Positions 1 through 64,000 of a stretch of 64,000 nucleotides of DNA are shown here, piece by piece. The position numbers and the translations under genes were made by a program. How positions within the stretch are numbered: position 1 is the stretch's first letter; each line of letters opens with the position of its first letter. The notes under the pieces are model-generated. The model was not told the origin of the DNA, searched no databases, and was given only the letters and a program-made list of their open reading frames with translations. Origin of the DNA: a virus; the IMG/VR virus record IMGVR_UViG_3300014208_000031, positions 103,665-167,664 of that record; one strand, 5' to 3'.

Positions 1-2
1 AC

Positions 3-248
3 AATAATATTCGTAAAATATACGATTATCTTTACAAGGATGCTATCGTATTTTTAATCAGAAAACATAAAAAATTTAAGGAAGTTTTTAATATACCGCA
101 TAAAAAGAAAACTTCAAAGTATAAAAATATTTATTTCGACAACACAACAAAAAGATGGGTTTTATTTTACAAGGGTAAATATATAAAATCTTTTAATACA
201 GAAGGCGAGGCAAAGTTAGCAAAAGACATTTTTTTCAATCTCTCTTAA
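3..248 (+). CDS. 3' end of a LAGLIDADG-type homing endonuclease with C-terminal AP2-like domain (partial, runs off window)
   Basis: Manual translation: ..IRKIYDYLYKDAIVFLIRKHKKF..TSKYKNIYFDNTTKRW..SFNTEGEAKLA..*; the first part resembles LAGLIDADG HE C-termini, the second an AP2 motif; TAA at 246-248. Confidence 0.6.
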   Translation, partial: NNIRKIYDYLYKDAIVFLIRKHKKFKEVFNIPHKKKTSKYKNIYFDNTTKRWVLFYKGKYIKSFNTEGEAKLAKDIFFNLS

Positions 249-1146
249 ATTGGTTAGTCAACGGATGTCCAGTTTTGCGTCTTTCCGGCGGCTTACTCCA
301 ATAACTTTTATTTTGTTTTTTAAATTCTTGTTCTACTTTTTTATACATTTCAGCGCATTCTTCATCACTAAGACTCGGCATGAAACTTTTTACTTCATCA
401 TAATAATATGTATTTAAATTAACTCTACAAATTGAGCCGACCGATCCATTGCTGTAACATACTCCTATTTTCTTTTTTATTTGAACGTCAGCATTTTCAT
501 TCCAAACTTCTAAATAATTGTTTATATTATCTTGCCCCTCTAAAACTTGAAATTTTAAATGTTGTTGATTTTTTGGTTTTGGGTAATGACATGGAATATA
601 TTCTTTCAGTATATAGGTTTTAATAACTTGTCCGTCGGGCCAAAAATCACTTAAAACATCTATAATTATTGCCCCAAACTCAAACATATTGGGCAGAATA
701 TTATAAGTATTTCTTAGATGTTGTTTAAGATTAACTCGATCGCTCGGATAAAACTCTTTGCTTTTTACTTTTCTATTTTCTGTATATTTTACCTTGCTTA
801 AAGGTATTTGTTCATAAAATTCATCTAAAGTCGGAGCGGATAATTTCCCAATATTACCAATTTTTTCTACTACTTTATCAATTAGTGGCATTTTAAACTT
901 AAAATTTTCAGAATTCTCAGCTATCGGCGCGGATAATTCTTCTATACTTTCACCTAATGTATCTGTTTCTTTAGAATTTTTCCACATATATTTATCATAA
1001 TCTAAATCTAAAATTCCTCTAGCTGTTAATTTTCGGCCCGGCCCGGTTTTAGTCTTATTCATTTCTTCAATATGTTGGTCTAACGCAAGAATTTCTTCTG
1101 GAGTTATAGGCGCGGGCGGCTGTGTTGGATCGTTATTGTTTTTCAT
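235..1146 (-). CDS. hypothetical protein (Pro-rich N-terminus)
   Basis: Long ORF; ATG at 1146 (MKNNNDPTQPP) preferred over the track start. Confidence 0.7.
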   Translation of the reverse strand: MKNNNDPTQPPAPITPEEILALDQHIEEMNKTKTGPGRKLTARGILDLDYDKYMWKNSKETDTLGESIEELSAPIAENSENFKFKMPLIDKVVEKIGNIGKLSAPTLDEFYEQIPLSKVKYTENRKVKSKEFYPSDRVNLKQHLRNTYNILPNMFEFGAIIIDVLSDFWPDGQVIKTYILKEYIPCHYPKPKNQQHLKFQVLEGQDNINNYLEVWNENADVQIKKKIGVCYSNGSVGSICRVNLNTYYYDEVKSFMPSLSDEECAEMYKKVEQEFKKQNKSYWSKPPERRKTGHPLTNQFKRD

Positions 1147-1294
1147 AATTATTTTTTCTTTTTCTTGTCGGCGAATCTTCCACAAACGGAGCAACGACCA
1201 ATATCACCAACTATATTTCTATCGCAAACGCAATACCATTTAGATTTGTCGGGGGCTTGGCGTTTTTCTCTGTTTGTTGGCTGATATTCCAAAA

Positions 1295-1753
1295 TTAGTT
1301 TAGTATTAAAGCTTCTACTATTTCTGGATTATTTAATCGGAATTTTTTAGCGTCGGATTCACGGTCAAAGTAGAGATCGAGAATAGGCTCATTTCTTCCG
1401 TTTCTTCGACTGGCCAATCTTGATTTAACCGCTCCGCCAGTATCGCAAACGAATAAATTCAGTTTGATTTCTGGTATAAAAACCTTACTAAAATAAGGAA
1501 TAATTTTAGGGTCAACAGCCGCCGAAACTTTATCTTTTAGTTTAATTCCGGTGGACGATTTACCTTTTTTAGTCCATTTGTCGCAACCTTTTTCCGTCCG
1601 AGAATAGGTCGTTAGACGAACCATAATTGCACGGGATTTTGGATGTTTTGATAAATTTGTAAAATGTTTTGTATGTGGGTCGGCGGATGCACAACCGAAA
1701 TTTAAACAAATTATTATCGAACTTAATATGATTTTTAATAGTGTAGTTTTCAT
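1295..1753 (-). CDS. 3D (Asp-Asp-Asp) domain protein with signal/lipoprotein peptide
   Basis: AAVDPKIIP, DTGGAVK, LDLYF motifs; hydrophobic N-terminus ending NFGC. Confidence 0.8.
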   Translation of the reverse strand: MKTTLLKIILSSIIICLNFGCASADPHTKHFTNLSKHPKSRAIMVRLTTYSRTEKGCDKWTKKGKSSTGIKLKDKVSAAVDPKIIPYFSKVFIPEIKLNLFVCDTGGAVKSRLASRRNGRNEPILDLYFDRESDAKKFRLNNPEIVEALILN

Positions 1754-1759
1754 CTTGAA

Positions 1760-1796
1760 TTTACACTATTCTAGCATGTTTGGAACCCAAAGTCAA
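1760..1796 (-). promoter_or_regulatory. sigma70-like promoter overlapping a GTGTAAA motif
   Basis: TTGACT-N17-TAGAAT, then GTGTAAA 6 nt before ATG 1753. Confidence 0.55.
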
Positions 1797-1830
1797 GATT
1801 TTACAGATGAAATGATTAAAAAGTTTAACT

Positions 1831-2478
1831 CTAGATTTCTATCGAATAAAACTGTTTCCAGAGTATTTTAAAACACAATTCAATGTCTTTTAGGCTGTCA
1901 TGTAAGTCTTCTTCTTTAAATTCTATGTTAAAGTGTCGGGCGCAAGCAGTTTGAGATGTTTTTAACCCGCGTTTAATGATAGTGGAAAGTTTATATTGCC
2001 AAGCTAGAAAATTAGACAAATCCGGTTGAAGACCTAAAAGGATCGCTTTTTGTATTAAATTTGTGTCGATAATTCGGTCAATATATGAATAATCTGGTTT
2101 TTTATTCAACGTTCTTCTCAAATTATTTAATTGATAAATATCAAATCCAAGAAAATTGGCTCCTACGATTCTATAATCCTTGTTGTAGAGATATGATTCA
2201 AAATGATTTAAAATTGGTTCTGGCGGCTGTTTTAACTCATTATAGCGGTTTTGGTCAAACTTTGTAATCCGCGCGGCGTCCTTGCTTATTTGAAAATTCG
2301 GTATATCCAAATAATAATTATGTTTTTCTAAAATGTTTTTACCTTCACAAATTAAATAAGATAATTGAAATGGTCTAGAAAAATAGAGGTTGAGACTTTC
2401 TGTCTCAGTGTCGGCGACCAGATACTTCTGTTTGTCTTTGAACCTCAATAAATTTTGACCTAAATCGGATAAACTCAT
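1831..2478 (-). CDS. DEDDh 3'-5' exonuclease (DNA Pol III epsilon-like)
   Basis: ADTETE (ExoI), NFLGFD (ExoII), HDSLKD (ExoIII). Confidence 0.85.
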   Translation of the reverse strand: MSLSDLGQNLLRFKDKQKYLVADTETESLNLYFSRPFQLSYLICEGKNILEKHNYYLDIPNFQISKDAARITKFDQNRYNELKQPPEPILNHFESYLYNKDYRIVGANFLGFDIYQLNNLRRTLNKKPDYSYIDRIIDTNLIQKAILLGLQPDLSNFLAWQYKLSTIIKRGLKTSQTACARHFNIEFKEEDLHDSLKDIELCFKILWKQFYSIEI

Positions 2479-2795
2479 TGCCAGTAAATATCTAAATAGT
2501 AAACCAAATCTACAAAAGGAATATCTTGTTCATATTTCGGCCCGTCTCCATTGATTCGGTTTGACCATTTTTGAGTTTTAGAATCGTAAGCCAATCCGTC
2601 CCCAACATCTTCATTTCTTACCAATAATTTATGTTTGTAAATTTTCTTATTAGGATTTTCTTTGGACCATTCAACTAATTTATCTAAAACTTCCGATAAA
2701 TTATCTGGATTACTAGATTCGTATTTGTTAAATAATAACCCGTAGCCTTTCCAATGTTTTTTAAATCTTTCTAATTCTATAGTATCTTTATTCAT
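2475..2795 (-). CDS. hypothetical protein
   Basis: Operonic ORF with ATGA overlap to the next gene. Confidence 0.7.
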   Translation of the reverse strand: MNKDTIELERFKKHWKGYGLLFNKYESSNPDNLSEVLDKLVEWSKENPNKKIYKHKLLVRNEDVGDGLAYDSKTQKWSNRINGDGPKYEQDIPFVDLVYYLDIYWQ

Positions 2796-2801
2796 ATTTT
2801 T

Positions 2802-3083
2802 TTAAAACAAACAATCAACATCTTCCTTGTCTGCCGGGTTTTCAATTTTTGGCTCTTCTACCTTAAAATAACTAATATCGTATTTTATTACCCCGCAATC
2901 CCCGCCGTGTTCATATAAATCATGTTTAGCTCCAGTAATAAAAAGCATGAAATCTAACTCTTCTTCTTTAAAGAACGTTCCATCCTCTCCATTCCCGGCG
3001 GACCATTCCCATTTATCGAATCCTTTATAGATAACCCGGCGGCCAGATTTCATATTTTCTATTTGAAAAAGTGTTTTATTCAT
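2802..3083 (-). CDS. hypothetical protein
   Basis: Tightly packed ORF. Confidence 0.7.
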   Translation of the reverse strand: MNKTLFQIENMKSGRRVIYKGFDKWEWSAGNGEDGTFFKEEELDFMLFITGAKHDLYEHGGDCGVIKYDISYFKVEEPKIENPADKEDVDCLF

Positions 3084-3088
3084 AATTT

Positions 3089-3367
3089 TTAATATAATCC
3101 TTGTTTTCTCATTTTGTCAGAATAATCTATTGATTCATTATAGTGTTTCCGCCATTTTTCTCCATCAACCCCCTTGTCCGCGCGGCCTTTTCTAATATCT
3201 CGTTCTATTTCAAACTGAACTAATTCTAAGTCTCCGCCGTGATAACTGTTTATTTGATAAATTTTAGATGGTTTTTCACCTTCAATTTTATAGATTAAAC
3301 CCTGACACCCGCTTGGTAAAATACAAAACATAAATTCATAGGTTTTGCCGTTAATTATTCTTTTCAT
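3089..3367 (-). CDS. hypothetical protein
   Basis: Tightly packed ORF. Confidence 0.7.
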   Translation of the reverse strand: MKRIINGKTYEFMFCILPSGCQGLIYKIEGEKPSKIYQINSYHGGDLELVQFEIERDIRKGRADKGVDGEKWRKHYNESIDYSDKMRKQGLY

Positions 3368-3561
3368 TAATTTTTGTTTCCATTTAAGTAAAACTCTTCT
3401 TCGTTTTTAGCGCAGCGTGGGCAAATCCAACCAGAATATTCGCAGGTAAATTCAGTATCGGGAGTAAAATCTAATCGGGCGCGGCCACCTTCTTCTAGTT
3501 CCTTGTGGGCTATAAATCTACCGCAAAAATCACATTTTATTAGATTATTATTAGTTTTCAC
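3367..3561 (-). CDS. small zinc-finger protein
   Basis: CDFC...CPRC pairs. Confidence 0.65.
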   Translation of the reverse strand: MKTNNNLIKCDFCGRFIAHKELEEGGRARLDFTPDTEFTCEYSGWICPRCAKNEEEFYLNGNKN

Positions 3562-3719
3562 AGCTTCTCTACAAATTGGTTAAATTTATCGCCCACTTGT
3601 TTTAATTTCTTTTTTAGTAAAACTTTGAGCGCATCCGCCGAAATACTTGATTCTAAATCCGCCGGATTTTGTCCGTCTTTAGTGATTTTGATGTTATAAT
3701 TATTAACTTTTATTTCCAT
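3558..3719 (-). CDS. 53-aa hypothetical protein (not in ORF track)
   Basis: MEIKVNNYNIKITKDG...VEKL* fills the gap and overlaps both neighbours. Confidence 0.55.
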   Translation of the reverse strand: MEIKVNNYNIKITKDGQNPADLESSISADALKVLLKKKLKQVGDKFNQFVEKL

Positions 3720-4210
3720 ATTAAACTTCTTTCTCTAATCAATTCTTGTTTTTTGTTTGAATAATATTGGTTATATCTTTCTGATTTGTCGGGAAATTTG
3801 AGAACGGGCGGCGAAGTATAAAAAGTCATATACCCGGAACATATTCCAGTGGCATAAAATGGTTGTGGCGTTTCATTATATCTTTTTTCTTCGGACTCTG
3901 CCCAATCTTTTGATTCATTTTCTATAACCCACATTTCGGGTTCAGTTAATTCACGGTTTTTAGTATATTTGCTAAAATCTGTAATTTTTACAAATGTATC
4001 ATTATCTAAGTGTTTAAAAACTGTGGCGTCACGAGGCTTTATATTAGTTATTTTAAAATCATTGTCAATTAAGCTTTCAAAAGATGGATACATATTCAAA
4101 AAACTAAATTGAGTTGCGGAATAACCAACCACCATAGGCGGTTTTGGATGTTTTCTTTCGTAAGCAGAAATCCGCGCGGCCTTCCATGATTCTAATAGTC
4201 TTTGTAACAT
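3710..4210 (-). CDS. hypothetical protein
   Basis: Tightly packed ORF. Confidence 0.7.
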   Translation of the reverse strand: MLQRLLESWKAARISAYERKHPKPPMVVGYSATQFSFLNMYPSFESLIDNDFKITNIKPRDATVFKHLDNDTFVKITDFSKYTKNRELTEPEMWVIENESKDWAESEEKRYNETPQPFYATGICSGYMTFYTSPPVLKFPDKSERYNQYYSNKKQELIRERSLIWK

Positions 4211-4213
4211 AAT

Positions 4214-4459
4214 TTAATCTTGAATTTCATATTCATTATCCCAATCAGAAGCTAGCCGGGCGAACTCTTTCCAAATTTCTTTATTATTAGTCTTTTCGGC
4301 TATAAACATAATTAAATCTTCTAATTTATTTACTTGAGAATTTAAATCCCCAATTCCAGATTCGTCATTATAATCAGAATAAACGCGCGGACGCAATTCA
4401 TTAAATTCTACATATTTAGAATCTTGAACTTTATTTTTTACTAATTTAAAAATTTTCAT
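4214..4459 (-). CDS. hypothetical protein
   Basis: Tightly packed ORF. Confidence 0.65.
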   Translation of the reverse strand: MKIFKLVKNKVQDSKYVEFNELRPRVYSDYNDESGIGDLNSQVNKLEDLIMFIAEKTNNKEIWKEFARLASDWDNEYEIQD

Positions 4460-4637
4460 CTATTATTAATTCTTTTTTATCTTTTCTAACAACAGAAACC
4501 GAAATTTTCCTATCTTTAATAAATAAATCCACGTATAGGTCCGTAGGATTCGTATTAGTTAGTGCGGCTGTATTATTTTTAATTAAGTTTATTAAGTCCG
4601 CGTGGTTGTATAAAACCTTATTTAGTTTTAAGGACAC
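4446..4637 (-). CDS. hypothetical protein
   Basis: Tightly packed ORF. Confidence 0.55.
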   Translation of the reverse strand: MSLKLNKVLYNHADLINLIKNNTAALTNTNPTDLYVDLFIKDRKISVSVVRKDKKELIIDENF

Positions 4638-4831
4638 AGAATAATTACCTTTTCTCCGACTTTATCCGCGTGAATATCGTAAAATTCATCATACCCATGT
4701 TCTGTTACTTTTAACCAATCAGCGGCTACACGTAATGGTAAATAACTATTTCCTTCCTCATCGCTTGATAACCAAATTTCTATATCATCGGGAAACTGTT
4801 TTAGATATTCAATTAGTTTTTGTTTAGTCAT
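4628..4831 (-). CDS. phage hypothetical protein
   Basis: LIEYLKQFPDD..LSSDEEGNSY pattern typical of small phage ORFs. Confidence 0.65.
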   Translation of the reverse strand: MTKQKLIEYLKQFPDDIEIWLSSDEEGNSYLPLRVAADWLKVTEHGYDEFYDIHADKVGEKVIILCP

Positions 4832-4832
4832 T

Positions 4833-5081
4833 TTAACAAACTTCTTTAACTACTTTTAAATTCGTATTACTAATTATCTTGAAAAATTCTTCACCATGAG
4901 AGTTTCTATCAAATAAAATATCCGCGGACTTAATCGTTACTGTATTTTTCGTGTATTGTAAAAGTGTGCCATAATGTTCGACGGTACAACTTTCTAGCCA
5001 CTGTGTTACATCAAGCTTTTTGGGATTAAAAGTAACAGAAATTAGGAGTGGCACGTTATTTTTCTTTTGTTTATCGGTCAT
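4833..5081 (-). CDS. hypothetical protein
   Basis: ORF preceded by AAAGGATATA motif 7 nt upstream. Confidence 0.7.
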   Translation of the reverse strand: MTDKQKKNNVPLLISVTFNPKKLDVTQWLESCTVEHYGTLLQYTKNTVTIKSADILFDRNSHGEEFFKIISNTNLKVVKEVC

Positions 5082-5311
5082 TCTAAGTTATATCCTTTTG
5101 CTTGAGCCGTAGGGTCGTTCAAATTACTGAATTCATTCTTTAGTTTATTCAAAGTTTTTAAGTCCGCGCGGCTTTCATCTGGATTGATATACAAAAAATG
5201 CTGAATATTTTCTGATAACCATCCTTCTAAAAATTCTTCTTGATCTTTATTTCTAGATAAATTGTTGCAAGATTGCCAAATGTCTATTAAGTTAGATAAT
5301 TTATCTGTCAT
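5078..5311 (-). CDS. hypothetical protein
   Basis: Tightly packed ORF. Confidence 0.65.
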   Translation of the reverse strand: MTDKLSNLIDIWQSCNNLSRNKDQEEFLEGWLSENIQHFLYINPDESRADLKTLNKLKNEFSNLNDPTAQAKGYNLE

Positions 5312-5315
5312 AGAT

Positions 5316-6083
5316 TTATTTTTTCTTATATACTTTTACAAAATCGACAATTAAACATTCTTCTGTTAAGACATCTGCCGGATTTCTTACCCAATCTTCT
5401 GTCGGGCCAACTTCAACTGAGATTATTAGAAACATTTTAGCTTTAGTATTTAAATTATTCACTTTCCAAGTTTTTTTACCGTCTACCATGAATTGAAAAC
5501 CATTTTGATCCCAAAATAAAGAAAACGTATGAAATTGTTCGTCATCTAATTTAATTCCTAAGTTTGTAGTATCAATGGCCAAACATTTATGATAATTGTT
5601 ATATCCGCCGTAATGAATTGTGGAATTTACTATATCTCCGATATATTTATTATTATAATCAAATTTTCTTGATTCTATCAAATCTATCTCCATTGCTTGG
5701 GAGCCGTTAAATTCTTCGTTGAGTCCGGCGGACTTATTCCACAACCATAAATTTAACCAGACGCCCTCCACGGGTTTTAACTTTGCTCTAAACTCTATAT
5801 ACGAATTAACTCCTACTTCAAATTTATTTTCTGTTGTTACAATTGAACTAAAATGCCGGTTATTTTTAGTATAAGGTTGAATTATTAGTTTTCCATCTTT
5901 AATTTTAATAGCGTTTGGGGTATTAAAGGCTCCGACACGAAAACCGATTTCTGTAGTCCACTTAGACTTGTCAAAAAACTCAAAATTGTCTTCAAAAACT
6001 AATTTGTATTGACCACTACTACTTTCACAGATATTATTCTGTAAAGCTAAAAAAACCAAAAGGATTATAATTGGCAGTTTCAC
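5316..6083 (-). CDS. glycoside hydrolase family 16 with signal peptide
   Basis: LVFEDNF, catalytic EIDLIE, FHTFSLFW..FMVDG, VDFVKVY; hydrophobic N-terminus. Confidence 0.85.
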   Translation of the reverse strand: MKLPIIILLVFLALQNNICESSSGQYKLVFEDNFEFFDKSKWTTEIGFRVGAFNTPNAIKIKDGKLIIQPYTKNNRHFSSIVTTENKFEVGVNSYIEFRAKLKPVEGVWLNLWLWNKSAGLNEEFNGSQAMEIDLIESRKFDYNNKYIGDIVNSTIHYGGYNNYHKCLAIDTTNLGIKLDDEQFHTFSLFWDQNGFQFMVDGKKTWKVNNLNTKAKMFLIISVEVGPTEDWVRNPADVLTEECLIVDFVKVYKKK

Positions 6084-6098
6084 TCATAACTTTACACT

Positions 6099-6338
6099 TT
6101 AAGATTTATATTTTCCCAAGGTTCCATTATTACTTGCTTGTAACGCCTCGATTGAGGCTTGACGTGGACTTATAAATTTAATTTTAGACGGTTTTTCTGT
6201 TTCTATTATAATTTCCCCGACTTCTATCATTTTTTGAACTAAATGGTTTGCATATTGAGAAGGGAATTGGTCCGGCATATTATGAATTATATAATTTTTA
6301 GCTTCCTCAAAGTTTTTAAATATTAGTTGTTTTTTCAT
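6099..6338 (-). CDS. hypothetical protein
   Basis: ATG at 6338 (MKKQLIFK) avoids overlap with the upstream ORF. Confidence 0.6.
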   Translation of the reverse strand: MKKQLIFKNFEEAKNYIIHNMPDQFPSQYANHLVQKMIEVGEIIIETEKPSKIKFISPRQASIEALQASNNGTLGKYKS

Positions 6339-6342
6339 AATT

Positions 6343-6585
6343 TTATTTAATAGACGTTTTGATTTGTGTTTTATTACAAATTTTACATTGTCTGGATTGA
6401 GATAATCTCCAATACGTATATCCAAATTCTTTACTTTCTAAAATTTTCCATTTATCCCAAGAATGTCCGAAAAAACATCCAAATAAATCAGTAAATAGAT
6501 TGTTAGAATGACAGGTTGGAGTTTTGCCGTCTGTCCGGCGAATTGTCGGATGTTGGGTCGGTGGATTATCGTTGTGTTTATTCAT
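6343..6585 (-). CDS. small Cys/His-containing phage protein
   Basis: CFFGHSW...RQCKIC. Confidence 0.6.
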   Translation of the reverse strand: MNKHNDNPPTQHPTIRRTDGKTPTCHSNNLFTDLFGCFFGHSWDKWKILESKEFGYTYWRLSQSRQCKICNKTQIKTSIK

Positions 6586-6692
6586 ATATTATTTTCCTGT
6601 GACTAAAAATTTAATAAAAAATAGTAATCCTAAAGAAAACCACCCGATTACAAACAATGGATAATCTCTGTATAAATCTGTAAAAATTTGAA

Positions 6693-6944
6693 TCATAATT
6701 TTATTTCTACTAAAGTTCCTTCTTTTATAGCCGCCGAGATATAACTTAAAAACATAATTGCCTTATCTTGAAATTTAAGAGTGGAGTCGCCCAAATTTTC
6801 TAAGGGAACCGGGAATTTATATGTTTTATAACTTTTAGTTGTGTGATCGTCCCGCCCGATAGTATAATAAAAATATCCCTTTCTATATTCATGGAAAGTA
6901 ACGGTATTATTTTTAACTAAATCTTTTAAGTTTGGTTTATTCAT
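6693..6944 (-). CDS. hypothetical phage protein
   Basis: YRKGYFYY..FPVP..DKAI pattern; packed ORF. Confidence 0.7.
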   Translation of the reverse strand: MNKPNLKDLVKNNTVTFHEYRKGYFYYTIGRDDHTTKSYKTYKFPVPLENLGDSTLKFQDKAIMFLSYISAAIKEGTLVEIKL

Positions 6945-7134
6945 TATTTAGCTCTTTCTTTAAAACTATAGCCAAAGTTCGTCTAGTTTGAGCCACGGCG
7001 TCCCAAGCATTTGACGTAGTAGAAACAGATACTCTTAAAGATTCTGGGACTATTTCCCATCCTTCAGTTACTAATCTATTAACACGCTTTTCAAAATTTT
7101 CGCAATCAATATCGGATATTAACCAAGTTTTCAT
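6937..7134 (-). CDS. hypothetical protein (DUF1737-like)
   Basis: FEKRVNRLVTEGWE pattern. Confidence 0.55.
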   Translation of the reverse strand: MKTWLISDIDCENFEKRVNRLVTEGWEIVPESLRVSVSTTSNAWDAVAQTRRTLAIVLKKELNNE

Positions 7135-7385
7135 AATATTTTCTTAAACTTTTCAATTTTATTAACTAACAACTCTACAATCTCACGAATTCCGGGGACT
7201 CCATAAGAGTCACCGTTCACTTCAAATTCAGTTAAAACTTTTGAAGCTAATCGGCGGATTTCTGTATCGTCCGACGCCCAATCGCGCAGACTTTTGCAAT
7301 AAAACTTTCTTAAATCATCAATAGGTATTTTTTCTACCGATTCTTCTAGACTAAATAGATTATTTTGTTTAAAAAAGTTATTCAT
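7131..7385 (-). CDS. hypothetical protein
   Basis: Tightly packed ORF. Confidence 0.65.
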   Translation of the reverse strand: MNNFFKQNNLFSLEESVEKIPIDDLRKFYCKSLRDWASDDTEIRRLASKVLTEFEVNGDSYGVPGIREIVELLVNKIEKFKKIL

Positions 7386-7660
7386 TTTAATTCTAATTCT
7401 AGCTGTTCTGGTATAACGTAAAATTCTCCGTCTACAACTTGAGGATTTGGTATTTTGTTTATTATACTTTCAATAATCTTCTTTTTTAAGGGTCGCGCAG
7501 TCCAATTATTAAAACAAAACTGAATAACTCCGGGTTTGAGACTGTTTAAAGTGTCCGGCGAAACATTTAATTCGGGGGAAATCTTGCGGACAAGCGAAAC
7601 CAAATAGATTTTATGTTTGTAACTTAGCTCTTGAATATTTATCATTCTACTACTTTCCAA
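7382..7660 (-). CDS. hypothetical protein
   Basis: Tightly packed ORF; start uncertain. Confidence 0.6.
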   Translation of the reverse strand: MESSRMINIQELSYKHKIYLVSLVRKISPELNVSPDTLNSLKPGVIQFCFNNWTARPLKKKIIESIINKIPNPQVVDGEFYVIPEQLELELK

Positions 7661-7944
7661 GTTTCATTCTTTATTAAACCTTCTTCTTTTTTATTTTGAT
7701 CAATAACCCATTGTCGGGCCGCGGCCAAACTATCAAAAACCATTCTATGTTTATTAAATCCATTAAGTGAATCCCCGGAATATTGATGCAGTGGACACCA
7801 AACTTCTTTTTCTATCTTTTTATTGTCTTTTACACATACCCAATCCCAAAAACCTAGAGTTTCATACTCAATTTCTTTTTTTAAATATTCTATACCGAAT
7901 TTAGTTCCGTTGGTTATAAATCTGATTGGATAGGATTTATTCAT
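7642..7944 (-). CDS. hypothetical protein
   Basis: Tightly packed ORF. Confidence 0.65.
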   Translation of the reverse strand: MNKSYPIRFITNGTKFGIEYLKKEIEYETLGFWDWVCVKDNKKIEKEVWCPLHQYSGDSLNGFNKHRMVFDSLAAARQWVIDQNKKEEGLIKNETWKVVE

Positions 7945-7950
7945 AATTAT

Positions 7951-8223
7951 TTAAGCTAAAACAGGCTCACCCAATTCTTTAATTTCAATACTATTGGCTA
8001 ATTGAGTTAATTTATCCGCCAAATTTAGCAAATCTTCTTTAGTTACAGTATTTAAAACAATTTTAGTAGAAAAAGTTTCGTCCGTTCGTTGCCGCGCGGA
8101 TATTTCCAGCGAGTTATAATTATAAGGAACAGTTTTCTTGCCAACCTTAAAAGAGCCTTGTGAGTTATTTAACGTTAAATCAATTATTGTGTCGTATTTG
8201 TTTATTGTGGTTTGTGTTTTCAT
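7951..8223 (-). CDS. hypothetical protein
   Basis: ORF downstream of a sigma70-like promoter. Confidence 0.65.
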   Translation of the reverse strand: MKTQTTINKYDTIIDLTLNNSQGSFKVGKKTVPYNYNSLEISARQRTDETFSTKIVLNTVTKEDLLNLADKLTQLANSIEIKELGEPVLA

Positions 8224-8241
8224 AGTTTTAATTTTCTCTTT

Positions 8242-8270
8242 ACTCTGCCATACTACTAGATGAAAGTCAA
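8242..8270 (-). promoter_or_regulatory. possible sigma70-like promoter
   Basis: TTGACT-N17-CAGAGT with TG upstream of the -10, in an intergenic gap. Confidence 0.35.
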
Positions 8271-8288
8271 GGGGTTTGTTGAGAGTGA

Positions 8289-9158
8289 TTAAACTTTTTT
8301 ATCTTTCTCCAAAAACGGAGAAACGGCATTGGGATATTTTTCAATAATCTCGGCGGCTTTTTTATTCATTTCTTTTACCCATCCTTGTTTTACTTTCGGC
8401 GGGCGATCATCTACCCAATTTTCCAATAACATAGAATCTCTTAATACTACTAAACATGCTATTGCTTTTGTTACGTGACTTAACCCTGAATCTTCATCAA
8501 TATCCTCTCCTTCAAACCAACTTGTTATATGTCTGAAAATTGCGTCATAGTACACACTGGCTCTTACTCCACATGATCTATAGTTATGACGACCATATTT
8601 TCGCGCTCCTTCTAATAGAGCTAAACCAACTTCGGCGATAACAGGCGCGGGGACTGTGGAAAATGGAACTTTTTTTACGCCCACGGCATCTTTTGGATTT
8701 GTTTGTTTAGTTTTGTCGTTTAAAATTTCAAACTTTTCAGTTTCGTCTTCGTATTTAGTAGTTTTAGTATCTAAAGTGTGAGAGATTGAATTTATTACTC
8801 CTGATATATTTTCTTTACAATTATTGCAATAAAAATAACCATCTCCAATAAAATCATCTATAAAAAATCCTTGTTTGCAAAGATGACAATAAATTTCTTT
8901 ATCATATTTTGGCGGCGGAGGCGGCGGTAAAGTATTTCTCGGCGGAACATAGCTTCCTTTTGAAAGACAATTTTCTAGTCCATTTGAATTATAACATTTA
9001 TAACAAATAAAAATTCCATCTTTAGTAATTCCTAATCCAGATTTATCCCCGCATTTACATGTTTGGTATGGTTCCATATTTTTCTTAATATTTTCTATTT
9101 GTAATATTCTTGTTAAAGTTTTACCAAGTTGCCGCGCAGCTAAGATTATTTTATTCAT
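8289..9158 (-). CDS. dATP/dGTP diphosphohydrolase (DUF5664-like) with N-terminal Zn-ribbon/Pro-rich extension
   Basis: TNPKDAVG..GARKYGRHNYR..YYDA..RH..WFEGEDIDEDSGLSH motif set; CxC/CxxC pairs and PPPPPP in the N-terminal half. Confidence 0.8.
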   Translation of the reverse strand: MNKIILAARQLGKTLTRILQIENIKKNMEPYQTCKCGDKSGLGITKDGIFICYKCYNSNGLENCLSKGSYVPPRNTLPPPPPPKYDKEIYCHLCKQGFFIDDFIGDGYFYCNNCKENISGVINSISHTLDTKTTKYEDETEKFEILNDKTKQTNPKDAVGVKKVPFSTVPAPVIAEVGLALLEGARKYGRHNYRSCGVRASVYYDAIFRHITSWFEGEDIDEDSGLSHVTKAIACLVVLRDSMLLENWVDDRPPKVKQGWVKEMNKKAAEIIEKYPNAVSPFLEKDKKV

Positions 9159-9302
9159 TTATATCTTTTTTATTCCACAATTATGACAAATATATCCATC
9201 CCACGCTTCTTCTCCGCATTGTTCGCAAGTGTCGAAAAATTCATTTAGGGAATCTTCGTCGTTTATAATATCGTTTTCTTCTTTTTCTTTATCGTTCATA
9301 AT

Positions 9303-9680
9303 TTATTTTTCACAATCACATTTAGTATGTCCGCAAGTTTCACATAATTTACCATAACTAGCCTGATATTGACTAATTGAATTACCGTTAAATCCGTGGC
9401 GTTGGGCCGCGCGGACTTCTAATAAATACAAACTGTTGTGAATATTATTTATAATACTTATATTCTCAGGACAAGGTATTTGATTTTGTAAATAAACAAT
9501 TCGGTCTAGAACTGCGCGGAGAACACTTTGAATTGTAGTTCCGGGATAACTATTTTTATTTCCGGGGAATCGTTCTGGATTCTTTTCGTCGTGTCGTTTA
9601 ACAAAAGTTAATGTTTGATCTAAATCTCCATCTAGAGTTAAAAGTTTATATTTGTGGCCGGGATCAATTATTTTTATCAT
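9303..9680 (-). CDS. Acb2/Tad1-like putative nucleotide-sponge protein
   Basis: GTT.Q.VL..VLDR..YLQ.Q.PC.EN...L.LLE.R resembles the Acb2 (T4 Vs.4) helical hairpin. Confidence 0.55.
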   Translation of the reverse strand: MIKIIDPGHKYKLLTLDGDLDQTLTFVKRHDEKNPERFPGNKNSYPGTTIQSVLRAVLDRIVYLQNQIPCPENISIINNIHNSLYLLEVRAAQRHGFNGNSISQYQASYGKLCETCGHTKCDCEK

Positions 9681-9682
9681 AT

Positions 9683-10375
9683 TTAAATACTTATACTTTT
9701 ATATTTTTCTAGAACTTCTTTGAATCCTAACCGATGACATTTTTCAGATAATGTTTCTTTCCATCCGTCATTTCCTTTTATAATATTTTTTACTAATCCG
9801 GGAACTTCTTTCCAAGATTCAAACCTTATGACATTATTGGAGTTTTTAATGTTTTTATTCCAAGGCGCATTTGCCAATAAAATTTGTTTGTCGGGATGTT
9901 TAACCGCTTCGATAGCCAAATGTGGTGAATCATCTATGTAAATAGAATAATCGAGATTTAATTTATCTGTAGCCGAAACTCTACCAAGACAATTTACTGA
10001 AGAAATTGGGCAATAAAATGGTTCATTTTTCCCTACTCCATAATTATATATTACCCAATCCCAAATTGATTTTTCGGCGGATTTGCTATTAGCCGTGACT
10101 ACATGAACTTGACAGTTCAAATTTCTAATTTTCCACAACGAAGTAAAAATATGTTCGTCGTAGGGTTTTATCATTAAACGCCCTTCTCTGTCAAAATAAT
10201 CTAAAATTCTATTAAATTGATCGTTATGGCCTAAGTCTTGCCAATAATCCCAAGTAATAATATGTTTATGGGTGTGATTTCCACCTGTTAAAATATTCAT
10301 TATATCACAAACCGTTGACATTGTTCGACCTAAAACGCCGTCAAAATCAAGTGAGATTTTTAATTGTTTATTCAT
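9683..10375 (-). CDS. HAD-family 5'(3')-deoxyribonucleotidase
   Basis: DFDGVL, VVTA, YIDDSP, PWN motifs. Confidence 0.8.
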   Translation of the reverse strand: MNKQLKISLDFDGVLGRTMSTVCDIMNILTGGNHTHKHIITWDYWQDLGHNDQFNRILDYFDREGRLMIKPYDEHIFTSLWKIRNLNCQVHVVTANSKSAEKSIWDWVIYNYGVGKNEPFYCPISSVNCLGRVSATDKLNLDYSIYIDDSPHLAIEAVKHPDKQILLANAPWNKNIKNSNNVIRFESWKEVPGLVKNIIKGNDGWKETLSEKCHRLGFKEVLEKYKSISI

Positions 10376-10745
10376 GTTTTATTATATTCTTTTTGGTTAA
10401 GGGATTTGTTAATCTTTTTACCATCCCATTTATCACTTCTCGATTTTCGTCTCCGTCAACATCGTCATAATGGTCTTCGTATTCTACAATATATTTATAT
10501 TTACCATTAGCTAATTGACTTACTTTTTTAATTACTCCATCCCATAATAACCAATCATTCGGCCACTTAAATTTAACTTTTTCACCGATATTAAATTCTT
10601 GTTTTTCGTTTTGATATTTATTAAATGCTTTATCATATTGTTTTCTTAAACTTTCAATAATATTATCTATTGGCATGGTATCAGGAGATTCATCTAGAAA
10701 TTCAAATAATTGTTTGAAATCAGTATTTTTAAGTTCTATTTTCAT
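10368..10745 (-). CDS. hypothetical protein (SH3-like beta domain possible)
   Basis: FNIGEKVKF..GVIKKV..YIVEY. Confidence 0.65.
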   Translation of the reverse strand: MKIELKNTDFKQLFEFLDESPDTMPIDNIIESLRKQYDKAFNKYQNEKQEFNIGEKVKFKWPNDWLLWDGVIKKVSQLANGKYKYIVEYEDHYDDVDGDENREVINGMVKRLTNPLTKKNIIKHE

Positions 10746-11203
10746 TGTTCACAAAGTATCAAATTTATTTCATTGCAGTCTTCAAAAACATACTTGAAAA
10801 TATCTAAAACCGTTTTAGGATTCCCGCCCGCATTTACGCAACCGAAAAGTCGGGGCGCGGCTACTGGTTTATCGTTTATTCCCATTTTTAGTATAAACTC
10901 TTTAATGTTTTCCATAGAAGTATTCATGGCTGAATAATCTAAATGTTGTTTTTCTCGCCCGTACCTAAACTGAGAATAACTATTTATGATATTGTGAAAC
11001 TGGTCTTCGTTGGCGAGGGCGAATGAGAATAACCCAAGCTTTTTGAAATCTGCGCGTTTTGTAAGCATGTCTGAACTAGCAGCGCGAGGATAACGTTTTT
11101 TAATTTTTAAAGCCAATCCTCGACCCATTGTATTTTGACAATTACAGCATTGAATTATAGTTCCAATACTTTTGTCAAAAATATCTATTTTTTTTAATTT
11201 CAA
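10742..11203 (-). CDS. macro domain protein (ADP-ribose processing)
   Basis: QCCNCQNTMGRGLA..IKKRYP, YSQFRYG, PRLFGC..AGG. Confidence 0.8.
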   Translation of the reverse strand: MKLKKIDIFDKSIGTIIQCCNCQNTMGRGLALKIKKRYPRAASSDMLTKRADFKKLGLFSFALANEDQFHNIINSYSQFRYGREKQHLDYSAMNTSMENIKEFILKMGINDKPVAAPRLFGCVNAGGNPKTVLDIFKYVFEDCNEINLILCEQ

Positions 11204-11340
11204 TCATTTAGATAAAATCATTCATATAAGCCGCGCGGATATTTTTCTCGGTTGGCTCGATTCCAATGTTTTTGCAAATTTTAATACAGATTTTTTTGTC
11301 GTGATCTGAAATTTTACAATTACCATAAATATTTTTTGAT

Positions 11341-11610
11341 TTAATCTTTTTCATCTTTTAATAACTCTTCTTCATCTAAACATCCACAACTAATCAATTG
11401 GCCGTCGCATCGCGGGCAACGCTCTACATCGCAGCCCGGATGATGTCTATTACCATGTTTTATATTACAATCATGGCAACGACCATCAGGTTCATCGAAA
11501 TGATAATTAGACGAAGGAAGCTTTTCACCGTCAGGAAATTCTACAAACAAATTCCACAAGCATTCATCAACTTTTAACATATCGTTTTCACAAAATTTAC
11601 AATTAGCCAT
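11341..11610 (-). CDS. Cys/His-rich conserved hypothetical protein
   Basis: RCHDC..HHPGCDVERCPRCDGQLISCGC. Confidence 0.7.
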   Translation of the reverse strand: MANCKFCENDMLKVDECLWNLFVEFPDGEKLPSSNYHFDEPDGRCHDCNIKHGNRHHPGCDVERCPRCDGQLISCGCLDEEELLKDEKD

Positions 11611-11625
11611 AATTTTAATTTTAAT

Positions 11626-12087
11626 TTACTTTAAAGGGTCTATTCCGTTATCTTTTAATTTTTTATATTCTTTTAGTTTTTTAAACGCTACTTTATCCGC
11701 CCATTGTTCGCAAATTTTTAAATTATGATATAATTGCTGCCTTTTAATTGGGTCATTATATTGCTGGATATGGGCAAGTTCATGCCGAGTTGTAAAAACT
11801 GCCATACTCCAGAAGTCGCTAAAGGAATATTCACCGTGGTATCCCGTCCTAAGTTTTTTATCAGAACGAAGAGAAAATTCCAATGGATAGTGTTTTTTAT
11901 TATAATCAAACCTTAGAATAACGTAAGGAATTGCGTAGTTACCATAATGAAAATCGCAACTCCAGAAAGTTTTACAATTTTTAACTATTATATCTGTATT
12001 ATCTAAATTAAGGCTTTTTGGACGGCAAAATTCTATAAGTTTTTCTAGCTTTTTGGTGGGAATTCGTGATTTATTGATTAAGGCCAT
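11626..12087 (-). CDS. putative zincin-like metallopeptidase
   Basis: RHELAH (HExxH) with downstream E..AD. Confidence 0.55.
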   Translation of the reverse strand: MALINKSRIPTKKLEKLIEFCRPKSLNLDNTDIIVKNCKTFWSCDFHYGNYAIPYVILRFDYNKKHYPLEFSLRSDKKLRTGYHGEYSFSDFWSMAVFTTRHELAHIQQYNDPIKRQQLYHNLKICEQWADKVAFKKLKEYKKLKDNGIDPLK

Positions 12088-12181
12088 GAAATTGAGGTTT
12101 AAAAGATTTAAGGTGTTGAAGTCTCTAAAACTTATATCCTTTTGGATTGACCACTGAAAAAACTTTTAAATTGAGCCGCGT

Positions 12182-12214
12182 AAAAAAATAAAAGCCGGGT
12201 TAATTACTCCCGGC
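12182..12214 (-). terminator. rho-independent terminator
   Basis: GCCGGG-N9-CCCGGC followed by TTTTATTTTTTT on the minus strand. Confidence 0.75.
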
Positions 12215-12440
12215 CTTTAACATAAAACAGGTTGATTTCTCAACTAATATGAGTCCCCTTGGATTAGCTCAAATTGGCTAGTCTCAGGCCAAGACACACC
12301 TACTCATAACTCTCTTGGTCATGTACGTCTATCCGTACTGCTGTTTTATTTTTGCGCAAATCTAACTAATTAAGGATAAAAATCCTGCAACTGTTATAAA
12401 TTTTGATTTATAAAACATTATTTTATTTAATCTTGCATAT
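12182..12440 (-). ncRNA. candidate structured non-coding RNA of unknown family
   Basis: Gap with no ORF above 20 aa; both phage promoter-like motifs upstream; nested perfect stems (9-bp closing helix 12341-12349/12222-12230); terminator downstream. Confidence 0.55.
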
Positions 12441-12485
12441 TTAATTTACACGTTATCTACAAAATCTATATCCTTTTCCAAAAAA

Positions 12486-12737
12486 TTAAAGACGATATTC
12501 TGGTTTTTTAGGAGTATTTTCTTCTTGTCCGGGCGGCTGCGGAACTCCAAATCTAAACATTTGTTGAAATTGCTGTTGAAGTAACTGCTCTTGAGAAACT
12601 TCCTGCTGAATTATCTCAGGTTGATTGGAAGATTTGATAAATTGAATTGTGATATTTTCAATTGACCAAAACAATGCAACAAGTATTATTGTTAAACTAA
12701 TATAAAAAGCTGATTTATTTATTGATTGTTCAGTCAT
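12486..12737 (-). CDS. single-TM membrane protein with Gln-rich tail
   Basis: AFYISLTIILVALFW helix; ATG 12737 preferred. Confidence 0.65.
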   Translation of the reverse strand: MTEQSINKSAFYISLTIILVALFWSIENITIQFIKSSNQPEIIQQEVSQEQLLQQQFQQMFRFGVPQPPGQEENTPKKPEYRL

Positions 12738-12738
12738 A

Positions 12739-13347
12739 TTATTTTGTTTTCTCTGGTTCTTTAGGTTGAATTTCACCCGGCGTTAAATTATAAAACATAT
12801 ATTCTTGTTCTAGACTTTCTGAGCCGCCGCCCTTTTGACCACTTTCTTTGTCTCCCGGCTGGCCTTTTCCTTTGCCTTTGCCTTTTCCGCCCGATTTACC
12901 ATTTTTAGTTAATTTTCCAGTAACTTTTTGACCTTTTTGTAATTTTTCCATTACTTTTTGAAGTTGCTCATGTAAATTTCTAGAATAAGGTAATCTAAAC
13001 ATTCTAGGTTCGTTTTTGTCGCTTTCGTATTTTAACATTTTAAAAAATTGATTGTCGTAATTACTTTTTACACTATCTAATGTAAGATAAATTGCGCCTT
13101 TTTGACCTAAATTTTTATTTGGTTCTTTGATATTAGCGGCGACAATCGTTACAACTTCTGGCATACCACTATCGTCCGCCGCCCAGCCGAGGAAACTGTC
13201 TAGGCCGGAAAATACTCCAACCGTGAACAAGCAAAAGAGTGAAGTCATTAAAATCTTAAAAATCGCGTGGACTTTTGACTCAACTAATAACCAAAAAATT
13301 ATTCCGCCGAGAAAAAGAAGGCTGAAATAGATTGAAAAAGGTATCAT
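12739..13347 (-). CDS. two-TM membrane protein with Gly/Lys-rich tail (third gene of the MotA/ExbD-like module)
   Basis: Two N-terminal hydrophobic helices, PRMFRLPYSRNLHE, GGKGKGKGKG tail. Confidence 0.7.
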   Translation of the reverse strand: MIPFSIYFSLLFLGGIIFWLLVESKVHAIFKILMTSLFCLFTVGVFSGLDSFLGWAADDSGMPEVVTIVAANIKEPNKNLGQKGAIYLTLDSVKSNYDNQFFKMLKYESDKNEPRMFRLPYSRNLHEQLQKVMEKLQKGQKVTGKLTKNGKSGGKGKGKGKGQPGDKESGQKGGGSESLEQEYMFYNLTPGEIQPKEPEKTK

Positions 13348-13348
13348 A

Positions 13349-13588
13349 TTAATCTAATCCATCTAAATAATTATTATGAATATGAACTCTTTCTCGAAAA
13401 TTTTTAATCAATCTTAAAAAATCTTCTTGACCGCTTGTAAACATAAAGTTTAAAATTAGTTCTAAGCCAAATCTATTTTCCCAAACTTGACTAAATCTAA
13501 ACATTTCTTGACCATCATATTCAATAATATAAAATCTATCAAAATATTTAATTAGGAATTTCCCTATTTTACAATTTGGCGCTCTCAT
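13349..13588 (-). CDS. hypothetical protein
   Basis: Packed ORF inside the membrane module. Confidence 0.55.
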   Translation of the reverse strand: MRAPNCKIGKFLIKYFDRFYIIEYDGQEMFRFSQVWENRFGLELILNFMFTSGQEDFLRLIKNFRERVHIHNNYLDGLD

Positions 13589-13592
13589 ATTT

Positions 13593-14207
13593 TTATTGTT
13601 CGGCGGATTCTGCCCCGCTAATTACTGCAATTTTCGCGGGTAATTCATTTGTCTCGGTAACTTCTCCATTTTTATCAAATTTAAATCTAAAAAATGTTTC
13701 TTCGTCTCCAGAATGATTAAATACTCTTTCTTTAACAATTATTTCTTTAAATGGTTTGATTTTGACTAATTTAACTTTTACCGTTAATGGCCCGGTTTCG
13801 CCCGGATACTTTCTGTAGCAATGTCCATTAACTATATATTCACCTTCTTTAGTTCCTCTAATTGATATAATTTCTTCGTTAATTTTAACTATTGTTCCGT
13901 CAGCGCGCCGATCTGAACTAGCGCCCAAGTCATCCCTCTTTAAAGCAAATAAACTTCCTTGCCCTCCTTCGCGTCGATTGAACCCGACAATATTCCCGGC
14001 GCTGTCTTGCGACCAGAGATCGACATCAGAGGAACTTTCTGGATTCCACGTCATAACAATTTCATATAATTCAGTTAACTGAATTGAACTATCATTTTTT
14101 TTAGTAATAGAGCTAAATGCAAGAATAAGGATAAAAACAAGTAAAATATTTGTATGGTAATCAACAAAGGGAATAAGATTAGGTCTAACCTGTCTATAAG
14201 TTCTCAT
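13593..14207 (-). CDS. ExbD/MotB-like TM anchor fused to a YfaP/DUF2135-like beta domain
   Basis: IPFVD..NILLVFI TM with conserved Asp; MTW..DVDLW..DDLG..NEEII..GEYIVN. Confidence 0.6.
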   Translation of the reverse strand: MRTYRQVRPNLIPFVDYHTNILLVFILILAFSSITKKNDSSIQLTELYEIVMTWNPESSSDVDLWSQDSAGNIVGFNRREGGQGSLFALKRDDLGASSDRRADGTIVKINEEIISIRGTKEGEYIVNGHCYRKYPGETGPLTVKVKLVKIKPFKEIIVKERVFNHSGDEETFFRFKFDKNGEVTETNELPAKIAVISGAESAEQ

Positions 14208-14218
14208 GTTTTATTTAA

Positions 14219-14692
14219 TTAACGGCTTTCATCATTTTTTAAATTTCTACTAACAATAAATAATTGAGATGAAAGTAAAATAGTACATATTAGTGCAAAA
14301 ATCGTAGTTATTAACGTTCTTCCAGTTCCCGCCATTAGCTGTTTCAAAAACTCTGCCGTGTCTCCGCCCTGCGCGAGTGGCAAGGCTTTAACGATTGTGA
14401 AGCAAAGTCCCCCGGTCGTTCCGAGCAAACCGAGCAGCAGGAAGGTTTCTGACATGAAATAAGCTGGTTGTAATCTATGAATATGGCTTTCTGTATCTAG
14501 AGGATTTTTGTCAATTAACCAAGATATTCTTCCTAGCTGAAATGAAAATATTACATATAAAATTAAACAAACTAAGGCTATATATGAGGCGTCGTGTTCT
14601 AACATGTATTGAAAAACGCCCTGATAAAAGCCTCCTACCGAGGCGGTGAAAATAATAGCGTTAATCACAAACCAGCGAGTAAATGTTTTCAT
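14219..14692 (-). CDS. MotA/TolQ/ExbB proton-channel family protein
   Basis: Four hydrophobic segments; LLGLLGTTGGL and LITTIFAL signatures. Confidence 0.75.
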   Translation of the reverse strand: MKTFTRWFVINAIIFTASVGGFYQGVFQYMLEHDASYIALVCLILYVIFSFQLGRISWLIDKNPLDTESHIHRLQPAYFMSETFLLLGLLGTTGGLCFTIVKALPLAQGGDTAEFLKQLMAGTGRTLITTIFALICTILLSSQLFIVSRNLKNDESR

Positions 14693-14693
14693 A

Positions 14694-15695
14694 TTAAGTA
14701 TTCTTGCTTTTTCTTGTTTCTAGTGGTAATCCCAGTCTTATTTTAATTTTTTTGGTTAAATAAGAATTAAGATTGACGATTCGCGCAGATTCTTTAAAAG
14801 ACTTTCCAGAGTCCAAAAGTTCTTTTACTTTTTCAAATTTCATTTCTGCTTTTTCATAATATGTTATATGGTTAACATTAATGTTGTCCCATTTCCTCTT
14901 CATAATAGGAAGATTGAGTTTTATCGCACATTTCTTTAGCTCCCTAAGAATCGGGAACTTATGCATAATCAAAATTATACAATTGTCTTTTCGATTGGGT
15001 GGAGAAACGCGAACAGTTAAATTAAATATTGATTCTATCTTTTCTTTTAGAGCTGCAAAAAAATCGCCCCAATTTTTATGACAACAAACCTGTATTACTA
15101 CAGTGTTATTTTTTTTCTTATGAATGCATCCGTCGCCATCTATCAAACCAATTAAAAAAGATAAAAATAAGTCATTGGGTAAACTTTTATAAAACTGGAA
15201 GTTTTGTGGTGGATATAGTGTTTTATTCTGCTGTAAGTCAAATTTATCCTGAATTTTAAAATAGTTTTTATTATCGTTTCCCTGTAATGAAGACTGCACC
15301 GAATATTTTATTTCATTTTTATATTCATGCGAATGTTTGTGTGAATAAAAATTAAACTTAACATTTTCAAAAGCATTCTTTAACCATTCGGTATCTTTTT
15401 CATTTACCGAAATACAAATTCCGCCAGACTTAGTAAAACATCCATCAGCCGCGATAAAACCCATTTGATAATAAGCTAACGGGGTTTCTAGTAAAAGGTT
15501 ACTTAATTCACATGTTCTATTATATGCTTCGGTGATTTCGGGATTCTTTTTTAAGCCTAAACGACGTGCTCTTTTATGAATTGCAACTACAGATCGGTCG
15601 GGGAATAATTTAGTTAATTCTTGATGTGTGGCATCAAAATAGAATTTTCTTAATGTGTTGTCTTCTTCTGTTGTATAGTCTGGATTTTTTGCCAT
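14694..15695 (-). CDS. LAGLIDADG homing endonuclease with N-terminal HTH
   Basis: MGFIAADGC and LIGLIDGDGC motifs. Confidence 0.85.
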   Translation of the reverse strand: MAKNPDYTTEEDNTLRKFYFDATHQELTKLFPDRSVVAIHKRARRLGLKKNPEITEAYNRTCELSNLLLETPLAYYQMGFIAADGCFTKSGGICISVNEKDTEWLKNAFENVKFNFYSHKHSHEYKNEIKYSVQSSLQGNDNKNYFKIQDKFDLQQNKTLYPPQNFQFYKSLPNDLFLSFLIGLIDGDGCIHKKKNNTVVIQVCCHKNWGDFFAALKEKIESIFNLTVRVSPPNRKDNCIILIMHKFPILRELKKCAIKLNLPIMKRKWDNINVNHITYYEKAEMKFEKVKELLDSGKSFKESARIVNLNSYLTKKIKIRLGLPLETRKSKNT

Positions 15696-15723
15696 TTCGT
15701 TTTAAAACTTAAACCGTCTAAAC

Positions 15724-15751
15724 ACTATATCCTTTTGTTTTGGAAAGTCAA
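15724..15751 (-). promoter_or_regulatory. promoter: TTGACT-N16-TATAGT overlapping AAAGGATATA motif
   Basis: Intergenic, 30 nt upstream of the endonuclease gene. Confidence 0.5.
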
Positions 15752-15819
15752 GGGTTTTGGGAAATTAGTTTAATGGCGGGTAAAACGCTCGGATTCATGG
15801 AAAAGTGTAAATAAAATAC

Positions 15820-16143
15820 GTGAACTTTATTGTCCGCGCAGAAATTTTAAATCCTCCTACACGACTTTTGTGTTTTAGAGATTTATGCTTCTGGCTGCAT
15901 TATGATTTTAGGCAATTTGAAAATATTTTAATTGAAGTGGCGCGACCAGAAATAGATATTTATTATAAATATTTAAAGAATTCACCCGGTTCGATGGATT
16001 TTGTTGCCGATTTTATCGAAGAAGATTATAAAGAAAAGGGTTTAAGGTTGGCGGACGAACCAGTAATTAGTCCTACTATTCAGGCGGTTTACATTAACGA
16101 AAAAAATGTTTATTCAATTTTAAGGGCTGTAGGATACAACTAA
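15820..16143 (+). CDS. hypothetical protein (only plus-strand gene in the minus block)
   Basis: Occupies an otherwise empty gap; AAAAGTGTAAA 8 nt before GTG; converges on the exonuclease gene. Confidence 0.65.
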   Translation: MNFIVRAEILNPPTRLLCFRDLCFWLHYDFRQFENILIEVARPEIDIYYKYLKNSPGSMDFVADFIEEDYKEKGLRLADEPVISPTIQAVYINEKNVYSILRAVGYN

Positions 16144-16868
16144 AAAGCGTCCGCCGAATAGTGTTCCAGCATCGTCATAATATCTTTTTTCATATAATCG
16201 ACTTTGATAATTTCTATTTTCTTGTCCGCCGGATTCACCCAAAAGATATTTAGATTTTTATTAACGTTATAGCCCTGTAAAGACAAAAGATAGGAATATA
16301 AGCTTAACTGAAGAGAGTATCTTGTGATCGCATCGTTTTTCAGATGATTTAACGGATATAAAAGTTTATTGTAGGCTTTTTTTGTCAAAGACTCATTTGT
16401 TTTGAGGTCGCAAATTCTTATTTCATTTTTATCTTTATTATACTCCACAAAATCACTCAAACCAGACACGAGTAAATCTTTAGAATAGACAAGAACTTCC
16501 GAAAAAACCGGATATTCAAATGTTGGATAAATATCATTTTTGAAATTTTCTACTATTTCTTTATTCGCGGATTTCCTTATTTTTTTAGTGTTAATAAAAT
16601 GTTCTATTTCTGCGTGTACTGCCGAGCCGTATAGACAACTTAGATCGCGCTTATCGTTCCAGCGCTTTCTTAAAACTTCTTTATCTATTCCTTCACGTTT
16701 TGCACACATCGTAAGAATAATCCCAGATTCGTCGAAGGGAATTTCATATAAATGTATAAGTTGCGAGACTGAGATATATTTATTATTTTCTTTGTCTATG
16801 TAGCTGTGATCGTCCGCGTGAAACGTGACAAAATCTTGCTCAAATGGATTTTTAGGTTTTCTTCCCAT
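16140..16868 (-). CDS. PD-(D/E)xK exonuclease (Cas4/RecB-like)
   Basis: GSAVH..E, SE..VSGLSD, ICDLKT, YSLQLSLY. Confidence 0.8.
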   Translation of the reverse strand: MGRKPKNPFEQDFVTFHADDHSYIDKENNKYISVSQLIHLYEIPFDESGIILTMCAKREGIDKEVLRKRWNDKRDLSCLYGSAVHAEIEHFINTKKIRKSANKEIVENFKNDIYPTFEYPVFSEVLVYSKDLLVSGLSDFVEYNKDKNEIRICDLKTNESLTKKAYNKLLYPLNHLKNDAITRYSLQLSLYSYLLSLQGYNVNKNLNIFWVNPADKKIEIIKVDYMKKDIMTMLEHYSADAF

Positions 16869-18124
16869 TATAGTAATATTTCTTGGATTCTATTTTTTGC
16901 TATTTCGCAATATTCTGGATTAAGATCAAATAAAATGTAATCTCTTCCTAGTTGTTTGACTACTAAACCCACGCTGCCCGCGCCGCCAAATGGATCAATT
17001 ACAACACAAGGCTTAATTTCGTCAGTCTCGCATTTGCAATCTTTTTTCCAACCAACTGTTTTCTTTTCTACCATTCCGGCGAGAATCCGGGCTTTGACTT
17101 CACTAGCATTTTGAACATTATTTTTTTTAAATTCTTTAGTTGCTTCGCAGAGATATTCACCGTTTGAATCCGCGCCACAAAGTCTTTTATGTTCTTCGTC
17201 CGCGCGACCTTTTTCTATTATTCTTGTATATGGTTTACCGCAATTAAAACAGCAACCATATTCACTTGTTCCGGCTAAAATACATGGTTCAATAAGTTTG
17301 GTGGCCATTACAGCAAAATGTGCTCCCCTAAAACTTTCGGGATTTATTGTCCAAACCGATCTAATATTTCTTTTAGAAGACATTAAGGCTCCCATTTCGG
17401 CGCGGCTAATTCCCTTTTTACCTTTTCCGTGGCGATCTTCTTTAGAAAATATATTTAAATCTGATCTTGTAGATTTTTGTTCTTTTGCTTTTTTTATACA
17501 ATCCAAAGTATAAGGATTTGTAGTTTCTTCTGCAACTGCTTCATTATCATAATAATACTTAGTTCCTTTAGTTAACATAAAAACAGTTTCATGAGATTTA
17601 GTCGGGCGGTCTTTGCAGCTTTCTGGCATACAACTTCCTGAATATTTGTTGTTAAAACTAATTCCTTTAGCCCAAATAATTTCACTTCTAACTGTCCAGC
17701 CCCAATCTTGGAGTGCAAATGCTACTCTCCAAGGAACACCTATTAAATCTTTAGGTTTTAAACCGGCGGGGACTTTTGATCCTTTTCCCTCAACTGACTG
17801 AGCTACTCCCTTGTTTGCTCCCTTGTTACTGGCAACTTGATAAGTTCTATTAGCTGCATAACTATCTCCTAAATTCAAATATAAAATTCCATCGTCTCGT
17901 AAAACTCTATAAACTTCCGAAAAGATTTTTACTAAATTGTCAATATATTCTTGTAAGGATTCTTCTGCTCCAATTTCTAAATGTTTATTAGGATCATCTT
18001 TGGATAAATAAGAGCGTAAAGAAAAGTATGGAGGACTCGTCACGCAAAGTTGTATGGATTTATCATCTAACTGTTTGAGTAAGTCTAAATTATTTCCACA
18101 GTAAATCTTATTTAATTCAAGCAT
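16868..18124 (-). CDS. N4-cytosine/N6-adenine DNA methyltransferase (beta class) with Zn-finger insertion
   Basis: TSPPY, NLGDSY, HFA, DPFGGAG; ATG 18124 (MLELNKIYCG) preferred; CFNC..CKC insertion. Confidence 0.9.
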   Translation of the reverse strand: MLELNKIYCGNNLDLLKQLDDKSIQLCVTSPPYFSLRSYLSKDDPNKHLEIGAEESLQEYIDNLVKIFSEVYRVLRDDGILYLNLGDSYAANRTYQVASNKGANKGVAQSVEGKGSKVPAGLKPKDLIGVPWRVAFALQDWGWTVRSEIIWAKGISFNNKYSGSCMPESCKDRPTKSHETVFMLTKGTKYYYDNEAVAEETTNPYTLDCIKKAKEQKSTRSDLNIFSKEDRHGKGKKGISRAEMGALMSSKRNIRSVWTINPESFRGAHFAVMATKLIEPCILAGTSEYGCCFNCGKPYTRIIEKGRADEEHKRLCGADSNGEYLCEATKEFKKNNVQNASEVKARILAGMVEKKTVGWKKDCKCETDEIKPCVVIDPFGGAGSVGLVVKQLGRDYILFDLNPEYCEIAKNRIQEILL

Positions 18125-18140
18125 GTTGTAATATATATTT

Positions 18141-18734
18141 TTATTGGTTGGATTCGTAGAATGCGCGACAAAACCCCATCGGGGTAATCGAACGAAGCAT
18201 TTTGGTCTTCTCTGACTTCCCGCCGAGTCTTTGCAAATGTGAGCCTTGAGGACAGCTACGAATGGGTTCAACCATATTTGTTGGTTCTGGAAAATTAAAT
18301 CGGCCCCAAAGTCCAGTTTTTTTACTATAAAAATCTCCGTAAAAATAAGGCTGGAAATATCTCGGCCCCAACTCTTTCATTTCTGGAATTAATCTATTTA
18401 TCCGCCCGACGGGATTTTCAATAGCATAAAATTTAGGGTTTAGTTTTTTAATTATTTCTAAAGTTCTTTTAATTAATTTAATACTATATTCTGTTCTGCC
18501 GTCCAAATCCTTGTCTTTGAACCATCGCGCGCCGCTAACGGCAAAATTATCGCAAGGCGGCGCGGCCAATATTCCATAAACATCATCAGGGTCTAAATCA
18601 TTTAACCAAGAATCATCAAAAACATCATGACCATATTTTATATTAATTTGAATACACGGATAACCGTTTTGACGATATGGTAATACCCAATTTCCGCTGT
18701 AATCAAACAGCGATAAAATTACTTTATTTAACAC
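18141..18734 (-). CDS. short C5-cytosine DNA methyltransferase-like protein
   Basis: LSLFD.SG, AAPPC, ENPV, KKT.LWG, RSITP.GF. Confidence 0.8.
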   Translation of the reverse strand: MLNKVILSLFDYSGNWVLPYRQNGYPCIQINIKYGHDVFDDSWLNDLDPDDVYGILAAPPCDNFAVSGARWFKDKDLDGRTEYSIKLIKRTLEIIKKLNPKFYAIENPVGRINRLIPEMKELGPRYFQPYFYGDFYSKKTGLWGRFNFPEPTNMVEPIRSCPQGSHLQRLGGKSEKTKMLRSITPMGFCRAFYESNQ

Positions 18735-18740
18735 GGGAAT

Positions 18741-20222
18741 TTAAAAAGTTAAATGCCAAGTTTCGTAATCTTTATTGTCAGAAATAACTAAAGCATTTTG
18801 AGTTGGCGTTCCTTCTAAATTAAGGGCATTAGCAAATTCATCTCCTTTAGGTAAAGCCCCGAAAGTAAAGAAAGTAAATTGTCCTAAGTCCGCCGATTCA
18901 AACGCATGAGTATCACCTTTAATAAAGAAAATACGTTCAGGTTCATAAAACTTTAATTCCTTACTTGCAATTCTAATAAGTTTTTGGACAAAGGCCACGC
19001 GGCCTTTTTTATCTTGAGGAACTTTAAAGTCGTATTCCGCGGCGGCCCCATGATGCGCGATAATCATAGAATTATTAACTCTGAAAAACATAGAGTCTTT
19101 TAATGACAAATGAAATTTAACAAAATCATAATCTCTAAAAATTTCCTGAATTAGTTTAAAGGTAGGATAAAACGTCCAGCCTTCGTGATTACCCGTTCCA
19201 ACATAACAATTAATTTCATTAAAGTGATCCGCGCAATTCGATATTAAAATACTAATAGCTTTGATTGTAGCGTCAAATTGTTCATATTTAAAAGTATCAC
19301 ATTTTAACACTGTGCCCTTTGTTGTGCGGCCTTCAAACCCATGATTAATATCACCATTAAAAAGAAGGGTTAGTTTGTCGATATTTCTTGATTTGGCGCG
19401 ATTAACAACCTTATTCGCTACTGTTTCAATAGCGTTAAAACATTTTTCGGTATTCCATTCCTCACCGAATACTAAGAATCTACCATCAGCTTTATTTCCA
19501 ATCTGCCAATCGTTAGCAGATAAAAGAATTACATCATTAGAATAGTCATAATTGACAATTTTTTGCTTTACGTTATTTAATTTAAAGTCAAATTTAGAAA
19601 TATATTGCTCAAAAGGGTCAAGCACTCCTACCTGAAATTCTCTCCATTTATTTGCTAAATGGGCGGATTCACGCCAGTCTTTTTTATTAAACTCTTGGAC
19701 TATTTTAAATTTCTTTAATTCTAATAAATCCGCCGAAATATCTTCTACGCTTTTATCTTTAATTTCTTCTTCAGTTAGGGGAAGTTCGGAGTGTGTTAGC
19801 CCAAGCTTTTTAATAATTTCCGTAAGAAAATGTCGAGGGATTCCGTGGGCGCGGGCCAATTCGTTAATTGTTGCTGGCTCACCGAGTAAATCACTAAAGC
19901 TACGCTGAATATCGCGGACAACTTCACCCTTTAAGGTAATATTTTTATTTAATTTATTAAGAAAAAGAATATAAACATCTAAATCTTTATTATATGTTAC
20001 TTCTCCATTAAAATCTAATTCTTGGCCCCAGTTAGAAGTTTCGTTTATTAAGGTATCTTGATTTAGAATTTCACGTTTGGTCTGATTAAAGACTTCGTTT
20101 GACTGTGATTTCGATAGTTTTGTAGTATGTTTAAACCATCGACGCATATTACATTCCAGTTCTCCGGTGGATAATCTTTCTTTAAACTCTTTTAATATTT
20201 CCGACGTAACATTTTTATTCAT
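18741..20222 (-). CDS. calcineurin-like metallophosphoesterase with N-terminal helical/HTH region
   Basis: DWQIG, NGDINHG, GNHE, HHG, GDTH motifs. Confidence 0.7.
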   Translation of the reverse strand: MNKNVTSEILKEFKERLSTGELECNMRRWFKHTTKLSKSQSNEVFNQTKREILNQDTLINETSNWGQELDFNGEVTYNKDLDVYILFLNKLNKNITLKGEVVRDIQRSFSDLLGEPATINELARAHGIPRHFLTEIIKKLGLTHSELPLTEEEIKDKSVEDISADLLELKKFKIVQEFNKKDWRESAHLANKWREFQVGVLDPFEQYISKFDFKLNNVKQKIVNYDYSNDVILLSANDWQIGNKADGRFLVFGEEWNTEKCFNAIETVANKVVNRAKSRNIDKLTLLFNGDINHGFEGRTTKGTVLKCDTFKYEQFDATIKAISILISNCADHFNEINCYVGTGNHEGWTFYPTFKLIQEIFRDYDFVKFHLSLKDSMFFRVNNSMIIAHHGAAAEYDFKVPQDKKGRVAFVQKLIRIASKELKFYEPERIFFIKGDTHAFESADLGQFTFFTFGALPKGDEFANALNLEGTPTQNALVISDNKDYETWHLTF

Positions 20223-20234
20223 ATTTTTAATCTT

Positions 20235-20429
20235 TTATTTATTATATCCTAGTTCTCTTGTCAATTTAAGAAATTTTTCTGTATTGATAATTGTAAAAGT
20301 ATATTCTTTTTCTCCCCAATTACATTCCCATTCTCCAAGATTTAATCTATGAAGGGCTGCCCACCAAATATTTTGCTGTTCTTTTGTTTCTGTTTTCATG
20401 GTTTTTGCTTTCTCTTTAAGAAGCCGCAT
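20235..20429 (-). CDS. hypothetical protein
   Basis: Packed small ORF; start uncertain. Confidence 0.5.
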   Translation of the reverse strand: MRLLKEKAKTMKTETKEQQNIWWAALHRLNLGEWECNWGEKEYTFTIINTEKFLKLTRELGYNK

Positions 20430-20596
20430 GAATTTAAATCAAGATTTATTTCTCCATATTGATTAATAAATTCAAATTGTTCAGCTTCTACATAACCAAT
20501 TTGTCCGCCGATTTCTCCGGCCAAAATATCAGGTTCTGGCGGCTGTTCATCTAAAAATGGAAAAACTAGTTGAGTTTCAGAATTTAATTCATTCAT
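20396..20596 (-). CDS. hypothetical protein
   Basis: Preceded by both promoter-like motifs. Confidence 0.6.
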   Translation of the reverse strand: MNELNSETQLVFPFLDEQPPEPDILAGEIGGQIGYVEAEQFEFINQYGEINLDLNSCGFLKRKQKP

Positions 20597-20635
20597 TTTG
20601 TCTTTATCTTATATCCTTTTACACTATTTGGCCGG

Positions 20636-21067
20636 TCAATATCGTTCTTGGACGATAAAACTATCGGCGGAATCACTATCAATATTTAAAGCCATACTAA
20701 TTAGCCAATTTACATTTGGAACAACATCTGGCAATAATTTAACTTGAAAAATAGATATTTCTTCGTTTTCCATCTGTTTAGCTTCGGTAATTTTATTACT
20801 AAATGTTCTAAAAAAATGAACTTTCCAGTCACATTGAATATTTTGGCCGGTTAAAATTGCAAATTTATGCCAGTTTTCCTCAGAAATATCTATTCCTAGT
20901 TCTTCTTTGGTTTCCCTGACCATGCAAGTTTCAATAGTTTCATCAACTTCCAATCTTCCGCCGATCCCATTCCATAAATTGGGTGTTGGAGAATTTGGTT
21001 TCTTTTTAATTAGTAAAACTCGATTACCGGAAATATCGAAAATAAATCCACAAGAATATTCTTTCAT
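20636..21067 (-). CDS. NUDIX hydrolase (MutT-like)
   Basis: GGRLEVDETIETCMVRETKEELG Nudix box. Confidence 0.9.
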   Translation of the reverse strand: MKEYSCGFIFDISGNRVLLIKKKPNSPTPNLWNGIGGRLEVDETIETCMVRETKEELGIDISEENWHKFAILTGQNIQCDWKVHFFRTFSNKITEAKQMENEEISIFQVKLLPDVVPNVNWLISMALNIDSDSADSFIVQERY

Positions 21068-21126
21068 AAGAAAATTTATATACTTTTTAGTCTAGAAATT
21101 AACTTTCTAAAAACTCTACTACTTCA

Positions 21127-21600
21127 TCAAAAGATTTGTTGTTTTAAGTCTAAAACCGGTATTTTTAATGATTCTGCAATACGAACACCTTGCCCAGTGC
21201 CTCCCCCTCCTTGCTTTTTATGATTTAAAAATACAATAACTTTGTCCGCTCGGTGGACGATACCATAATTTCTCGCCATCAGTCTTTTAACACCCTGGCT
21301 TAAATTATTCCAACCTCCATGAAACGGAGCGGTCAATTCAAACCATTCTTTTTTAGGTTCGTAACAAATTTTGTTTTTAGGATTTAGATGATAAGTTTCA
21401 TATGTTTTCCAAGGAAGATAAATTATTACGTTTTCCGGTTTAATAGAATTCCCTCCTTTTGCAAATGCTTGGTCAGAACCTAATGCGTTACCAGATGATA
21501 TATAGTCCCCGCCCGAAACAATAAATCGACCAATCTGAAAAAACAACTCTTCTTGATCCAAATTTATAGTTCTAGACCCGATACATGCAATACGTTTCAT
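21127..21600 (-). CDS. SLOG/DprA-like protein
   Basis: IGSR, SGNALGSD, ARN, GGGGTG..A...IPV. Confidence 0.8.
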   Translation of the reverse strand: MKRIACIGSRTINLDQEELFFQIGRFIVSGGDYISSGNALGSDQAFAKGGNSIKPENVIIYLPWKTYETYHLNPKNKICYEPKKEWFELTAPFHGGWNNLSQGVKRLMARNYGIVHRADKVIVFLNHKKQGGGGTGQGVRIAESLKIPVLDLKQQIF

Positions 21601-21616
21601 CTAAATTTATATCCTT

Positions 21617-22498
21617 TTATCCGAGTAAATCCACAATACTTTGTCCGCCGAGTTTAACTAAACGATCATTCCAGTCGTTTTCGGGCGGAAATATGATTTT
21701 TACAACATTTTCATCAAAGAAATTACTTAATTTAACTTTAATCTTTTCGGCGGCTTCATTTCCTACATTATTCTTTAAGCTATCATTATCTAGACAAATT
21801 TTGATACTTTTAAGATTTAAGCTGAGAAGAGAGGTCAAAACTTTACCGTGTAGTCTAGTTCCGAAAATACAAATTACGTTTTTAATCCCGGCGGACCAAA
21901 GAGAGAAAAGATTACCTAATGATTCCACTAAAATAACTTCTTGTTTTTGTTTTATAATTTCTAAATTTAAGTAAAGAGGAAAACAAACTTCTGAAACTTT
22001 AAATAAATGTTTCCACTTCGGCTTCATCCAATTTTCTAAAGCTCGCCCGGATATACCCACAATCTCTTTATTTTGACCGTAGATAATAGTACAGGCTCTT
22101 TTAGCCATTTTACCGTCATTAAATATTCCACAAGTAAATTCGTCAAATATGGATTCATTAATGTCGCGAGATTTCCAATACGAATTATCTTTTATTAGAG
22201 AATCTAAAATAGAATTATCAAATTTTTTAGGAAGTTTTAACTCATCAATAAAATCAGTGTTGGAAAAAGCAAACTGAGATTCTTCCAGTTTATTTCCGGC
22301 AATAATTTCGGCTAGTTTAGAAAACGGCCCGCCGGATGCTTGAACGAAATCAAACCAAAAACCAGTTTTTTTATTAATAGATAAATTCCAGTTTGAGCCG
22401 CCGCGATACAAACATTTTGACGACCATTCATTTCCAGCGTCTCTAACTGGATAACCATGTTCTTCTAAAAAAGATTTAATGTCTAGTTCTTGCTCCAT
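21617..22498 (-). CDS. DNA primase (TOPRIM)
   Basis: VGISGR, PKWKH, LVES, FGT, LDND, NDWND. Confidence 0.85.
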   Translation of the reverse strand: MEQELDIKSFLEEHGYPVRDAGNEWSSKCLYRGGSNWNLSINKKTGFWFDFVQASGGPFSKLAEIIAGNKLEESQFAFSNTDFIDELKLPKKFDNSILDSLIKDNSYWKSRDINESIFDEFTCGIFNDGKMAKRACTIIYGQNKEIVGISGRALENWMKPKWKHLFKVSEVCFPLYLNLEIIKQKQEVILVESLGNLFSLWSAGIKNVICIFGTRLHGKVLTSLLSLNLKSIKICLDNDSLKNNVGNEAAEKIKVKLSNFFDENVVKIIFPPENDWNDRLVKLGGQSIVDLLG

Positions 22499-22806
22499 TA
22501 TAATTTACTTATTCTAGTTCCACTAAAAGGATGCCACGCAAATTTAACCATTGGTTTAGTTAAAATCCAACCTAATTCGTCCGGCCAAACATCAATTTCT
22601 TTGTTTTCGCTAATACATTTCCAGCCGCCGAAAGTATTTCTTTTTGAATCTTTAGGTATCAATGCAGCGGCTTCACGCCATTTATTAAAAGGAATAACAA
22701 TATCATAATCGCGCGGACTTTTATTTTCAGGATCGGCGGCGGAACCAACAATCCATCCGTCACAAACATGAGTTAATTTGGCGGCTAATTCGGGTAAAAC
22801 TCTCAT
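22498..22806 (-). CDS. minimal Pol-beta-superfamily nucleotidyltransferase
   Basis: IVGS-x10-DYD and a third Asp in IDVW; NTFGG.K. Confidence 0.6.
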   Translation of the reverse strand: MRVLPELAAKLTHVCDGWIVGSAADPENKSPRDYDIVIPFNKWREAAALIPKDSKRNTFGGWKCISENKEIDVWPDELGWILTKPMVKFAWHPFSGTRISKL

Positions 22807-24240
22807 TTAAAATAAATCCCCGGATTCACTTTTAGGTTTTTTAGGTAACATTTGTAAGCTTAACTGTTCTTGTAATGTGTTCATTTCAGTAACAACAAAG
22901 CTATCTATTCTAAAATTGATATGATTTGGAATATACATGTCTTTTTTATCTTTAGTAATTTTAACCGTATCAATACTATCATACTCTAACCCAACATCTC
23001 TTGTAAACATCGGGACTAGTTTATGGGTCGATTTACCACCTTCTAATGCTATATCATCTAATGTTTTCTTTTTGAATAAAAATACAGATGACGCAAATTT
23101 ATTAACTTCTTTACTTAATCCTGTCTCGTCTGCTGCGTTAGCTTGGGCGGCTGCTAAAATTGGACATTGTAACTCAGATGCTAATTTTTTTGTGGCATCT
23201 ACAGCGTACCCCATTTTCATTGAACCAGCATAGGCATTATCAACCCCATCATTTAATGTTAATTTAAAATAATCTAAAGCCACAATAGCTTTTTTACCAG
23301 TTGTATTAATATTTTTCCAGTGCCACCGTCTTATAATGGAATGTTGTTCTTCTGTTGTTGCATTTGCAACATAAATATGGTCTATTTTTGAAAAATATTT
23401 TTTAATTAACGGCCAAATTTCACGAACTTTTTTAAGAGTAATGGAATTATTTCTCCAAGTTCCGTCTTTTAATAACTTTTCATGGACTCCAGTTAAATTA
23501 GATAATAATCTTCTTTGAACCCTATAAGTTTCCAATTCGGTATCTATCATCAACGCCCTAACATTACTGTCTGATTGCGTGGTCTTGATTAAGATGTCTA
23601 ATAAGATTGTACTTTTACCTGACTTGGGAGGACTAACAAAAACTACTAAATCACCCGGATACCATCCTCCATAATTATTTTGATATTTTTGATATGGCGC
23701 AACAATTTCATGTTTTTTATCGTCGTCAGCGATACCTTCAATATACTCTTCTAGCCCGGCGAATAAGTCTTGAGGTTCATTATTTAAGTTAAAATTATTT
23801 ATTACCTCCCCGTAAAGGGCGTCGGATTTAGCTATTACTTGATCAAAAGAATCATTAGCTGAATTATTTAAATATTTTTGAATTTCTTCTGTTTGCTTAA
23901 AAATCTGTTCTTTTCCCCAAATTTTAGCCAAGTCTTTAAAATACCCTAAACTAGCTTCTTTATTTATTTGGATTAATTCTAAAGCTTCTAAATACGAATA
24001 AACATCAATTTCAAAAGTTAAATTAAGATTAGATATTTTGTTACTAATCGTAAACTTGTCAATTGGCTCTTTATTGAGTAAAGCCGCGCGAATTACACTA
24101 AAAATTATCTGATTTAATTTGTTTGAATAGAAATTTTCTTTTACTACGTTATCTATATCGGCAAAAATGTCAGGATTTTGGACTAACGCGGCTAAAGAAT
24201 GGCGTTCTAGCTCTAATTTATTTGGGGATTTAAGTGGCAT
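22807..24240 (-). CDS. dnaB: DnaB-like replicative helicase
   Basis: N-terminal DnaB domain (LERHSLAAL), Walker A SPPKSGKST, IDTE, LDY, AAQAN. Confidence 0.85.
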   Translation of the reverse strand: MPLKSPNKLELERHSLAALVQNPDIFADIDNVVKENFYSNKLNQIIFSVIRAALLNKEPIDKFTISNKISNLNLTFEIDVYSYLEALELIQINKEASLGYFKDLAKIWGKEQIFKQTEEIQKYLNNSANDSFDQVIAKSDALYGEVINNFNLNNEPQDLFAGLEEYIEGIADDDKKHEIVAPYQKYQNNYGGWYPGDLVVFVSPPKSGKSTILLDILIKTTQSDSNVRALMIDTELETYRVQRRLLSNLTGVHEKLLKDGTWRNNSITLKKVREIWPLIKKYFSKIDHIYVANATTEEQHSIIRRWHWKNINTTGKKAIVALDYFKLTLNDGVDNAYAGSMKMGYAVDATKKLASELQCPILAAAQANAADETGLSKEVNKFASSVFLFKKKTLDDIALEGGKSTHKLVPMFTRDVGLEYDSIDTVKITKDKKDMYIPNHINFRIDSFVVTEMNTLQEQLSLQMLPKKPKSESGDLF

Positions 24241-24241
24241 T

Positions 24242-24652
24242 TTAAGAATTTAAGAAAGACTTTAAGTTTTTTGGTTTAGTAATTATTTGTGAATCCGCGC
24301 CGATTTTCACCGGTGTTAATTCAACAATCTCGGCGGACTTTTTCTTATTAAATTCCCATAAATTGTACATTTCTTTAATATGCTGAATTCCCCAACTACC
24401 CGTGAGTGGGCGCAACGACTCAACTTCAGATAAAAAATCTGGTAAATTAAACTGTTCTACAAATTCAAATCCATATTTTTTGACCCAACTTTTCAATATA
24501 GAAGTTTCTATCACATAATTAATTTTAAAAGCGTCAACATGACCCAAAAGTCTTAAAAGAATCGCGCGGACTTTTTTTCTATTATCTAATTTCCTTTGTT
24601 CTTCTTCGGATAAGATTTTCTTTGGGCGCGGCATAAATTTATAATGTATCAC
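24242..24652 (-). CDS. hypothetical protein
   Basis: ORF with promoter-like motif 7 nt upstream of GTG. Confidence 0.7.
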   Translation of the reverse strand: MIHYKFMPRPKKILSEEEQRKLDNRKKVRAILLRLLGHVDAFKINYVIETSILKSWVKKYGFEFVEQFNLPDFLSEVESLRPLTGSWGIQHIKEMYNLWEFNKKKSAEIVELTPVKIGADSQIITKPKNLKSFLNS

Positions 24653-24724
24653 CCAAAATTATATCCTTTTCTGGATTCCGCGCGGATAACTCTTTTTAAG
24701 AAAACTTAATGGAATCTAAAAAAA

Positions 24725-25024
24725 CTAATCTTCGTCTTCGTCTTCAAACCGATCACAATCTGGGTCATGTCCGCCATTCATTCCTAGAAAATCTTGAGTA
24801 GATGAAATTTCTTCGGCTGCATTTATCCCTCCGATAAAATTTGTAGCATAGGCTCTAATTCCAATTTCATTTATCGTATCGGAAAATTCCGCGCGGACAT
24901 CTGGCTCGCCATTATTAGAATAAAATATTATATAATTTCCATTTGTGCATTCGCTAATTTGTTTTAGTAGTGACTCTGGAAATTCAAAAAATCCATCAAT
25001 CGGGTCAGTAAATTTTTTACTCAT
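24725..25024 (-). CDS. hypothetical protein with acidic tail
   Basis: Packed ORF. Confidence 0.7.
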   Translation of the reverse strand: MSKKFTDPIDGFFEFPESLLKQISECTNGNYIIFYSNNGEPDVRAEFSDTINEIGIRAYATNFIGGINAAEEISSTQDFLGMNGGHDPDCDRFEDEDED

Positions 25025-26291
25025 ATTGTGTTTTATATCTTTCTATTGATTCCGGGCACCATCCTCTAAAAATTGCTTTTTCAATACGGTTTTTATCTTT
25101 ATCGGAAAAGTCGTATATTAGTTTTTTAGAATATAGCTCTCTAATTAAAGTAAAGTCAGTTTCATATTTAACAATTCTATATTCGATTCCGAGGTTTTTA
25201 CAAAATTGTATTGCAGCCTCGGATTTCGCAAGAGTAATTCCGTCTAGTTTTCTTTTGAGGGGTTTAACTTCAATTATAATAGAATTATCAACAAAAAAAT
25301 CAGGATAATAGTTTCTCTTTTGTCCACCAAAAACGTAAGGAATTCTGAATCTTGAACTTTCCGCGGACTCATAAATTAAATTTTTTCTTTCAATTTCAAC
25401 TATAAAATACGTTAATTCTGTTAAACTCCTAAACCACAAACCATTATATCTGGAGGAAATTCCGAATCCAGAAGTTGCGGGTTTTACTTGTATTTTAGGA
25501 TTCGTATGAAGATTCTTTTTTTGATGACCTTCTTTGATTTTTCGTTTCCATTCTAGATACCTTATTTCGGCTTCTTCTTTACCATATTTTTCTATGAGTT
25601 TTTGATAAAGTGACCTTCTGTCTGCTTCCCAATATTTATGTTTGCTTTTTCTCCTAGTAACTTTGTGTTTATTTAAAATCTCTAACACTGTTCGGCTTGA
25701 GATATTGAATATTTTAGAAATTTCTTCCTGAGTTTTAGTTGAATTAACGTAAACGTTCACTAATTCCATTTCTCTTTCATCTCCTAATGCCGAATATTCT
25801 TTAGTTTCTACATTATTTTTTAATAAGACTTCTTTTATTTTGCTGCCATTAACTTTAAATAATTTTCCTATATTATTGATACTAACCTTTTTCTCTACAT
25901 AAAGTTCAACAATTTTGTCTTCGTTATCTTTAACCTTCAGTTCGGTATAAAAAGAGGCATCTCTATTTGTATTAATTCCTCTTTTTCTTAAAATTTGGCC
26001 AATCAAGCCATCACAACAATTATATTTTCTACCTATTTCCGTCATTGACGCGCCGTTATCGTGTAATTTTACCATTTCATCTATTTGATTTTCAGAAAAG
26101 AAAAGTTTATTGTGTGCTGGTTTAAATTTTACAGAAGTATCAATTTGGTTGATTTTAAGTATTTTCGTTATTTTTGGGCGGCTACATTTATAATGTCGAG
26201 CAATGTTATCAACTGTAATTCCGCGTAAAAACATCTCACAGATTTCCTTTTCGTCTGTTTCTGTTAGATTTACATGAATTCCGCACGGCAT
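25017..26291 (-). CDS. multi-HTH protein with TnsA-like PD-(D/E)xK endonuclease (homing endonuclease-like)
   Basis: Four repeated HTH units; FRSLTE, IPY, YYPDF..IIEVKP. Confidence 0.75.
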   Translation of the reverse strand: MPCGIHVNLTETDEKEICEMFLRGITVDNIARHYKCSRPKITKILKINQIDTSVKFKPAHNKLFFSENQIDEMVKLHDNGASMTEIGRKYNCCDGLIGQILRKRGINTNRDASFYTELKVKDNEDKIVELYVEKKVSINNIGKLFKVNGSKIKEVLLKNNVETKEYSALGDEREMELVNVYVNSTKTQEEISKIFNISSRTVLEILNKHKVTRRKSKHKYWEADRRSLYQKLIEKYGKEEAEIRYLEWKRKIKEGHQKKNLHTNPKIQVKPATSGFGISSRYNGLWFRSLTELTYFIVEIERKNLIYESAESSRFRIPYVFGGQKRNYYPDFFVDNSIIIEVKPLKRKLDGITLAKSEAAIQFCKNLGIEYRIVKYETDFTLIRELYSKKLIYDFSDKDKNRIEKAIFRGWCPESIERYKTQYE

Positions 26292-26323
26292 AGTTTTAAA
26301 AGTCTTGTCTAATCCTATATACT

Positions 26324-26590
26324 TTACACTTTTTCTTTCAATTTCTTATCATTTTCTGTTTGAAACCCTAAAACTTTCTCATCTAACTCAGCGGATAATT
26401 CATTTTCATAAAAATACACTTCTTTTATTTCTTCCCCAGCAAAATATCTAATATTATAGCTTAATCCTAAATTACTTAAATAAATAGATTTAACTACCCC
26501 AATTTTATTTAATTCGAGTATTTTAACTTTGTCTAATAAATCAAATTTGGTTTCTAATATCATTTTACTAGTAATCTCCATTCCTTTCAA
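26324..26590 (-). CDS. hypothetical protein (SH3-like)
   Basis: KFDLLDKV..GVV..Y.IRY..FYENEL. Confidence 0.6.
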   Translation of the reverse strand: MKGMEITSKMILETKFDLLDKVKILELNKIGVVKSIYLSNLGLSYNIRYFAGEEIKEVYFYENELSAELDEKVLGFQTENDKKLKEKV

Positions 26591-26816
26591 AGCCGCGCGC
26601 GACTTCTTCTTTTGATTCTTCTAAATATATTTTTTCTTTTTCTAGTCTGACTATTTCTCTTTCATAATTCATTTTAAGTTGAGAGTATTTTTCTTCAAAT
26701 TCCGCTTTAAATTTTTTATATCCTTCGTCTAGGAAATTTTTAGCCTCTCTGACTTTAATTTCCTGTTCTTTTACATCTAATTCAACTCTTTTGACCCTGT
26801 ATTCTTTTTCGTTCAT
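26568..26816 (-). CDS. coiled-coil hypothetical protein
   Basis: Charged heptad-rich ORF. Confidence 0.65.
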   Translation of the reverse strand: MNEKEYRVKRVELDVKEQEIKVREAKNFLDEGYKKFKAEFEEKYSQLKMNYEREIVRLEKEKIYLEESKEEVARGFERNGDY

Positions 26817-27229
26817 AAATCTAAGTCAAATTTTTCTTTTAAATATTGTTTAGAGAGGTTTTTTAAATCTTCATCGTACCACTCCAGAAAAGTGAAGCCG
26901 CCGCGTTCAGCCCATAACATTTTATCTGCATCGGCCTTAATTTTCTTATGGAACCCAACTCTATTGCCGTGCATAAATTTATTGAATTCTAAATGTAATT
27001 TGTCAGGACTAATTTCAATACAAATTTTAGAACTTAGGTTGATCAAGTCGATACGGTAAAGAGATGATGGAATTCTAAATTCTTCTAGAACAATTGATGA
27101 TTTCCAATAAGGGTAGAGAAATTTTTTAGCCTTGAATTGGGGCGCGGATACTTTACGTGACCAATCAATAAGATATGGAGAAATGTTAACATTAACTAAC
27201 TTGTCACTTTCAAATTTTAAAAATTTCAT
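26813..27229 (-). CDS. PD-(D/E)xK nuclease (DUF559/Vsr-like)
   Basis: EEF..IDL..ICIEI..H..D..K..W. Confidence 0.65.
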   Translation of the reverse strand: MKFLKFESDKLVNVNISPYLIDWSRKVSAPQFKAKKFLYPYWKSSIVLEEFRIPSSLYRIDLINLSSKICIEISPDKLHLEFNKFMHGNRVGFHKKIKADADKMLWAERGGFTFLEWYDEDLKNLSKQYLKEKFDLDL

Positions 27230-28381
27230 TTATTCACAAAGTAAATTCTTAAACTTATTATAAAACCATTCAAAAACTACTTTATCATTCTCGATATATT
27301 CATATAGATTATTTAATCCTTGAATAGTCTCTTGTAATTTAATTCCGGCGGCTTCACTTTCTTGTATGATTTCTGGAGAGAAGTTAATCCACGCACCTTT
27401 TCTAGTCGCAAAACTCCATGACAAAATATTGTCCGCTACTTCCTTGGATACCCATATTGCATTACCAATTTTATTTTTACGAATAGGAATTTTTATTTTT
27501 AATCCAGATACGTCGGTCGCAGATTTTTTAATTTCTACAGTCGCATAAACCCCAATTATTTTGTTTTTAAGATGATCCGGTTTTTCATCTGGTTTTTCTA
27601 GGATTTGATCTCCCGTAAATCTCTGACCGTAGGAGAGTACGTAATCACTCTGATGCTCGACTGACGCTCCACCGACACTTGGCCCTTGTCTTTTTGCTTC
27701 CGTTGAATATTTATCTAATTCTATACTAGCAGAATACTGACCAGTAATTAGTAATAATGCATCATAGTGAGATATTGGTAATCCTAGATGCCTAAATAGC
27801 AATTTTGTCATTTTTGGAACCCCTGCTACCATGCCGGTGTTATCTACTTCTTTTGTATGTAAATCCGTCTTTAAAATAACTCCATCAAGGCTGTCTAAGA
27901 TTATTACAAGGTATTCCCCATTTTCATGCATTTCTTCTAGTAGTTTTTTTACTACTTTAGCTATTGTTTCAAATGTATTAGTCGATAAAATAAATACCGT
28001 TCCATAATCCCAATCTTCAGGATTTGTTACGAATTTATGCCCACTTCTTTTTTGCATTTCTTCACTTAATCTTGATTCTGCTTTAATAAAAAGAGTTTTA
28101 GATTTTGGCATTACGTCCATATAATTCCGCGCGATTACAAAACATTCAGACGTTTTTCCTAATTCTGCGCCTTTACCTACTAATCTAACTACGCCACCAG
28201 AACGGATTTTAACATAACTGTCTAAAGTGAGCGAGCCCGTAGAGATAATTTGATGTCTAGGTATAATATGATTATAAATATCGTCTTTGTTTTCTTTTAG
28301 AAGGCTGGATAATATGTCATTTGATCGACTTCCAGAAATTCCTTCTTCCTCAATACTAACATTTTTATTTTTTGGTGCCAT
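27230..28381 (-). CDS. recA: RecA/UvsX-like recombinase
   Basis: ISTGSLTLD, GKTS, IILDSL, GG.SVEH, GAWI. Confidence 0.8.
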   Translation of the reverse strand: MAPKNKNVSIEEEGISGSRSNDILSSLLKENKDDIYNHIIPRHQIISTGSLTLDSYVKIRSGGVVRLVGKGAELGKTSECFVIARNYMDVMPKSKTLFIKAESRLSEEMQKRSGHKFVTNPEDWDYGTVFILSTNTFETIAKVVKKLLEEMHENGEYLVIILDSLDGVILKTDLHTKEVDNTGMVAGVPKMTKLLFRHLGLPISHYDALLLITGQYSASIELDKYSTEAKRQGPSVGGASVEHQSDYVLSYGQRFTGDQILEKPDEKPDHLKNKIIGVYATVEIKKSATDVSGLKIKIPIRKNKIGNAIWVSKEVADNILSWSFATRKGAWINFSPEIIQESEAAGIKLQETIQGLNNLYEYIENDKVVFEWFYNKFKNLLCE

Positions 28382-28390
28382 TTTATTTAA

Positions 28391-28714
28391 TTATTCTTTA
28401 TTTTCTTCTCGATTTTGAAATTTTGTACAGCGTTCGCAGATGAGTGGTTGAAGGGACTCTATTTGTAGTAAATCACAAAAATACATTACAGTCTCTTGAG
28501 GTGCGGAGCTACAACATCCCTGCGTTTTTCTCAATTGTTTCCCCGAGTTCCACTTACAGTTTAAAAAATGATCCATAATCACATTATTACTTTCTATTTG
28601 TTTTTTAACTTCTGGTAATTCTTCATCGCTATTTAAATTTTCCATATTTATTTTTTTAATTTCTTCAGGATTTTGTCCGCCGATAAGTATTTGAAAATTA
28701 GACTGATTCTCCAT
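28391..28714 (-). CDS. Cys-rich hypothetical protein
   Basis: ATG 28714 lies 7 nt after the AAAGTATATA motif. Confidence 0.65.
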   Translation of the reverse strand: MENQSNFQILIGGQNPEEIKKINMENLNSDEELPEVKKQIESNNVIMDHFLNCKWNSGKQLRKTQGCCSSAPQETVMYFCDLLQIESLQPLICERCTKFQNREENKE

Positions 28715-28798
28715 CAAAATCTATATACTTTTGCAAATCTAAACTCCCAATTATTTTGAAGAAATTCCGCGCATTATCCCAGCGAAATCCTAGTATTA

Positions 28799-29839
28799 CT
28801 AGTTCGTATAATTGGCTATATCGTATTCGACCATCTCTTTAATTAAATCATCAAAAGTCCATTTTGGTTTCCAATTTAGCTCTTGTCGCGCTAAACTAGA
28901 GTCTCCACATAATTTTGTTACGTCGGCGGGACGATAAAATTTAGGGTCAATTTTTACTAGAGTAATATCAGAATTGTATAATCTATAAGTTTGGTCACAA
29001 CTTAAACCAGTCCAATACCCATCTATACCGGCTAATTTAAATGATTTTTCCACAAACTCTTTAACCGAATGAGTTTCATTACTAGAAAAAACATACTCTT
29101 TAGGTTGAGAACTATTTAACATTTTCCAAACTCCGTCTATAATATCCTCACAGTGCGACCAGTCTCGCTCAGAATCATATCCGCCAAGCAATAGTGGCTC
29201 AAAGTTTTGATTATTCTTTATAGAATGATAAATTCTAGCAACATTTTGTGTTATTTTTTTAGTTACGAATTCTACACCACGTCTTTTAGACTCATAATTA
29301 AAATTCCACGGCTGGACACAAAATAAATTATAGCTTTCTCGATATACTTTAATGATTTGCCTCGCAGCAATTTTAGCCGCTCCATAAACCGATCTGGCGC
29401 GCGGCGGATGTTTTTCGTCTTGAGGCGAATAAACTACATCTCCCATTTCTTCACTGGAACCAAAATTAATAAATCTACATGACGGAACTAATTTTCTTAT
29501 AGCTTCTAAAATGTGTATAATGGCTACACAGTCAACTTCAAAAGTATTGGCGGGACTAATCCAGCTTTCGGCTACAAAGCTTTGCGCCGCACAGTTAATA
29601 AAATAATCCGGTTTAATATCTTCTATATTTTTATAGATAGAATGTGAGTCATTTAAATCCCCGCTAAATAAATGAAAACGCTGATTATTTAATACATTTT
29701 CAGTTAAATTGGTATGATTTTTAACAGATAGTCGCCGGACCATTCCATAGATTTCCAAATCTGTATTATTAAGAAGATATTCGACAAAATAGCTTCCAGC
29801 TTGCCCGGTAACACCAGTGATTAATACTTTTTTACTCAT
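28799..29839 (-). CDS. gmd: GDP-mannose 4,6-dehydratase
   Basis: ITGVTGQAGSY, AAQSFV..SW, SSE, RSVYGAAK, NYES.RRG.EFVTKKI, RDW, YRPADV. Confidence 0.92.
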   Translation of the reverse strand: MSKKVLITGVTGQAGSYFVEYLLNNTDLEIYGMVRRLSVKNHTNLTENVLNNQRFHLFSGDLNDSHSIYKNIEDIKPDYFINCAAQSFVAESWISPANTFEVDCVAIIHILEAIRKLVPSCRFINFGSSEEMGDVVYSPQDEKHPPRARSVYGAAKIAARQIIKVYRESYNLFCVQPWNFNYESKRRGVEFVTKKITQNVARIYHSIKNNQNFEPLLLGGYDSERDWSHCEDIIDGVWKMLNSSQPKEYVFSSNETHSVKEFVEKSFKLAGIDGYWTGLSCDQTYRLYNSDITLVKIDPKFYRPADVTKLCGDSSLARQELNWKPKWTFDDLIKEMVEYDIANYTN

Positions 29840-30180
29840 TAAATTGACTGCTCCAAATCTAATGGGTTAATTTCATTTTCCAAAACTTTTCTATTTCTTA
29901 GTTGTAAAATTTTACTTTCTACAAAAATCCTTTTAATAGTATTGATTTCTAAATTGTCCACCATGTTTTTTAATCCAACGTCAGACATGGAGTATTGATG
30001 GGTTAAATGATTATTTTTATTAATATGTTTAGTTTGTCTATCGAAAAATACATGATATATTCCCGGCGTTGAAGAACTAATTGAGATGTCTAAGTCGCCG
30101 GACAAATTTAGTATTTCGCCGGTTGCTAGAAATTCTTTAACTATTTTAACTCTATCTAAATCTAGTTGTTCGTTTGTCAT
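29839..30180 (-). CDS. hypothetical protein
   Basis: Packed ORF. Confidence 0.65.
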   Translation of the reverse strand: MTNEQLDLDRVKIVKEFLATGEILNLSGDLDISISSSTPGIYHVFFDRQTKHINKNNHLTHQYSMSDVGLKNMVDNLEINTIKRIFVESKILQLRNRKVLENEINPLDLEQSI

Positions 30181-30183
30181 GTT

Positions 30184-30378
30184 TTAATTATGAAAATCTA
30201 AATTATGATTGCTTGTGTGTTTATTTTGAAATTGAACCATAAATCTTATACCAGCTTCAAACGCCCCGCGCATTTTTCCTATATCTTCTCGATATAAACT
30301 TTGTAACTCCTTAGACATTATTTTATCTATATAATTTTTCCAAAATTTGTCTTTTTCTTGTTCTAGAATTGTTTTCAT
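30184..30378 (-). CDS. hypothetical protein
   Basis: ATG 30378 (MKTILEQ) follows the promoter-like motif. Confidence 0.55.
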   Translation of the reverse strand: MKTILEQEKDKFWKNYIDKIMSKELQSLYREDIGKMRGAFEAGIRFMVQFQNKHTSNHNLDFHN

Positions 30379-30379
30379 A

Positions 30380-31204
30380 CTAAAACTTATATCCTTTAGT
30401 TGAGGATTCTGTAATAACTTTAGGTATAGGGAGTTTATTTTTTTTAAACCAAATTTCATTAAATTGAACAGAATTAGTTAATTCATCCCATTTATAAGAA
30501 CAGCCGTCGCCATTTAAAGTTGGCTTTTTATCAGAACTCCACCGGGTATTTTGGTATAAAATTTTATCACGGCTCCGAGAATTTGAAAGCCAAGAAAGGT
30601 GCTTAATCGGAATATTTATAGTCTTATTCTTTAAAATATTTTGATCAACTAATTGCTTGTCAGTGCCATATTCAAACAAAATATTATTGTCATAATTAAA
30701 AGAATTTAATTTAAACGGCGGACAATCTACCTTCCAAATCCGCGGAGGAGTAAATAAGTCTGCTAAATACTGATTTTCCGTTTGGTAATAGTTTCTCAAT
30801 GAGAGTCTAAACCAATTAGTTTCTGGATTATTTTCAACGTATTCTACTATTTCTTTTATTTGCTTTAAGGTAAAAAGCTCATCAGAGGCGTCTAAAAGTA
30901 TGATCGTGTCGCAGCCAGCTTCCAAAAGAGGTTTCAATGCAAGATTCCGCGCGGCGGCTTCGCTTAACGGTTTATCACTTATGTTTAAATAACTTATTGA
31001 TCCATTATTATAATAATCAGTTAGTTTTCTATGGGTTCCGTCTTTGCTTAAAATAGGATTTCCTAAATCAAAAAATTCCTGAAAACACGAATGGACTACA
31101 GAAATCTTACTGTTATTTTTTAAACTGTATAAAATAAATGGACTTAATGATTTATCTAGAAAATCTGAACAATCATAAGCCGCTGCCAAAAATCCAGTTT
31201 TCAT
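30380..31204 (-). CDS. glycosyltransferase, GT-A fold (GT2-like)
   Basis: AAYD, ARNLAL, LLDASDE, HLSW. Confidence 0.65.
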   Translation of the reverse strand: MKTGFLAAAYDCSDFLDKSLSPFILYSLKNNSKISVVHSCFQEFFDLGNPILSKDGTHRKLTDYYNNGSISYLNISDKPLSEAAARNLALKPLLEAGCDTIILLDASDELFTLKQIKEIVEYVENNPETNWFRLSLRNYYQTENQYLADLFTPPRIWKVDCPPFKLNSFNYDNNILFEYGTDKQLVDQNILKNKTINIPIKHLSWLSNSRSRDKILYQNTRWSSDKKPTLNGDGCSYKWDELTNSVQFNEIWFKKNKLPIPKVITESSTKGYKF

Positions 31205-31205
31205 A

Positions 31206-31637
31206 CTATTTTAAAGCTAAATCGTTGGCTATTCCTTCAATAGTTACTGGTTGCATTCTAGCGAAGAAACAAAATGCAATTGTCCGCGTGAAAGTTGAAC
31301 TTAAAAACATACAACATCTATGTGCAAATTCTCGTTTATCTTCTGGAATATCTTGTGGGTTTAATATAGCGCAATTCCATTGAACATTTTCTAAAGAATT
31401 TTCGGGCGGCGGCGCGTTAATATACCAATTTTGAACAATCATTTCTAAACCATCTAAAGTGCCGCCAGAAAATACCATTCCATAATTACCGTCTTTTCTA
31501 ACTTTGACCGAGAATTTTTCTCCTTCAAAATCTATTTGTTTAGATTCCATTTTAATTTTAGCATCTTCTGAATAATACATCCAGCGAAAATATTCTTGTA
31601 AATCTTTTAATACGTCTATTACTTGTTGTTTTTCCAT
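31206..31637 (-). CDS. hypothetical protein
   Basis: ORF with motif 7 nt upstream. Confidence 0.7.
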   Translation of the reverse strand: MEKQQVIDVLKDLQEYFRWMYYSEDAKIKMESKQIDFEGEKFSVKVRKDGNYGMVFSGGTLDGLEMIVQNWYINAPPPENSLENVQWNCAILNPQDIPEDKREFAHRCCMFLSSTFTRTIAFCFFARMQPVTIEGIANDLALK

Positions 31638-31638
31638 A

Positions 31639-32844
31639 TTATTTTATATCCTTTGCGTCGGCGTATTCCCACTTAAAACCATACCAAGTTTTTCTCTTTC
31701 CCTTACAGGCTGTTGATAGATTTTTATTTTTAACGCCTAAATAATTAGCTGCTTCCTGTAAGCTATTAAAAATATTAATAACTTCGTTTGTATTTTTATC
31801 AATTTGTTTAACTTTTTTGCGTTTTGGAGAAATGGTAGATTCAAGGGCGCAATTTGGGCATCCCCTTCCTTGTAAATGACATTTTGGTGTTTGCTGGAAT
31901 TTTATATTACAAGGTTTACATTGAATTTCCATTTTGGAATTTCTCTTTGAATATGTTGATTCGTTATACATATATTTATAATTATGTATCAAATTTGCTT
32001 TATCAAGAAACGACTGAAACGTTTTTCGTGCAGGATAATTTTGAGACAAACAGATTTTGCATCCTTCTTTACCCTGTAAATGGCTACCTCTATTCTGAGT
32101 AAATTTTAAATTATGAATTTTACAAGTTAAATTAGTAAACAGAATATTATTTTTTAGTTCAAAATCATGATAGTAGTATTTATCTCCAAATATATCCATA
32201 CTTTTCTCTGTAAAATCTTGCAAACTCATCATTTTTGTTTCCGATGCTCTTTCATTTTTACATAAATTACAACCTTGACCAGCGATATGTTGCACGGCTT
32301 TCTGATAAAAAAATTTCTGACACCGTTTGCAAAAAATTTCTATCTTATTTTTATAGCCCGTATAATTTACTCTTGAATAATCATATTTATCATCATGAAT
32401 AAATTTACATCTCTCGATAAAATGATTTCGGGTTTCTCTTTTACCAAATTTAGTTCTTAAAACATCTTCTTCGCAAGAATGTATGATTTCGCCGCCAGGA
32501 GTCTTATTATACCCAAAATCAGAATCATTAGATTTATATCTTTTAATGTAATGTTTTTCTAAATCAAGAAGTTCTAAATTAGAACAATTTTCATGTTTAA
32601 CATAAAAACCAAAATCTTCTGGATTGTAAAATCGTATGGCATTCATAACATGCAGATTATGTCTTTCATATTTTAGCCAGTCATTTTTATATCTTTGGTT
32701 AAAAGTTTGAACTGTTTTACCAACATAACATTTACCATTTATCTTGTTAAAAATTAGATATAATATTCCTATACTATTTTCTAATTGAAATTGAGATGCC
32801 GGGATTAAAGATAATAAATCTTGAATTAATTCATCTGTTGACAT
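31639..32844 (-). CDS. GIY-YIG homing endonuclease with zinc-ribbon repeats and NUMOD1 domain
   Basis: ILY..NKINGKCYVGKT, GYNKTPGG, three C..H..G.GC..C repeats, FNSLQEAA..GFKWEY. Confidence 0.85.
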   Translation of the reverse strand: MSTDELIQDLLSLIPASQFQLENSIGILYLIFNKINGKCYVGKTVQTFNQRYKNDWLKYERHNLHVMNAIRFYNPEDFGFYVKHENCSNLELLDLEKHYIKRYKSNDSDFGYNKTPGGEIIHSCEEDVLRTKFGKRETRNHFIERCKFIHDDKYDYSRVNYTGYKNKIEIFCKRCQKFFYQKAVQHIAGQGCNLCKNERASETKMMSLQDFTEKSMDIFGDKYYYHDFELKNNILFTNLTCKIHNLKFTQNRGSHLQGKEGCKICLSQNYPARKTFQSFLDKANLIHNYKYMYNESTYSKRNSKMEIQCKPCNIKFQQTPKCHLQGRGCPNCALESTISPKRKKVKQIDKNTNEVINIFNSLQEAANYLGVKNKNLSTACKGKRKTWYGFKWEYADAKDIK

Positions 32845-32977
32845 TTGGTAGGCTTTCTAAATATAAATCTAGAGCCCGCCGAATTATTTCTGATTTAGTC
32901 ATTCCCCCAATTTGTTTTTGGAATTTCTTTATTTTTATTTCCTGTTCGTCAGTCAAATAGATTTGAGTTCTTTGCAT
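32831..32977 (-). CDS. ribbon-helix-helix (CopG-like) protein, 48 aa (not in ORF track)
   Basis: MQRTQIYLTDEQ..KSEIIRRALDLYL; GTGTAAA 8 nt upstream. Confidence 0.75.
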   Translation of the reverse strand: MQRTQIYLTDEQEIKIKKFQKQIGGMTKSEIIRRALDLYLESLPNVNR

Positions 32978-33014
32978 ATATTATATTTACACTTTTTTAA
33001 TGTATAAATGAAAT

Positions 33015-33887
33015 TTAACTTAAAGAATCTATAATATTTTGCGCTACTTGTTTTGGCGAAAATTGTTGTTGATATATTATTGAAAGTGGTTTACAAATCC
33101 CTTCAACTAAATCTTCATAATAAAAATCTAGTTTCTGAATTTTTTTATAAATTTCATCAACTTCTGGTTTAGCAATAAAAGCGTGAGGACAAAATTCAAA
33201 GGCTGTAGGATTGTCTCCTAAACAAATGGGAATGGATGAACCACAAATACTCTCAGGTATTGGTAGGCAAAGTCCCTCCACCGATCCCAAGCAAAATACA
33301 TATTTAGTTTTGTTATAAACTTCATTTAGTTCTTCGTCGTTTAAGATTCCTAAATGTTCTATTCCATCAACTCTCATATCTTCGCCGCCGACCGAAACCG
33401 CGCGGATATTTGGAATAGTTTCTCTAAATTTGTTAATGACTTCAATTCCCAATCTGGTTCGTTTATTTGGGTCTAAATTTCTTCCAATAAAAGCAAATTC
33501 TATAGATTTTTTAAGATTAAGATTTGTTATTGGTTTAATTGGTTGATATATGCAATGAGCAGTTATTCCAAATTCTTTTAAAATCTGTTCTTTGACTGTC
33601 TCGGAAATAGTTGTTACTGCACTTGCTTGAAGAAGTCGCTCCTTGCATTGTTTAAAATCGCTTGACTTCCAACAGTGGAATGGTAAATCTAACACGTTTT
33701 GGATGTATTTAACCTTATATGATATATGTTCTACGATGGTAGTATAAATCTGTTCAAAATCATTATTATAAATTACATCCGCAAATTCCGATTCGCTAAC
33801 TAATTCATGACCCAAATCTAAAAATCCTTTATCAATTCTAGAAATCTGATCGGCGTAAAATCGCGCGCCATATGTTTTAATTTTCAT
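33015..33887 (-). CDS. glycosyltransferase family 4-like (GT-B)
   Basis: FIGR..NKR, EGLCLPIPE (EX7E). Confidence 0.75.
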   Translation of the reverse strand: MKIKTYGARFYADQISRIDKGFLDLGHELVSESEFADVIYNNDFEQIYTTIVEHISYKVKYIQNVLDLPFHCWKSSDFKQCKERLLQASAVTTISETVKEQILKEFGITAHCIYQPIKPITNLNLKKSIEFAFIGRNLDPNKRTRLGIEVINKFRETIPNIRAVSVGGEDMRVDGIEHLGILNDEELNEVYNKTKYVFCLGSVEGLCLPIPESICGSSIPICLGDNPTAFEFCPHAFIAKPEVDEIYKKIQKLDFYYEDLVEGICKPLSIIYQQQFSPKQVAQNIIDSLS

Positions 33888-33894
33888 TTAAAAT

Positions 33895-34155
33895 CTATAT
33901 ACTTTGTTTTTGAAAAAGCGTAGTCCAATCACCCTGATTTAATCTACCTTTTAATTGCTCAATCTCGGCGGTTAATATCTCATTGGTTTTACGTTCAGAA
34001 TCAATCAATTCTCTTAAAACTTCAACTGGTTTATAATTTTTACGATAATAAGACAATTCTTGTTCCAAAGATTCTACAATTCGATTGAGCGCGCCGATTT
34101 GGATCGCGCGGCCTTCCATTGTGTTTGAAAGTGGTATATAGTTGTAACTATACAT
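33895..34155 (-). CDS. coiled-coil hypothetical protein
   Basis: Packed ORF. Confidence 0.6.
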   Translation of the reverse strand: MYSYNYIPLSNTMEGRAIQIGALNRIVESLEQELSYYRKNYKPVEVLRELIDSERKTNEILTAEIEQLKGRLNQGDWTTLFQKQSI

Positions 34156-34158
34156 TAT

Positions 34159-34815
34159 TTAAGCTTTTCTAATAACCCATTCTGTATTATATAACGCCGA
34201 AGAACTCATCAAGTTATTATCATTTACAAACTTATCAACTGCTCCAAAAACACCGGGCCAATGTAATTTATTAATATCATAATCATCTCCAAATAAAGTT
34301 CCCCCATTTTTTATTAAAGGCCAATAGCTTTTAATATCGTCTGAAACTTCATCAAATTCATGACAGGCATCAACAAAACAAAAATCACAACTAATATTTA
34401 ATTTTTGCAAGTATCTCGCGGCGTCATGACTTGAATGGGGAATTGGAATAACATACTCTTGTAATCCAGAATTAATAATATTAGATAAAAACTGTTGATA
34501 TAATGTTGGAAATCCGTTTTTACAGTTCAACATTGGAAAAAATTCATCATGTTCTCTATGAAACGTAGAACCTGTAAATGTATCTACACAAAAAATAGTT
34601 GGAATTATATTTTTATTAAGAAAAAAATTACATATTTCAATTGCAGATGCTCCTTTCCAGCTTCCGACTTCAATAATTGTTACTTCGGGGCCAGAATATT
34701 CACCAAATATATTATTTAATTCTCCGGTTATATTGGTTGGTTCAGTTTGGAATGGTAAAATATAAAAATTTTCATAAATATTTTCCTGATGAATTAATTT
34801 TAAATATGGATTCAT
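34159..34815 (-). CDS. class I SAM-dependent methyltransferase (Methyltransf_24-like)
   Basis: IEVGSWKGAS, VDTF.G, FVDACH, GDDY. Confidence 0.85.
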   Translation of the reverse strand: MNPYLKLIHQENIYENFYILPFQTEPTNITGELNNIFGEYSGPEVTIIEVGSWKGASAIEICNFFLNKNIIPTIFCVDTFTGSTFHREHDEFFPMLNCKNGFPTLYQQFLSNIINSGLQEYVIPIPHSSHDAARYLQKLNISCDFCFVDACHEFDEVSDDIKSYWPLIKNGGTLFGDDYDINKLHWPGVFGAVDKFVNDNNLMSSSALYNTEWVIRKA

Positions 34816-35642
34816 TGTTTTAACTTTTCTTCTATTTTGGATAGAATACTGTCAATTGGGATATTTTGGATTGTATTATTGACAAAATAATAACCGTTTG
34901 GGTTAACAGGAACATACGCAGGCAGCCGCGCCCAACCAATTGTATTCATACCGTAACCGTCAGCTACCCAACTCCACAAAGAATCAGTTGTTAAAAACAA
35001 TTTAGAATCAGTCATTAACTGCGCGGCCTCAATTATAGATAATTTACTCGCGGGCCATCTATCTTCCAATTCAAAAACCTCTTTAGTATCCAATCTTACA
35101 ACAGAATAACCTAATTTTTCTATTTCGTTAAATAGTTTGTAGAATTGTATTGGATTAAACGTGCGAGCTAACTGGTTTGGGTGGGTACCAGAGGGGAAAG
35201 CACACACTGTTACAATTTTATTATCTGGGGGTAAAATGTTATCAAACCATTTGTTTAAATAACACTGTTTATTTTTGGGTTCTGGAAATCCGTGCATATC
35301 ATGGACTTCGGTTATGTTATGGCCGCCCGGCTTTAAAAACCATTGTTCATCTTTATGTCGGGGCATTGCATTGTAAATTAATCCGCCGTCTTTTTGAATT
35401 TTTGATATAAATTCTAAATCAGAATTAACCGGCCAATCATCGTAACCATGCCAAATTCTAAATCCGTCAATATATTCGTTATTATAAAACAATGAAAGAA
35501 TTTTGGCGTATTTTTTATTACAGCAAAAGGTTAAATGGGAATCTGGATATAATTCTTTATGAGTTCTACATAAGGTAGTATTTAAAATTAAATCGCCAAA
35601 TTCTCCCGCACTAAATCCCGCGGCATTAAAGAAATGACTCAT
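34812..35642 (-). CDS. GT9-like (heptosyltransferase-fold) glycosyltransferase
   Basis: FGDLIL, YPDSHL, FLTTDS..WVA. Confidence 0.65.
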   Translation of the reverse strand: MSHFFNAAGFSAGEFGDLILNTTLCRTHKELYPDSHLTFCCNKKYAKILSLFYNNEYIDGFRIWHGYDDWPVNSDLEFISKIQKDGGLIYNAMPRHKDEQWFLKPGGHNITEVHDMHGFPEPKNKQCYLNKWFDNILPPDNKIVTVCAFPSGTHPNQLARTFNPIQFYKLFNEIEKLGYSVVRLDTKEVFELEDRWPASKLSIIEAAQLMTDSKLFLTTDSLWSWVADGYGMNTIGWARLPAYVPVNPNGYYFVNNTIQNIPIDSILSKIEEKLKQ

Positions 35643-36410
35643 TTATTTACTAAAACAAATAATTTCTCTGTCTAGAGGGTTTAGGTCTAAATTTTTATCT
35701 AATTCTACCAATTGATTGTTTTCTATGCGTGTTATTACATATCCCCATTCGTCTCGAATTCTATTAAAATCAAACCCGCCGTCTTCTACAGACACAGAAC
35801 TTGGAAAATTAACTTTACTGGGAAAATCTTCATATTTTACGCAGTTACCCGGATGCTTTTCAATATACATAATTGGACGGTTTTTGAGAACTTTTTCTAA
35901 GTGAAATGTATTTAAGACAATTGACTCCATTCCTTCAATATCCATTTTAATAAAATTAGGCCAAGGAATCGAATTTTCCTCACAAAATTTTTCTAAAATT
36001 ACATATTTAATTTGTTGTTCGGGATTGGATTCTGAAACCGGAATGTTTCCACAATCATCCCAATTACAATCACCAAATCTAGTTAAATCTTCTTTTTCTT
36101 TATCAAAGAGTGCAGCTTTATGAGTTTTTACATTAAATGGTTCACAGTGAGTTTTACACCTATCAAAATTATTAGGAGAAGCTTCAAAAGCGTGGACTTG
36201 TCCGCCACATAAAGAGAAAGCTATAGAATGAGTTCCAATATATGCGCCAATATCATAACAAATGTCATTAGGCTTAATTAAATATCTCCATAAAGGCAAA
36301 TATCTAACAGCGTCAATTGGATAACCATTTCTTATACATCTATCTAAGATTCCACCGCCTAATTTATCAAATTTTACTATTGTGCCGTCGTAGTTTACAG
36401 TATCATTCAT
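35643..36410 (-). CDS. FkbM-family methyltransferase
   Basis: DIGAYIG.HS, FEAS, FIKMDIEGME. Confidence 0.88.
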   Translation of the reverse strand: MNDTVNYDGTIVKFDKLGGGILDRCIRNGYPIDAVRYLPLWRYLIKPNDICYDIGAYIGTHSIAFSLCGGQVHAFEASPNNFDRCKTHCEPFNVKTHKAALFDKEKEDLTRFGDCNWDDCGNIPVSESNPEQQIKYVILEKFCEENSIPWPNFIKMDIEGMESIVLNTFHLEKVLKNRPIMYIEKHPGNCVKYEDFPSKVNFPSSVSVEDGGFDFNRIRDEWGYVITRIENNQLVELDKNLDLNPLDREIICFSK

Positions 36411-36429
36411 TTAATTTTATATCCTTTTA

Positions 36430-37158
36430 TTATCTAATTTCGTATTCTCTAACAAAGAAATTATGTCTAATAATCCCGTTGTATCTAATTATCCATTTCT
36501 CAAAATTTGGGAACTCTTTATATCTATATCCATTATTTAATCCCGCGAGATGAACAACTAAATCTCCATGCTCGTAATTAACATTCCATTCACGATCTTT
36601 CATTAGAGGATGATAATGTGAATTAATCGAACGAGTGGGCAAAAACTTAAAATGACTACTTTCGTTTGGATTATTATTATAATACTTTATAATAGCAGAT
36701 TGTTCAAAAAAACAATTTGGTCTTGGCTCGGCAAATTCAGGATCATTCCATATTTCTCGTAAAAACTTTTGTGTCCACGGAGTATTTCTATAAATGATAG
36801 AGCCGGTATTTAGATGTTTTATATCATTTTTATAACAAGTAAAAAATACATCATGATCTTGATCAACAATAGATTCGAGTTTAATATTTTGATTCATTAT
36901 CATCAAATCGCTGTCAAAAGTCCAAATATACGAAAAATCTTGTAAATGTTTAATTGCTAAATCAATTTTTCCCCACGAAGCCGCGCGGCTTTTGTTAAAT
37001 TCATCAGTTATTAAATAGTTATAATCGTTAGCCTCACAATACGAAATAATACTTTTTGAGGTAATTTTAGATATTTCTTCATAAGTGGGCGCGCCGGGCG
37101 GATGCGCTCCTTGATCAAATACTGAGATTATTAAAAAAGTTGATTTATTTAACGACAT
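36430..37158 (-). CDS. GT34-like (GMA12/MNN10) glycosyltransferase
   Basis: R.ASWGKI, WTFDSD, LNTG, EQSA, VHLAG. Confidence 0.8.
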   Translation of the reverse strand: MSLNKSTFLIISVFDQGAHPPGAPTYEEISKITSKSIISYCEANDYNYLITDEFNKSRAASWGKIDLAIKHLQDFSYIWTFDSDLMIMNQNIKLESIVDQDHDVFFTCYKNDIKHLNTGSIIYRNTPWTQKFLREIWNDPEFAEPRPNCFFEQSAIIKYYNNNPNESSHFKFLPTRSINSHYHPLMKDREWNVNYEHGDLVVHLAGLNNGYRYKEFPNFEKWIIRYNGIIRHNFFVREYEIR

Positions 37159-37816
37159 TTTTATTTTTAAATAATGCTATTCCGATATTTGCAAAATTAT
37201 GAATATTATCGTATATTTTAACTAGTTCTAATTCCGGTAAATTACATCCATCTCTAATCTCTTGACATGTAGTATAATCATCAACTAAAACATAAGGAAT
37301 ATTTAACTGGACAGCCACCTTACAATCTCCACGCGCGCCATTAAACGTATGATCCCCGTCAACGAACATTAAGTCATATTGTTTATCTTTATATCTATCA
37401 ATTGTTTCTTGAGAATAGGAACTTCCGGCGAAGAACCTGAAGCGACCCGGAAACCATTCGTCGAAAAGTCTAATAATTTCATTAATACCGCCACGAGTCC
37501 CAGGAATAAAATAATCATTATAACTATATTCTAGTTCTATGTGGCCTGTTCCATCACATAAATCAATGGATGTAACGTTGGCATTAGTTAGACTTAGAAA
37601 AAGGGTTGACGAAACTCCACCATGCGTGCCTGTTTCGAGTATCTCCTTTGCGTTAGAAATTTTGACAACATCTTGGATCATTTCCAAGCATGTTTCTCGA
37701 AGATTTAAGATTGGCTTTCCGTCATGAAAAAATCCTTTATCATAAGCAATTCCGCCGAGAGAAGGCTTTGGAAGGGTTAATAAACGTTGGATTATTGTTT
37801 CTTTATTTGTTTTCAT
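37145..37816 (-). CDS. class I SAM-dependent methyltransferase (Methyltransf_24-like)
   Basis: LETGTHGGVS, FVDGDH, VDDY. Confidence 0.8.
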   Translation of the reverse strand: MKTNKETIIQRLLTLPKPSLGGIAYDKGFFHDGKPILNLRETCLEMIQDVVKISNAKEILETGTHGGVSSTLFLSLTNANVTSIDLCDGTGHIELEYSYNDYFIPGTRGGINEIIRLFDEWFPGRFRFFAGSSYSQETIDRYKDKQYDLMFVDGDHTFNGARGDCKVAVQLNIPYVLVDDYTTCQEIRDGCNLPELELVKIYDNIHNFANIGIALFKNKNVVK

Positions 37817-37822
37817 TTTTAA

Positions 37823-39118
37823 TTATATACTTTCGTTTCTATAAACACTAAATTCCGGAGACGTTAGAATAAAAGACCCGCCTTTGTCTAAATATTCTTT
37901 TTCTCTTTGTTTAAAATTCTCTAAAAAGAACCAAGGACCGATGAGAAGATAATCGGGATTTTTTAATCTCATATCACTATCACTGATAATTTTTAAGTTA
38001 CTCCCGGTCATTTTTAATCCAACTTTTCTATCTTGTTTTTCTGAAATAGCAGAAACTAAATCAACATTCAATTGAAATACTTGACTTAAAGTTGAAAATT
38101 TCGTGGACGCACCATAGCCGAATACCGTTTTACCTTTACTTTTTTCATTAACTATAAAATCAAGGGTTTTTCTTTTTAATGATTGAATTTTTTGATAGAA
38201 TTTTTCATAAACATCAACTGAATTATAACCATTGTTTTCTTCCCATTCTAAAAGTGACTTAATTCTAATTTGAGCAATATCATTGTCCGCCGGGGTTTTA
38301 AAATTTCGCGCGGATTCTTTTTGTAAATAAACTCTTAATGAGCCTCCATTTACATTGTTTAATTCTACATCTTTGATCACAAATCCTGCTAAATCGGTAA
38401 TATATTTAAGCGAAGTTAAATTAAAATACGTTAAATGTTCAAATGTTAAATTTCCTACCTCACATTGAATTAACATTAGAGGAGTATAAGATAATTGAAT
38501 TACACAAACTCCATCGTCCTCCAAAATCTCATACATATCCTTAATGCCTTGAACGGGATCGGGAAAGTTATACAAACAGGCACAACAACTGATGTAACGG
38601 GCTTTATTATAGCCTTTAATTCTATCGGTAAAAACTTTAGAATATCTATTGAAAGCGTCCGCCGAAAAATAATCACGAATAGACAAATCCGCCGCACCTT
38701 CCATTAAATCATACTTAGATGGATCAATACCTATTCTAATAAAATATGATGAGATATTAGAAAGTAATGTATTGTCATTTGAGCCGACATCTAGATAAAC
38801 ACTATTTTCTATAGCCGGAATACAATTTACGGTTTTCTGAGCAACATCTTTTAGAGCCGCGGCCATAGAAGGATTTGTTGAACTTAAATACCAGTAAAAA
38901 TTTGTAAACATAGCCTCGGCGGGTGGCTGCGCCATCAATTGAGCGACTTTAGAAACAGGATCGAACCCGAGAGTTAATTCACACGGCGGACATTTAGGAT
39001 TTTCATCCACCGGAATAAAATCAGAAACATACAATTCTCCTAAAGAAAATATTGGAATTAGTTTTTCATTACTTACAACCGAATGGGTAAATTGTTTATT
39101 CATTAATTTTTTAATCAA
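37823..39118 (-). CDS. NDP-sugar C-methyltransferase
   Basis: YWYLSS, DVGSND, EHLTYF, NGGSLR, GYGASTK. Confidence 0.85.
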   Translation of the reverse strand: MIKKLMNKQFTHSVVSNEKLIPIFSLGELYVSDFIPVDENPKCPPCELTLGFDPVSKVAQLMAQPPAEAMFTNFYWYLSSTNPSMAAALKDVAQKTVNCIPAIENSVYLDVGSNDNTLLSNISSYFIRIGIDPSKYDLMEGAADLSIRDYFSADAFNRYSKVFTDRIKGYNKARYISCCACLYNFPDPVQGIKDMYEILEDDGVCVIQLSYTPLMLIQCEVGNLTFEHLTYFNLTSLKYITDLAGFVIKDVELNNVNGGSLRVYLQKESARNFKTPADNDIAQIRIKSLLEWEENNGYNSVDVYEKFYQKIQSLKRKTLDFIVNEKSKGKTVFGYGASTKFSTLSQVFQLNVDLVSAISEKQDRKVGLKMTGSNLKIISDSDMRLKNPDYLLIGPWFFLENFKQREKEYLDKGGSFILTSPEFSVYRNESI

Positions 39119-39869
39119 AGGTTAGTTTTTTTACTTTATCTTTTTCACCCGGATCGCCCAAATGCGCTACATGAAAAGGTAATTCTTTACACAAGCCAAG
39201 ATAATAATCATTGCTTTCACAAAAATGACATTCTGGATACGGCAAATCAAGCGGCGGATTATAAATTATTTGCCCATCATTCCATTCGCGTAAAAATAAC
39301 CAGTCAATAGTGTGATTTTCTTTGATCCAATGAATAAACTTTATATTGTTATTCTTTTTTAGAAAATTTTGATAACTGTCAGATTCATAATGAAAAATTT
39401 GATGAAAGCCATAAATTGCCCCGCGAAGTAATAAATAATCTTTTTCGCTTTTCCGCCCCGCTATAAAATCTTCGTAATCTGCGCGGGTTGGAAGTAAAAA
39501 TCGGCGGCTACCATAAGCTAATTGTTTGTCTGTAGCAAAATTAAAAAATTGTTCTCGAAAGTCCAACGGGCTTAAAATATCAGAATCTATAATGCAAAAA
39601 TATTTCTTAAATTTGAGTTGCTCCAAGCCAACTGTTAAAGTTAATCCTTTATTCCAATTGGCCCCTTGGAAATATGGGGCATTAGTCTCAACAATAGTTA
39701 ATTTATTAGTAATAAATTTTTTGCAAAACTCTACAACTGGATCGTCTGGCAAAGTTACAACTATTACGTGATCAAAAATATCTAGGTTTCTTTGAATAGT
39801 TAAAGAAAGAAAATCTAAATATTTAAACGCAACAATTACGCATTCAATCTTTTGTTCGGAGTTATCCAT
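39111..39869 (-). CDS. glycosyltransferase, GT-A fold (GT2-like)
   Basis: WNKG, IIDSDI, GFHQIF, HLG. Confidence 0.7.
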   Translation of the reverse strand: MDNSEQKIECVIVAFKYLDFLSLTIQRNLDIFDHVIVVTLPDDPVVEFCKKFITNKLTIVETNAPYFQGANWNKGLTLTVGLEQLKFKKYFCIIDSDILSPLDFREQFFNFATDKQLAYGSRRFLLPTRADYEDFIAGRKSEKDYLLLRGAIYGFHQIFHYESDSYQNFLKKNNNIKFIHWIKENHTIDWLFLREWNDGQIIYNPPLDLPYPECHFCESNDYYLGLCKELPFHVAHLGDPGEKDKVKKLTFD

Positions 39870-39875
39870 TAAAAT

Positions 39876-40679
39876 CTATATACTTTCTTCTTCTACTTCT
39901 GGTTCTTTAAAATGAACAAATGAGTTTTTTTTATCATTAGTCGGGATTTTCCACGCGGGCCAATATTTTTTCTCTAAAACATCTTTCCATTCCTCGTCAT
40001 TCCAAGGGGGGTGAGCCGCGCGCTCAGTTGGATAAACTAAAACTTTTAATTGTTGAGTATCGCAACGATGAATATATTGACTTCCATCTTTATTTTCTCT
40101 AACGGCGTAACACCCATTCTCTTTATATATTTTAGAGGTATGCGCTACTTTTAAATTATTTTCTTTAAAATATTTTTGAATAAAGTTTTCTAGTGGTGGA
40201 ACGTCTGAATATGGCCCCGGCCCGCCATAAATTCCATTTTCATCACATTTTTTAATAGATTTATAAAATTCCGTGTTCATAAAAAACACTCGCCCCGAAT
40301 AAGTATTTTCCCCACAAATTCCGCCGGTTAAGTCAATACAACTTGCGCCGCCATATTCTAAAGTATAAATAAAACTATTTATATTGTCTTGAGTAATTGG
40401 ATATAAAAGCTCGCAATCATTTTCGATAAAAAATGAATATTTGCTTTTGCAATTATTGTAAAGTTCTATGCAGCCAAACCCTTCGCCTTCATTAATTTTA
40501 TTTATAACTAATTTATCAATTAAGCCTTCTTGATATGATCTAAAAATTTCAGCGGGATCATTACCGCCATTATTAAATAAAATTACGCGATTTTCAAAAA
40601 GTGCAAATTTTTTAATTGCCTCCAAGCACAATCTTGTTTCAGCAGGTCTATTAAAATTAATAACTAAAATATCAATCAT
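39876..40679 (-). CDS. glycosyltransferase family 2-like
   Basis: ILVINFNR, NNG, NEGEG, IENDC. Confidence 0.75.
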   Translation of the reverse strand: MIDILVINFNRPAETRLCLEAIKKFALFENRVILFNNGGNDPAEIFRSYQEGLIDKLVINKINEGEGFGCIELYNNCKSKYSFFIENDCELLYPITQDNINSFIYTLEYGGASCIDLTGGICGENTYSGRVFFMNTEFYKSIKKCDENGIYGGPGPYSDVPPLENFIQKYFKENNLKVAHTSKIYKENGCYAVRENKDGSQYIHRCDTQQLKVLVYPTERAAHPPWNDEEWKDVLEKKYWPAWKIPTNDKKNSFVHFKEPEVEEESI

Positions 40680-41585
40680 TTAATTATTTTTCCAAATTTC
40701 TATCATCCGCGCGATTTCGTGGTCTAAATCTTGTAAAAAATGAAACCCAGTATCTAAAATTTTTTGACTAGAAATAGTATAACCTTTATTTATTACTTCG
40801 TCGGGTGTTTCTAAAATTTCTAAATTAGAGTTATATTTTTTACAAATATTGGCTATTCCTTTGACTGTTATATTATCATTAGCTAAATTATACAGATTAT
40901 TATCTAAAATATTTGATTCTATAGCCATTTCAATCGCGCGGATGACATCTTGAACAGCAACAAGTGATTTATAATTCGTTCCGCCACCAAAAAGCTTAAT
41001 AGTTTGATTTAATCCAGCCATTTTAGCAAAAAGATTAACTACGGCAAATCTAATTTGTGGATTATAACCATAAACCGTTCCGAGCCTGAAAATAGTATAA
41101 TTTAACCCACTATTAATAATATCTACTTCACTTTCAGCTTTACTACGGGGATAAGATAATAATGGACAAACCGGATAGTTTTCTTCAATATTAAAAATTG
41201 TTTCTTGTAGGCCGTTGTGAACCACATGAGTTGATGTAAAAATAATTCTAGCGTCCGCCCGCATATTCTCCAAAACAAATAGCGTGGCTAAAGTCCCGTT
41301 TTTATAAATATTTTGACTTATTTCTTCAGTTTCCTCTGATTGAATAATTGGGACTTTAGTAATAGAGCTTAAATGTATAATTATGTCCGCCCAACTAATT
41401 AAATCCGCGGAATCAAAAACATCTTGTTTATAGAATATAATATTTCTTTTCTCAAGATTCTTTACGACCAAATCAATATAATTACTATCAATTCCGACAA
41501 TCTCGTATTTTTCAGAATCTAGAACTGAAATTAGTTCCGTGGCAATATAACCTAAACACCCGGTGATTAAAATTTTCTTTTTCAC
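40680..41585 (-). CDS. NAD-dependent epimerase/dehydratase (extended SDR)
   Basis: ITGCLGYIA, TST, YPRSK, RLGTVYG. Confidence 0.85.
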   Translation of the reverse strand: MKKKILITGCLGYIATELISVLDSEKYEIVGIDSNYIDLVVKNLEKRNIIFYKQDVFDSADLISWADIIIHLSSITKVPIIQSEETEEISQNIYKNGTLATLFVLENMRADARIIFTSTHVVHNGLQETIFNIEENYPVCPLLSYPRSKAESEVDIINSGLNYTIFRLGTVYGYNPQIRFAVVNLFAKMAGLNQTIKLFGGGTNYKSLVAVQDVIRAIEMAIESNILDNNLYNLANDNITVKGIANICKKYNSNLEILETPDEVINKGYTISSQKILDTGFHFLQDLDHEIARMIEIWKNN

Positions 41586-41983
41586 AGTTTATTAATTTCC
41601 TCTTTTAAGTCTTTGGCTAAACTAAATCCATCGTGATCGTATTTTGAATCCGCCGAAAACTTATCTACTATTTTAGTAATATCATTTTTAGAGTAAAAAC
41701 CAAAATTTATTGAAGATTTGGACACAGGAACGTCTTTCATATAAATTTCCTTCCCTTGATATAAAACTTTTAGGGAATTATCAAAACTACAATTTAGACA
41801 AACTCCTAATCCGACACAGCAACAGATAGAATCGCTAAACAAATGATTACAATTCGTGCATAAAGCCGTGGAAACGCAGCCGCCCGGAAAAGTTCCATCA
41901 AGCATCGAATTAGCCCGGCGGCTACGCGAATCATTATAACTTTTAATTTGTTCTTCTGTCTGTAATCCTAAATCTGTTAACAT
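41582..41983 (-). CDS. Cys-rich hypothetical protein
   Basis: CTNC..CLNC; packed ORF. Confidence 0.6.
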   Translation of the reverse strand: MLTDLGLQTEEQIKSYNDSRSRRANSMLDGTFPGGCVSTALCTNCNHLFSDSICCCVGLGVCLNCSFDNSLKVLYQGKEIYMKDVPVSKSSINFGFYSKNDITKIVDKFSADSKYDHDGFSLAKDLKEEINKL

Positions 41984-41991
41984 AATAAATT

Positions 41992-42957
41992 TTATTTGTT
42001 GTTTTCAGCTACCAATTTACAAAGATGAATAAAGTAGTTTTGTGGTAAATCCATTTTAATATAGTTAATATCTTTATGGACCCATTGGATATTATCTTCT
42101 GTGTAGCCCAAATCAGAATTGATTCTATCTAAAGATGCGGTAGCGGAAGTATTTCCCGTTCTTTCTCCTAAAACGCCTAAATTTATTTCTATTCCTGTTA
42201 ATGCGCATTTATAATTTTGTTTAACAAAAAGTTCATATCCAAATTCTATTGTAATATTAAATTCCAATCCTCTGGTTATTGCTCCATACCTTATTCTTTC
42301 CCAGTAAGACTTACTGATTTCTTTATATCCTTTAAAATTAGCCAAAACAATTGCCATACGAGCACATTTTTCGCATAAAGCCTTACTATCTTTTAATTGA
42401 TGATAGCTTCGCTGGAATTTTTCTCCGCATTTACATTTCCAGTTAGTTAACGAAACTACCGATTTTGGATACGATCCAAGATATTCAATATTTAGATTTT
42501 TAGCTAATATAAAATATTCATCTTCTGTTTTCGGCGCATTTCCGGCACAATGTGGACAATTACCCGTTCTGGATATATTATTGTATGAAGTTTCCCAAAT
42601 GTGTCCAAATTGGCACTTCCATCTTATTTTGGTATGGGTAGTTCTTGGAATTGGATCGAGATATTCTATATTTTTTCTAATTGCAACTTCATCATATTGC
42701 TCTTTTCTTATATTGGTTTTCTTCTCCATAGAAGCACCTTTATTCCAAGCTCGGCGGCCTTTACACGCAAATGACGTAGCGCATCTTTGACATAATTTAT
42801 CTCCAACACCTTTTAAAGCATTACTTTTTAATATAGCTCTTTCTCTATCTCCTTGATGACTTTCAAACTCACAAGATACTAAAGAATAAATCCTATCTCT
42901 AGTTCTATCTCTATATTTTTCCCGTCGAGTTTCAAAATCTAAAATAAGAATAGCCAT
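41992..42957 (-). CDS. zinc-ribbon + HNH-like endonuclease
   Basis: WKC..GH.W..CPHC repeats; CALTG, SLDRINSDLGYTEDNIQWVH..IN..K. Confidence 0.8.
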   Translation of the reverse strand: MAILILDFETRREKYRDRTRDRIYSLVSCEFESHQGDRERAILKSNALKGVGDKLCQRCATSFACKGRRAWNKGASMEKKTNIRKEQYDEVAIRKNIEYLDPIPRTTHTKIRWKCQFGHIWETSYNNISRTGNCPHCAGNAPKTEDEYFILAKNLNIEYLGSYPKSVVSLTNWKCKCGEKFQRSYHQLKDSKALCEKCARMAIVLANFKGYKEISKSYWERIRYGAITRGLEFNITIEFGYELFVKQNYKCALTGIEINLGVLGERTGNTSATASLDRINSDLGYTEDNIQWVHKDINYIKMDLPQNYFIHLCKLVAENNK

Positions 42958-42958
42958 A

Positions 42959-44197
42959 TTAAAACACAGAAATCCATTCTCCTTTATAGTCTGGATTATT
43001 TTTTATAACATCTTCGCTAAAATTATATGCGCCGATAATAGTTGCTGCTGGTTCGTTATGCTTCCAATAAATACTAGAATATATCGGAATTTCAGTTCCT
43101 GGAATAATTTTATTATACTTGAGCGGTGAGTCGTCGAGGGCGTAATCAATATATTTTTCTAGTTCAAAAACCTTAATTAAGAGAACAATTTTTGCTGGAA
43201 CTCCATAAAGAGCGATACTTCTATTTGGATATTTAGATTTTATAGATTCTAATTTATTTAATAGTTTAGCTTTAGAATATTCAGTGTCTCTTTTTAATTC
43301 CTCGTAAGTTTCTAATCTATAAAGACCTAGATCGCCTTCCAACTTAATCAAATTATCTACCGAACTTGAAATTTCATGTTGTCTGGGCCAGCCAACAAAA
43401 CATCTAAAACTACCCAGTTGCACGCTATTCAACTGGACATCATATAACTCTAAATTATGTTTAGAAAAAAATTGCTTCAATGGTTTAATAGAGTGGTAAA
43501 AAATATGTTCGGAATAAACTTGTCCTATATCTTTACACTTTTTATTAAAAATATTATTTAACCAGTATGCGTTTTCAAAAACAAACGTTCCAGACTGCTC
43601 TAATAAAACTTTAACCCCAGTAATTATATCATTAATTTGAGAAATATGAGCCAGACAATTATTACATGTGACTAATTTAAATTTTTGACCAACTTCAACA
43701 ACAAGTCCGGCGGCTAATTCAGGAGTAAAAAACTCATTTATTGTAACAACGCCTTCTTTTTCTGCTAACTTTGCGATATTTTCCGCCGGTTCAACTCCAA
43801 CAACATTCCAATAACCTAGATTTTGATATTCTTTTTCGAGGAGTCCGTTGTTTGAGCCTATTCCTAGTATAAAATCATTTTTTATTGCTTCGTTTTTACC
43901 TAAGACTTTCTCGGTTGTGGTTTTGGCATACTCTTTAAAGTGCGGAACTAAATTTGGGGGGGAAGAATAATTATATCCGTTCCCAAAGAGTATGTCGGGC
44001 GAAACTTCATCAAAAAGTTGAATTGAATTACAATTATTACATAAAAATACACGAAGGGGTGCGGCGAATTCCGGTTTGTCTAAATCTTCGGCGGACTTTA
44101 ACGCATTTGCCAAACAAACTTCTCCGAAATTTAATATTTCTATTATATCGGTTGAGTCACAAAGTCTGCATTGAGAAACCGTTTTTATATTATCCAT
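42959..44197 (-). CDS. NDP-sugar C-methyltransferase with N-terminal zinc-binding domain
   Basis: CRLC..CNNC, IGSNNG, NCLAHI, YSEH, GSFR, YGVPAK. Confidence 0.88.
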   Translation of the reverse strand: MDNIKTVSQCRLCDSTDIIEILNFGEVCLANALKSAEDLDKPEFAAPLRVFLCNNCNSIQLFDEVSPDILFGNGYNYSSPPNLVPHFKEYAKTTTEKVLGKNEAIKNDFILGIGSNNGLLEKEYQNLGYWNVVGVEPAENIAKLAEKEGVVTINEFFTPELAAGLVVEVGQKFKLVTCNNCLAHISQINDIITGVKVLLEQSGTFVFENAYWLNNIFNKKCKDIGQVYSEHIFYHSIKPLKQFFSKHNLELYDVQLNSVQLGSFRCFVGWPRQHEISSSVDNLIKLEGDLGLYRLETYEELKRDTEYSKAKLLNKLESIKSKYPNRSIALYGVPAKIVLLIKVFELEKYIDYALDDSPLKYNKIIPGTEIPIYSSIYWKHNEPAATIIGAYNFSEDVIKNNPDYKGEWISVF

Positions 44198-44382
44198 TAT
44201 TTTTTATTCCAACGACAAATTAAACTAACAATACTAAACAATATAACCAAAGAACATGTAATTGGAAATATCATAAAACCAGATTTATATCCCCAAGCAT
44301 AAACCGAAAGATAACCAACTAAGATTATCATTACTATTTCGCCTTGAACTCTATTTAGTTTTTGTAACATTTTTATCCATTT

Positions 44383-44796
44383 TTATCCATTTTGATAAGG
44401 TGCGGCATCATAAATTGATTTTAATGAAACCGGTAATCTAACCAGATTTTTTTCATAATTTTCTTGGTCACGTGGCTGATCGCTAAAACACAAAAATTCT
44501 GTATCTAGATTGAAATACATAGTATGTGATACATTGGATTCCGTGAGGTGCAAATCTCCGACATTTAATACTATTTTTTTGGGACATTCCTCTGAATCCG
44601 CCGGGCGTTCATAAATCCAAATTTCACCTTTAGTAATTAAAATCCAGTGAATATCTAAATGTCGGTGGGTAGCTCTTTCGGTTCCTTTTTTTGAGTTAAT
44701 AATACTAATTGATTTTATATCACAGTTTTCGAGAACTGCTTGAATGCTGCCCCGACTGTCAGCGTGATTTGGTAAATCTTTTAAGTTTTGAGTCAT
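44383..44796 (-). CDS. cupin-fold sugar isomerase/epimerase (WxcM/FdtA-like)
   Basis: DSRGSI, R..HRH, H.M. Confidence 0.7.
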   Translation of the reverse strand: MTQNLKDLPNHADSRGSIQAVLENCDIKSISIINSKKGTERATHRHLDIHWILITKGEIWIYERPADSEECPKKIVLNVGDLHLTESNVSHTMYFNLDTEFLCFSDQPRDQENYEKNLVRLPVSLKSIYDAAPYQNG

Positions 44797-44811
44797 AAAA
44801 CTCTATATCCT

Positions 44812-45642
44812 TTATTCTGGCAAACTTTCTAGAATTTTATCTAGACTTTGTTCAATGGTTAAATTCCAAGTGAATCCTATTTTTTTTAGTTTATTCGTGT
44901 CTAATCTGAATGATGGAATCTGCACAATTTTGTGAAAATCACTTGGCTCGCGCGGACTTATAATACTTTTACTATTTAGTTTATTTTGACAATAATCAAT
45001 GATCCACCGGAAATTCCAGTCGGTTGATTCTGGCCCGACATTATATTTTTGATTTCTTTCTCCATTATCTATAATAAATTTAATCGCGCGGACACACTCA
45101 AAAACATCTAAGTATGATCTGTAAAACAATCCAGAATCATAAATTTCAATTGGCTTATTCTCTTTTAATAATTGAATTAATTGCTGTAACGCATTCTTTT
45201 TAGACGAAAAATTATCTCCAATTCCAATAATATTACTTAGTCTTAAAATAATAAAATCTATATCATTCATCTTACAGTAAGTTTCAACAAATTGCTCGGC
45301 GCATAATTTTGAAGCCCCGTAGAACCCTAAAACTTTTCCTTGTTCATTTTCTTTAGTTATGTGCGCGCGTCCACCGGTCACACCGTATGAGAACCATGAG
45401 CCAGCATATACGAATAAATCATTCTTTTTTAAATTGCGTAAAACTTTTACTAAATTTGTTAAGTTAATTTCAACATTCTCTTCTGGTTCTGAATAGTTTG
45501 TGGTTAAAGACCGTAAATATAAAATTTTGTTACTTTTAGGCTCGAAATCCCCGGAGTTAATTTTAATTGATTCGTTTTCATACAGCAGCGCGAATTCCGA
45601 CCCGATAAACCCGGCGGAACCAAAAATAGAAATTTTATCCAT
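44812..45642 (-). CDS. NAD-dependent epimerase/dehydratase
   Basis: GSAGFIG, YGASK, RLSNIIG; ATG 45642. Confidence 0.85.
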   Translation of the reverse strand: MDKISIFGSAGFIGSEFALLYENESIKINSGDFEPKSNKILYLRSLTTNYSEPEENVEINLTNLVKVLRNLKKNDLFVYAGSWFSYGVTGGRAHITKENEQGKVLGFYGASKLCAEQFVETYCKMNDIDFIILRLSNIIGIGDNFSSKKNALQQLIQLLKENKPIEIYDSGLFYRSYLDVFECVRAIKFIIDNGERNQKYNVGPESTDWNFRWIIDYCQNKLNSKSIISPREPSDFHKIVQIPSFRLDTNKLKKIGFTWNLTIEQSLDKILESLPE

Positions 45643-46210
45643 TATAAGGAGTTTCAAAAGTTTTTTCTACCGACCATTTGCAACAGTTTAGTCTATTTCT
45701 GATTATATAATCAGGAAAACCTAATTCTTTAGACCACTCCTTTACTGTTTGAATCTTACCTTTATATTCAATTTTCTTATGAAATGGTTTAACGGGGGTA
45801 GTTATCGTTTTTTCAAATGTCCACCCTCGATTTAACCTATTAATAATTACAGATTTAGACATACCAGTTTTTTCTGACCATTGTGAGATGGTTAAAGACT
45901 CTTCATTGTATGTTTCTATATGTGAATTTTCTTTATTATTAGCTTGCTCTTTGCGACTTGCCCATCTACAATTTCCTGGACAATAATTTCCGTTATTATC
46001 TATACGCTCAATGGTAAATTTACTTGGCGGATCACCCATATCATTATAAAAATTTATAAAATCGTACCATCTTGAACAAACGAGAATTCATCTTCCACCA
46101 TATCTATCATAATTTGGATGATTTTTATTATTACATCTTTGTCTCATTAAGACCCAAATATCATAAATTCTTGTATGTTTTTTACCGTGCTTAAAATTAA
46201 ATCTCGCCAT
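45635..46210 (-). pseudogene. HNH homing endonuclease with one in-frame TGA
   Basis: MARFNFKHG..W..MRQRC..YGGR*ILVCSRW..DMG..TIERIDNNGNYCPGNCRWA; TGA at 46088-46090 replaces the usual Gly of YGGRGI. Confidence 0.8.
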
Positions 46211-47513
46211 ATTGTTTTAATACCTTTTCTAAATAATCTAATTCTTCATTTTCTTCATAATGGGGCGCACACCCCAAAAATAGAACAGAACGAATTACTT
46301 CCGTTGAATTCGGAAATTCTCTAAAATCGCCAAGGAATTTATAGCCTGGATGTAATAATAAATTACCACTGAAAAAGTTTCTGCATTGAACTTTATTTTG
46401 AATTTCTAAATAGTTAACCAACCTTTTCTTTTGCTCGTGATTTTCACATATAATTCCAACTCCAAACCAAGAAGTGTCAGATTCGGCGCGCTCAATAGGA
46501 AATTTCAACGATGGAATATATTTTTTTAATAAATCTTGGATAATTTTATGGTGATTTTTACGCTTGGTATGGATTTCGTCAAACTTTTTTAGTTGTTCTA
46601 ATCCAATCGCTCCTTGAAATTCTAAAGGCTGTAAATTATATCCCATTTTAGTAAAATAATATTTATCGTCGATAGTTACATCGGGTAATTCTTCAATCCA
46701 ATTACTAAAACGTTTTTTACACATTCCATTAGGTAATAAATTTTGAAGCCCACGGCATCGACAATTCCTACTCCACATAACAAATTGACGGCAAATTTCT
46801 ATAAATTCTTTAGTAGAAGACGAAATCATCCCTGCCTGAATACAACTGAGATGATGGCTGGCAAAAAATGAACAGGTAGATGCAAAAAAGTATTCATTAA
46901 GATATTTTCCGCGCCATTTAGTTCCAATACCGTCACAATTGTCCAATAACAGCACTAGATGGTGTTTTTTAGCTATTTCGACTAATCTATCCACATCACA
47001 ACAATTTCCCAATGTAGGGGCAAATAATATTGCTTTTGTTTTATGGGTAATCTTTGACTCAATTTGATCTAAATCCATATTTAAATCCTCCATAGAAATA
47101 TCCACGAAAACTGGTTTTAATCTATTCTGATAAATTACGGAAACAGAAGTTGGGAACGCGCAAACCGAACAAATTATTTCATCATTCTCTCCCCAATTAA
47201 AATAATCTTTAGCGGCAGCAAACATGACTAAATTTGAACTACTACCACTGTTCGTCATTAAAGAATAATCAATATTTATTTTTTTACTAAATTCATTTTC
47301 AAACCTAACAACCGCTTCTCCAGAAATTGACCATTCAGAAAATATCAAACTTTCCAAGGCCGCGGCTAATTCATTATTATCCCAATAAAATCCAGAATAT
47401 AAAACCTGATTATTAAAAGGTCTTAAATTATGAGCAAAGCGGGGTAAAACCCCATATTCACCTTTTAATTCGTCAATAAACTTATTGATTTTATCTCGGA
47501 TTTCGGCGGACAT
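46197..47513 (-). CDS. rfbH: DegT/DnrJ-family PLP enzyme, RfbH/DdhC-type 3-dehydratase
   Basis: NSGSSSNL, SFFASHH (His in place of the Schiff-base Lys), CRC..C..RF Fe-S-type motif, GYNL, GNLLLHP. Confidence 0.75.
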   Translation of the reverse strand: MSAEIRDKINKFIDELKGEYGVLPRFAHNLRPFNNQVLYSGFYWDNNELAAALESLIFSEWSISGEAVVRFENEFSKKINIDYSLMTNSGSSSNLVMFAAAKDYFNWGENDEIICSVCAFPTSVSVIYQNRLKPVFVDISMEDLNMDLDQIESKITHKTKAILFAPTLGNCCDVDRLVEIAKKHHLVLLLDNCDGIGTKWRGKYLNEYFFASTCSFFASHHLSCIQAGMISSSTKEFIEICRQFVMWSRNCRCRGLQNLLPNGMCKKRFSNWIEELPDVTIDDKYYFTKMGYNLQPLEFQGAIGLEQLKKFDEIHTKRKNHHKIIQDLLKKYIPSLKFPIERAESDTSWFGVGIICENHEQKKRLVNYLEIQNKVQCRNFFSGNLLLHPGYKFLGDFREFPNSTEVIRSVLFLGCAPHYEENEELDYLEKVLKQYGEI

Positions 47514-47665
47514 ATTAAAATTTAACTAAAAATTTAACTGAGTTTTTAGTCGAGAATACTTTTCCAAATTTCCAGTCGCCATTTTCTCCGAATTTAGCTT
47601 TGATCGAATCGCCAAATTTAATATCTTTGAAGTATGGTAAGGTAGAAAATTCCCAAAGCATAAAA

Positions 47666-48355
47666 TTAACCTTCAAATTCTCCAGCTAACACTCTTTTAC
47701 AAGTTTCAATAAACAATTCTTCATGTTTTGGATTAGGACACTGAGAACAGTGAAACATCATATTTTGACCATAAAAGTTACCAAATCCTAGAAAACAGCT
47801 AGAATCCAGTGGTGTATTGGGATCAACTACATAATTTGGATATAAGAGTGAAACACAAAACCCCAATTCTTTAGCTTTATATGTAATTTCTTCACTGGTA
47901 TCGGAACGGGGAATAAAATGGTCACAATCTGGGCGGCCAAGTTGGTTAAACAGTTTTGTAGAATAGGCTAATGTAGCTTGACTGGCATACGCATTTACTA
48001 CACCCCTGTCTGTAAACTTATGATTACTCATCCAAGCGTGTCCGAAAACTGTAATTTTGTTTTTAATCATACTATAAATAAAATCCATAGCATCTTCTCG
48101 AAGGAATAGTGCATCGTTGTCAATCCAGAGATAATAATCTGGTTTTATGCTATCAATAGTTTGAGAAATAACATAATTCATCATCTGTCCGTGGGAAACG
48201 CCGGGGAAAGGGCATTCTAGATAATTAACAGGTAAATTCCAGTGATCTACCATAATTTTCTTACTCCACGCAGTTACATTTTCTGATCTATTTTTTCCAT
48301 AGAGGCAAATGATTAGAATTGTCTCCCCATTAATATTTAATAATTGTAAATTCAT
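47666..48355 (-). CDS. putative glycosyltransferase (GT-A)
   Basis: SHG, WIDNDA DxD motif; glycan-island context. Confidence 0.55.
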   Translation of the reverse strand: MNLQLLNINGETILIICLYGKNRSENVTAWSKKIMVDHWNLPVNYLECPFPGVSHGQMMNYVISQTIDSIKPDYYLWIDNDALFLREDAMDFIYSMIKNKITVFGHAWMSNHKFTDRGVVNAYASQATLAYSTKLFNQLGRPDCDHFIPRSDTSEEITYKAKELGFCVSLLYPNYVVDPNTPLDSSCFLGFGNFYGQNMMFHCSQCPNPKHEELFIETCKRVLAGEFEG

Positions 48356-48524
48356 TTATAAATTAAAGTATAAGTATCAATTATTGATTCGTCGTTAGTT
48401 TCTAGAACTTTTAATATTAATTTTCTGTAGTTTTCGCGTGAAGCCAAACTATAATCATTACATTTTTGATTTTTAATGAGTATTTTAATTAAATTATTTT
48501 TCCTATCTTGAAGATTCATTATTT

Positions 48525-48899
48525 TTAATACCCAAACTTTATTTCTGAAGTCGTCCGGCCAAAATATTTCTTTTGAATTTCATTTTTTAATTCCCAGCGT
48601 TTATGATTTAAGGAGTCAGCAAACTTAAACTCAACACTATAATTCTTACAATTGTCAATTAATTCAAATATATCCAAATTTATGTCAAGTAATTTTTTAT
48701 ACTCTATTGATTTTTTAACTGTTTCGTATTTTAAATCAGAAATTTGCTCAGATAAACTATTGATTAAAAATTTTAATTTAGCCGCCTGAGTTGGCTTTTC
48801 AGATTTATTAGCTTTGTTTAACTTAACTTCTTGTATTGCTATACAGTCAAAAAAATAAGCGGCGTCACAAGGATAATAAACTAGATTAGTTTGATTCAT
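48525..48899 (-). CDS. hypothetical helical protein
   Basis: D..AI..VK..N..R..LK.EI..EIK pattern. Confidence 0.65.
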   Translation of the reverse strand: MNQTNLVYYPCDAAYFFDCIAIQEVKLNKANKSEKPTQAAKLKFLINSLSEQISDLKYETVKKSIEYKKLLDINLDIFELIDNCKNYSVEFKFADSLNHKRWELKNEIQKKYFGRTTSEIKFGY

Positions 48900-48935
48900 T
48901 TATAAAAAATTATTTCGTTTTTAAGTCTACTAGGT

Positions 48936-49421
48936 CTAGATGGGGAAATTTAAATAAGCAAATTCTTTAAATAGCTCTTTTGCTTTTGAGTCGTAAGCCT
49001 TAGCTGCCTCCTCTGGAGAATTAAATGTTCCAATGTGAATTTTTTCGTTGTTAAATGTAATACCCGCCTGAAATTTATCTCTCATTTTCCAAACCCCTTT
49101 AAGTCCTATAGTATTGTTTGTTTTAATACCGTAATTTCTACCATTTTCAGCGTGCGTGGAAATTCTGAGATTAATTTTTTGGTTGTTTAACGGATTTCTA
49201 TCCTTGTGGTCTATTTCCATAAAATCAATATTATTATTTTTAGACATTATTTCTCGATGTAGCATTTTATACTTATTCGATTTATCAAAAAACAATCTAA
49301 CATACATTAATTTTCCTGATCTTGATAAAGCCAAACGATAATTTTTTATCCATTCGTAATCTTCGTCATCTACTAAGCATTCAAAAATTTCTTTATTATA
49401 TGTTAGTTGAATTACTACCAT
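48936..49421 (-). CDS. HNH endonuclease with AP2 domain
   Basis: VDDED, LHREI, DHKDRNPLNNQKINLR, GLKGV..AAKAYD..A..FAYLNF. Confidence 0.9.
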   Translation of the reverse strand: MVVIQLTYNKEIFECLVDDEDYEWIKNYRLALSRSGKLMYVRLFFDKSNKYKMLHREIMSKNNNIDFMEIDHKDRNPLNNQKINLRISTHAENGRNYGIKTNNTIGLKGVWKMRDKFQAGITFNNEKIHIGTFNSPEEAAKAYDSKAKELFKEFAYLNFPI

Positions 49422-50059
49422 TTTATATCTACAATATCTAAATTGGCAATAAACATTACATCCGCTCCCCCATCCTGCTCTGTATATTGTTTTATAATGG
49501 CAAATCTATTTTTCATTTTAGCTAAAGCAATTCTTACACCATTATACATTTCATTATAATCATCAAGAAGTAAAAATGGAATTTTTAAAGCTAAACAAAT
49601 ATTAAGATCAATACAAACACTAGGTTCCCAATGGCACCCATCGACATAAGCCAATTGATAAGGTTCAATACTTAAATCTCCATCAATTGCGGCGGCTAAA
49701 CTTCTTTTGTGAACAAACCTAAATCTATCTTTATAATTTTGATAAACACTTTCCACGGCGGCTAATTGAACACTATCTCCGCCGATTTCCTCTGGTCTGC
49801 CTACTGAATGTAAATAATCATTGGTTGGATTATCCATAAATGGATCGACTGAGGTTAATTTAGATTTGAATTGCTTAGATAATTCTAGAAGCATATTTCC
49901 GCTCGACCCACAAAAAAATCCAATTTCAAGTATGTTCTTAGGTTTAACTAAATCAATAACTTCTTTAAATATTTCAGCGTGTGAATTTACTGAACTGCAT
50001 CCGCCGGTTTTACATCTATCTATTACGCTTTGTAGCTCTAATTTTTCGTTTTCTGTCAT
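49415..50059 (-). CDS. class I SAM-dependent methyltransferase (Methyltransf_24-like)
   Basis: LEIGFFCGSS, YVDGCH, LDDY. Confidence 0.8.
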   Translation of the reverse strand: MTENEKLELQSVIDRCKTGGCSSVNSHAEIFKEVIDLVKPKNILEIGFFCGSSGNMLLELSKQFKSKLTSVDPFMDNPTNDYLHSVGRPEEIGGDSVQLAAVESVYQNYKDRFRFVHKRSLAAAIDGDLSIEPYQLAYVDGCHWEPSVCIDLNICLALKIPFLLLDDYNEMYNGVRIALAKMKNRFAIIKQYTEQDGGADVMFIANLDIVDIKW

Positions 50060-50079
50060 AAAAATATATATCCTTTAGT

Positions 50080-50859
50080 TTATTGAACTTTCTCTAAAGT
50101 ATCATCTGGCCCGTTATTTCCTATGTGAAGTGCGCGGATATTTTCAGAAGAGTGGCTCCAAAAGGGTTTAATGTTATTACTAATAATATTATATTTTTCG
50201 GGATTAAATCCTACTTGAAGTCGTTTCCCTATTTCGGCAAATAGCATTTCTACATTCATTTGTTGATTTCTTAAAAATGGCAAAATTTGGTCCTTACTTG
50301 CTAAAATATATTGAAGAATAATAGATAAATCACGTTTTTTAATTATGTGAGGATTTAAACTGAATAATTCTCCTTGCTTTTTCCAGCTATCATCAACTTT
50401 TTCCATTGATTTAAAATGTTCAAACTCGTTGATTTGGCGGGGGATACGAACTTGTAGAACTTCGGAATTGGATTTTAATAAATTTATGGACTGTTCCAGC
50501 CAAAATTCTAAAGTATTAGAAATTGGTTTAATTTTCCAGTCGTCTTCAAGGTGAAAAATATAATCAGTTTTAATTTCGTTAAAAACAGTAAAAATATCTT
50601 TTAATTGCTCAACTGAATGGCTCCCATGCCATCGCCTCCAGTCGGCTACAGTTTTCAAAACTCTATATCCATATTTAATAAAATCTTTTTCCATAGTCTC
50701 TGCGAATTCTTCCTCTCCCGGCCTGATTTTAATATGCACGATCTTGTCGGCAAAATTAACCTTATGAGTTTCTAAATCTTGAATTGTTCTTAAATAGCAA
50801 TCTTTAGAACTCCAGTGGCCATTGGAAACTGAGTATAAGCAAAGGGTTAAACTATTCAT
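50080..50859 (-). CDS. putative glycosyltransferase (GT-A)
   Basis: YIFHLEDDW, FSLNP, HIG. Confidence 0.65.
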   Translation of the reverse strand: MNSLTLCLYSVSNGHWSSKDCYLRTIQDLETHKVNFADKIVHIKIRPGEEEFAETMEKDFIKYGYRVLKTVADWRRWHGSHSVEQLKDIFTVFNEIKTDYIFHLEDDWKIKPISNTLEFWLEQSINLLKSNSEVLQVRIPRQINEFEHFKSMEKVDDSWKKQGELFSLNPHIIKKRDLSIILQYILASKDQILPFLRNQQMNVEMLFAEIGKRLQVGFNPEKYNIISNNIKPFWSHSSENIRALHIGNNGPDDTLEKVQ

Positions 50860-51677
50860 TATTCTAAATTAAGACCATGTTCAATCACTTCTACATATTC
50901 CAACTCTTTAATATCTGTAGCAACATTTTCTTGATGATTAGAATATCCTTCCCAAATCTTTTTCCAGTATTCTTTTCCGTGACTTGCTTTTCTCTTTAAA
51001 TCTAAGTAGGACTCATGAACCGTTACTGGAAAGAAGGATAAATATTTTGCATTTTCTGGTTTTAGATATTCATAAGGGACGTATTGAGCAAATTTCCCTA
51101 ATTGTCCGTCAGCCGTCAACCCTTCAGTGCAATCTGACATTTTTGTGTTAAAATATCCATTTCCTAATTCTGCTTGCGGGATAACTCCACGGCTTTTAAT
51201 TGTATCTTTATGAATCCTGAATTTCTGTCCTATATTACAGTTTTTTCTAATGGTTTTTATAGACCCATATAAATCTAAGCTGGGGATTAGAAATCCATCC
51301 CATCTACTATCCATATCCTTAGTTAATAATTCTACTGCTTGGTCCCAGAATTTCTTTTGTGAGGGAATAAAAAATTCATCAAAATCCATTAAAATGCGAA
51401 TGGAGTTTTTTGCTTGTTCTAGAGCCGCTGTCTTAGTTAGACCATCAATACGATTATTAGAATAAGAAATATCGGTTTTTATCAATTCTAAATTTGGGCA
51501 TTGTTTTTGTAATTTTACCAATTCTTCCCACGTATTGTCTTCGCTTGTATTGACTGCAATAACTGTTTGGCCGCGCGGGCCAACAAAATCACACCAATTT
51601 TTTATATTTTTTTCATAATTAAATGAAAATCTACAAATATTGTATCCAGCCGAATATACAGTTGTGGGAACATTCAT
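50859..51677 (-). CDS. glycosyltransferase family 2-like
   Basis: VNTSEDNT, LMDFDE; ATG 51677 preferred. Confidence 0.7.
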   Translation of the reverse strand: MNVPTTVYSAGYNICRFSFNYEKNIKNWCDFVGPRGQTVIAVNTSEDNTWEELVKLQKQCPNLELIKTDISYSNNRIDGLTKTAALEQAKNSIRILMDFDEFFIPSQKKFWDQAVELLTKDMDSRWDGFLIPSLDLYGSIKTIRKNCNIGQKFRIHKDTIKSRGVIPQAELGNGYFNTKMSDCTEGLTADGQLGKFAQYVPYEYLKPENAKYLSFFPVTVHESYLDLKRKASHGKEYWKKIWEGYSNHQENVATDIKELEYVEVIEHGLNLE

Positions 51678-51734
51678 GAGCAAAAATCTTTCACTCAAGA
51701 CCTATATACTTTTACAAACTCAAATTCTAAAAAA

Positions 51735-52319
51735 TTATTCTATTCTTATCGTCTCGAAACTAACTTTTCCCTCAGAAATTACTTTTTTAATCTGGCGCTG
51801 TCGTGTATTTAATTGTGCTTCACCAGTTTTTACATCTACTAGAATAATATCTGTAATAGCATCTTCTGATAATCCATTATAAATAATAAAATCCAAAGGA
51901 GCCCCTCCAAGGAATCTAGAATCTGAAACTTTCCATTTCCAACATGGTAATAAAACTGCTAGATTTTCATTTATTTGTCCTTTTACTATAGATTTTTGAC
52001 TGCTTGTCGCATCCAGACGCGCGGCTTTAATATTTTTATCTTGGTTTTCTAATAATAAATTAATCCTATCATTTAACTCGTTAATTTTATTATTTTGTTG
52101 TTCGTTTTGTTTATCCGAGTTTCTTAAAACCTCTTGATATTTTCCTGTTAACCCAATATGTTTAACCGAACAATCTTGTGCGAATTTAATATTATTTTGA
52201 TTTTGTTGAAATAGTAGATTAAATTCAGATTGTAAATTTTTCAATCTAATTTGATTTTTATATAGAAAAAATCCTAAAAGACCCGCAATTAATCCAATTA
52301 TAATTGCTAAAATTTCCAT
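51735..52319 (-). CDS. membrane-anchored Holliday-junction-resolvase-like nuclease (Endonuc_Holl-like)
   Basis: N-terminal TM, coiled coil, GQINE..RFLG..P.DFIIY.G..DVKTG.AQL..RQ. Confidence 0.75.
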   Translation of the reverse strand: MEILAIIIGLIAGLLGFFLYKNQIRLKNLQSEFNLLFQQNQNNIKFAQDCSVKHIGLTGKYQEVLRNSDKQNEQQNNKINELNDRINLLLENQDKNIKAARLDATSSQKSIVKGQINENLAVLLPCWKWKVSDSRFLGGAPLDFIIYNGLSEDAITDIILVDVKTGEAQLNTRQRQIKKVISEGKVSFETIRIE

Positions 52320-52328
52320 ATAAGAAAC

Positions 52329-52535
52329 CTATGGAACTAAAACTTTAATTAAAACAGAAATAAGACCGCCGCCGATTACCCCCGCTATTCCAGAAAAAAA
52401 AGCAATTTTTGTTTTAGTAATAGCATTATCTCTCTGGCCCGTTCTTTCTCTATCCTCAAGAGTTTTTAATCTCTGGTCATAAGACTTTAGAGTTTCTAAT
52501 ACGTGAAATTCATATTTTTCCCATTCGTTACTCAT
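52329..52535 (-). CDS. small coiled-coil + C-terminal TM protein (holin-like)
   Basis: RLKTLE then IAFFSGIAGVIGGGLISVLI. Confidence 0.5.
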   Translation of the reverse strand: MSNEWEKYEFHVLETLKSYDQRLKTLEDRERTGQRDNAITKTKIAFFSGIAGVIGGGLISVLIKVLVP

Positions 52536-53016
52536 GGGTGATTAAAAGTTCTTTTAGTTTTTGAAGATTAAAATCGGTAATCTCTCTTTGTTTTTGAACC
52601 CTTATCCACCAATCATTATTCCAGCTTAATATTGTGTCTATAATTTTACTCATAAAATTTCTGGATTCAATCATAGAGAATTTGTCTAATACCTCTACAC
52701 CCAATTTAGCTATTTTTTCCTTATCTTCGGGTGTAATTAACCCGGTCAATACCAGCACCGGAGTTTTATCTTGTATAAGTTTGATTTTATCAATAGTCTC
52801 CGCCGGTGTAGAATCAGCTAATGTTAAATCTAATACGGTTATATCTGGAGTGGGAACACTATTAATAATTTCTATAGCGCGCGCCATTGTCGGGGCAATA
52901 ATTATTTCTGCATCAGGAAATTCCCTTTTTAAAGGGTGTAAAAATTTTACCAATATCTCTGAAAAAGCTGATTCGTCTTCAACAATTAGAATTTTTAGGT
53001 AATTAAAGCTAGCCAT
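52528..53016 (-). CDS. single-domain response regulator (receiver domain)
   Basis: ILIVEDE, PDITVLDLTL (phospho-Asp), VLVLTG, DK. Confidence 0.8.
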   Translation of the reverse strand: MASFNYLKILIVEDESAFSEILVKFLHPLKREFPDAEIIIAPTMARAIEIINSVPTPDITVLDLTLADSTPAETIDKIKLIQDKTPVLVLTGLITPEDKEKIAKLGVEVLDKFSMIESRNFMSKIIDTILSWNNDWWIRVQKQREITDFNLQKLKELLITHE

Positions 53017-53087
53017 TATATTTTAATTATAAGATAAATTGTATCTTATATATTTACACTTTTTTATAAAAAGGGTTGTATTATTTG

Positions 53088-55511
53088 TTATCCGCAGGCT
53101 GAAAATCCACAATTTTTGCATAACTTACATCCATTTTCTCTAATTAAAGATTCTTGACCACATTCTCCACAGGATTCGCCACTTATTTTTACCCCATCTT
53201 CCACATATTTTTTAAGACAACGTGCGATAGCCTTAGAAAGAATAAATAAGTCGCCTTCCACCTTTTCTAATTGTTGGAGAACATAGGGTAAACCTACATT
53301 ATGTCTTAATGCCATACTTAACATACGGGTCAAAGCCTCTCCATCATCAGTTAAATAATCTGTTAAATTATCTAGTATTAATTCATCCCCGTTGTAAACT
53401 TGATAATGTCCGCGTTTTTGCCTATGAATTGATCCTTTTTCTATATTTTTAGAAATAACGCCATTTTTCCCCGCAAAAACTTCATAAGGATTTCCACATT
53501 TATTTAATCCTATTAAGCAAAAATATTCTTCGCCTTTAACTTTACAATGATAAACGTCACAGTTTAATTCTTTTGGTCTTTTCTCGAATTCACACTTTTT
53601 ATCTTGTTTCTCTACCAAAACCCCGGTTCTGCAATTTTTTCTATAAATAGTTATTCCTTTACAACCGGATTTCCATGCAGTTTCGTAAATCTCAGAAACT
53701 TTTTCTTTAGTTACGTCTTCTGGAAGATTCAAAGTAGAAGAAATAGCATGATCAATATGTTTTTGCGCAGCGGCTTGTAATTTTACCCTGTTTTTCCAAT
53801 CAATGTCTTCCGCGCAATAATTATACCAAGGAGATTTTGTCCAATCCTTTTCCCCAGAAATTTCCATCCATATTTTTAATTTAGGATGATAAACTTCAAA
53901 TTCTTGCCAAGTATCTCCATTTGGATCGGTAAAATCTACTCTAGCATTTTTGTCATTGGGATTAACTTTTTTACGCCTAGTATAAGGTTTAAGCATAAAT
54001 AAAGGCTCGATCCCCGAACTGGTTTGAGTTAATAAACTCACGCTTCCTGTCGGCGCAATCGTCAAATTACCAATATTCCGGCGGCCATATTTAGATATAT
54101 TTTTATATAATTCTTGATTTTCTTCTTTAATTTGTAATAAAAATTTAGAATCTTTCTCTAATTCCCAATTCCATATGGGAAAAGTTCCAATTTCTTTTGC
54201 CATTTCCATTGAAGATTCAAAAGACGCTAATTTTTGAGTTTTATGAACTTTTTCTACAAAATTAATACTTTCTTCTGTTCCATAACCAATATTTAACGCG
54301 GCTAACATATCTCCTGTCGCTGTAATTCCTAGTCCTGTTCGACGCCCATTAATACATTTCTTTCTAATTTCTACCCAGATAAATAATTCTTCTCTTTTAA
54401 TATTCTCTTGTTCTGGATCGTTTTTAATTTTATCTATAATCTGATCTATTTTTTCTAATTCTAAATCAATTACATCGTCCATTAAACGCTGGGAAATTTT
54501 CGCGTGAGTATAAAATAAATTCCAATCAAAACTAGAGTTTTTAGTAAAAGGATTAATTATATAAGAGTATAGATTCTGAATAAGCAATCTACAAGAATCA
54601 AAAATGCAAAGTGGTAATTCACTACATGGATTTGTTGAAACCGTTTTAAATCCGAAATCTTTATAACAATCAATAACATTATTCTCCGTAATATTACTCC
54701 AGAATAATAATCCGGGTTCTGCTCTGAGCCACGCGGAATCAATAATTTTATCCCAAATATTTTTAGCTCTAACAGTTTTTTGTATGGAAGGATTTTTAGA
54801 ATCCACCGGCCATTGTAGTTCAAAATCTAAATCTTTATCTACTGCATTAAGAAATTCATCGCTTAATCTAACAGAAATATTTGCACCAGTAACTTTAGAC
54901 GTATCATTCTTGATAGATATAAATTTTTCAATATCTGGATGTTTTACGTCTATGGTCTCCATTAAAGCCCCGCGGCGGCCATTTTGAGCAACTTCCCTAA
55001 TACTATTGGAAAATCTTTCCATCCATGATTCTATGCCCGTAGAACTTGCGGCGGCGTTTTTAGTTGGCGCTCCCGCTGGACGTAATTTAGATAAATCTAC
55101 ACCTACGCCTCCGCGCCGTTTACTAATTTGAACTAATTGTTGATCAGTTTTTAATATTCCACCATAACTATCTTCCGGGGGTTCAACAACATAGCAATTA
55201 CTTAGACTAATAACTTGGTAATTATTACCAATTCCGAACATTTGGGAACCCTGTGGGACAATATACTTGAATTTATCCAACCAACTAAAAATTTCGTCTT
55301 CGGTAAATGGATTTTTAAACTTATTTTTTTCAATTCTAGCAAATTCTTTAGCAATTCTCCGGTGCATTTGCACTGGATTAGACTCCAAGATTTCTTTATC
55401 GTTATTTTTTAACGAATATTTATCTAGAAAAACTTTGGCTGCTAATTCGTCACCTCTAAAATACTCTGTTGAAATTAATAAAGATTCTTCATAACTATAA
55501 GTTTTTTCCAT
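53088..55511 (-). CDS. nrdJ: class II (B12-dependent) ribonucleotide reductase with TSCPD and Zn-ribbon tail
   Basis: LSNCYV, RRGGVG, GRRGA, TNPCSE, TIAPTG, GCKGITIYR, C-terminal CGEC..CKLC..CGFSAC; no NrdB nearby. Confidence 0.9.
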   Translation of the reverse strand: MEKTYSYEESLLISTEYFRGDELAAKVFLDKYSLKNNDKEILESNPVQMHRRIAKEFARIEKNKFKNPFTEDEIFSWLDKFKYIVPQGSQMFGIGNNYQVISLSNCYVVEPPEDSYGGILKTDQQLVQISKRRGGVGVDLSKLRPAGAPTKNAAASSTGIESWMERFSNSIREVAQNGRRGALMETIDVKHPDIEKFISIKNDTSKVTGANISVRLSDEFLNAVDKDLDFELQWPVDSKNPSIQKTVRAKNIWDKIIDSAWLRAEPGLLFWSNITENNVIDCYKDFGFKTVSTNPCSELPLCIFDSCRLLIQNLYSYIINPFTKNSSFDWNLFYTHAKISQRLMDDVIDLELEKIDQIIDKIKNDPEQENIKREELFIWVEIRKKCINGRRTGLGITATGDMLAALNIGYGTEESINFVEKVHKTQKLASFESSMEMAKEIGTFPIWNWELEKDSKFLLQIKEENQELYKNISKYGRRNIGNLTIAPTGSVSLLTQTSSGIEPLFMLKPYTRRKKVNPNDKNARVDFTDPNGDTWQEFEVYHPKLKIWMEISGEKDWTKSPWYNYCAEDIDWKNRVKLQAAAQKHIDHAISSTLNLPEDVTKEKVSEIYETAWKSGCKGITIYRKNCRTGVLVEKQDKKCEFEKRPKELNCDVYHCKVKGEEYFCLIGLNKCGNPYEVFAGKNGVISKNIEKGSIHRQKRGHYQVYNGDELILDNLTDYLTDDGEALTRMLSMALRHNVGLPYVLQQLEKVEGDLFILSKAIARCLKKYVEDGVKISGESCGECGQESLIRENGCKLCKNCGFSACG

Positions 55512-55657
55512 ACTAATTTATATCCTTTTTCTTTAAATTTTCTAAAAATGCCATAGATAGGTAATATTAATTTACACGGCTAAACTTTTAATAAAAAGTA
55601 TAATTAAAAAAGTTTAAAAATCCTTAAAATTAAACTAATAAAAGTGTAGCCTCGCGA

Positions 55658-56029
55658 TTAACGGTTGTCACCGTTTCCAACTAAAACTCCGCGTTCTTTT
55701 CTAGATAATAATTTTTCTATATTTTTCTGAGCCACTTCTTCCAAACTTAAATCTAACTCTCTACAGAGAGCCGCGCAGTACCATAAAACGTCGCCTATTT
55801 CTTTACTTATTTCTTTTCTAGTTTCGTCTGTAATAACTGTCCCAGCATCTCTAATAATTTTTTTAACTTTCCCCTGGATTTCTCCTACTTCACCCATTCC
55901 GTTCGCTACATAAGAAATTCCTAAAACTTTTAATATTTCGGGCGGCAAGTTTGGATACTGCTCTTTTATTTTATTTAAATAAATTGCTGTCCCAGCTGAT
56001 ATTTCTTGATATTCTTTAAACGTATTCAT
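55658..56029 (-). CDS. MazG-like nucleotide pyrophosphohydrolase
   Basis: EVGEI..KVKK..RD, EIGDVLWY, NIEKL..R. Confidence 0.88.
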   Translation of the reverse strand: MNTFKEYQEISAGTAIYLNKIKEQYPNLPPEILKVLGISYVANGMGEVGEIQGKVKKIIRDAGTVITDETRKEISKEIGDVLWYCAALCRELDLSLEEVAQKNIEKLLSRKERGVLVGNGDNR

Positions 56030-56043
56030 ATTTTATTTTATTT

Positions 56044-56241
56044 TTAACCTTTTAAACTACATTTTTTACCCAAAATCCCCGGATAAGCATTTAATAATTC
56101 AATTTCTTTGATTTCTGACCAAAATTTATAATGTTTGTCAAATTGGGCGTAATTTTCTGCATCATTTACTGATTCGGCAATTACAAAATCTACTCCTAAA
56201 AATTGTCCGACCGAAAAATATTTAATTTCGTAAATTTTCAT
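56044..56241 (-). CDS. hypothetical protein
   Basis: Packed ORF. Confidence 0.6.
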   Translation of the reverse strand: MKIYEIKYFSVGQFLGVDFVIAESVNDAENYAQFDKHYKFWSEIKEIELLNAYPGILGKKCSLKG

Positions 56242-56732
56242 TTTTTATTAATACCAAAATATTTAGAATCTATTTCAGAACCATTAAATTTTTCATAATC
56301 ATTTTTAATTTTAACTAATTCAACATTTTTTAATTTAGCCATCTTATTTATGTGGCTTATCTCCTCTTCACTAATACATTTAGCCATTAAATCACCATAA
56401 ACTATCCTAGAAACGTTTTTTTGAGCTAGGGCTACAAAACACTTCGCGCACGGCTGTCCAGTAATATAAGCGGTCGCGCCAGTTAAATCTTCATTACAAA
56501 ATAATAAAGCATTTATCTCACTATGGATGAACCAAAAATATTTGTCCGGGCGAGTTTGAGGGACTTGAGAGTCGTCAATATTACTTAATGGCCCATTAAC
56601 TCCAGTGGATAAGATTCTTCTATTTTTTACTAATACCGTTCCATGCTTTGTAGATTCATCTCGGCTTCTGGTAGAAACTAATTTTGCAATACCTAAGAAA
56701 TAATCATCCCACGACTCTCTTGAATTATCCAT
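56238..56732 (-). CDS. dCMP deaminase
   Basis: WDDYF, HSEINA, PCAKC. Confidence 0.9.
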   Translation of the reverse strand: MDNSRESWDDYFLGIAKLVSTRSRDESTKHGTVLVKNRRILSTGVNGPLSNIDDSQVPQTRPDKYFWFIHSEINALLFCNEDLTGATAYITGQPCAKCFVALAQKNVSRIVYGDLMAKCISEEEISHINKMAKLKNVELVKIKNDYEKFNGSEIDSKYFGINKK

Positions 56733-57123
56733 TTTTCTTTAACTTATTGATTTTAGCTTGTTGTTCTTTAGTTCTTTTATTAGCGGCCCGGCGATTTTCC
56801 ATCTTTTTAGCTTTTTCTTCTTGATATTTAGTACCAATTTTATCTGTTCCATCCCTGTTTTCTCTTTCGGCGGATAGTTGTTCGCTTAAATCAAATAATT
56901 CCCCGATATTTCCCTTATGATTAGCTGTTCGCTTAATAAAGTCTTTTGGATCGTCAATATTTATTTTACTAATACTATCAACCTGTGCTCTTAAAAACGA
57001 GGGAATTCTAGTCAGTTTTTTATTATCAACCGTAATAACTTCTCCTATTTTTGGCGCCGATTCGCTTGAATAGTATAATTCTACGATTTTGCCATTTTTA
57101 TCTTCAAATTCAAAAAGTGCCAT
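56725..57123 (-). CDS. FmdB-like regulatory protein (Cys-less)
   Basis: MALFEF..G..VE..RI N-terminus, GELFD.S..LS..R. Confidence 0.5.
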   Translation of the reverse strand: MALFEFEDKNGKIVELYYSSESAPKIGEVITVDNKKLTRIPSFLRAQVDSISKINIDDPKDFIKRTANHKGNIGELFDLSEQLSAERENRDGTDKIGTKYQEEKAKKMENRRAANKRTKEQQAKINKLKKNG

Positions 57124-57124
57124 A

Positions 57125-58228
57125 TTATTTTAAGTTTTTCGCAATAATATCTAAAGTTTTATAAAAAGTAAATTCATCCTTTAGTTTTTCTCCTTCTGTA
57201 TTCAATATTTTCGCTCGTCCGGCGGCTAAATCCATAGAGTCAGAAACATCATTTTCATTCCAATTATCCCACATTCCAGTGTTAATAATATTTCCTTTTT
57301 TAAAGAAAAAACCATCTTCTGCATCAATCATCCCGGCGGACTCTACTAAGATTGAGTTTTCTGGATTACAATAAACTTTATGAACGTGAGAGTTTAATAC
57401 AACAGCTTGTTTTCCAAGGCATAAAGAATTAAATAACCCGTAATTAAATCCTTCGCACAACGAGAGTCCATCAAGGTTAATATCTTGAACGTTCAAAATA
57501 TCATTTACCTCATTAATATTTTTTTGATAAGGTAAAAATACAATATTATCATAATGCTTTCCTTCTAAAGCCTGACCAATTAATTGTCCTTCAAGATTAG
57601 GATTTCCGGTCATTTGACCAATAAAAGGGTTACTTATTAAGCAATGTAACATATGGTTTTTATTATTGCCATATTTTTTGGCCCACAAATTTAATACTCT
57701 GTAAGTTCCTTTTCTTGCTTCCGCCTTACCGTTTAATCCCCAAACTATTCTATTATCATGATAATATTTTTTGTTTTTCTTATATAAGTTAAAAGAATCA
57801 AAACCTAACGGACATAAAACTACAGGTGTCGTGACTCCGCCGGACTCAAATACCTGTTTAGTATAAGGAGAACTTACAAATATTTTATCCTGTTGATTTA
57901 ATATATGTTTTTCTACATCAGAAATGCCCGACGTTTCGTGAAACGTGAAAAGCGCGTTATTATTGCTTTTTACTCCCTCCAACGATTGTAGGATATGCCA
58001 CAGGCGCAAGACGGGCGTATCTTTTGTATGTTTTAATACTGAATTGTTAATAGAGTTTTGCATCCACGCTGAAAACTCTGAATAAGGCTTTTGCGCCGAC
58101 ATATCGACTTGTCCAATCGGAAATAACCCTTGTATTTCTTCTTGTTTGTTAAATATTTCGCGTAATAAAGCAATACTTGTGACACCAAACGAAACTGAAT
58201 TGACCGGCAAATTAAATGTTAAATCCAT
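57125..58228 (-). CDS. glycosyltransferase family 4-like
   Basis: FHET, GK.E.RKG, EGF..GL..SLCLGK. Confidence 0.75.
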   Translation of the reverse strand: MDLTFNLPVNSVSFGVTSIALLREIFNKQEEIQGLFPIGQVDMSAQKPYSEFSAWMQNSINNSVLKHTKDTPVLRLWHILQSLEGVKSNNNALFTFHETSGISDVEKHILNQQDKIFVSSPYTKQVFESGGVTTPVVLCPLGFDSFNLYKKNKKYYHDNRIVWGLNGKAEARKGTYRVLNLWAKKYGNNKNHMLHCLISNPFIGQMTGNPNLEGQLIGQALEGKHYDNIVFLPYQKNINEVNDILNVQDINLDGLSLCEGFNYGLFNSLCLGKQAVVLNSHVHKVYCNPENSILVESAGMIDAEDGFFFKKGNIINTGMWDNWNENDVSDSMDLAAGRAKILNTEGEKLKDEFTFYKTLDIIAKNLK

Positions 58229-58236
58229 AAATTAAG

Positions 58237-58701
58237 TTATTCCTCTTCCTCTTCTAAATCTGGTTTATTTTGATTTAAATTTTGATGGTTCTTTATTAAA
58301 TTACTAGTGAGAACCAATAAATCTTCTATGTCGGCGGACGTTATACAAAGAGGATTAGTTGAAATTGGATCATCTTTATCTCTTACATCATTAATAGTTT
58401 TTGAAATTAAAAAAGCTAATTCTCCGTTAATCTCCACATTTTGAGGGTATAATTGAAGAGGTTTTTCTAGTAAATATCCAATTTTATTTTTCTTACCTTC
58501 AACAAATGGAACGTTTTTTACTAAAAGGGCATCTTCAAAGGACTTCAAAGCAACCTTAAAGGATTCAAGGTCCAGTTCGGGCGTTTCTGTAATATGTAAT
58601 TCTTGTAAATTTAAAATCGTTTTTACATCGTCCGGCCAGACGATAGTATCGTGATCTTTGTAAAAAAGATAAATAAGGTTTTTTATTGTTGAGAGTAGCA
58701 T
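58237..58701 (-). CDS. hypothetical protein
   Basis: ATG 58701 preferred. Confidence 0.7.
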   Translation of the reverse strand: MLLSTIKNLIYLFYKDHDTIVWPDDVKTILNLQELHITETPELDLESFKVALKSFEDALLVKNVPFVEGKKNKIGYLLEKPLQLYPQNVEINGELAFLISKTINDVRDKDDPISTNPLCITSADIEDLLVLTSNLIKNHQNLNQNKPDLEEEEE

Positions 58702-58712
58702 AATTATATTTT

Positions 58713-58886
58713 TTAGTAACCTTCCCATGAATCTACACCAGCTTCTTCTAATCTAGTTAATTCGTCGTCTCGCTCTTGAAGACGCGTGATTTCTAATGCT
58801 GCTTTTTCAAGCAATTCACAAGACTCTTTACTTAGATTACTAATTCTTGCAATATAATGTAACTGATCAATTTCGTCTTTATTCAT
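58713..58886 (-). CDS. small phage protein (LE.AGVD.WEGY C-terminal motif)
   Basis: Ends LEEAGVDSWEGY; ATG 58886. Confidence 0.65.
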   Translation of the reverse strand: MNKDEIDQLHYIARISNLSKESCELLEKAALEITRLQERDDELTRLEEAGVDSWEGY

Positions 58887-59151
58887 TATTTTCCTCTTTA
58901 TTTTGCTTACTAAATAAGTCTTGCATTTCACTATTAAATTTTTTAGTTAATTGTAAAACTTTATAACTTAATCCGCGCATTTCCGGCGGGGTGGAGTCAA
59001 GTAAAAAATCAACTATTTCAAAATTAACTTGACTTAATAAATTTAAACTACAATCAATAATCGTATTGGTTGAGACGACATCCTGTAAAGAGAACTTAGG
59101 TTTATTAACCTCTTTAATTTGTCCGCCGGATTCTTGATTATTTTCTTCCAT
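58879..59151 (-). CDS. hypothetical protein
   Basis: Packed ORF. Confidence 0.65.
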   Translation of the reverse strand: MEENNQESGGQIKEVNKPKFSLQDVVSTNTIIDCSLNLLSQVNFEIVDFLLDSTPPEMRGLSYKVLQLTKKFNSEMQDLFSKQNKEENNE

Positions 59152-59156
59152 ATTTT

Positions 59157-59555
59157 TTATTTTTTGTATCTAACACGCGGCTCAAATATATTTCCTATTA
59201 CTTGAATTGATTTGTTAATGATTTCTTTATTACATAAATTATATCCCCAACACGCGCGGAATCCATAATCAGTGTGAAAAACTATTTGAGTTTCAATTTC
59301 TTCAATTCTTAAATTATCTTCATATCCAGAACCGACTTGTCGTTCAAATAAACAAATATCTCCTTCGTAAATTTCATGATTATCTCTGTCTTTTAATCCT
59401 GTAAATTGACAATAAGTTATATTTTTATCATATAGACTAAAAGGTCTCCCTACTAGGGGATTTTCAGTTCCATCATATTCAAATTCTATTTCAGATGGAT
59501 TAAGCCATTCTTTTTTGTTGTTATCCCAAAATTTAAATTTAATTTCTCGTTGCAT
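59157..59555 (-). CDS. YopX-family protein
   Basis: REIKFKFWD, QFTGLKD..EIYEGDI, VIGNIFE. Confidence 0.88.
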   Translation of the reverse strand: MQREIKFKFWDNNKKEWLNPSEIEFEYDGTENPLVGRPFSLYDKNITYCQFTGLKDRDNHEIYEGDICLFERQVGSGYEDNLRIEEIETQIVFHTDYGFRACWGYNLCNKEIINKSIQVIGNIFEPRVRYKK

Positions 59556-59580
59556 AAAATCTCTCAAAAAATATATCCTT

Positions 59581-60498
59581 TTACGATTTCGATTCAACTA
59601 AACATTTTAATTTCCCGTGGATTTTGTCTAGATGACTCATAATTTTAGTAGAAGATACATTATATTTTTTCGCCAGCCCGGACAATGTATGTTTTTGACA
59701 ATTAATACCATATCGGTTGTAAATAATTGATCTTTCTTTCTCTGGTAATTCATCTAAAGACCTTAATAAGTTATCAAACTTTTCTTTTTCTTCTAAATGC
59801 GAATATGGAGTAAAATTCAATCCATTGTTTAAAACAGTATCTTTCCCGTCAGATTCCGGGCGGCTATAATAACCAAATTCGTTTTGTAAAGTTAAAGAAT
59901 CAATTAACCCGTCATTTCCTAAATTCTCAATCGGTTTGTCCAACTCCACGGATTTCTTAAATAAGTTTAATAATAGTTTTGTTTCGGATTTTTTAAGTTT
60001 TAGTTTTTCACCAATCATGTTTTGTATTTCGTTTTCGTCTAAATCATTAAATTTACCTTGTTTATATAATTTGTTGATGTTATTTAAACGAGTGTTGGAA
60101 GTATCACTAACACTAAATTGTCTTATATTTTCTCTGTAAAAGTTCCATAATTCTTTAAGTATAGCTCTATAACAAAAAAATCCCCAAAGTGAGCCGCCCG
60201 TTTTATTTATTGTTTTATACATTGAAAGGTCAAAAGTTTCCAGCGCCCGGCCAATTCCGATAATTCCTGCGTGTATTAAATCTGCTCGTGACAAATTATT
60301 GTTTTTCGCGTATTTTCTAGAGAGAGAAACAACAACTTTTAAATAGGCAGTTATTAATTTTTCGCGGGACTCTTGACACTTATGATTTATACATTTGTCT
60401 AATAAATCAAATTCCTCGGTTTTCTTTAGCATTTTTGTCTCGGCGGCTAATTTTTCATAATAATTAATAATTATTGTTTCAGTTTGATTATCGTTCAT
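59581..60498 (-). CDS. sigma-70 family RNA polymerase sigma factor
   Basis: REKLI..L..VVSLSRKY, DLIHAG.IG..RA.E.FD (region 2), L.EKER.II..RYG..TL..LA (region 4). Confidence 0.85.
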   Translation of the reverse strand: MNDNQTETIIINYYEKLAAETKMLKKTEEFDLLDKCINHKCQESREKLITAYLKVVVSLSRKYAKNNNLSRADLIHAGIIGIGRALETFDLSMYKTINKTGGSLWGFFCYRAILKELWNFYRENIRQFSVSDTSNTRLNNINKLYKQGKFNDLDENEIQNMIGEKLKLKKSETKLLLNLFKKSVELDKPIENLGNDGLIDSLTLQNEFGYYSRPESDGKDTVLNNGLNFTPYSHLEEKEKFDNLLRSLDELPEKERSIIYNRYGINCQKHTLSGLAKKYNVSSTKIMSHLDKIHGKLKCLVESKS

Positions 60499-60572
60499 TT
60501 TGTTTTATGTTTTTCCTTTTTACTTGGGGTTTGTGTTTCGTCGTAACTTGCTGATTTCCAACAACTTTTAAA

Positions 60573-60601
60573 ACTGTATCAGATGAACTAATGGAAGTCA
60601 A
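60573..60601 (-). promoter_or_regulatory. sigma70-like promoter for the sigma factor gene
   Basis: TTGACT-N17-TACAGT. Confidence 0.55.
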
Positions 60602-61022
60602 ATTTACCAAGTCTGAAATAAGACAATTTTAGTGCATTCGCCGGATTTTTTACTCTGGAAAACGGTATGATTAAGTTGCTTTATCATTTCTGACGACTAC
60701 GTATATCAATTCCAAGAATTTCTCTGTAATCTCCAATTTTTCCTGATTTCAAGCGTATATCTAGAGAAAATAGGCCGTTTTTTAGTTTTGGGCTGATTCG
60801 AGCATTAGAATTTTATCGACCTATTATGCATTGTTATCAATTTATTAAATTGTTTCCAGCGATATTGTTTACCAATGCTCGACTTTATCACCACATTATA
60901 CTTTACACCAAAACTATATGCTTTTGTAGAAAAAATTTACTTTTTAATTTGTCCGCGCCAATTTAAGTAAGTTTAGGTTTTGGGGTTTTCAGGGTCGGTA
61001 TTAAACTTTTCAAAGAAACTTG

Positions 61023-61051
61023 TTGACTTTTTCCGGTGGATAGTATAAGAT
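61023..61051 (+). promoter_or_regulatory. sigma70-like promoter
   Basis: TTGACT-N17-TAAGAT, 14 nt before ATG 61066. Confidence 0.6.
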
Positions 61052-61065
61052 GGAGTTTCAAAATT

Positions 61066-61734
61066 ATGAAAACTTCACAAAACATCGCAGACATTATCAA
61101 AAACAAATCAGGATTATATGAAGGAAACCTCAACCATTATTTCAAGATGGTTTTTGAAAAGGCTAAAAACTTAAATAATCCTTACCACAATTTTAGACAT
61201 ATTTTTCATGTAGTATTTTTATGTCATAAGGCTTTGGAATTTTATTTTGAAGAATATGGAAACAATTTCATCACAAAAGATGAAGGCCGAGCACTTTTAA
61301 TTGCTGCTATGTTTCACGATTTTGATCATCCCGGCAAAACTGGAAATGACGATTTAAATATTAATTTTGCAATACGCGGAATTAGAAATAACATTTTAGA
61401 AGATGATAAATATTTGTTAGATTTAATTACCGATATGATTAGATCAACCGAATATCCTGTAAATCCAAAATATAACAGAGAAAAAATATCTTTAATTTAT
61501 CAGATTTTATGTGACACTGATATTAGTCAAGCATTATCTGTAGCGTGGATTCAACAAATTATTTTTGGACTGGCGGTAGAAATGAATATGACACCTAAAA
61601 AGATTCTAGAAATGCAAGGAGTTTTTATAGGTGGACTTAAATTTTATACAGAATGGGCAAATAAAGAATTTACGAAAGAAATGATTGATGAAAAAATTAA
61701 AGAGGCCGCGGAATTATTAGAATTATTAAATTAA
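61066..61734 (+). CDS. HD-domain protein resembling class I 3',5'-cyclic nucleotide phosphodiesterase
   Basis: NPYHNFRH..HV, AAMFHDFDHPG, I.ST, CDTDI. Confidence 0.75.
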   Translation: MKTSQNIADIIKNKSGLYEGNLNHYFKMVFEKAKNLNNPYHNFRHIFHVVFLCHKALEFYFEEYGNNFITKDEGRALLIAAMFHDFDHPGKTGNDDLNINFAIRGIRNNILEDDKYLLDLITDMIRSTEYPVNPKYNREKISLIYQILCDTDISQALSVAWIQQIIFGLAVEMNMTPKKILEMQGVFIGGLKFYTEWANKEFTKEMIDEKIKEAAELLELLN

Positions 61735-61738
61735 AACT

Positions 61739-62137
61739 ATGAAAACACAAAATAAAACTAAAACAAGACAATTAAAATTTAGAATTTAGGATAAAACACA
61801 AAATAAATTTCTTAAAGACGATTATGAAAATTACTATCTAGATTTGAATGGAAAAGTAATAGTAGGAATTCCTAATACAAACGGCGGGGACATTTTAGTG
61901 GAAGTTTGTGAACCAATAATTCAACAATTCACCGGTTTAAACGATAAACTTGGCAACCAGATTTATGAAGGAGATATTTTATTTTCTTTAGGCAAAAAGT
62001 TTGAAATTAAATATCTTGGATCGTCTTTTTGTGTAGAAAATGTTTTAGACGAAGAAGAGTATTATCCTTTAGACTCTTGTATGCTTCATAAATACGAAAT
62101 AGTAGGAAACATTTTTTCACAGCAAAAATTTACTTGA
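61739..62137 (+). pseudogene. YopX-family gene with one in-frame TAG
   Basis: MKTQNKTKTRQLKFRI*DK..QFTGLNDK..IYEGDI..IVGNIF; TAG at 61787-61789 replaces the Trp of KFRxWD. Confidence 0.75.
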
Positions 62138-62206
62138 TTAAACAATGTCTTTAGAAAATTTATAGACAAATGTAGAAAAGTAAAATTTCAGAAAGAAAAA
62201 CAAAAT

Positions 62207-63157
62207 ATGCACCAAACATTCTATTTACCAGCGCCAAAACCAGTTGAGCCGCCCGCCGCGCCTCCTAAAATCATAATTATTAATCATATTCAAGATGAAA
62301 ATAGTTTGACAACAAAAGATTCAAGTAAAGAAGAAAAAACTGAGTATTTGAGACTAATTTTCTTCCAAAATATTTTAAAGTTTATTGACAAACTCCCAGC
62401 CGGGATTCATGACAAAATTAAAAAAGTCTGGGATCAAATTTTAGAAAAATGTCAAACCAATCAAATGTTTGATATTGATTATTTATTTCAAATTTATCAA
62501 GAATATATTGATTTTTGCTTCGGTGTGGAAATGCAACCTCATTCTTCTATCATTTTAAGTTTATTCTTTCAAAGGATTTCCGGCCCGGTCGGTTCAATTG
62601 AGAAATCCGCGGATTATGCTTACAGAGATTTAAGAGAAGAATTTAATTGTGCTGTGGGAATTTGTTGCAAAGTCAAACGATTGATTTTATCGTTAAAAAC
62701 AGTAGAAATTAAAGATGATTTTGAAGAAAGTGTTTATAGAGATTTAAATTTGGCCCGCGTGGGTTATCCATACATAGATTTTATCACTTATCAAAATAAA
62801 ATTGATAAACAAAGCCGCGCGATGGGGTTGACTAAATTAGAATGTTGGGAAGTTAAAAAAGCTATTAATAAAAAGTTAGACAGTTTGAATTCTCTTTATT
62901 TGCATCAGTATTTTGTAAGAAAGTATGCTGCTCAGGCAAAACAAAATATTAATTATTATAGACATGTTTTAGATAGTAAAATTATTTGCTTGCAACAAGC
63001 GAACGACGAAAAGAATTTACCACAAAAAACAATTGATCACAAAAGCAAAGTTTCTTTAAAAGATGAAGAAAAAGATCAAGTTATAAATTCTGATGTTATT
63101 GATATTGATGTAGAAATAGAATTAAGCCCAGACACTCGCGGTGATTCGTTTAAATAG
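62207..63157 (+). CDS. hypothetical protein (Pro-rich N-terminus)
   Basis: 316-aa ORF. Confidence 0.7.
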   Translation: MHQTFYLPAPKPVEPPAAPPKIIIINHIQDENSLTTKDSSKEEKTEYLRLIFFQNILKFIDKLPAGIHDKIKKVWDQILEKCQTNQMFDIDYLFQIYQEYIDFCFGVEMQPHSSIILSLFFQRISGPVGSIEKSADYAYRDLREEFNCAVGICCKVKRLILSLKTVEIKDDFEESVYRDLNLARVGYPYIDFITYQNKIDKQSRAMGLTKLECWEVKKAINKKLDSLNSLYLHQYFVRKYAAQAKQNINYYRHVLDSKIICLQQANDEKNLPQKTIDHKSKVSLKDEEKDQVINSDVIDIDVEIELSPDTRGDSFK

Positions 63158-63173
63158 TTTTAGAAAGAAAAAT

Positions 63174-63539
63174 ATGAAAAATAGAGAAATTAAATTTAGA
63201 GTCTGGAATCATGGTGATGATCGCGGCGGAAAAACTGGAATGTATTATTATGATTTAGAATTTGCCGCCAGATGTTATAAGCATCCAGAATATTATACCT
63301 TACAACAATTTACAGGAATACTTGATAAAAATAGCCGCGAAATTTATGAAGGCGATATTATTAAAGCAGAATATAAAGAAAAAGGAAATTTTATAGTTGG
63401 AGAAATTAAGTTTGGTTCGGGCGGATTCTTTATCAATAAATACGATTATTTGTGGTTTGGGGTTAAAAATGATGTTTATGAAGATGGAGAAGTGGTTGGG
63501 AATATTTTTGAGAATCCTGAGTTATTAAATAAGGAATAG
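63174..63539 (+). CDS. YopX-family protein
   Basis: REIKFRVW, QFTG..DKN..EIYEGDI, VVGNIFENPELL; ATG 63174. Confidence 0.88.
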   Translation: MKNREIKFRVWNHGDDRGGKTGMYYYDLEFAARCYKHPEYYTLQQFTGILDKNSREIYEGDIIKAEYKEKGNFIVGEIKFGSGGFFINKYDYLWFGVKNDVYEDGEVVGNIFENPELLNKE

Positions 63540-63545
63540 TTCTTG

Positions 63546-64000
63546 TACTGCTTCGCAGTAATAAAGAATAAGAATTTGTTTTAAAATCAATCTATCTTTC
63601 GGAACGAATCAGAAATACAGGGTCCACCTTATCTTGGGTAATTTCTTAAATTGATGTTTTAAATAGAACGTAAAATCATATTACTCCTCCATACGGCGCC
63701 CGTCGCTTCTTAGTGCTAACGGTTAGAGACTATTTTCTAAACTATGTAACTAAATACAAAAAACAATATTTGCCTGTTCGGACTCTAAAATCTATCTTTA
63801 CGGTGACGTAATCAGTTTCTACAGAGTTTTAACTCTAAGTCTAACGAGCCGCTCTCCCGAAATCTCGTAATCATCTTAAATCAATAAGACAAATATGCTT
63901 AGTGCTCCTTTTTACGGTTAATTGACTGCTCAATTAAGTTCTTTTTACAGAACGCTTGGTGGTTTCTTATGTTTCTATTATGGCGGTTTTATTTGGATAT
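63546..64000. other. ORF-free, hairpin-dense region (possible structured RNA or origin), truncated by the window edge
   Basis: At least seven short inverted repeats and two direct repeats; no ORF in the track. Confidence 0.4.

Follow-up and report, generated by a model that had tools for sequence, protein, structure and literature searches.

The window analysed here, a 64,000-nt stretch of the 167.7-kb contig of the phage under study (G000), carries genes for proofreading, DNA methylation and nucleotide metabolism, and all-G/C runs are spread over its whole length. The features on which the analysis draws are as follows.

1..64000, unstranded: all-G/C runs of 6-15 bp (micro-islands, hereafter islands), n=335, from a run-length census
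1831..2478, minus strand: DnaQ-like proofreading exonuclease subunit (phrog_192, 1.2e-15), a candidate in a model of context-dependent fidelity
16868..18130, minus strand: N6/N4-type DNA methyltransferase with an SPPY motif (Pfam PF01555, 2.4e-36; phrog_67); the reading frame may extend to 18271
18141..18734, minus strand: short C5-like DNA methyltransferase, 197 aa, with PPC and ENP motifs (phrog_757, 2.9e-43; weak PF00145)
53088..55511, minus strand: class II ribonucleotide reductase (RNR) gene, the worked example, codon-aligned with seven homologues
56238..56732, minus strand: dCMP deaminase (Pfam PF00383, 1.5e-14)
Contig 98845-102294, outside the window: DnaE polymerase (Pfam PF07733/PF17657/PF02811), the partner candidate in that fidelity model

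An exact-word search of the window finds the octamer CCGCGCGG at the following 13 positions and nowhere else (all unstranded; the encoded peptide is given).

2269..2276: within the DnaQ-like exonuclease gene, frame 1, AAR
3178..3185: GRAD
4172..4179: AAR
5164..5171: SRAD
8092..8099: SAR
9407..9414: VRAA
11231..11238: IRAA
24678..24685: intergenic, between called genes
24889..24896: VRAE
30947..30954: AAR, part of a 12-bp all-GC run
33398..33405: IRAV
36981..36988: SRAA
51571..51578: PRG, part of the 13-bp run GGCCGCGCGGGCC

All 13 starts agree exactly with those in the first-pass annotation, and what it had offered as a minimum is the full window count. Its GC estimate of about 28% was too low, the measured value in the window being 31.9%. 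At zero order, 0.025 copies are expected, and dinucleotide shuffles contain 0.13 on average and never more than 1. Across the whole contig, CCGCGCGG occurs 25 times, with frame counts of 3/10/11 (peptides xAAR/SAR, xRAx and PRG) and one intergenic copy, in line with the earlier observation that it is found in all three frames and between genes. The enrichment persists under a synonymous-codon shuffle (24 coding copies versus 0.52, maximum 3) and under a shuffle that fixes the amino acid and the first two bases of the next codon (3.5, maximum 10). The one-mismatch forms (T-CGCGCGG) reported at 22709, 24562, 34104, 40934, 44948 and 45084 were all found, and the CCGCCGG/CCGGCGG examples are all present, one of them at 16226 rather than 16227.

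As the annotation had also recognised, the octamer is one member of a broader CCG/CGG-rich set of islands. The all-G/C runs of at least 6 bp number 335 in the window versus 46 expected at zero order, and 941 in the contig versus 148. Coding sequence holds 902 runs versus 366 under synonymous shuffle, non-coding DNA holds 41 versus 3 expected, and island starts are distributed over the three frames as 313/313/276. The earlier inference of a pressure on DNA rather than on protein holds; translation is not its target either, and it is independent of frame. Island density is alike in all 10-kb bins, at approximately one island per 180 bp, and the spacing is that of a random realisation of possible sites, slightly overdispersed, with no regularity or minimum distance. 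Locally, island numbers drop by half over the first 10 codons, which seems to reflect selection against them in places, and the structural-gene region (24-84 kb) lies somewhat below expectation (277 versus 330). The homing-endonuclease genes, all 11 taken together, are island-poor (21 versus 48 expected), which fits recent arrival and equally fits selection that spares selfish genes. Some intergenic island pairs resemble terminator stems.

The RNR gene illustrates how the runs arise. The 11 islands in it coincide with conserved motifs (KRRGG, GRRGALM, KYGRRNI, IAPTG) at which relatives use AGA/GGT/GCT codons; none of the 11 falls in an inserted segment, and every island codon of G000 aligns in full-length homologues. 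There are no indels at the islands; these are synonymous rewrites of conserved motifs rather than insertions, and the runs arise by silent-site choice where the protein permits, chiefly in Gly/Ala/Pro/Arg-rich motifs. The absence of indels likewise speaks against reading the islands as remnants of a GC-rich ancestor, as imported DNA, as small mobile GC clusters or as RNA/DNA hairpin stems, an explanation that we consider scarcely credible even with the terminator-like intergenic pairs in its favour. The proteome is AT-adapted throughout (K 8.9%, N 7.4%, I 8.1%, A 4.9%), so the silent sites cannot predate AT adaptation, and its composition marks the organism as mesophilic. The similar density in each 10-kb bin and the depletion of complementary island pairs 3-30 nt apart (36 versus 55) contradict the same family of explanations.

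The first-pass annotation had described CCGCGCGG as a HIP1-like iterated palindrome, a description that does not survive closer counting. The 25 observed copies compare with 26.9 predicted from the octamer's own 7-mers within islands, and non-palindromic 8-mers are nearly as common (CGCGCGGC/GCCGCGCG with 18/22 copies, CGGCGCGG with 15). Whether an island starts with CCG has no bearing on whether it ends with CGG (odds ratio 0.94, p=0.79), and palindromes make up only 32 of the 575 even-length islands. A singular palindromic unit is thereby rejected: the octamer has no excess over its sub-words, and palindromic symmetry is not part of the unit. Of the eight hexamer palindromes made of G and C alone, seven are in fact depleted, from 2-fold to more than 20-fold (observed/expected: GGGCCC 0/6.7, CCCGGG 0/21, CGGCCG 1/20, GCCGGC 2/31, GGCGCC 4/21, CCGCGG 27/61, GCGCGC 37/75), which reads as restriction avoidance, and only CGCGCG stands at parity (93 versus 90). 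Inside the runs, the choice between C and G also avoids CCC/GGG. Among the short all-G/C runs that populate the genome, CCGCGCGG is the most frequent 8-mer, and the islands are an unusual DNA-level habit rather than a HIP1-like signal.

The two adjacent methyltransferase genes raise the question of modification, in which the phage methyltransferases, or some other modification, would act on these words, and methylation-linked protection or very-short-patch-type repair would keep or multiply them, as has been proposed for HIP1 of cyanobacteria. HIP1 itself is linked to a cognate methyltransferase (PMC6105098). For the N6/N4-type enzyme, PDB matches include both N6A and N4C enzymes, which leaves its predicted class at either. 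G000, with its C5-like enzyme, tolerates CGCG-containing palindromes better than its relatives G002 and G003: CGCGCG is at parity and GCGCGC and CCGCGG at approximately 0.5 in G000, and the relatives hold 0-1 copies each versus 1.4-5.4 expected (all eight palindromes pooled, 2 versus 41 in G002 and 6 versus 34 in G003). In line with this, the short C5-like gene was not found at the syntenic position of G002 and has no match in the G002/G003 fragments. The same distribution is a difficulty for this reading of the islands, since G002, G003 and a further relative, L043, are island-bearing and no C5 methyltransferase was detected in their available fragments. Moreover, the octamer is no more frequent than its sub-words predict, enrichment extends to hundreds of different words, palindromes are under- rather than over-represented, and m5C would accelerate, not slow, C-to-T decay. 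The profile of the Vsr-type T:G mismatch endonuclease (PF03852) reached only 17 bits, below threshold, at a site within a homing endonuclease, and relatives gave no match. The methyltransferase/HIP1 reading is thus poorly supported, and we regard modification as an improbable cause.

What governs the islands is a context rule at silent sites. The G/C share of fourfold sites rises from 0.16 without G/C neighbours to 0.81 with at least four on both sides, a 22-fold shift in odds, and the probability grows additively with the G/C count within approximately 4 bp on either side. Logistic weights at offsets of ±1 to ±5 are 0.82, ~0.45, ~0.43, 0.24 and 0.1; they are symmetric and fall monotonically with distance, with no 3-nt periodicity and no peak at ±3 or ±6. 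Non-contiguous G/C neighbours also raise silent-site G/C, and islands are extended at their edges even beside an A/T base (0.53 versus 0.16). When one SS codon follows another, G/C climbs to 0.55-0.81 in all 16 of 16 combinations, which means that no particular motif is required; the dependence of the wobble base on the adjoining base of the next codon is seen in all eight fourfold codon families and with all following dinucleotides. The summed coefficient is 4.0-4.2 in each of four genome regions, and sense and antisense words match (for example, CCGCCG 106 versus CGGCGG 127). The rule is equal on both strands and in all frames, all gene classes and non-coding DNA. It leaves very little room for a translational cause, in which rare GC-rich codons would cluster or Gly/Ala/Pro/Arg codons would be tuned to a GC-rich host tRNA pool. 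Where the first two codon bases are G/C, the share of G/C-ending codons is indeed 33-45%, versus 7-30% in the other families, yet islands start in every frame, the wobble base tracks ±1/±2 most with no 3-nt period, the words are strand-symmetric, islands occur in non-coding DNA, and the structural-gene region is below rather than above expectation.

We compared the phage with its relatives G002, G003, L043 and L070. These five genomes have several genes in common, and their island observed/expected ratios are all 2.1-8.4. Contigs with only the RNR gene in common mostly give 0.15-1.7, a few short ones, with counts of 4-6, reaching 2.0-2.7. T4, HTVC008M and phage K give ratios of 0.2-0.7 with coefficient sums near 0, and the trait is absent from these three and from more than 20 other AT-rich phage contigs examined. 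The trait is lineage-specific and hence heritable, being inherited within one clade of groundwater phages. Conservation of individual sites is another matter: sharing of islands at identical motifs in G002 and G003 is not significant, in a comparison of low power.

The likeliest cause, which we hold tentatively and at somewhat less than an even chance, is that substitution in duplex DNA is biased by the neighbouring bases in a self-reinforcing way. In this AT-driven genome, sites in a local duplex that is already GC-rich would be shielded from GC-to-AT decay and/or would see AT-to-GC changes fixed more often; G/C would then beget G/C and give a two-state composition at the base-pair scale, from which restriction avoidance would prune palindromes. 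A candidate basis is the phage replisome, with a Pol III alpha polymerase, a separate proofreading exonuclease and strongly skewed nucleotide pools, in which the stability of the terminal ~4 bp, together with the nucleotides required next, may influence proofreading and mismatch extension. A nucleotide-pool module (dCMP deaminase, RNR, MazG, NUDIX, NT5C, ThyA) would shift pools toward dTTP, and the predicted possession of its own DnaE, DnaQ-like exonuclease and pool-shifting enzymes counts for this reading. Also counted in its favour are the absence of indels, the graded context dependence, strand symmetry, genome-wide uniformity and random spacing, as well as the lack of detected site conservation (at low power), the halving in the first 10 codons, the non-coding islands and the lineage-specificity. 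Neighbour-dependent silent-site bias has been ascribed to mutation, for example in Plasmodium (PMC6206010), and context effects that reach ±6 bp, and for which proofreading and mismatch repair matter, are described in E. coli (PMC13250602).

Several points count against substitution bias. The 22-fold shift far exceeds documented neighbour effects, that in Plasmodium being small (C3 10.2% versus 8.3%; PMC6206010), and in E. coli with active mismatch repair A:T-to-G:C changes favour AT-rich over GC-rich regions (PMC13250602). Additionally, the unrelated phage G001 has a weaker island excess without DnaE in its 70%-complete contig, G008 has DnaE in its contig and little excess (ratio only 1.6), and the island-poor homing-endonuclease genes fit selection equally well.

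The main rival is selection for A/T-free, maximally stable duplex stretches that serve a clade-specific DNA function, which is possible but less probable. Candidate roles would be RNA primer or hybrid anchors in an AT-rich genome, or ~8-10 bp windows for low-specificity protein binding. The effect is very large for mutational context dependence, its ~9 bp range is similar to the span of a protein footprint or RNA-DNA hybrid, one clade has the trait and other AT-rich phages lack it, selfish homing-endonuclease genes hold less than half of the expected islands, and islands extend at their edges beside A/T. Set against these are the want of any motif (SS contexts all alike, island ends independent), spacing that is neither regular nor minimum-bounded, positions not detectably conserved in relatives (low power), a strength uniform over gene classes, and a density far beyond any known need; a candidate binding protein was not found. 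The earlier suggestion of binding or loading sites thus holds in a loose form, as a compositional property, and fails as a defined motif. More specifically, it is rather doubtful that hundreds of stable 6-15-bp windows have been selected as anchors for the phage replication/recombination machinery or for a GC-preferring protein; if so, they would act, for example, as stable primer-template hybrids or loading points in an AT-rich chromosome.

Among known systems, HIP1 is a highly iterated palindrome of cyanobacteria, GCGATCGC (PMC6105098). The likeness lies in a GC-rich octameric palindrome well above chance, arising via substitution in all frames and between genes, in a genome with DNA methyltransferase genes. 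HIP1 is also treated in Robinson et al. 1995 and Elhai 2015. It is, however, singular, whereas CCGCGCGG stands at its sub-word expectation as one of hundreds of enriched all-GC words, and palindromy has no positive role in this phage, in which most GC palindromes are depleted. Restriction-site avoidance in phage genomes resembles that depletion relative to sub-words, but accounts only for gaps in the island vocabulary, not for the existence of islands. Very-short-patch repair (Dcm/Vsr) is said, after Bhagwat and McClelland 1992, to drive oligonucleotide skews at CCWGG in E. coli, and repair biased to G:C in a set context could similarly inflate GC-rich words irrespective of coding. This phage differs in having no Vsr found and no single target word; the short C5-like methyltransferase is found in G000 only, and the trait is common to relatives without a detectable C5 enzyme. 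Yeast mitochondrial GC clusters are likewise short GC-rich elements dispersed in a very AT-rich genome, but they are mobile insertions of 30-50 bp, mostly non-coding, and the phage runs are 6-15 bp, inside codons and free of indels; mobile clusters of that type are rejected by the RNR alignment. N1-context codon bias likewise follows simple DNA-level rules, under which neighbouring bases, also those beyond the codon border, influence the silent base whatever the amino acid. The phage bias differs in reach (±4 bp, against a single base), in its far greater strength (16% to 81% G/C) and in being additive and self-reinforcing; it yields discrete all-GC runs and is restricted to one phage clade.

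All 13 copies of the all-GC octamer CCGCGCGG that the first-pass annotation placed in the window are found there, with no further copies, as are all the near variants that it lists. The measured G+C content, 31.9%, is somewhat above its estimate; zero-order expectation for the octamer is 0.025 copies, and in 100 dinucleotide-preserving shuffles the copy number averages 0.13 and does not exceed one. The phage contig is 167,664 bp long and has the window as its final 64 kb; CCGCGCGG occurs 25 times in the whole contig. Specifically, 24 of these copies lie within called genes in every frame (frame counts 3, 10 and 11), encoding A-A-R/S-A-R, x-R-A-x or P-R-G, and the copy at 24678 lies between genes, as had been described. 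Codon shuffling, which the annotation had put forward as a check, leaves the enrichment in place: a genome-wide synonymous-codon shuffle yields 0.52 copies (maximum 3) against 24 observed, and a stricter one, in which each amino acid stays tied to the opening dinucleotide of the codon that follows, yields 3.5 (maximum 10). The enrichment is therefore real, and its source is neither protein sequence nor codon usage.

CCGCGCGG lies within a population of islands, runs of only G and C of 6-15 bp, which number 335 in the window against 46 expected and 941 in the contig against 148 expected, with islands in every 10-kb bin. Within coding sequence, 902 islands are found against 366 after synonymous shuffling (165 against 31 for runs of at least 9 bp). 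They start in all three frames (313/313/276), and word counts on the sense and antisense strands are equal, which bears out the earlier proposal of a frame-independent pressure on DNA rather than protein. The ribonucleotide reductase (RNR) gene (53088-55511) carries 11 islands, none of which is an insertion in a codon alignment with seven homologues; they fall on the conserved Gly/Ala/Pro/Arg motifs KRRGG, GRRGALM, KYGRRNI and IAPTG, written here with CGC, GGC, GCC or CCG where other phages use AGA, GGT, GCT or CCA. Additionally, non-coding DNA holds 41 islands against 3 expected, some of which are likely terminator stems or parts of uncalled genes, and it is very improbable that the islands have a cause at the level of translation. 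Over the first ten codons, island coverage drops by half.

At fourfold (silent) sites, G/C frequency rises from 0.16 with no G/C neighbours to 0.81 with at least four on both sides, and is still 0.53 beside an A/T base when four G/C follow. Logistic weights for offsets ±1 to ±5 are 0.82, 0.36-0.51, 0.40-0.45, 0.24 and about 0.1; they are symmetric and lack a 3-nt period, and G/C neighbours count even when interrupted. Silent-site G/C is 0.55-0.81 in all 16 pairings of one G/C-G/C codon with a following one. The choice between C and G shuns homopolymers: GG_GG takes C over G by 145:14, and CC_CC takes G over C by 45:5. Enrichment over shuffle rises with CpG count (CCGCGC 8.9-fold, CGCGCG 8.7-fold, CCGCCG 7.5-fold; CpG-free words at most 1-fold), because CCC and GGG are avoided and CpG-free all-GC words necessarily consist of G-runs followed by C-runs. 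A CpG-specific process is accordingly rejected, since all SS/SS contexts (S, G or C) raise G/C alike. Taken together, silent sites prefer G/C beside G/C, and this preference is strand-symmetric, frame-independent, additive and short-range (±4 bp).

The annotation read the octamer as a HIP1-like singular palindrome, perhaps a target of phage methyltransferases. This singularity does not hold. In maximal-order Markov rankings CCGCGCGG falls outside the top 8-mers, its excess accumulating from all-G/C 4-mers; within islands, 25 copies are found against 26.9 predicted by its two 7-mers, and non-palindromic 8-mers reach similar frequencies (CGCGCGGC/GCCGCGCG, 18/22; CGGCGCGG, 15). Islands often start with CCG and often end with CGG, and the two ends are mutually independent (both in 57 islands; odds ratio 0.94, p=0.79). 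All-GC palindromes are moreover disfavoured as a class, with seven of the eight 6-bp forms depleted from 2-fold to more than 20-fold in the window and contig.

All-GC hexamer palindromes, observed and expected relative to their 5-mers.
GGGCCC: 0 observed, 6.7 expected
CCCGGG: 0 observed, 21 expected
CGGCCG: 1 observed, 20 expected
GCCGGC: 2 observed, 31 expected
GGCGCC: 4 observed, 21 expected
CCGCGG: 27 observed, 61 expected
GCGCGC: 37 observed, 75 expected
CGCGCG: 93 observed, 90 expected; the sole form at parity

CCGCGCGG is thus the most frequent word permitted by the island grammar, because it starts with CCG, ends with CGG, alternates in the middle and holds the one tolerated hexamer palindrome. 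The depletion is a classical signature of restriction avoidance, and GC hexamer palindromes are almost absent in two relatives (G002, 2 against 41 expected; G003, 6 against 34 expected); together these observations point to hosts rich in GC-specific restriction systems. The phage encodes two adjoining methyltransferases:

16868-18130: N6/N4 DNA methyltransferase with an SPPY motif
18141-18734: C5-like methyltransferase, 197 aa, PHROG family 757

In G002 the N6/N4 homologue is present and the C5-like gene is missing at the syntenic place. The presence of the C5-like gene matches the greater tolerance of CGCG-containing palindromes in our contig, a single correlation, and with the octamer at its sub-word expectation we regard methylation of HIP1-type sites as an improbable origin of the islands.

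The trait follows relatedness: every contig that has several genes in common with this phage carries it, and the words favoured in G002 and G003 (CCGGCC) are other than those of this phage.

Observed/expected ratio for G/C runs of at least 6 bp.
This contig (G000): 6.3
G002 (contig of L007): 4.6; 32 genes in common with G000, including terminase and DnaE
G003, relative: 5.0
L043, relative: 2.1
L070, Hainich groundwater relative (1.4 kb, 90-97% identity): 8.4
T4: 0.72
Pelagibacter phage HTVC008M: 0.42
Staphylococcus phage K: 0.22
Other AT-rich contigs of viral or metagenomic origin retrieved via RNR: 0.15-1.6 in most, with summed coefficients close to 0

Contigs of other DnaE-encoding phages, at 42-50% GC, show no run excess. 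G001 (IMGVR_UViG_3300037067_022020), an unrelated 153-kb landfill phage of 28% G+C, has a weaker run excess (2.95-fold) and a different vocabulary, with poly-C and CCGCCG as top words, and may be an independent or weaker case. Exact-protein look-ups recover the same phage from four independent samples at 99.97-100% identity, so the island pattern is not an assembly artefact; these versions differ at just 1-6 positions per 18 kb, too few to analyse. Public read sets with this phage are JGI 3300037810, ENA ERZ27249449, SRR18595301 and SRR6484324; for the Hainich relative the data set is ERZ1292644. In the search for closer relatives with which to polarise substitutions, IMG/VR gave no RNR match above 59% identity and no DnaE match, and a metagenome scan gave one, the 1.4-kb Hainich contig. 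A host search of genome contigs with the RpoB-like protein and GDP-mannose dehydratase returned no useful match. Two contigs match ours at 99.97-99.99% identity: one of 224 kb from JGI (3300037810, Ga0376277_0000436), sampled in a groundwater well of a landfill in Southern Ontario (bioRxiv 10.1101/2024.05.30.596742), and one from ENA. Both continue past window position 64000, the contig end, into sequence that our 167.7-kb contig lacks. The extra 2.2 kb past that end (L072:1-2241, L071:1-2241) shows the same island excess (7 against 1.1), and the contig seems to lack about 56 kb despite its CheckV rating of 100% complete. Overall, the G/C-next-to-G/C preference is genome-wide and clade-specific, and is pruned by homopolymer and palindrome avoidance.

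Realised islands are random among protein-permitted sites. Gap statistics equal those of simulated random placement, which rejects regular spacing, with a variance-to-mean ratio that is raised slightly rather than lowered. No conservation of island position is detected in a comparison with relatives that has low power. Complementary islands at 3-30 nt from each other form 36 pairs against 55, a depletion by which RNA or DNA hairpins between islands are rejected; an origin in relics, mobile clusters or hairpins is highly unlikely. The summed ten weights are 4.0-4.2 in each of four genome regions of differing gene class and just 1.7 in 11 homing-endonuclease genes, which hold 21 islands against 48 expected. 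At least 11 genes of this type (LAGLIDADG, GIY-YIG, HNH) are present, all island-poor, with a fourfold G/C of 0.225 against 0.325:

Window 14694-15695, 25017-26291, 31639-32844, 48936-49421: homing-endonuclease-type genes
Contig 46565-48286, 49059-49976, 57086-58294, 58659-59537, 89589-91295, 91884-92600, 102926-103912: homing-endonuclease-type genes

Separately, contig 1-24000 (about 60 small genes; L001 and L002, parts of the contig outside the window) has a fourfold G/C of 0.45, compared with 0.29-0.32 in the rest, and is the stretch densest in islands; the neighbour effect there is as strong as elsewhere.

We tentatively propose that the islands arise from a neighbour-dependent substitution bias, a reading somewhat short of even odds. 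It is favoured because the effect is uniform over gene classes and decays smoothly with distance without a motif, because there is no spacing rule or, at low power, detectable position conservation, because the effect is reduced in the first ten codons, and because mobile genes show less of it, which is what ongoing amelioration of their DNA would give. In the main rival, duplex windows of high stability and free of A/T would be selected for use by some clade-specific machinery, and the island poverty of selfish genes could be taken in this sense too; we consider it possible and the less likely of the two. Against a substitution bias, the effect is larger than documented context effects (PMC6206010; PMC13250602), and the direction of the context effect in E. 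coli is unhelpful (PMC13250602).

A replisome and a nucleotide-pool module are encoded by the phage:

Replication and recombination: DnaE-type Pol III alpha, DnaQ-like exonuclease subunit, DnaB, Toprim primase, UvsX-like recombinase, Mre11-like exonuclease
Nucleotide pool: class II RNR, dCMP deaminase, canonical thymidylate synthase, MazG, NUDIX, 5'-nucleotidase, MazZ-like pyrophosphohydrolase

Proofreading and mismatch extension reportedly depend on duplex stability over about 4 bp. If a substitution bias is at work, such stability-dependent steps at the primer terminus would yield a range of about 4 bp, and the phage itself supplies a polymerase, a proofreader and pool-shifting enzymes, each a candidate only.

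Other readings based on DNA chemistry or temperature are rejected. GC clamps against heat do not fit proteome-predicted temperatures of 14-31 °C for four trait-bearing records; G004, a record without the trait, is predicted at 39.5 °C. The search for PurZ, TGT/DpdA and a convincing Vsr in the phage found none, which removes 7-deazaguanine (no TGT/DpdA gene) and a Z-genome: a MazZ-like domain is present but PurZ is absent from the contig, so the protein is not, as far as visible, part of a 2-aminoadenine system, and a relative that lacks the trait has this domain as well. Hydroxymethyl bases with DNA glycosylation are rejected on two grounds. ThyA has the Asn of dUMP-type enzymes and matches PDB thymidylate synthases (E = 4e-83), which makes it a canonical thymidylate synthase; and the clade-conserved 367-aa protein beside RNR is a predicted generic GT4-type glycosyltransferase (model pLDDT 65) with no special likeness to T4 DNA glucosyltransferases.

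Several of these loci have further features:

8289-9158 (-): MazZ-like dATP/dGTP diphosphohydrolase N-terminal domain (PF18909); the protein also strongly matches the PHROG entry 'endolysin; inhibits RNA polymerase'
57125-58228 (-), the 367-aa gene, and 56725-57123 (-): two genes inside the nucleotide-metabolism block, kept in all clade members seen (G002, G003 and L043)
55658-56029: MazG gene between a 65-aa ORF and RNR; swapped for a dUTPase/DCD-like gene in the Hainich relative (L070:379-798), a clean module swap with conserved flanks
Contig 95154-96275 (L005:15154-16275, -): thymidylate synthase; compared with enzymes of solved structure, it is longer by about 30 aa at the N-terminus and has about 35 aa inserted internally (residues 232-265)
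L001:3397-3480: tRNA-Leu(CAA), the sole tRNA gene of the contig, with none in the window

If mutational, the islands would reflect an unusually strong, long-range (±4 bp) neighbour effect that renders base composition bistable at the base-pair scale and is inherited within a clade of viruses that encode a Pol III-type replisome of their own. Such a clade would offer a natural system in which to study the influence of replication fidelity, proofreading and nucleotide pools on genomes. If selected, they would constitute a new kind of composition-based signal overlapping coding sequence, about one per 180 bp. On the practical side, this uncultured groundwater phage clade can be marked simply by its all-G/C-run statistic, and a conspicuous repeated palindrome can stem from a broader compositional process. 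Our literature searches returned no account of an AT-rich phage whose silent sites carry all-G/C islands on a base-pair scale. The islands do not add a member to the HIP family; the class that suits them best is neighbour-dependent silent-site bias, of which they are a new and extreme variant overlaid by restriction avoidance.

Follow-up and report, generated by a model that had tools for sequence, protein, structure and literature searches.

Gene content and features of the window

The analysed stretch of DNA (hereafter the window) is the final 64 kb of a 167,664-bp (~168 kb) record of an uncultured groundwater phage with a GC content of 33%. It contains a minus-strand arm of genes in which the 10-base word AAAG(G/T)ATATA (AAAGKATATA, labelled M1) recurs (Table 1). 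A sigma factor gene stands at the head of this M1-bearing arm, behind a candidate host-type promoter, and the run of M1 copies starts at its stop codon. The 305-aa product passed the TIGR02937 cut-off of 42.9 with 59.5 bits and also matched RpoH/RpoD/SigA chains and phrog_351, with no detectable similarity to phage records at E 1e-5. In addition, a second ORF with weak similarity to sigma region 2 was identified at genome positions 26974-27651, in an operon headed by an M1 variant and GTGTAAA. The latter element is part of a second, bipartite promoter-like motif, TTTCAY-N15-GTGTAAA, which sits 6-8 nt before 7-8 starts. Genes encoding IF3, bS21, or deformylase were not found in the record.

Table 1. 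M1 copies and neighbouring features in the window (window coordinates; G or T, base at position 5 of M1)
Feature	Position	Strand	Context
M1 variant AAAGCATATA then GTGTAAAGTATAAT	60915..60924	-	~420 nt upstream of sigma ATG
Host-type promoter candidate TTGACT-N17-TACAGT (TG-extended)	60573..60601	-	upstream of sigma gene
Sigma-70-family factor gene, 305 aa, regions 2 and 4	59581..60498	-	first gene of minus-strand arm; candidate M1 reader
M1 (G)	59572..59581	-	overlaps sigma gene end; 16 nt before ATG 59555 (YopX-like protein, 132 aa)
M1 (G)	55519..55528	-	7 nt before ATG 55511 (class II ribonucleotide reductase, 807 aa)
M1 (T)	51703..51712	-	25 nt before ATG 51677 (272 aa)
M1 (G)	50067..50076	-	7 nt before ATG 50059 (methyltransferase, 214 aa)
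M1 (G)	44804..44813	-	7 nt before ATG 44796 (137 aa)
M1 word	42324..42333	-	within ORF 41992-42957, without downstream T-run or ATG; possibly a chance copy or internal promoter
M1 (T)	39877..39886	-	7 nt before ATG 39869 (252 aa)
M1 (T)	37824..37833	-	7 nt before ATG 37816 (methyltransferase, 223 aa)
M1 (G)	36418..36427	-	7 nt before ATG 36410 (FkbM methyltransferase, 255 aa)
M1 (T)	33896..33905	-	8 nt before ATG 33887 (290 aa)
M1 (G)	31645..31654	-	7 nt before ATG 31637 (143 aa)
M1 (G)	30388..30397	-	9 nt before ATG 30378 (64 aa)
M1 (T)	28722..28731	-	7 nt before ATG 28714 (107 aa)
M1 (T) fused to second motif (GTGTAAAGTATATA)	26316..26325	-	24 nt before ATG 26291 (HTH/TnsA-like protein, 424 aa)
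M1 (G)	24660..24669	-	7 nt before GTG 24652, or 25 nt before in-frame ATG 24634
M1 (G)	21608..21617	-	7 nt before ATG 21600 (157 aa)
M1 (T)	21077..21086	-	9 nt before ATG 21067 (143 aa)
M1 (G) fused to second motif (GTGTAAAAGGATATA)	20610..20619	-	13 nt before ATG 20596 (66 aa)
M1 (G)	15726..15735	-	intergenic; 30 nt before ATG 15695 (LAGLIDADG-type protein, 333 aa)
M1 (G)	12467..12476	-	heads ORF-free ~270 nt ending in terminator hairpin; candidate non-coding RNA
Terminator-like hairpin and T-tract	12182..12217	-	closes non-coding unit; ~38 nt upstream of next M1
M1 (G)	12133..12142	-	just past the 12182..12217 terminator; 45 nt before ATG 12087 (153 aa)
M1 (T)	5327..5336	-	15 nt before ATG 5311 (77 aa)
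M1 (G)	5089..5098	-	7 nt before ATG 5081 (82 aa)

Abundance and contexts of M1

The window harbored 23 exact copies of M1, all on the minus (coding) strand, whereas dinucleotide-preserving shuffles of the window gave a mean of 1.37 copies and a maximum of 4; the motif is thus not equally common by chance or on the antisense strand. An earlier note on this DNA had counted 21 copies, and the abundance it described stands while its number does not. Its estimate that about a third of the copies carry T was borne out, the T variant (AAAGTATATA, AAAGTA) accounting for 8/23 copies in the window and 15/40 in the entire record, where 40/40 copies are co-oriented with the local genes. Because one-mismatch variants were mostly scattered within genes on either strand and lacked the downstream context of M1, the 10-mer with G or T at position 5 is specific.

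Copies located in upstream ORFs were found in all three reading frames, and M1 also occurred in intergenic positions, after terminators, and before non-coding RNAs. Four copies follow hairpin and T-tract terminators, and non-coding stretches headed by M1 were identified once in the window and once just past the contig end. The ~270-nt candidate in the window matched no Rfam family. One or two intragenic copies may be chance occurrences. These statistics and contexts, as well as the conservation described below, were read directly from the sequences.

Spacing to start codons and start context

The genome-wide spacing count suggested in the earlier note placed an ATG 7 nt after M1 in 13 of the 40 copies, 8 nt after it in 4, and 9 nt after it in 2, with none at offsets 1-6 or 10. 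The computed probability of at least 15/40 copies at one given offset is 2e-18, so the observed 13/40 at offset 7 likewise lies far beyond chance. For the other 21 copies, the distance to a start is 11-134 nt, or a non-coding RNA follows. Within the window, all 11 positions previously claimed at 7 nt were recovered, with ATG in ten and GTG at 24652, and the three starts claimed at 8-9 nt were confirmed at 8 nt (33887) and 9 nt (21067 and 30378). An in-frame ATG with better context lies 18 nt beyond GTG 24652.

All 19 close (7-9 nt) starts are ATG, and each is the first in-frame start; at the 7-nt spacing, the TAR triplet within M1 forms an in-frame stop codon, and beyond an M1-adjacent ATG, another in-frame start usually comes only after 14-82 codons. 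Genes without the motif showed an SD-like 4-mer in only 19/218 cases (9%) and had A-rich upstream regions, with A at -3 in 69%. M1-adjacent genes, in contrast, were T-rich at -3 to -5 (A at -3 in 4/18 vs 150/218 of the others, p=1.4e-4), and M1 genes with longer leaders remained A-rich at -6 to -3, like the genes without the motif. M1 is followed by a purine (position 11, directly after TATA, in 34/40 copies), a T-run, and then a purine-rich stretch from downstream position 6-8, whether an ATG is present or absent; copies without a nearby ATG had a purine at downstream position 8 in 17/21 cases.

Conservation in relatives

Two relatives with a sigma factor of the same family retain M1. One of them (L073, sigma 53% identical) carries AAAGTATATA, 7 nt, and an ATG directly after its sigma gene, as well as TTGACT-N16-TATAGT at the matching place upstream of that gene. 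In L074 (sigma 40% identical), co-oriented rrGTATATAr sites occur, one of them an exact copy 7 nt ahead of an ATG, and a composite similar to AAAGCATATA/GTGTAAAGTATAAT lies upstream of the sigma gene. The motif after the sigma gene is syntenic in both with M1 at 59572..59581. L055, whose sigma is the most divergent (34% identical), showed no M1-like motif, and for one orthologous gene, the position of the motif differs between L074 and the present phage.

Proposed promoter function

Taken together, the sequence evidence indicates that AAAGKATATA probably marks ~40 phage-specific promoters, and a promoter fits M1 far better than a ribosome-binding site (RBS) does. This reading, already put forward in the earlier note, is well supported because M1 is strand-specific and independent of reading frame, occurs also in intergenic, post-terminator, and pre-non-coding-RNA positions, and has no fixed -35; further support comes from the scarce use of SD sequences in this phage and the retention of M1 in relatives with the same sigma family. 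As had been stated, no -35 element was found at a fixed distance, positions -45 to -1 each having an information content close to zero. Among upstream k-mers, TTTAGAAAGTT-like words were weakly enriched at varying positions, but not significantly so after multiple testing.

We infer promoter function, start-site position, reading factor, and temporal class as follows. M1 would form the core of a promoter that is specific to the phage, probably of the middle class, and built on a single -10-like element; host RNA polymerase with a phage-encoded specificity factor would use it, and transcription would start 7-8 nt past the final A of M1. We regard this model as moderately probable. The -10-like element proposed in the earlier note is retained, while its register is shifted, since KATATA rather than TATAnn as the hexamer matches the spacing in validated leaderless systems. 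KATATA lacks the final-position T normal for sigma-70-type -10 elements.

Because the only possible ATG sits 7-9 nt after M1 at 19 sites, mRNAs there would start at the AUG or 1-2 nt earlier and be translated without an RBS. The claim of a leaderless regulon therefore fits these sites, but not the 21/40 copies that are not start-adjacent, for which leaders of ~4-130 nt or non-coding RNAs are predicted; mRNAs at about half of the M1 copies probably carry little or no leader. The leaderless reading is consistent with the sharp 7-nt lower bound, the loss of the A-rich context before the ATG, and the equal spacing of the second promoter class. The regulon, described as one of replication, nucleotide, and glycan genes, extends further, to the large terminase, homing endonucleases, and DNA polymerase III alpha.

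Circumstantial evidence makes the sigma factor at 59581-60498 the most plausible reader of M1. It has region 4, though M1 has no fixed -35 partner. A cascade of three tiers can be envisaged, with early host-type TTGACA/TAnnnT promoters, M1, and late bipartite TTTCAY-N15-GTGTAAA promoters, served in the order host sigma, sigma 1 (M1), and sigma 2 (late).

The Bacteroidota sigma-A -7 box, TAnnTTTG at -12 to -5 with a start site 4-5 nt downstream (PMC6847099, PMC9723704), was considered as an identity for M1 and rejected. The TArnTTTw part is similar, but the final-position G occurs in 5/40 copies only; moreover, this register would put +1 past the only available ATG, and the early promoters of the phage are of the TTGACA/TAnnnT type.

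Alternative explanations

M1 might instead act in RNA, as a non-canonical RBS or enhancer, a RegA-like operator, or an endonuclease site for trimming before the AUG. The G variant does hold AAAGGA, complementary to the 3' tail of 16S rRNA, about half of the copies lie at a fixed distance from an AUG, and many are in operons transcribed from upstream. We nevertheless judge an RNA-level explanation very unlikely, and M1 as a Shine-Dalgarno site was rejected: SD use is near nil in the other genes, 15/40 copies read AAAGTA, TATA plays no part in SD pairing, and the GGA of AAGGA lies 11 nt from the AUG, past the optimal spacing reportedly found by Chen et al. 1994. The 21 copies distant from starts or before non-coding RNAs also argue against it, as do the four directly after terminators, where upstream transcript should be scarce, and the like spacing of the unrelated word GTGTAAA, which has a -35 partner. 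If M1 is a promoter, transcription could still begin at the purine after TATA or 3-7 nt before the ATG, leaving leaders of 3-7 nt. Initiation at the position 11 purine would give a 7-nt leader, and in T7-class promoters, too, a terminal TATA precedes the purine at +1. Aligning AA-GTATA to the tAATGTAtA element of phiEco32, with its 6-8 bp to the start site (PMC8948821), would also put the start 2-4 nt before the ATG. Such short leaders seem quite unlikely to us, since the position 11 purine often doubles as the last base of the stop codon of the upstream gene, the T-run at 13-15 followed by purines at 16-18 resembles a discriminator and +1, and a start 7 nt upstream leaves unexplained both the absence of ATGs at less than 7 nt and their tight clustering at 7 nt. 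The record yielded no phage RNA polymerase, whether single-subunit or multisubunit, although it may be incomplete and the T7-type search, including PF00940, was silent in control genomes too.

Another factor might read the M1 promoters, either the second weak sigma-like protein (26974-27651) or the host primary sigma redirected by a phage protein, an activator or appropriator of the T4 MotA/AsiA kind. Besides the presence of that ORF, region 4 of the 305-aa sigma would be a better match for the bipartite GTGTAAA promoters than for box-less M1, and the TATATA of the T variant resembles a host -10 element. We consider another reader unlikely, given that the 305-aa sigma, behind a host-type promoter, heads the arm in which M1 starts at its stop codon, and that relatives with this sigma family keep the motif in the matching place. 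The M1 variant and GTGTAAA before the second sigma-like ORF would fit the proposed cascade from sigma 1 to sigma 2.

Comparison with known systems

In T4 late promoters (TATAAATA, read by gp55), the single element is AT-rich, contains TATA, and has no -35 partner, and ~40 copies occur in ~168 kb; the transcripts have leaders with SD sequences, and gp55 requires gp33 and the sliding clamp. The M1 phage is akin in its single TATA element without a -35, copy number, and genome size, but its M1-adjacent starts lack an RBS whereas T4 leaders carry SD sequences. As in the phiEco32 gp36 and T4 late types, M1 is an over-represented, co-oriented element without a fixed -35 in a phage with a sigma-family gene. 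The phiEco32 gp36 promoters have tAATGTAtA as their only element, and their start sites were mapped 6-8 bp past it (PMC8948821), which is the distance that M1 needs for a start at the ATG; the text consulted does not describe the phiEco32 transcripts as leaderless. Both phages have a single 9-10 bp element ending in GTATA/TATA, without a -35, upstream of many genes, and encode their own sigma-70-family factor; the word itself differs, and gp36 lacks region 4 while the present sigma retains it.

A Deinococcus -10 motif typically located 6-7 bp before ORFs, without an RBS, was experimentally shown to be a promoter giving leaderless mRNA (PMC12340547). M1 resembles this Deinococcus-Thermus motif (TANNNT) in spacing and logic, and shares with the Deinococcus-Thermus/phiYS40 type a fixed short distance to the start codon (~6-7 bp there, 7-9 nt for M1), the lack of an RBS or usual context, and an AUG start. 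However, TANNNT is a 6-bp cellular housekeeping-sigma signal, whereas M1 is a 10-bp phage-specific word without the final T. Middle and late mRNAs of the Thermus phage phiYS40 are mostly leaderless, and a shift of host translation to leaderless mRNAs has been proposed (PMC3594737). That host phylum is widely leaderless and the phiYS40 data are experimental, whereas the present phage is known from sequence alone. With phiYS40 as one precedent, it can be speculated that the phage bypasses host translation initiation via leaderless mRNAs.

Promoters abutting the ATG are already known from a few phages. Many M1 copies lie within tightly packed operons, where read-through transcripts would bear the word as RNA, and M1 may have an added role at the RNA level.

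Occurrence and orientation of the M1 word

The word AAAGKATATA (M1; K is G or T) was identified 23 times in the window, whereas dinucleotide-preserving shuffles of the window gave a mean of 1.37 copies and a maximum of 4. The earlier note had counted 21 copies, the coordinates that it gave all being correct, and had named equal frequency at random positions and on the antisense strand as evidence against a promoter reading; all 23 copies lie on the minus strand, which is the coding strand here. The whole record contained 40 copies (9 plus, 31 minus), and every one runs in the direction of the genes around it, also in two small minus-strand islands within the plus-strand arm. At position 5, 25 copies have G and 15 have T (AAAGTATATA), in agreement with the proportion of about a third noted before. 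Variants with A or C at this position and other one-mismatch words were mostly found within genes, on either strand and without the downstream context, indicating that the 10-mer is specific; the shortened word without the AAA prefix gave only three or four plausible further sites. A scan of IMG/VR for M1 with its spacing and an ATG returned 54 single matches, which chance could explain, and no other phage family that uses it.

Distance to start codons and predicted transcription start

Spacing was counted from the last A of M1 to the ORF-opening ATG. The fixed distance of 7 nt proposed in the earlier note was seen genome-wide: among the 40 copies, the ATG followed after 7 nt in 13, after 8 nt in 4, and after 9 nt in 2, with none at offsets 1-6 or 10, and the computed probability of at least 15 of 40 ATGs at one given offset is 2e-18. 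In one additional copy, a GTG follows after 7 nt, and an in-frame ATG in better context lies 18 nt beyond it. In the close class (7-9 nt), the ATG is the earliest possible in-frame start, the TAR triplet of M1 itself being an in-frame stop at the 7-nt spacing, and the next in-frame start usually lies 14-82 codons downstream. Therefore, the close ATG must be in the transcript, and the distance between M1 and the ATG is under selection. About 20 start codons would be fixed unambiguously if this reading of M1 is correct.

The -10 assignment made previously is retained here in a shifted register: TATAnn would leave 5 nt to the ATG, and KATATA leaves 7 nt, which fits validated spacings. This distance matches the 6-7 bp that separate TANNNT from the ORF in Deinococcus genes shown by experiment to be leaderless (PMC12340547), as well as the 6-8 bp between the single element tAATGTAtA and the mapped start sites of phiEco32 (PMC8948821). 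Downstream of M1, a purine is followed by a T-run (positions 13-15) and by purine-rich sequence from positions 16-18, which reads like a discriminator and then +1; the same T-to-purine switch was found in 21 copies without a nearby ATG, the 8th base being a purine in 17 of them. We infer that transcription would start at the 8th base after M1, giving predicted leaders of 0, 1, or 2 nt. Such a start would explain the hard lower bound of 7 nt and the tail to 8 and 9 nt, since a closer ATG would yield a truncated AUG. A start at the purine directly after TATA, with a 7-nt leader instead, is conceivable. In Bacteroidota, the -7 box stands at -12 to -5 (PMC9723704); the TArnTTTw of M1 was rejected as such a box, because +1 would then fall after the only available ATG.

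Promoter or ribosome-binding site

Taken as a ribosome-binding site instead, M1 would place its AAGGA 11 nt from the AUG, and we rejected this reading on account of that distance and of the composition around the start codons. Only 19 of the 218 genes without M1 or M2 (GTGTAAA, a second promoter-like word) carry a Shine-Dalgarno (SD)-like 4-mer between -20 and -4. Their upstream regions are A-rich: 69% have A at -3, and G makes up only 3-7% from -7 to -1, a Kozak-like pattern as described for bacteria that lack SD sequences (PMC6847099). In the 18 M1-adjacent genes of the gene set, T occupies 41 of 54 positions from -3 to -5, and A stands at -3 in 4/18 versus 150/218 of the others (Fisher p=1.4e-4); where the leader of an M1 gene is longer, positions -6 to -3 are A-rich as usual (47/76 positions). 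The arguments of the earlier note on this point also stand: the T variant is a poor SD sequence, and the TATA invariant in M1 has no role in SD pairing. Additionally, seven genes have M2 at 6-8 nt before their ATG, and in one case it precedes a GTG by 7 nt. A common start-codon distance of two unrelated words points to a promoter-to-start-site geometry and is hard to explain by ribosome binding.

The contexts of M1 are consistent with this promoter reading. Twenty-one copies are not start-adjacent, being 11-134 nt away or having no ORF at all, and four lie 0-38 nt downstream of terminator-like hairpins with T-tracts. Copies within the 3' ends of upstream genes occur in all three reading frames, which excludes a peptide constraint. 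No position upstream of M1 carried information, and the enrichment of TTTAGAAAGTT-like words was weak, variable in placement, and non-significant after multiple testing; therefore, M1 has no fixed -35, as had been suspected. M1 looks like a promoter, its function and temporal class being predicted from sequence features.

The stretch of ~270 nt between one M1 copy and a strong hairpin with a T-tract (window 12182-12459, minus strand) is a candidate non-coding RNA, with the word CGTGTAAA 22 nt inside it. No Rfam family matched this stretch behind the M1 copy at 12476. A near-identical start, AAAGGATATAGATTTTTGTAGA, heads a 650-nt non-coding stretch beyond the record end (M1 copy L057:6342, on a contig of the same phage).

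Coordinates of promoter-like words and associated features (genome, whole record)
Feature	Position	Strand	Context
M1 copy with ~270 nt without ORF	window 12467-12476	-	stretch closes in hairpin and T-tract, 12182-12217
Post-terminator M1	genome 57062 and 46520		homing-endonuclease genes follow
Post-terminator M1	genome 91309		hairpin and T-tract upstream
Post-terminator M1	window 12142	-	hairpin and T-tract upstream
WAGTGTAAA	window 1760, 6091, 13067, 20618, 26323, 32986, 43532, 53053	-	
M2 at structural genes	genome 39-77 kb	+	TTTCAY box upstream
M1/M2 composites (GTGTAAAGTATATA, GTGTAAAAGGATATA)	window 26316, window 20610, genome 74721		
TTGACA(GAAT)-N16-18-(TG)TAnnnT	genome 598, 2902, 6454, 8095, 8567	+	presumed early regions
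Host-type promoter	window 60573-60601	-	upstream of sigma 1 gene
Host-type promoter	window 61023-61051	+	other side of divergent region
Sigma 2, weak sigma-like ORF (225 aa)	genome 26974-27651 = L067:1387-2064	+	region 2, E 0.008

M2 and host-type promoters

The window contains 9 copies of the extended word WAGTGTAAA, where 2.2 would be expected, and 8 of the 9 are on the coding strand. A TTTCAY box stands exactly 15 nt upstream of M2 in at least five cases in the structural-gene arm and in one more in the window; this fixed distance suggests that M2 is a bipartite promoter, probably of the late class, and in three places M1 and M2 form composites. Host-type promoters (TTGACA/T, 16-18 nt, TAnnnT, several of them TG-extended) are clustered at genome 0.6-8.6 kb and also flank the divergent region (window 60.5-61.05 kb) on either side. 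A Bacteroidota host, first supposed from the missing SD and the A at -3, was dropped because the early promoters are of the type TTGACA/TAnnnT and not TTTG/TAnnTTTG.

Sigma factors and the proposed cascade

The ORF at window 59581-60498 (sigma 1) scored 59.5 bits with TIGR02937 (cut-off 42.9); its region 4 passed the Pfam cut-off, and its region 2 match was weak. Its best solved relatives are RpoH, SigA, and RpoD, and it belongs to phrog_351. These matches mark the predicted product as a genuine sigma-70-family protein. With a host-type promoter in front of it, the gene opens the minus-strand arm; its stop codon and the first M1 copy overlap. Between a variant composite, AAAGCATATA...GTGTAAAGTATAAT, and the sigma 1 ATG lie ~420 nt without an ORF (window 60498-60924, minus strand), possibly representing a long leader or a further non-coding RNA. 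The second candidate, sigma 2, reached 30 bits with TIGR02937, below the cut-off; its gene directly follows an HNH/NUMOD4 homing-endonuclease gene, and an M1 variant and M2 stand ahead of its operon. Neither a multisubunit phage RNA polymerase domain nor a T7-like one was matched in the record, which is probably incomplete, and the control genomes gave no T7-like match either.

Only four homologues of sigma 1 were found in a large protein collection, one of them 46% identical. The 1.2-kb contig L073 (sigma 53% identical) has TTGACT-N16-TATAGT upstream of the sigma gene and, directly past its stop codon, AAAGTATATA followed after 7 nt by an ATG. The 38-kb contig L074 (40% identical), syntenic with this phage over several genes, carries, ahead of the sigma gene (position 9426), a composite that includes GTGTAAA, as in this phage, and has co-oriented rrGTATATAr sites, one right after the sigma gene. 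It also has one exact AAAGTATATA 7 nt before an ATG; the orthologue of that gene here is without M1, indicating that promoter positions turn over though the word is conserved. No such word was found in L055 (34% identical). In this small sample, the M1 word appears to be conserved across substantial divergence and to travel with the sigma 1 family.

Sigma 1, the candidate named in the earlier note, is the presumed reader of M1. We infer a plausible order in which the host sigma factor would be followed by sigma 1, acting on M1, and then by sigma 2, acting on M2. Single-element promoters read by phage sigma factors are already known from phiEco32 and T4 late genes, and the predicted leaderless regulon is known in principle from the leaderless mRNAs of phiYS40 (PMC3594737). 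What is new here is the word, together with its sigma lineage and phage, and not the principle; the promoter-to-AUG design has been documented experimentally in few phages only. That leaderless mRNAs might let the phage bypass host initiation, as suggested before, is speculation with phiYS40 as its only precedent. We consider it improbable that the middle (M1) and late (M2) promoters are deliberately fused to start codons within a sigma cascade, with infection redirecting much of protein synthesis to leaderless mRNAs, the host belonging to a lineage without SD use and presumably with few leaderless mRNAs, a takeover at the level of translation without a phage translation factor. No genes for IF3, bS21, or peptide deformylase were found in the record.

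If the reading is correct, M1 would allow transcription to be mapped in an uncultured groundwater phage of 168 kb (possibly 224 kb), with about 40 promoters of the middle class, late ones forming a class of their own, and early ones of host type, and would flag at least one phage non-coding RNA. It would also be a case outside the Deinococcus-Thermus phages of phage promoters positioned for mRNAs beginning at the AUG.

Record and sampling

The record (167,664 bp, 33% GC) derives from groundwater metagenomes, its DNA being found in two groundwater DNA metagenomes only. The window covers the final 64 kb, where nearly all genes from 235 to 60498 lie on the minus strand. The JGI contig L057 (224,142 bp) is the same phage, with 99.98% identity across 14.4 kb, and extends past the record end; therefore, the record is probably incomplete despite a completeness estimate of 100%. 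No close relative was found in the phage collection with DNA or the sigma 1 protein, nor in IMG/VR with sigma 1, the sigma alignment, or DNA polymerase III alpha. As a host clue, GDP-mannose dehydratase was uninformative, its sole match being Prochlorococcus at 26% identity.

Next to the ribonucleotide reductase gene, on its downstream side, window 52528-53016 (minus strand) encodes a stand-alone response-regulator receiver-domain protein (162 aa). Throughout the genome, whose GC content is 33%, GC-rich words including GTCCGCGCGG and CCGCGCGGAC exceed the expectation from a first-order Markov model 150-260x, with many sites in window 2269-51578.

Follow-up and report, generated by a model that had tools for sequence, protein, structure and literature searches.

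Most of the known phage RNAs with complex folds, such as GOLLD, ROOL and the orphan motifs that end in a terminator, are not known to have a function. The species 1 and 2 RNAs of phage T4 (rnaC/rnaD) are stable small RNAs that are encoded with phage tRNA genes. Terminating riboswitches, for example SAM-I with its four-way junction and pseudoknot, have a P1-closed junction, an adjacent terminator and a gene on the same strand, an arrangement that is also found at the locus described here. A group of orphan RNAs with complex folds, each ended by a Rho-independent terminator, was reported with function unknown, and the authors considered a riboswitch or self-cleaving ribozyme role improbable for them (Weinberg 2017, PMC5737381). 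Candidate structured RNAs have also been predicted in IMG/VR using a method that requires several homologues (Fremin, Bhatt, Kyrpides 2023, PMC10690425).

The phage RNA reported here resembles the orphan group of Weinberg 2017 in its multi-helix fold, conserved junctions, covarying stems and the terminator that directly follows them. The four members of that group show no homology to the phage RNA in Rfam 15, and together they form a descriptive group rather than a family. Whereas those motifs are bacterial and tied to particular protein domains, the phage RNA has no consistent protein neighbor in the two cases found. With the T4 species 1 and 2 RNAs it shares the character of a small non-coding RNA and a place in a tRNA-gene slot (seen in a syntenic relative, contig L031), a likeness by context only. 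The topology is cloverleaf-like, with a closing stem, a 2-nt linker and three arms, the last of which abuts the closing stem; in contrast to tRNA-associated RNAs it has its own terminator, so that processing from a tRNA precursor is not required. The IMG/VR candidates of Fremin, Bhatt and Kyrpides (2023) are the same kind of object in the same kind of data, and pattern scans of IMG/VR matched only the present record.

Genomic setting of the RNA locus

We analyzed a 64,000-nt stretch of DNA (hereafter, the window) that spans positions 103665-167664 in the IMG/VR record of an uncultivated phage; the record is 167.7 kb long and rated 100% complete. The genome has a G+C content of 33% and includes T4-like replication genes, encoding a UvsX-like recombinase, a DnaB-like helicase, a primase, and gp46/47-like and PD-(D/E)XK exonucleases. 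A search for a close cultured relative of the phage found none. All genes around the RNA locus are on the minus strand, and no ORF of at least 20 aa lies wholly inside the gap that holds the RNA, on either strand (Table 1).

Gene starts of this phage carry no Shine-Dalgarno signal and have A/T-rich contexts. Two motifs recur across the genome. The first, AAAGGATATA, has 25 copies that are strand-matched to genes, mostly with an ATG 18 nt after the start of the motif. The second, GTGTAAA, has 49 copies that are concentrated in the structural-gene half of the genome, and 30 of the 49 are intergenic, although intergenic sequence makes up 13% of the genome. Leaderless or short-leader mRNAs, with a promoter role for the recurrent motifs, would be a reasonable reading.

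Table 1. Features of the RNA locus and of its immediate neighbors, in window coordinates.
Feature	Position	Strand	Description
Downstream gene, 153 aa	11626-12087	-	Member of a small protein family in which HExxH...E...AD is invariant; putative metallohydrolase
Gap holding the RNA	12088-12485 (398 nt)	-	Between the 96-aa ORF and the 153-aa ORF
Second full copy of AAAGGATATA	12133-12142	-	Between terminator and next gene (ATG at 12087)
Intrinsic terminator	12218-12182	-	AAAGGCCGGG, 9-nt loop, CCCGGCUUUU, then A + U7; stem 10-11 bp (fold); 3-5 nt past P1
Conserved RNA core, 128 nt	12349-12222	-	P1, P2, the arm P3-P4-P5 and P6 (GAAA loop) meet in a four-way junction; from fold, homologue and compensatory pairs
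P1, 9 bp	12349-12341 with 12230-12222	-	AUAAAACAG/CUGUUUUAU; direct reading
P2	12338-12334 with 12327-12323	-	GUACG/CGUAC, 6-nt loop; 2-nt linker from P1
Junction J2/3, 14 nt	12309-12322	-	AUGACCAAGAGAGU; identical in both phages; contains CCAAGA
Second CCAAGA, in junction	12318-12313	-	Can pair with UCUUGG at 12294-12289 (pseudoknot or alternative hairpin)
Long arm P3-P4-P5	12248-12308	-	Asymmetric internal loops AGGUGUG/GG (P3/P4) and CCUGAGAC/AU (P4/P5)
P3, 7 bp	12308-12302 with 12254-12248	-	UAUGAGU/ACUCAUA; direct reading
P4	12294-12289 with 12262-12257	-	UCUUGG/CCAAGG; direct reading
P5, 4 bp	12280-12277 with 12268-12265	-	UAGC/GCUA; variable end loop
P6	12244-12231	-	GUUGA-GAAA-UCAAC; GNRA loop; 3-nt linker before; abuts 3' strand of P1
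12-codon frame AUG...UGA	12322-12284	-	MTKRVMSRCVLA; inside the core
Proximal promoter-like box	12351-12364	-	TAGATTTG then CGCAAAAA; directly before P1; includes GCAAAAA
AU-rich leader	12365-12466	-	45% identity to the spacer of the second phage (L012)
18-aa ORF in leader	12418-12362	-	Direct reading; not conserved
GTGTAAA copy	12445-12451	-	Second candidate promoter class; preceded by C, not the usual A
Distal copy of AAAGGATATA	12467-12476	-	Recurrent motif; candidate phage promoter
96-aa ORF, upstream neighbor	12486-12776	-	ORF list

Fold of the core and its energy

The earlier note had described a structured domain of ~128 nt in this gap, and direct reading of the sequence finds each of its helices on the minus strand, in the place it had been given. 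Folding energy by itself is only suggestive. The whole 295-nt stretch has a z-score of -4.24, with none of 200 shuffles as good, and the core alone has a z-score of -3.15, with 1 of 200 shuffles as good. In a genome-wide control, the gap that holds the RNA ranks 5th by folding energy among the 34 same-strand gaps of the phage, and energy alone would thus not settle whether the RNA is real. Pair probabilities exceed 0.85 for P1, P2 and P6. For the P3 and P4 of the earlier note they are below 0.06, and these two helices lie 5.4 kcal/mol above the minimum-energy fold.

A homologue in a second phage

An exhaustive HMMER search with the 153-aa protein encoded downstream led, through its closest relative, to a 3.6-kb contig (L012) of a second, diverged phage. 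The covariance model R1, built from the window sequence alone, matched this contig at L012:2504-2634 on the gene strand, with 99 bits and E = 2.7e-23; R2 is the model built from both sequences. This homologue is the decisive evidence that the structured RNA is real.

In the model-guided alignment of the two copies, seven pairs are altered on both sides yet still paired, and none is altered on one side only. Three of these compensatory pairs are in P3, and P1, P2, P5 and P6 have one each. P4 is without covariation, as it is invariant save for its closing G-C, which is G.A in L012. This is a single pairwise comparison of two distinct sequences, in an alignment fitted to the model; given that the helices are ungapped and bracketed by invariant blocks, the covariation result does not depend on the choice of alignment. 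Only two cells of the alignment are unpaired, both at helix ends. Overall, 97% of the cells are paired, versus 31-44% after the partners have been shifted by 1-3 columns, which also leaves no compensatory pair. The observed pairing values were reached by only 4 of 500 shuffles. Differences between the phages occur in 17 of 72 paired columns and in 8 of 50 unpaired aligned columns, and it is a signature of structural selection that paired columns differ more than unpaired ones.

Both phages have the same sequence at the junction AUGACCAAGAGAGU, in the loop AGGUGUG and in UCUUGGCCUGAG. The end loops of L012 are changed: that of P2 is 3 nt longer, that of P5 is GUAA, and that of P6 is longer with GUAA retained. 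Identity between the two phages is 76% in the core, 60% in the gene for the 153-aa protein, 65% in the exonuclease gene and 45% in the leader, which is essentially unalignable; the neighboring proteins are 52-59% identical. The minimum-energy version of the central arm was rejected because L012 has uncompensated changes that disrupt the GUCUU/GAGAC helix of that version, and this supports the P3-P5 arm. The domain of ~128 nt, including its thermodynamically disfavored central arm, is thus borne out by compensatory changes in a second phage, and the search for homologues and covariation that the earlier note had suggested yielded a copy with seven compensatory pairs spread over five of the six helices (P4 has none).

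We also considered that the gap might have no function, being AT-rich spacer that folds by chance next to the ordinary terminator of the upstream operon. Such a spacer would fit with the z-scores of about -3 found in several other gaps of the genome, and with the pattern scans of IMG/VR, JGI metagenome and GTDB contigs, in which no homologue was found. However, it is very unlikely given seven compensatory pairs with no one-sided change, and given 76% identity in the core amid an unalignable leader. The chance of at least seven compensated pairs among 36 is of the order of 1e-6, a rough estimate that takes ~0.017 per pair. We hold it to be highly probable that this is a real, selected, structured RNA.

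Comparison with known RNA families

The earlier note had recognized no tRNA, tmRNA, SRP, 6S, riboswitch or ribozyme core in the sequence, and a covariance-model check against Rfam 15, together with ARAGORN, agrees: there was no match to tRNA, tmRNA or any other family. None of the 4227 models of Rfam 15 matched the 64-kb window at the gathering threshold. At E <= 10, positions 12050-12600 gave five chance-level rows, mostly on the terminator, the best with 19.7 bits versus a threshold of 55. The L012 copy is likewise without a match in Rfam 15. These negative results cover riboswitches, ribozymes, tRNA, tmRNA, 6S, Y-like RNAs and the phage-associated large RNAs.

Several specific identities were rejected. 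ARAGORN found no tRNA or tmRNA in the window, nor in the gap at a relaxed score, and RF00005 was absent at E <= 10. The D-loop, T-loop and anticodon features are missing as well; the arm in the T-arm position (P6) ends in a GAAA tetraloop. Models of hammerhead, hairpin, twister, twister-sister, pistol, hatchet and HDV-like ribozymes had no match at E <= 10 in either copy. A group I intron was dismissed because no model matched and because the gap contains promoter-like motifs as well as a terminator. Type III toxin-antitoxin RNAs (ToxI-like) are recognized by tandem direct antitoxin repeats, then a terminator and an endoribonuclease toxin gene; here the RNA is a single copy in which no internal repeats were seen, and the downstream protein is of the HExxH type and differs in L012.

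Further relatives were sought by several routes. The phage's own genome has no second copy of the RNA, and blastn of the gap against GenBank phages returned no match. Exact-pattern scans with the invariant blocks, which detect near-identical blocks only, returned nothing or chance matches from IMG/VR, JGI metagenome and GTDB contigs, and R1 or R2 was negative on all that were checked. A literature search with the invariant strings retrieved unrelated primers only. Neither the 153-aa nor the 202-aa flanking protein has relatives in IMG/VR or GenBank phages, and a word-based search with the 153-aa protein matched only itself. Two contigs with an identical protein (L002 and L003) are 100% identical to the locus over 4.9-6.5 kb and so offer no variation. 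The loci reached via the gp47-like exonuclease (L004-L010, 35-51% identity) have no synteny and no match to the single-sequence covariance model. No relative in IMG/VR was found with the gp47-like exonuclease, nor with the 242-aa exonuclease as a single query. An alignment of PD-(D/E)XK exonucleases led to ten distant records in IMG/VR, including four complete giant phages, and no R2 match was found across these whole records. The best reading is that the RNA belongs to an uncatalogued family with two known members.

Terminator, candidate promoters and boundaries of the RNA

The strong terminator that had been noted after the core is supported by the fold, which gives an 11-bp stem, and the structure is kept in L012, where a terminator of different sequence occupies the same place at the same distance after the core (fold and alignment). 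It was absent from the output of our terminator scan because the scan had a loop limit of 8 nt, which the 9-nt loop of this hairpin exceeds.

At the other end, conservation starts about 8-25 nt upstream of P1, and it stops with the terminator. Directly before P1, both phages have a better conserved promoter-like box (TAGATTTG in the window, TACATTTTG in L012) followed by GCAAAAA; in L012 the box is followed by UAUGCAAAAA, the equivalent of CGCAAAAA. The sequence weakly suggests that this -10/-7-like box could start an RNA of ~170 nt a few nucleotides before P1. The suggestion is a weak one because TAnnTTTG shows no genome-wide enrichment upstream of genes, and a general Bacteroidota-type -7 promoter reading was rejected on the same observation.

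The earlier note had placed two promoters further upstream and had taken the RNA for an independent transcript. Both of its motifs are copies of the motifs that recur across the genome, which makes them candidate promoters. The second full AAAGGATATA copy, which separates the terminator from the next gene, favors a separate transcript, and the RNA may well be one. The AU-rich leader with its 18-aa ORF is present as had been described, but it is not conserved (45% identity to L012). To judge from this comparison, the leader, with its hairpins and ORF, probably lies outside the functional RNA and is spacer or decayed sequence.

A coding role would require that a small peptide be made from the 18-aa leader ORF or from the 12-codon frame in the core, either for its own sake or for attenuation. 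Both frames do exist, and the 12-codon frame stays open in L012, where a single residue differs (M to A). The region of the 18-aa ORF, however, is not conserved, and 11 codons of the 12-codon frame are identical at every base, with no synonymous drift, while the neighboring proteins have diverged to the extent given above. In the one codon that did change, all three bases are different, and every one of these differences is compensated in the partner strand of P3. The lack of synonymous drift and this compensated codon argue for selection on the RNA and not on a peptide. Moreover, the start context is G/C-rich, unlike the A/T-rich starts of the genome, and there is no run of regulatory codons as in a leader-peptide attenuator. 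We regard a coding role as extremely unlikely.

A shared strand with two possible partners

The UCUUGG strand can pair with CCAAGG, as in P4, or with the CCAAGA of the junction. The latter pairing was chosen by RNAalifold and by the minimum-energy fold of L012. The two arrangements are close in energy: P3 with P4 has -29.4 kcal/mol and the alternative pairing -29.9 kcal/mol in the window, and the corresponding values in L012 are -35.9 and -37.3 kcal/mol. All three strands (CCAAGA, UCUUGG and CCAAGG) are invariant, except that the closing G-C of P4 is lost in L012, and for this reason covariation does not choose between the two pairings. P3 itself is established by its three compensatory pairs. 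If the CCAAGA/UCUUGG pairing formed alongside P3, the result would be an H-type pseudoknot; with its loops 4, 7 and 34 nt long, it is feasible in topology. The alternative pairing stays inside the core and makes no contact with the terminator. In proposing a pseudoknot or conformational switch, the earlier note had relied on a second CCAAGA upstream; that strand is indeed complementary, and the near-equal energies in both phages make the pseudoknot or switch a candidate. On these folds, a pseudoknot or conformational switch at CCAAGA/UCUUGG/CCAAGG would be a testable hypothesis.

A variable slot in related phages

The 153-aa protein has about 18-19 relatives with 26-52% identity (HMMER) and gives weak metallopeptidase hits in Pfam. 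Its predicted model has a pLDDT of 93.8, and a fold search with this model found no PDB match at E <= 0.001, with a weak likeness to small metallohydrolases. Its gene is followed by a nucleotide-metabolism cluster, and the downstream genes include those for a phosphatase, an NT5C nucleotidase and a dGTP diphosphohydrolase.

The window, L012 and L031 share a gene order in which an exonuclease gene is followed by a small opposite-strand gene, variable cargo, the slot of the RNA and the gene for the HExxH protein. In the window the cargo is a homing-endonuclease gene with a five-gene membrane-protein operon, and in L012 it is an HSP20-like gene. The slot of L031 contains a bona fide tRNA-Met, scored at 69 bits, along with a second element that is tRNA-like. 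L012 also has an 86-nt tRNA-Met-like element ~100 nt upstream of its RNA, which was called by ARAGORN only and is negative in Rfam. In other relatives the slot is either empty or taken by a protein gene. The RNA is absent upstream of most members of the 153-aa family, and six other relatives of the gene lack it. The gene next to the RNA is the 153-aa HExxH gene in the window versus an unrelated 93-aa gene in L012.

Because the content varies among relatives, the slot is a variable one for small RNAs and accessory genes, and the RNA is not tied to the 153-aa gene. Since a related phage has tRNA genes in the slot, we liken the RNA to the stable small RNAs found alongside tRNA genes in phages, and by this analogy it may behave as they do.

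This setting also bears on a cis-acting role, in which the core would be a riboswitch-like or protein-responsive attenuator that sets the frequency of termination and so controls the HExxH gene and the nucleotide-metabolism cluster. The layout is the classic riboswitch one: a P1-closed multi-stem junction whose loops and junction are invariant and whose stems covary, with a terminator that starts 3-5 nt past P1. A same-strand gene comes next in both phages, and the ATG of L012 lies ~13 nt past the U-tract, which makes read-through into the next gene of L012, and hence a cis role there, plausible. In addition, the two near-isoenergetic conformations use the common strand UCUUGG, and the downstream genes include those for the phosphatase, the NT5C nucleotidase and the dGTP diphosphohydrolase.

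On the other hand, inspection and folds found no antiterminator pairing kept in both sequences; one candidate, UUGGCCU/AGGCCGG, is possible in the window and was rejected by inspection as it is lost in L012. The first downstream gene is not the same in the two phages, and in the window a full AAAGGATATA lies between the terminator and the gene. The RNA is missing from most relatives of the 153-aa gene, and thus has no consistent 5' UTR position. No riboswitch model matches even at E <= 10. In three respects (model match, conserved downstream gene and the promoter-like motif in between) the RNA departs from the terminating riboswitches, and we consider such an attenuator possible but unlikely.

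Probable mode of action

The explanation that we favor, at somewhat better than even, is that the locus is a gene for a stand-alone, trans-acting, small structured non-coding RNA of an uncatalogued family, which works via its folded shape. A stand-alone role in trans is favored as the gene downstream is not the same in the two phages, the terminator is followed by a promoter-like motif, no conserved antiterminator was found and a relative has tRNAs in the slot. The invariant junctions and loops, the covarying stems, the variable end loops and the GNRA loop retained on P6 point to a defined three-dimensional shape as the basis of its action. The RNA would be transcribed as its own short unit, of ~170 nt from the conserved box or ~275 nt from the distal AAAGGATATA. 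It would act in trans through this shape, binding a protein or a small ligand, and may use a pseudoknot or switch between the CCAAGA/UCUUGG and UCUUGG/CCAAGG pairings. It would work neither by antisense pairing nor as the leader of the next gene.

An action by antisense pairing would make the locus a base-pairing sRNA, with the invariant single strands AUGACCAAGAGAGU, AGGUGUG and CCUGAG as seeds against host or phage mRNAs. The stand-alone unit, the 3' terminator and the long invariant unpaired stretches are in keeping with such a role. When we compared the seeds with the start regions of the phage, which were the target set covered, they paired no better than shuffled seeds did, the best duplex being -10.7 kcal/mol versus a shuffle mean of -12.7 kcal/mol. 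Known seed-type sRNAs also need less than a six-helix junction, so that the junction seen here, which is under structural selection, exceeds their needs. On the phage targets and on the fold, we consider a base-pairing sRNA distinctly unlikely.

We also raise, as a speculative possibility that we think improbable, a new class of phage sensor or catalytic RNA. Its four-way-junction core, pseudoknotted or bistable at CCAAGA/UCUUGG/CCAAGG, would bind a metabolite, a signaling nucleotide or a host protein, and would thus either control read-through into the HExxH gene and the nucleotide-metabolism genes downstream or neutralize a host factor.

Significance

Phage genomes are a rich and thinly charted source of complex-fold RNAs. 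At ~130 nt, the RNA described here is small enough for probing, crystallography or cryo-EM, and its fold is pinned by compensatory changes. The invariant strand with two possible partners leads to a directly testable switch or pseudoknot hypothesis. Finally, the same slot can contain tRNA genes in one phage and a structured RNA unrelated to them in another, which is relevant to the ways in which phages gain and exchange small-RNA genes.

Candidate promoter motifs

The motif AAAGGATATA occurs in 25 copies across the whole genome of the record, on the same strand as the genes, and in most of them the distance from the start of the motif to an ATG or GTG is 18 nt. A Shine-Dalgarno signal is otherwise absent at this phage's gene starts. 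Together, the spacing and this absence suggest that AAAGGATATA is a phage promoter that would yield mRNAs with no leader or a very short one. On L012, a 3.6-kb contig of a second phage that encodes a homologous RNA, the related AAAGTATTTAGATTTT lies 17 nt upstream of the GTG start of a 154-aa gene.

The second motif, (A)GTGTAAA, has 49 copies across the whole genome, 30 of which are intergenic, whereas intergenic sequence makes up 13% of the genome. An A-rich run precedes most copies, and most sit in the structural-gene half; judged from this placement, the motif may represent a second, perhaps late, class of phage promoter. In the related, syntenic phage contig L031, AGTGTAAT is found a few nucleotides upstream of a tRNA-Met gene.

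Coordinates of motifs, genes and tRNA-like elements
Feature	Location	Strand	Remark
AAAGGATATA, examples	window 5098, 12142, 12476, 15735, 21617, 24669, 30397, 31654, 36427, 44813, 50076, 55528	minus
(A)GTGTAAA, examples	window 1766, 6097, 12451, 15805(+), 20624, 32992, 53059, 55577, 60908
153-aa protein gene	window 11626-12087	minus
107-aa ORF	window 15820-16143	plus	lone plus-strand ORF
107-aa ORF counterpart	L012:1392-1718
tRNA-Met(CAU)-like element, 86 nt	L012:2316-2401		called by ARAGORN
Elements in the RNA slot of L031	L031:7563-7639 and L031:7825-7897
Large terminase gene	genome 30032-33211	plus	outside the window
TnpB-like genes	L028:1473-2768 and L028:12772-13998

tRNA and tRNA-like elements

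Two elements occupy the syntenic slot of L031 that matches the position of the RNA. One is a tRNA-Met(CAU) whose acceptor stem has a C-A mismatch at its top; the other, tRNA-like, has an anticodon loop of 8 nt and is reported by ARAGORN as tRNA-?(ataa) at a relaxed score only. In the L012 element the variable arm is long and the anticodon stem has three G-C pairs at its base. The Rfam tRNA model made no call on this element; its 5′ end, GCAGGATATA, resembles the promoter-like motif. The sole ARAGORN tRNA in the whole genome of the record is a tRNA-Leu(CAA) at 3397-3480.

Neighboring and other genes

In the small family that includes the 153-aa protein (19 representatives, from phage contigs), an HExxH...E...AD motif is invariant. 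The AlphaFold model of the 153-aa protein (pLDDT 93.8) had no PDB match at E ≤ 0.001, and in the PDB fold search it weakly resembled (TM about 0.4) YbeY, SprT-like and minigluzincin metallohydrolases. The gene heads a cluster that also encodes a phosphatase, an NT5C nucleotidase and a dGTP diphosphohydrolase.

The 107-aa ORF shares 57% identity with its L012 counterpart, which is also on the opposite strand and adjoins an exonuclease gene. Given this conservation in sequence and orientation, we consider it a real gene. The large terminase is 1059 aa long. In a tblastn comparison with cultured phages, it mostly matched helicase and gyrase genes that contain inteins, a pattern suggestive of an inserted intein. 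On L028, another related phage contig, the replication region carries two TnpB-like (OrfB_IS605/Cas12f-like) genes.

Other strongly folding gaps

Comparing the best 130-nt window per gap, with gaps taken from a simple ORF map (ATG-only starts, at least 70 aa), four gaps fold at least as well as that containing the RNA: 15613-16709, 7077-9101 and 9705-10026 of the genome, all outside the window, and window 18381-18740 (z = -5.0, -3.9, -3.8 and -3.4, respectively). The last is covered by a GTG-start ORF (18141-18734). These gaps may harbor further RNA genes or small ORFs.
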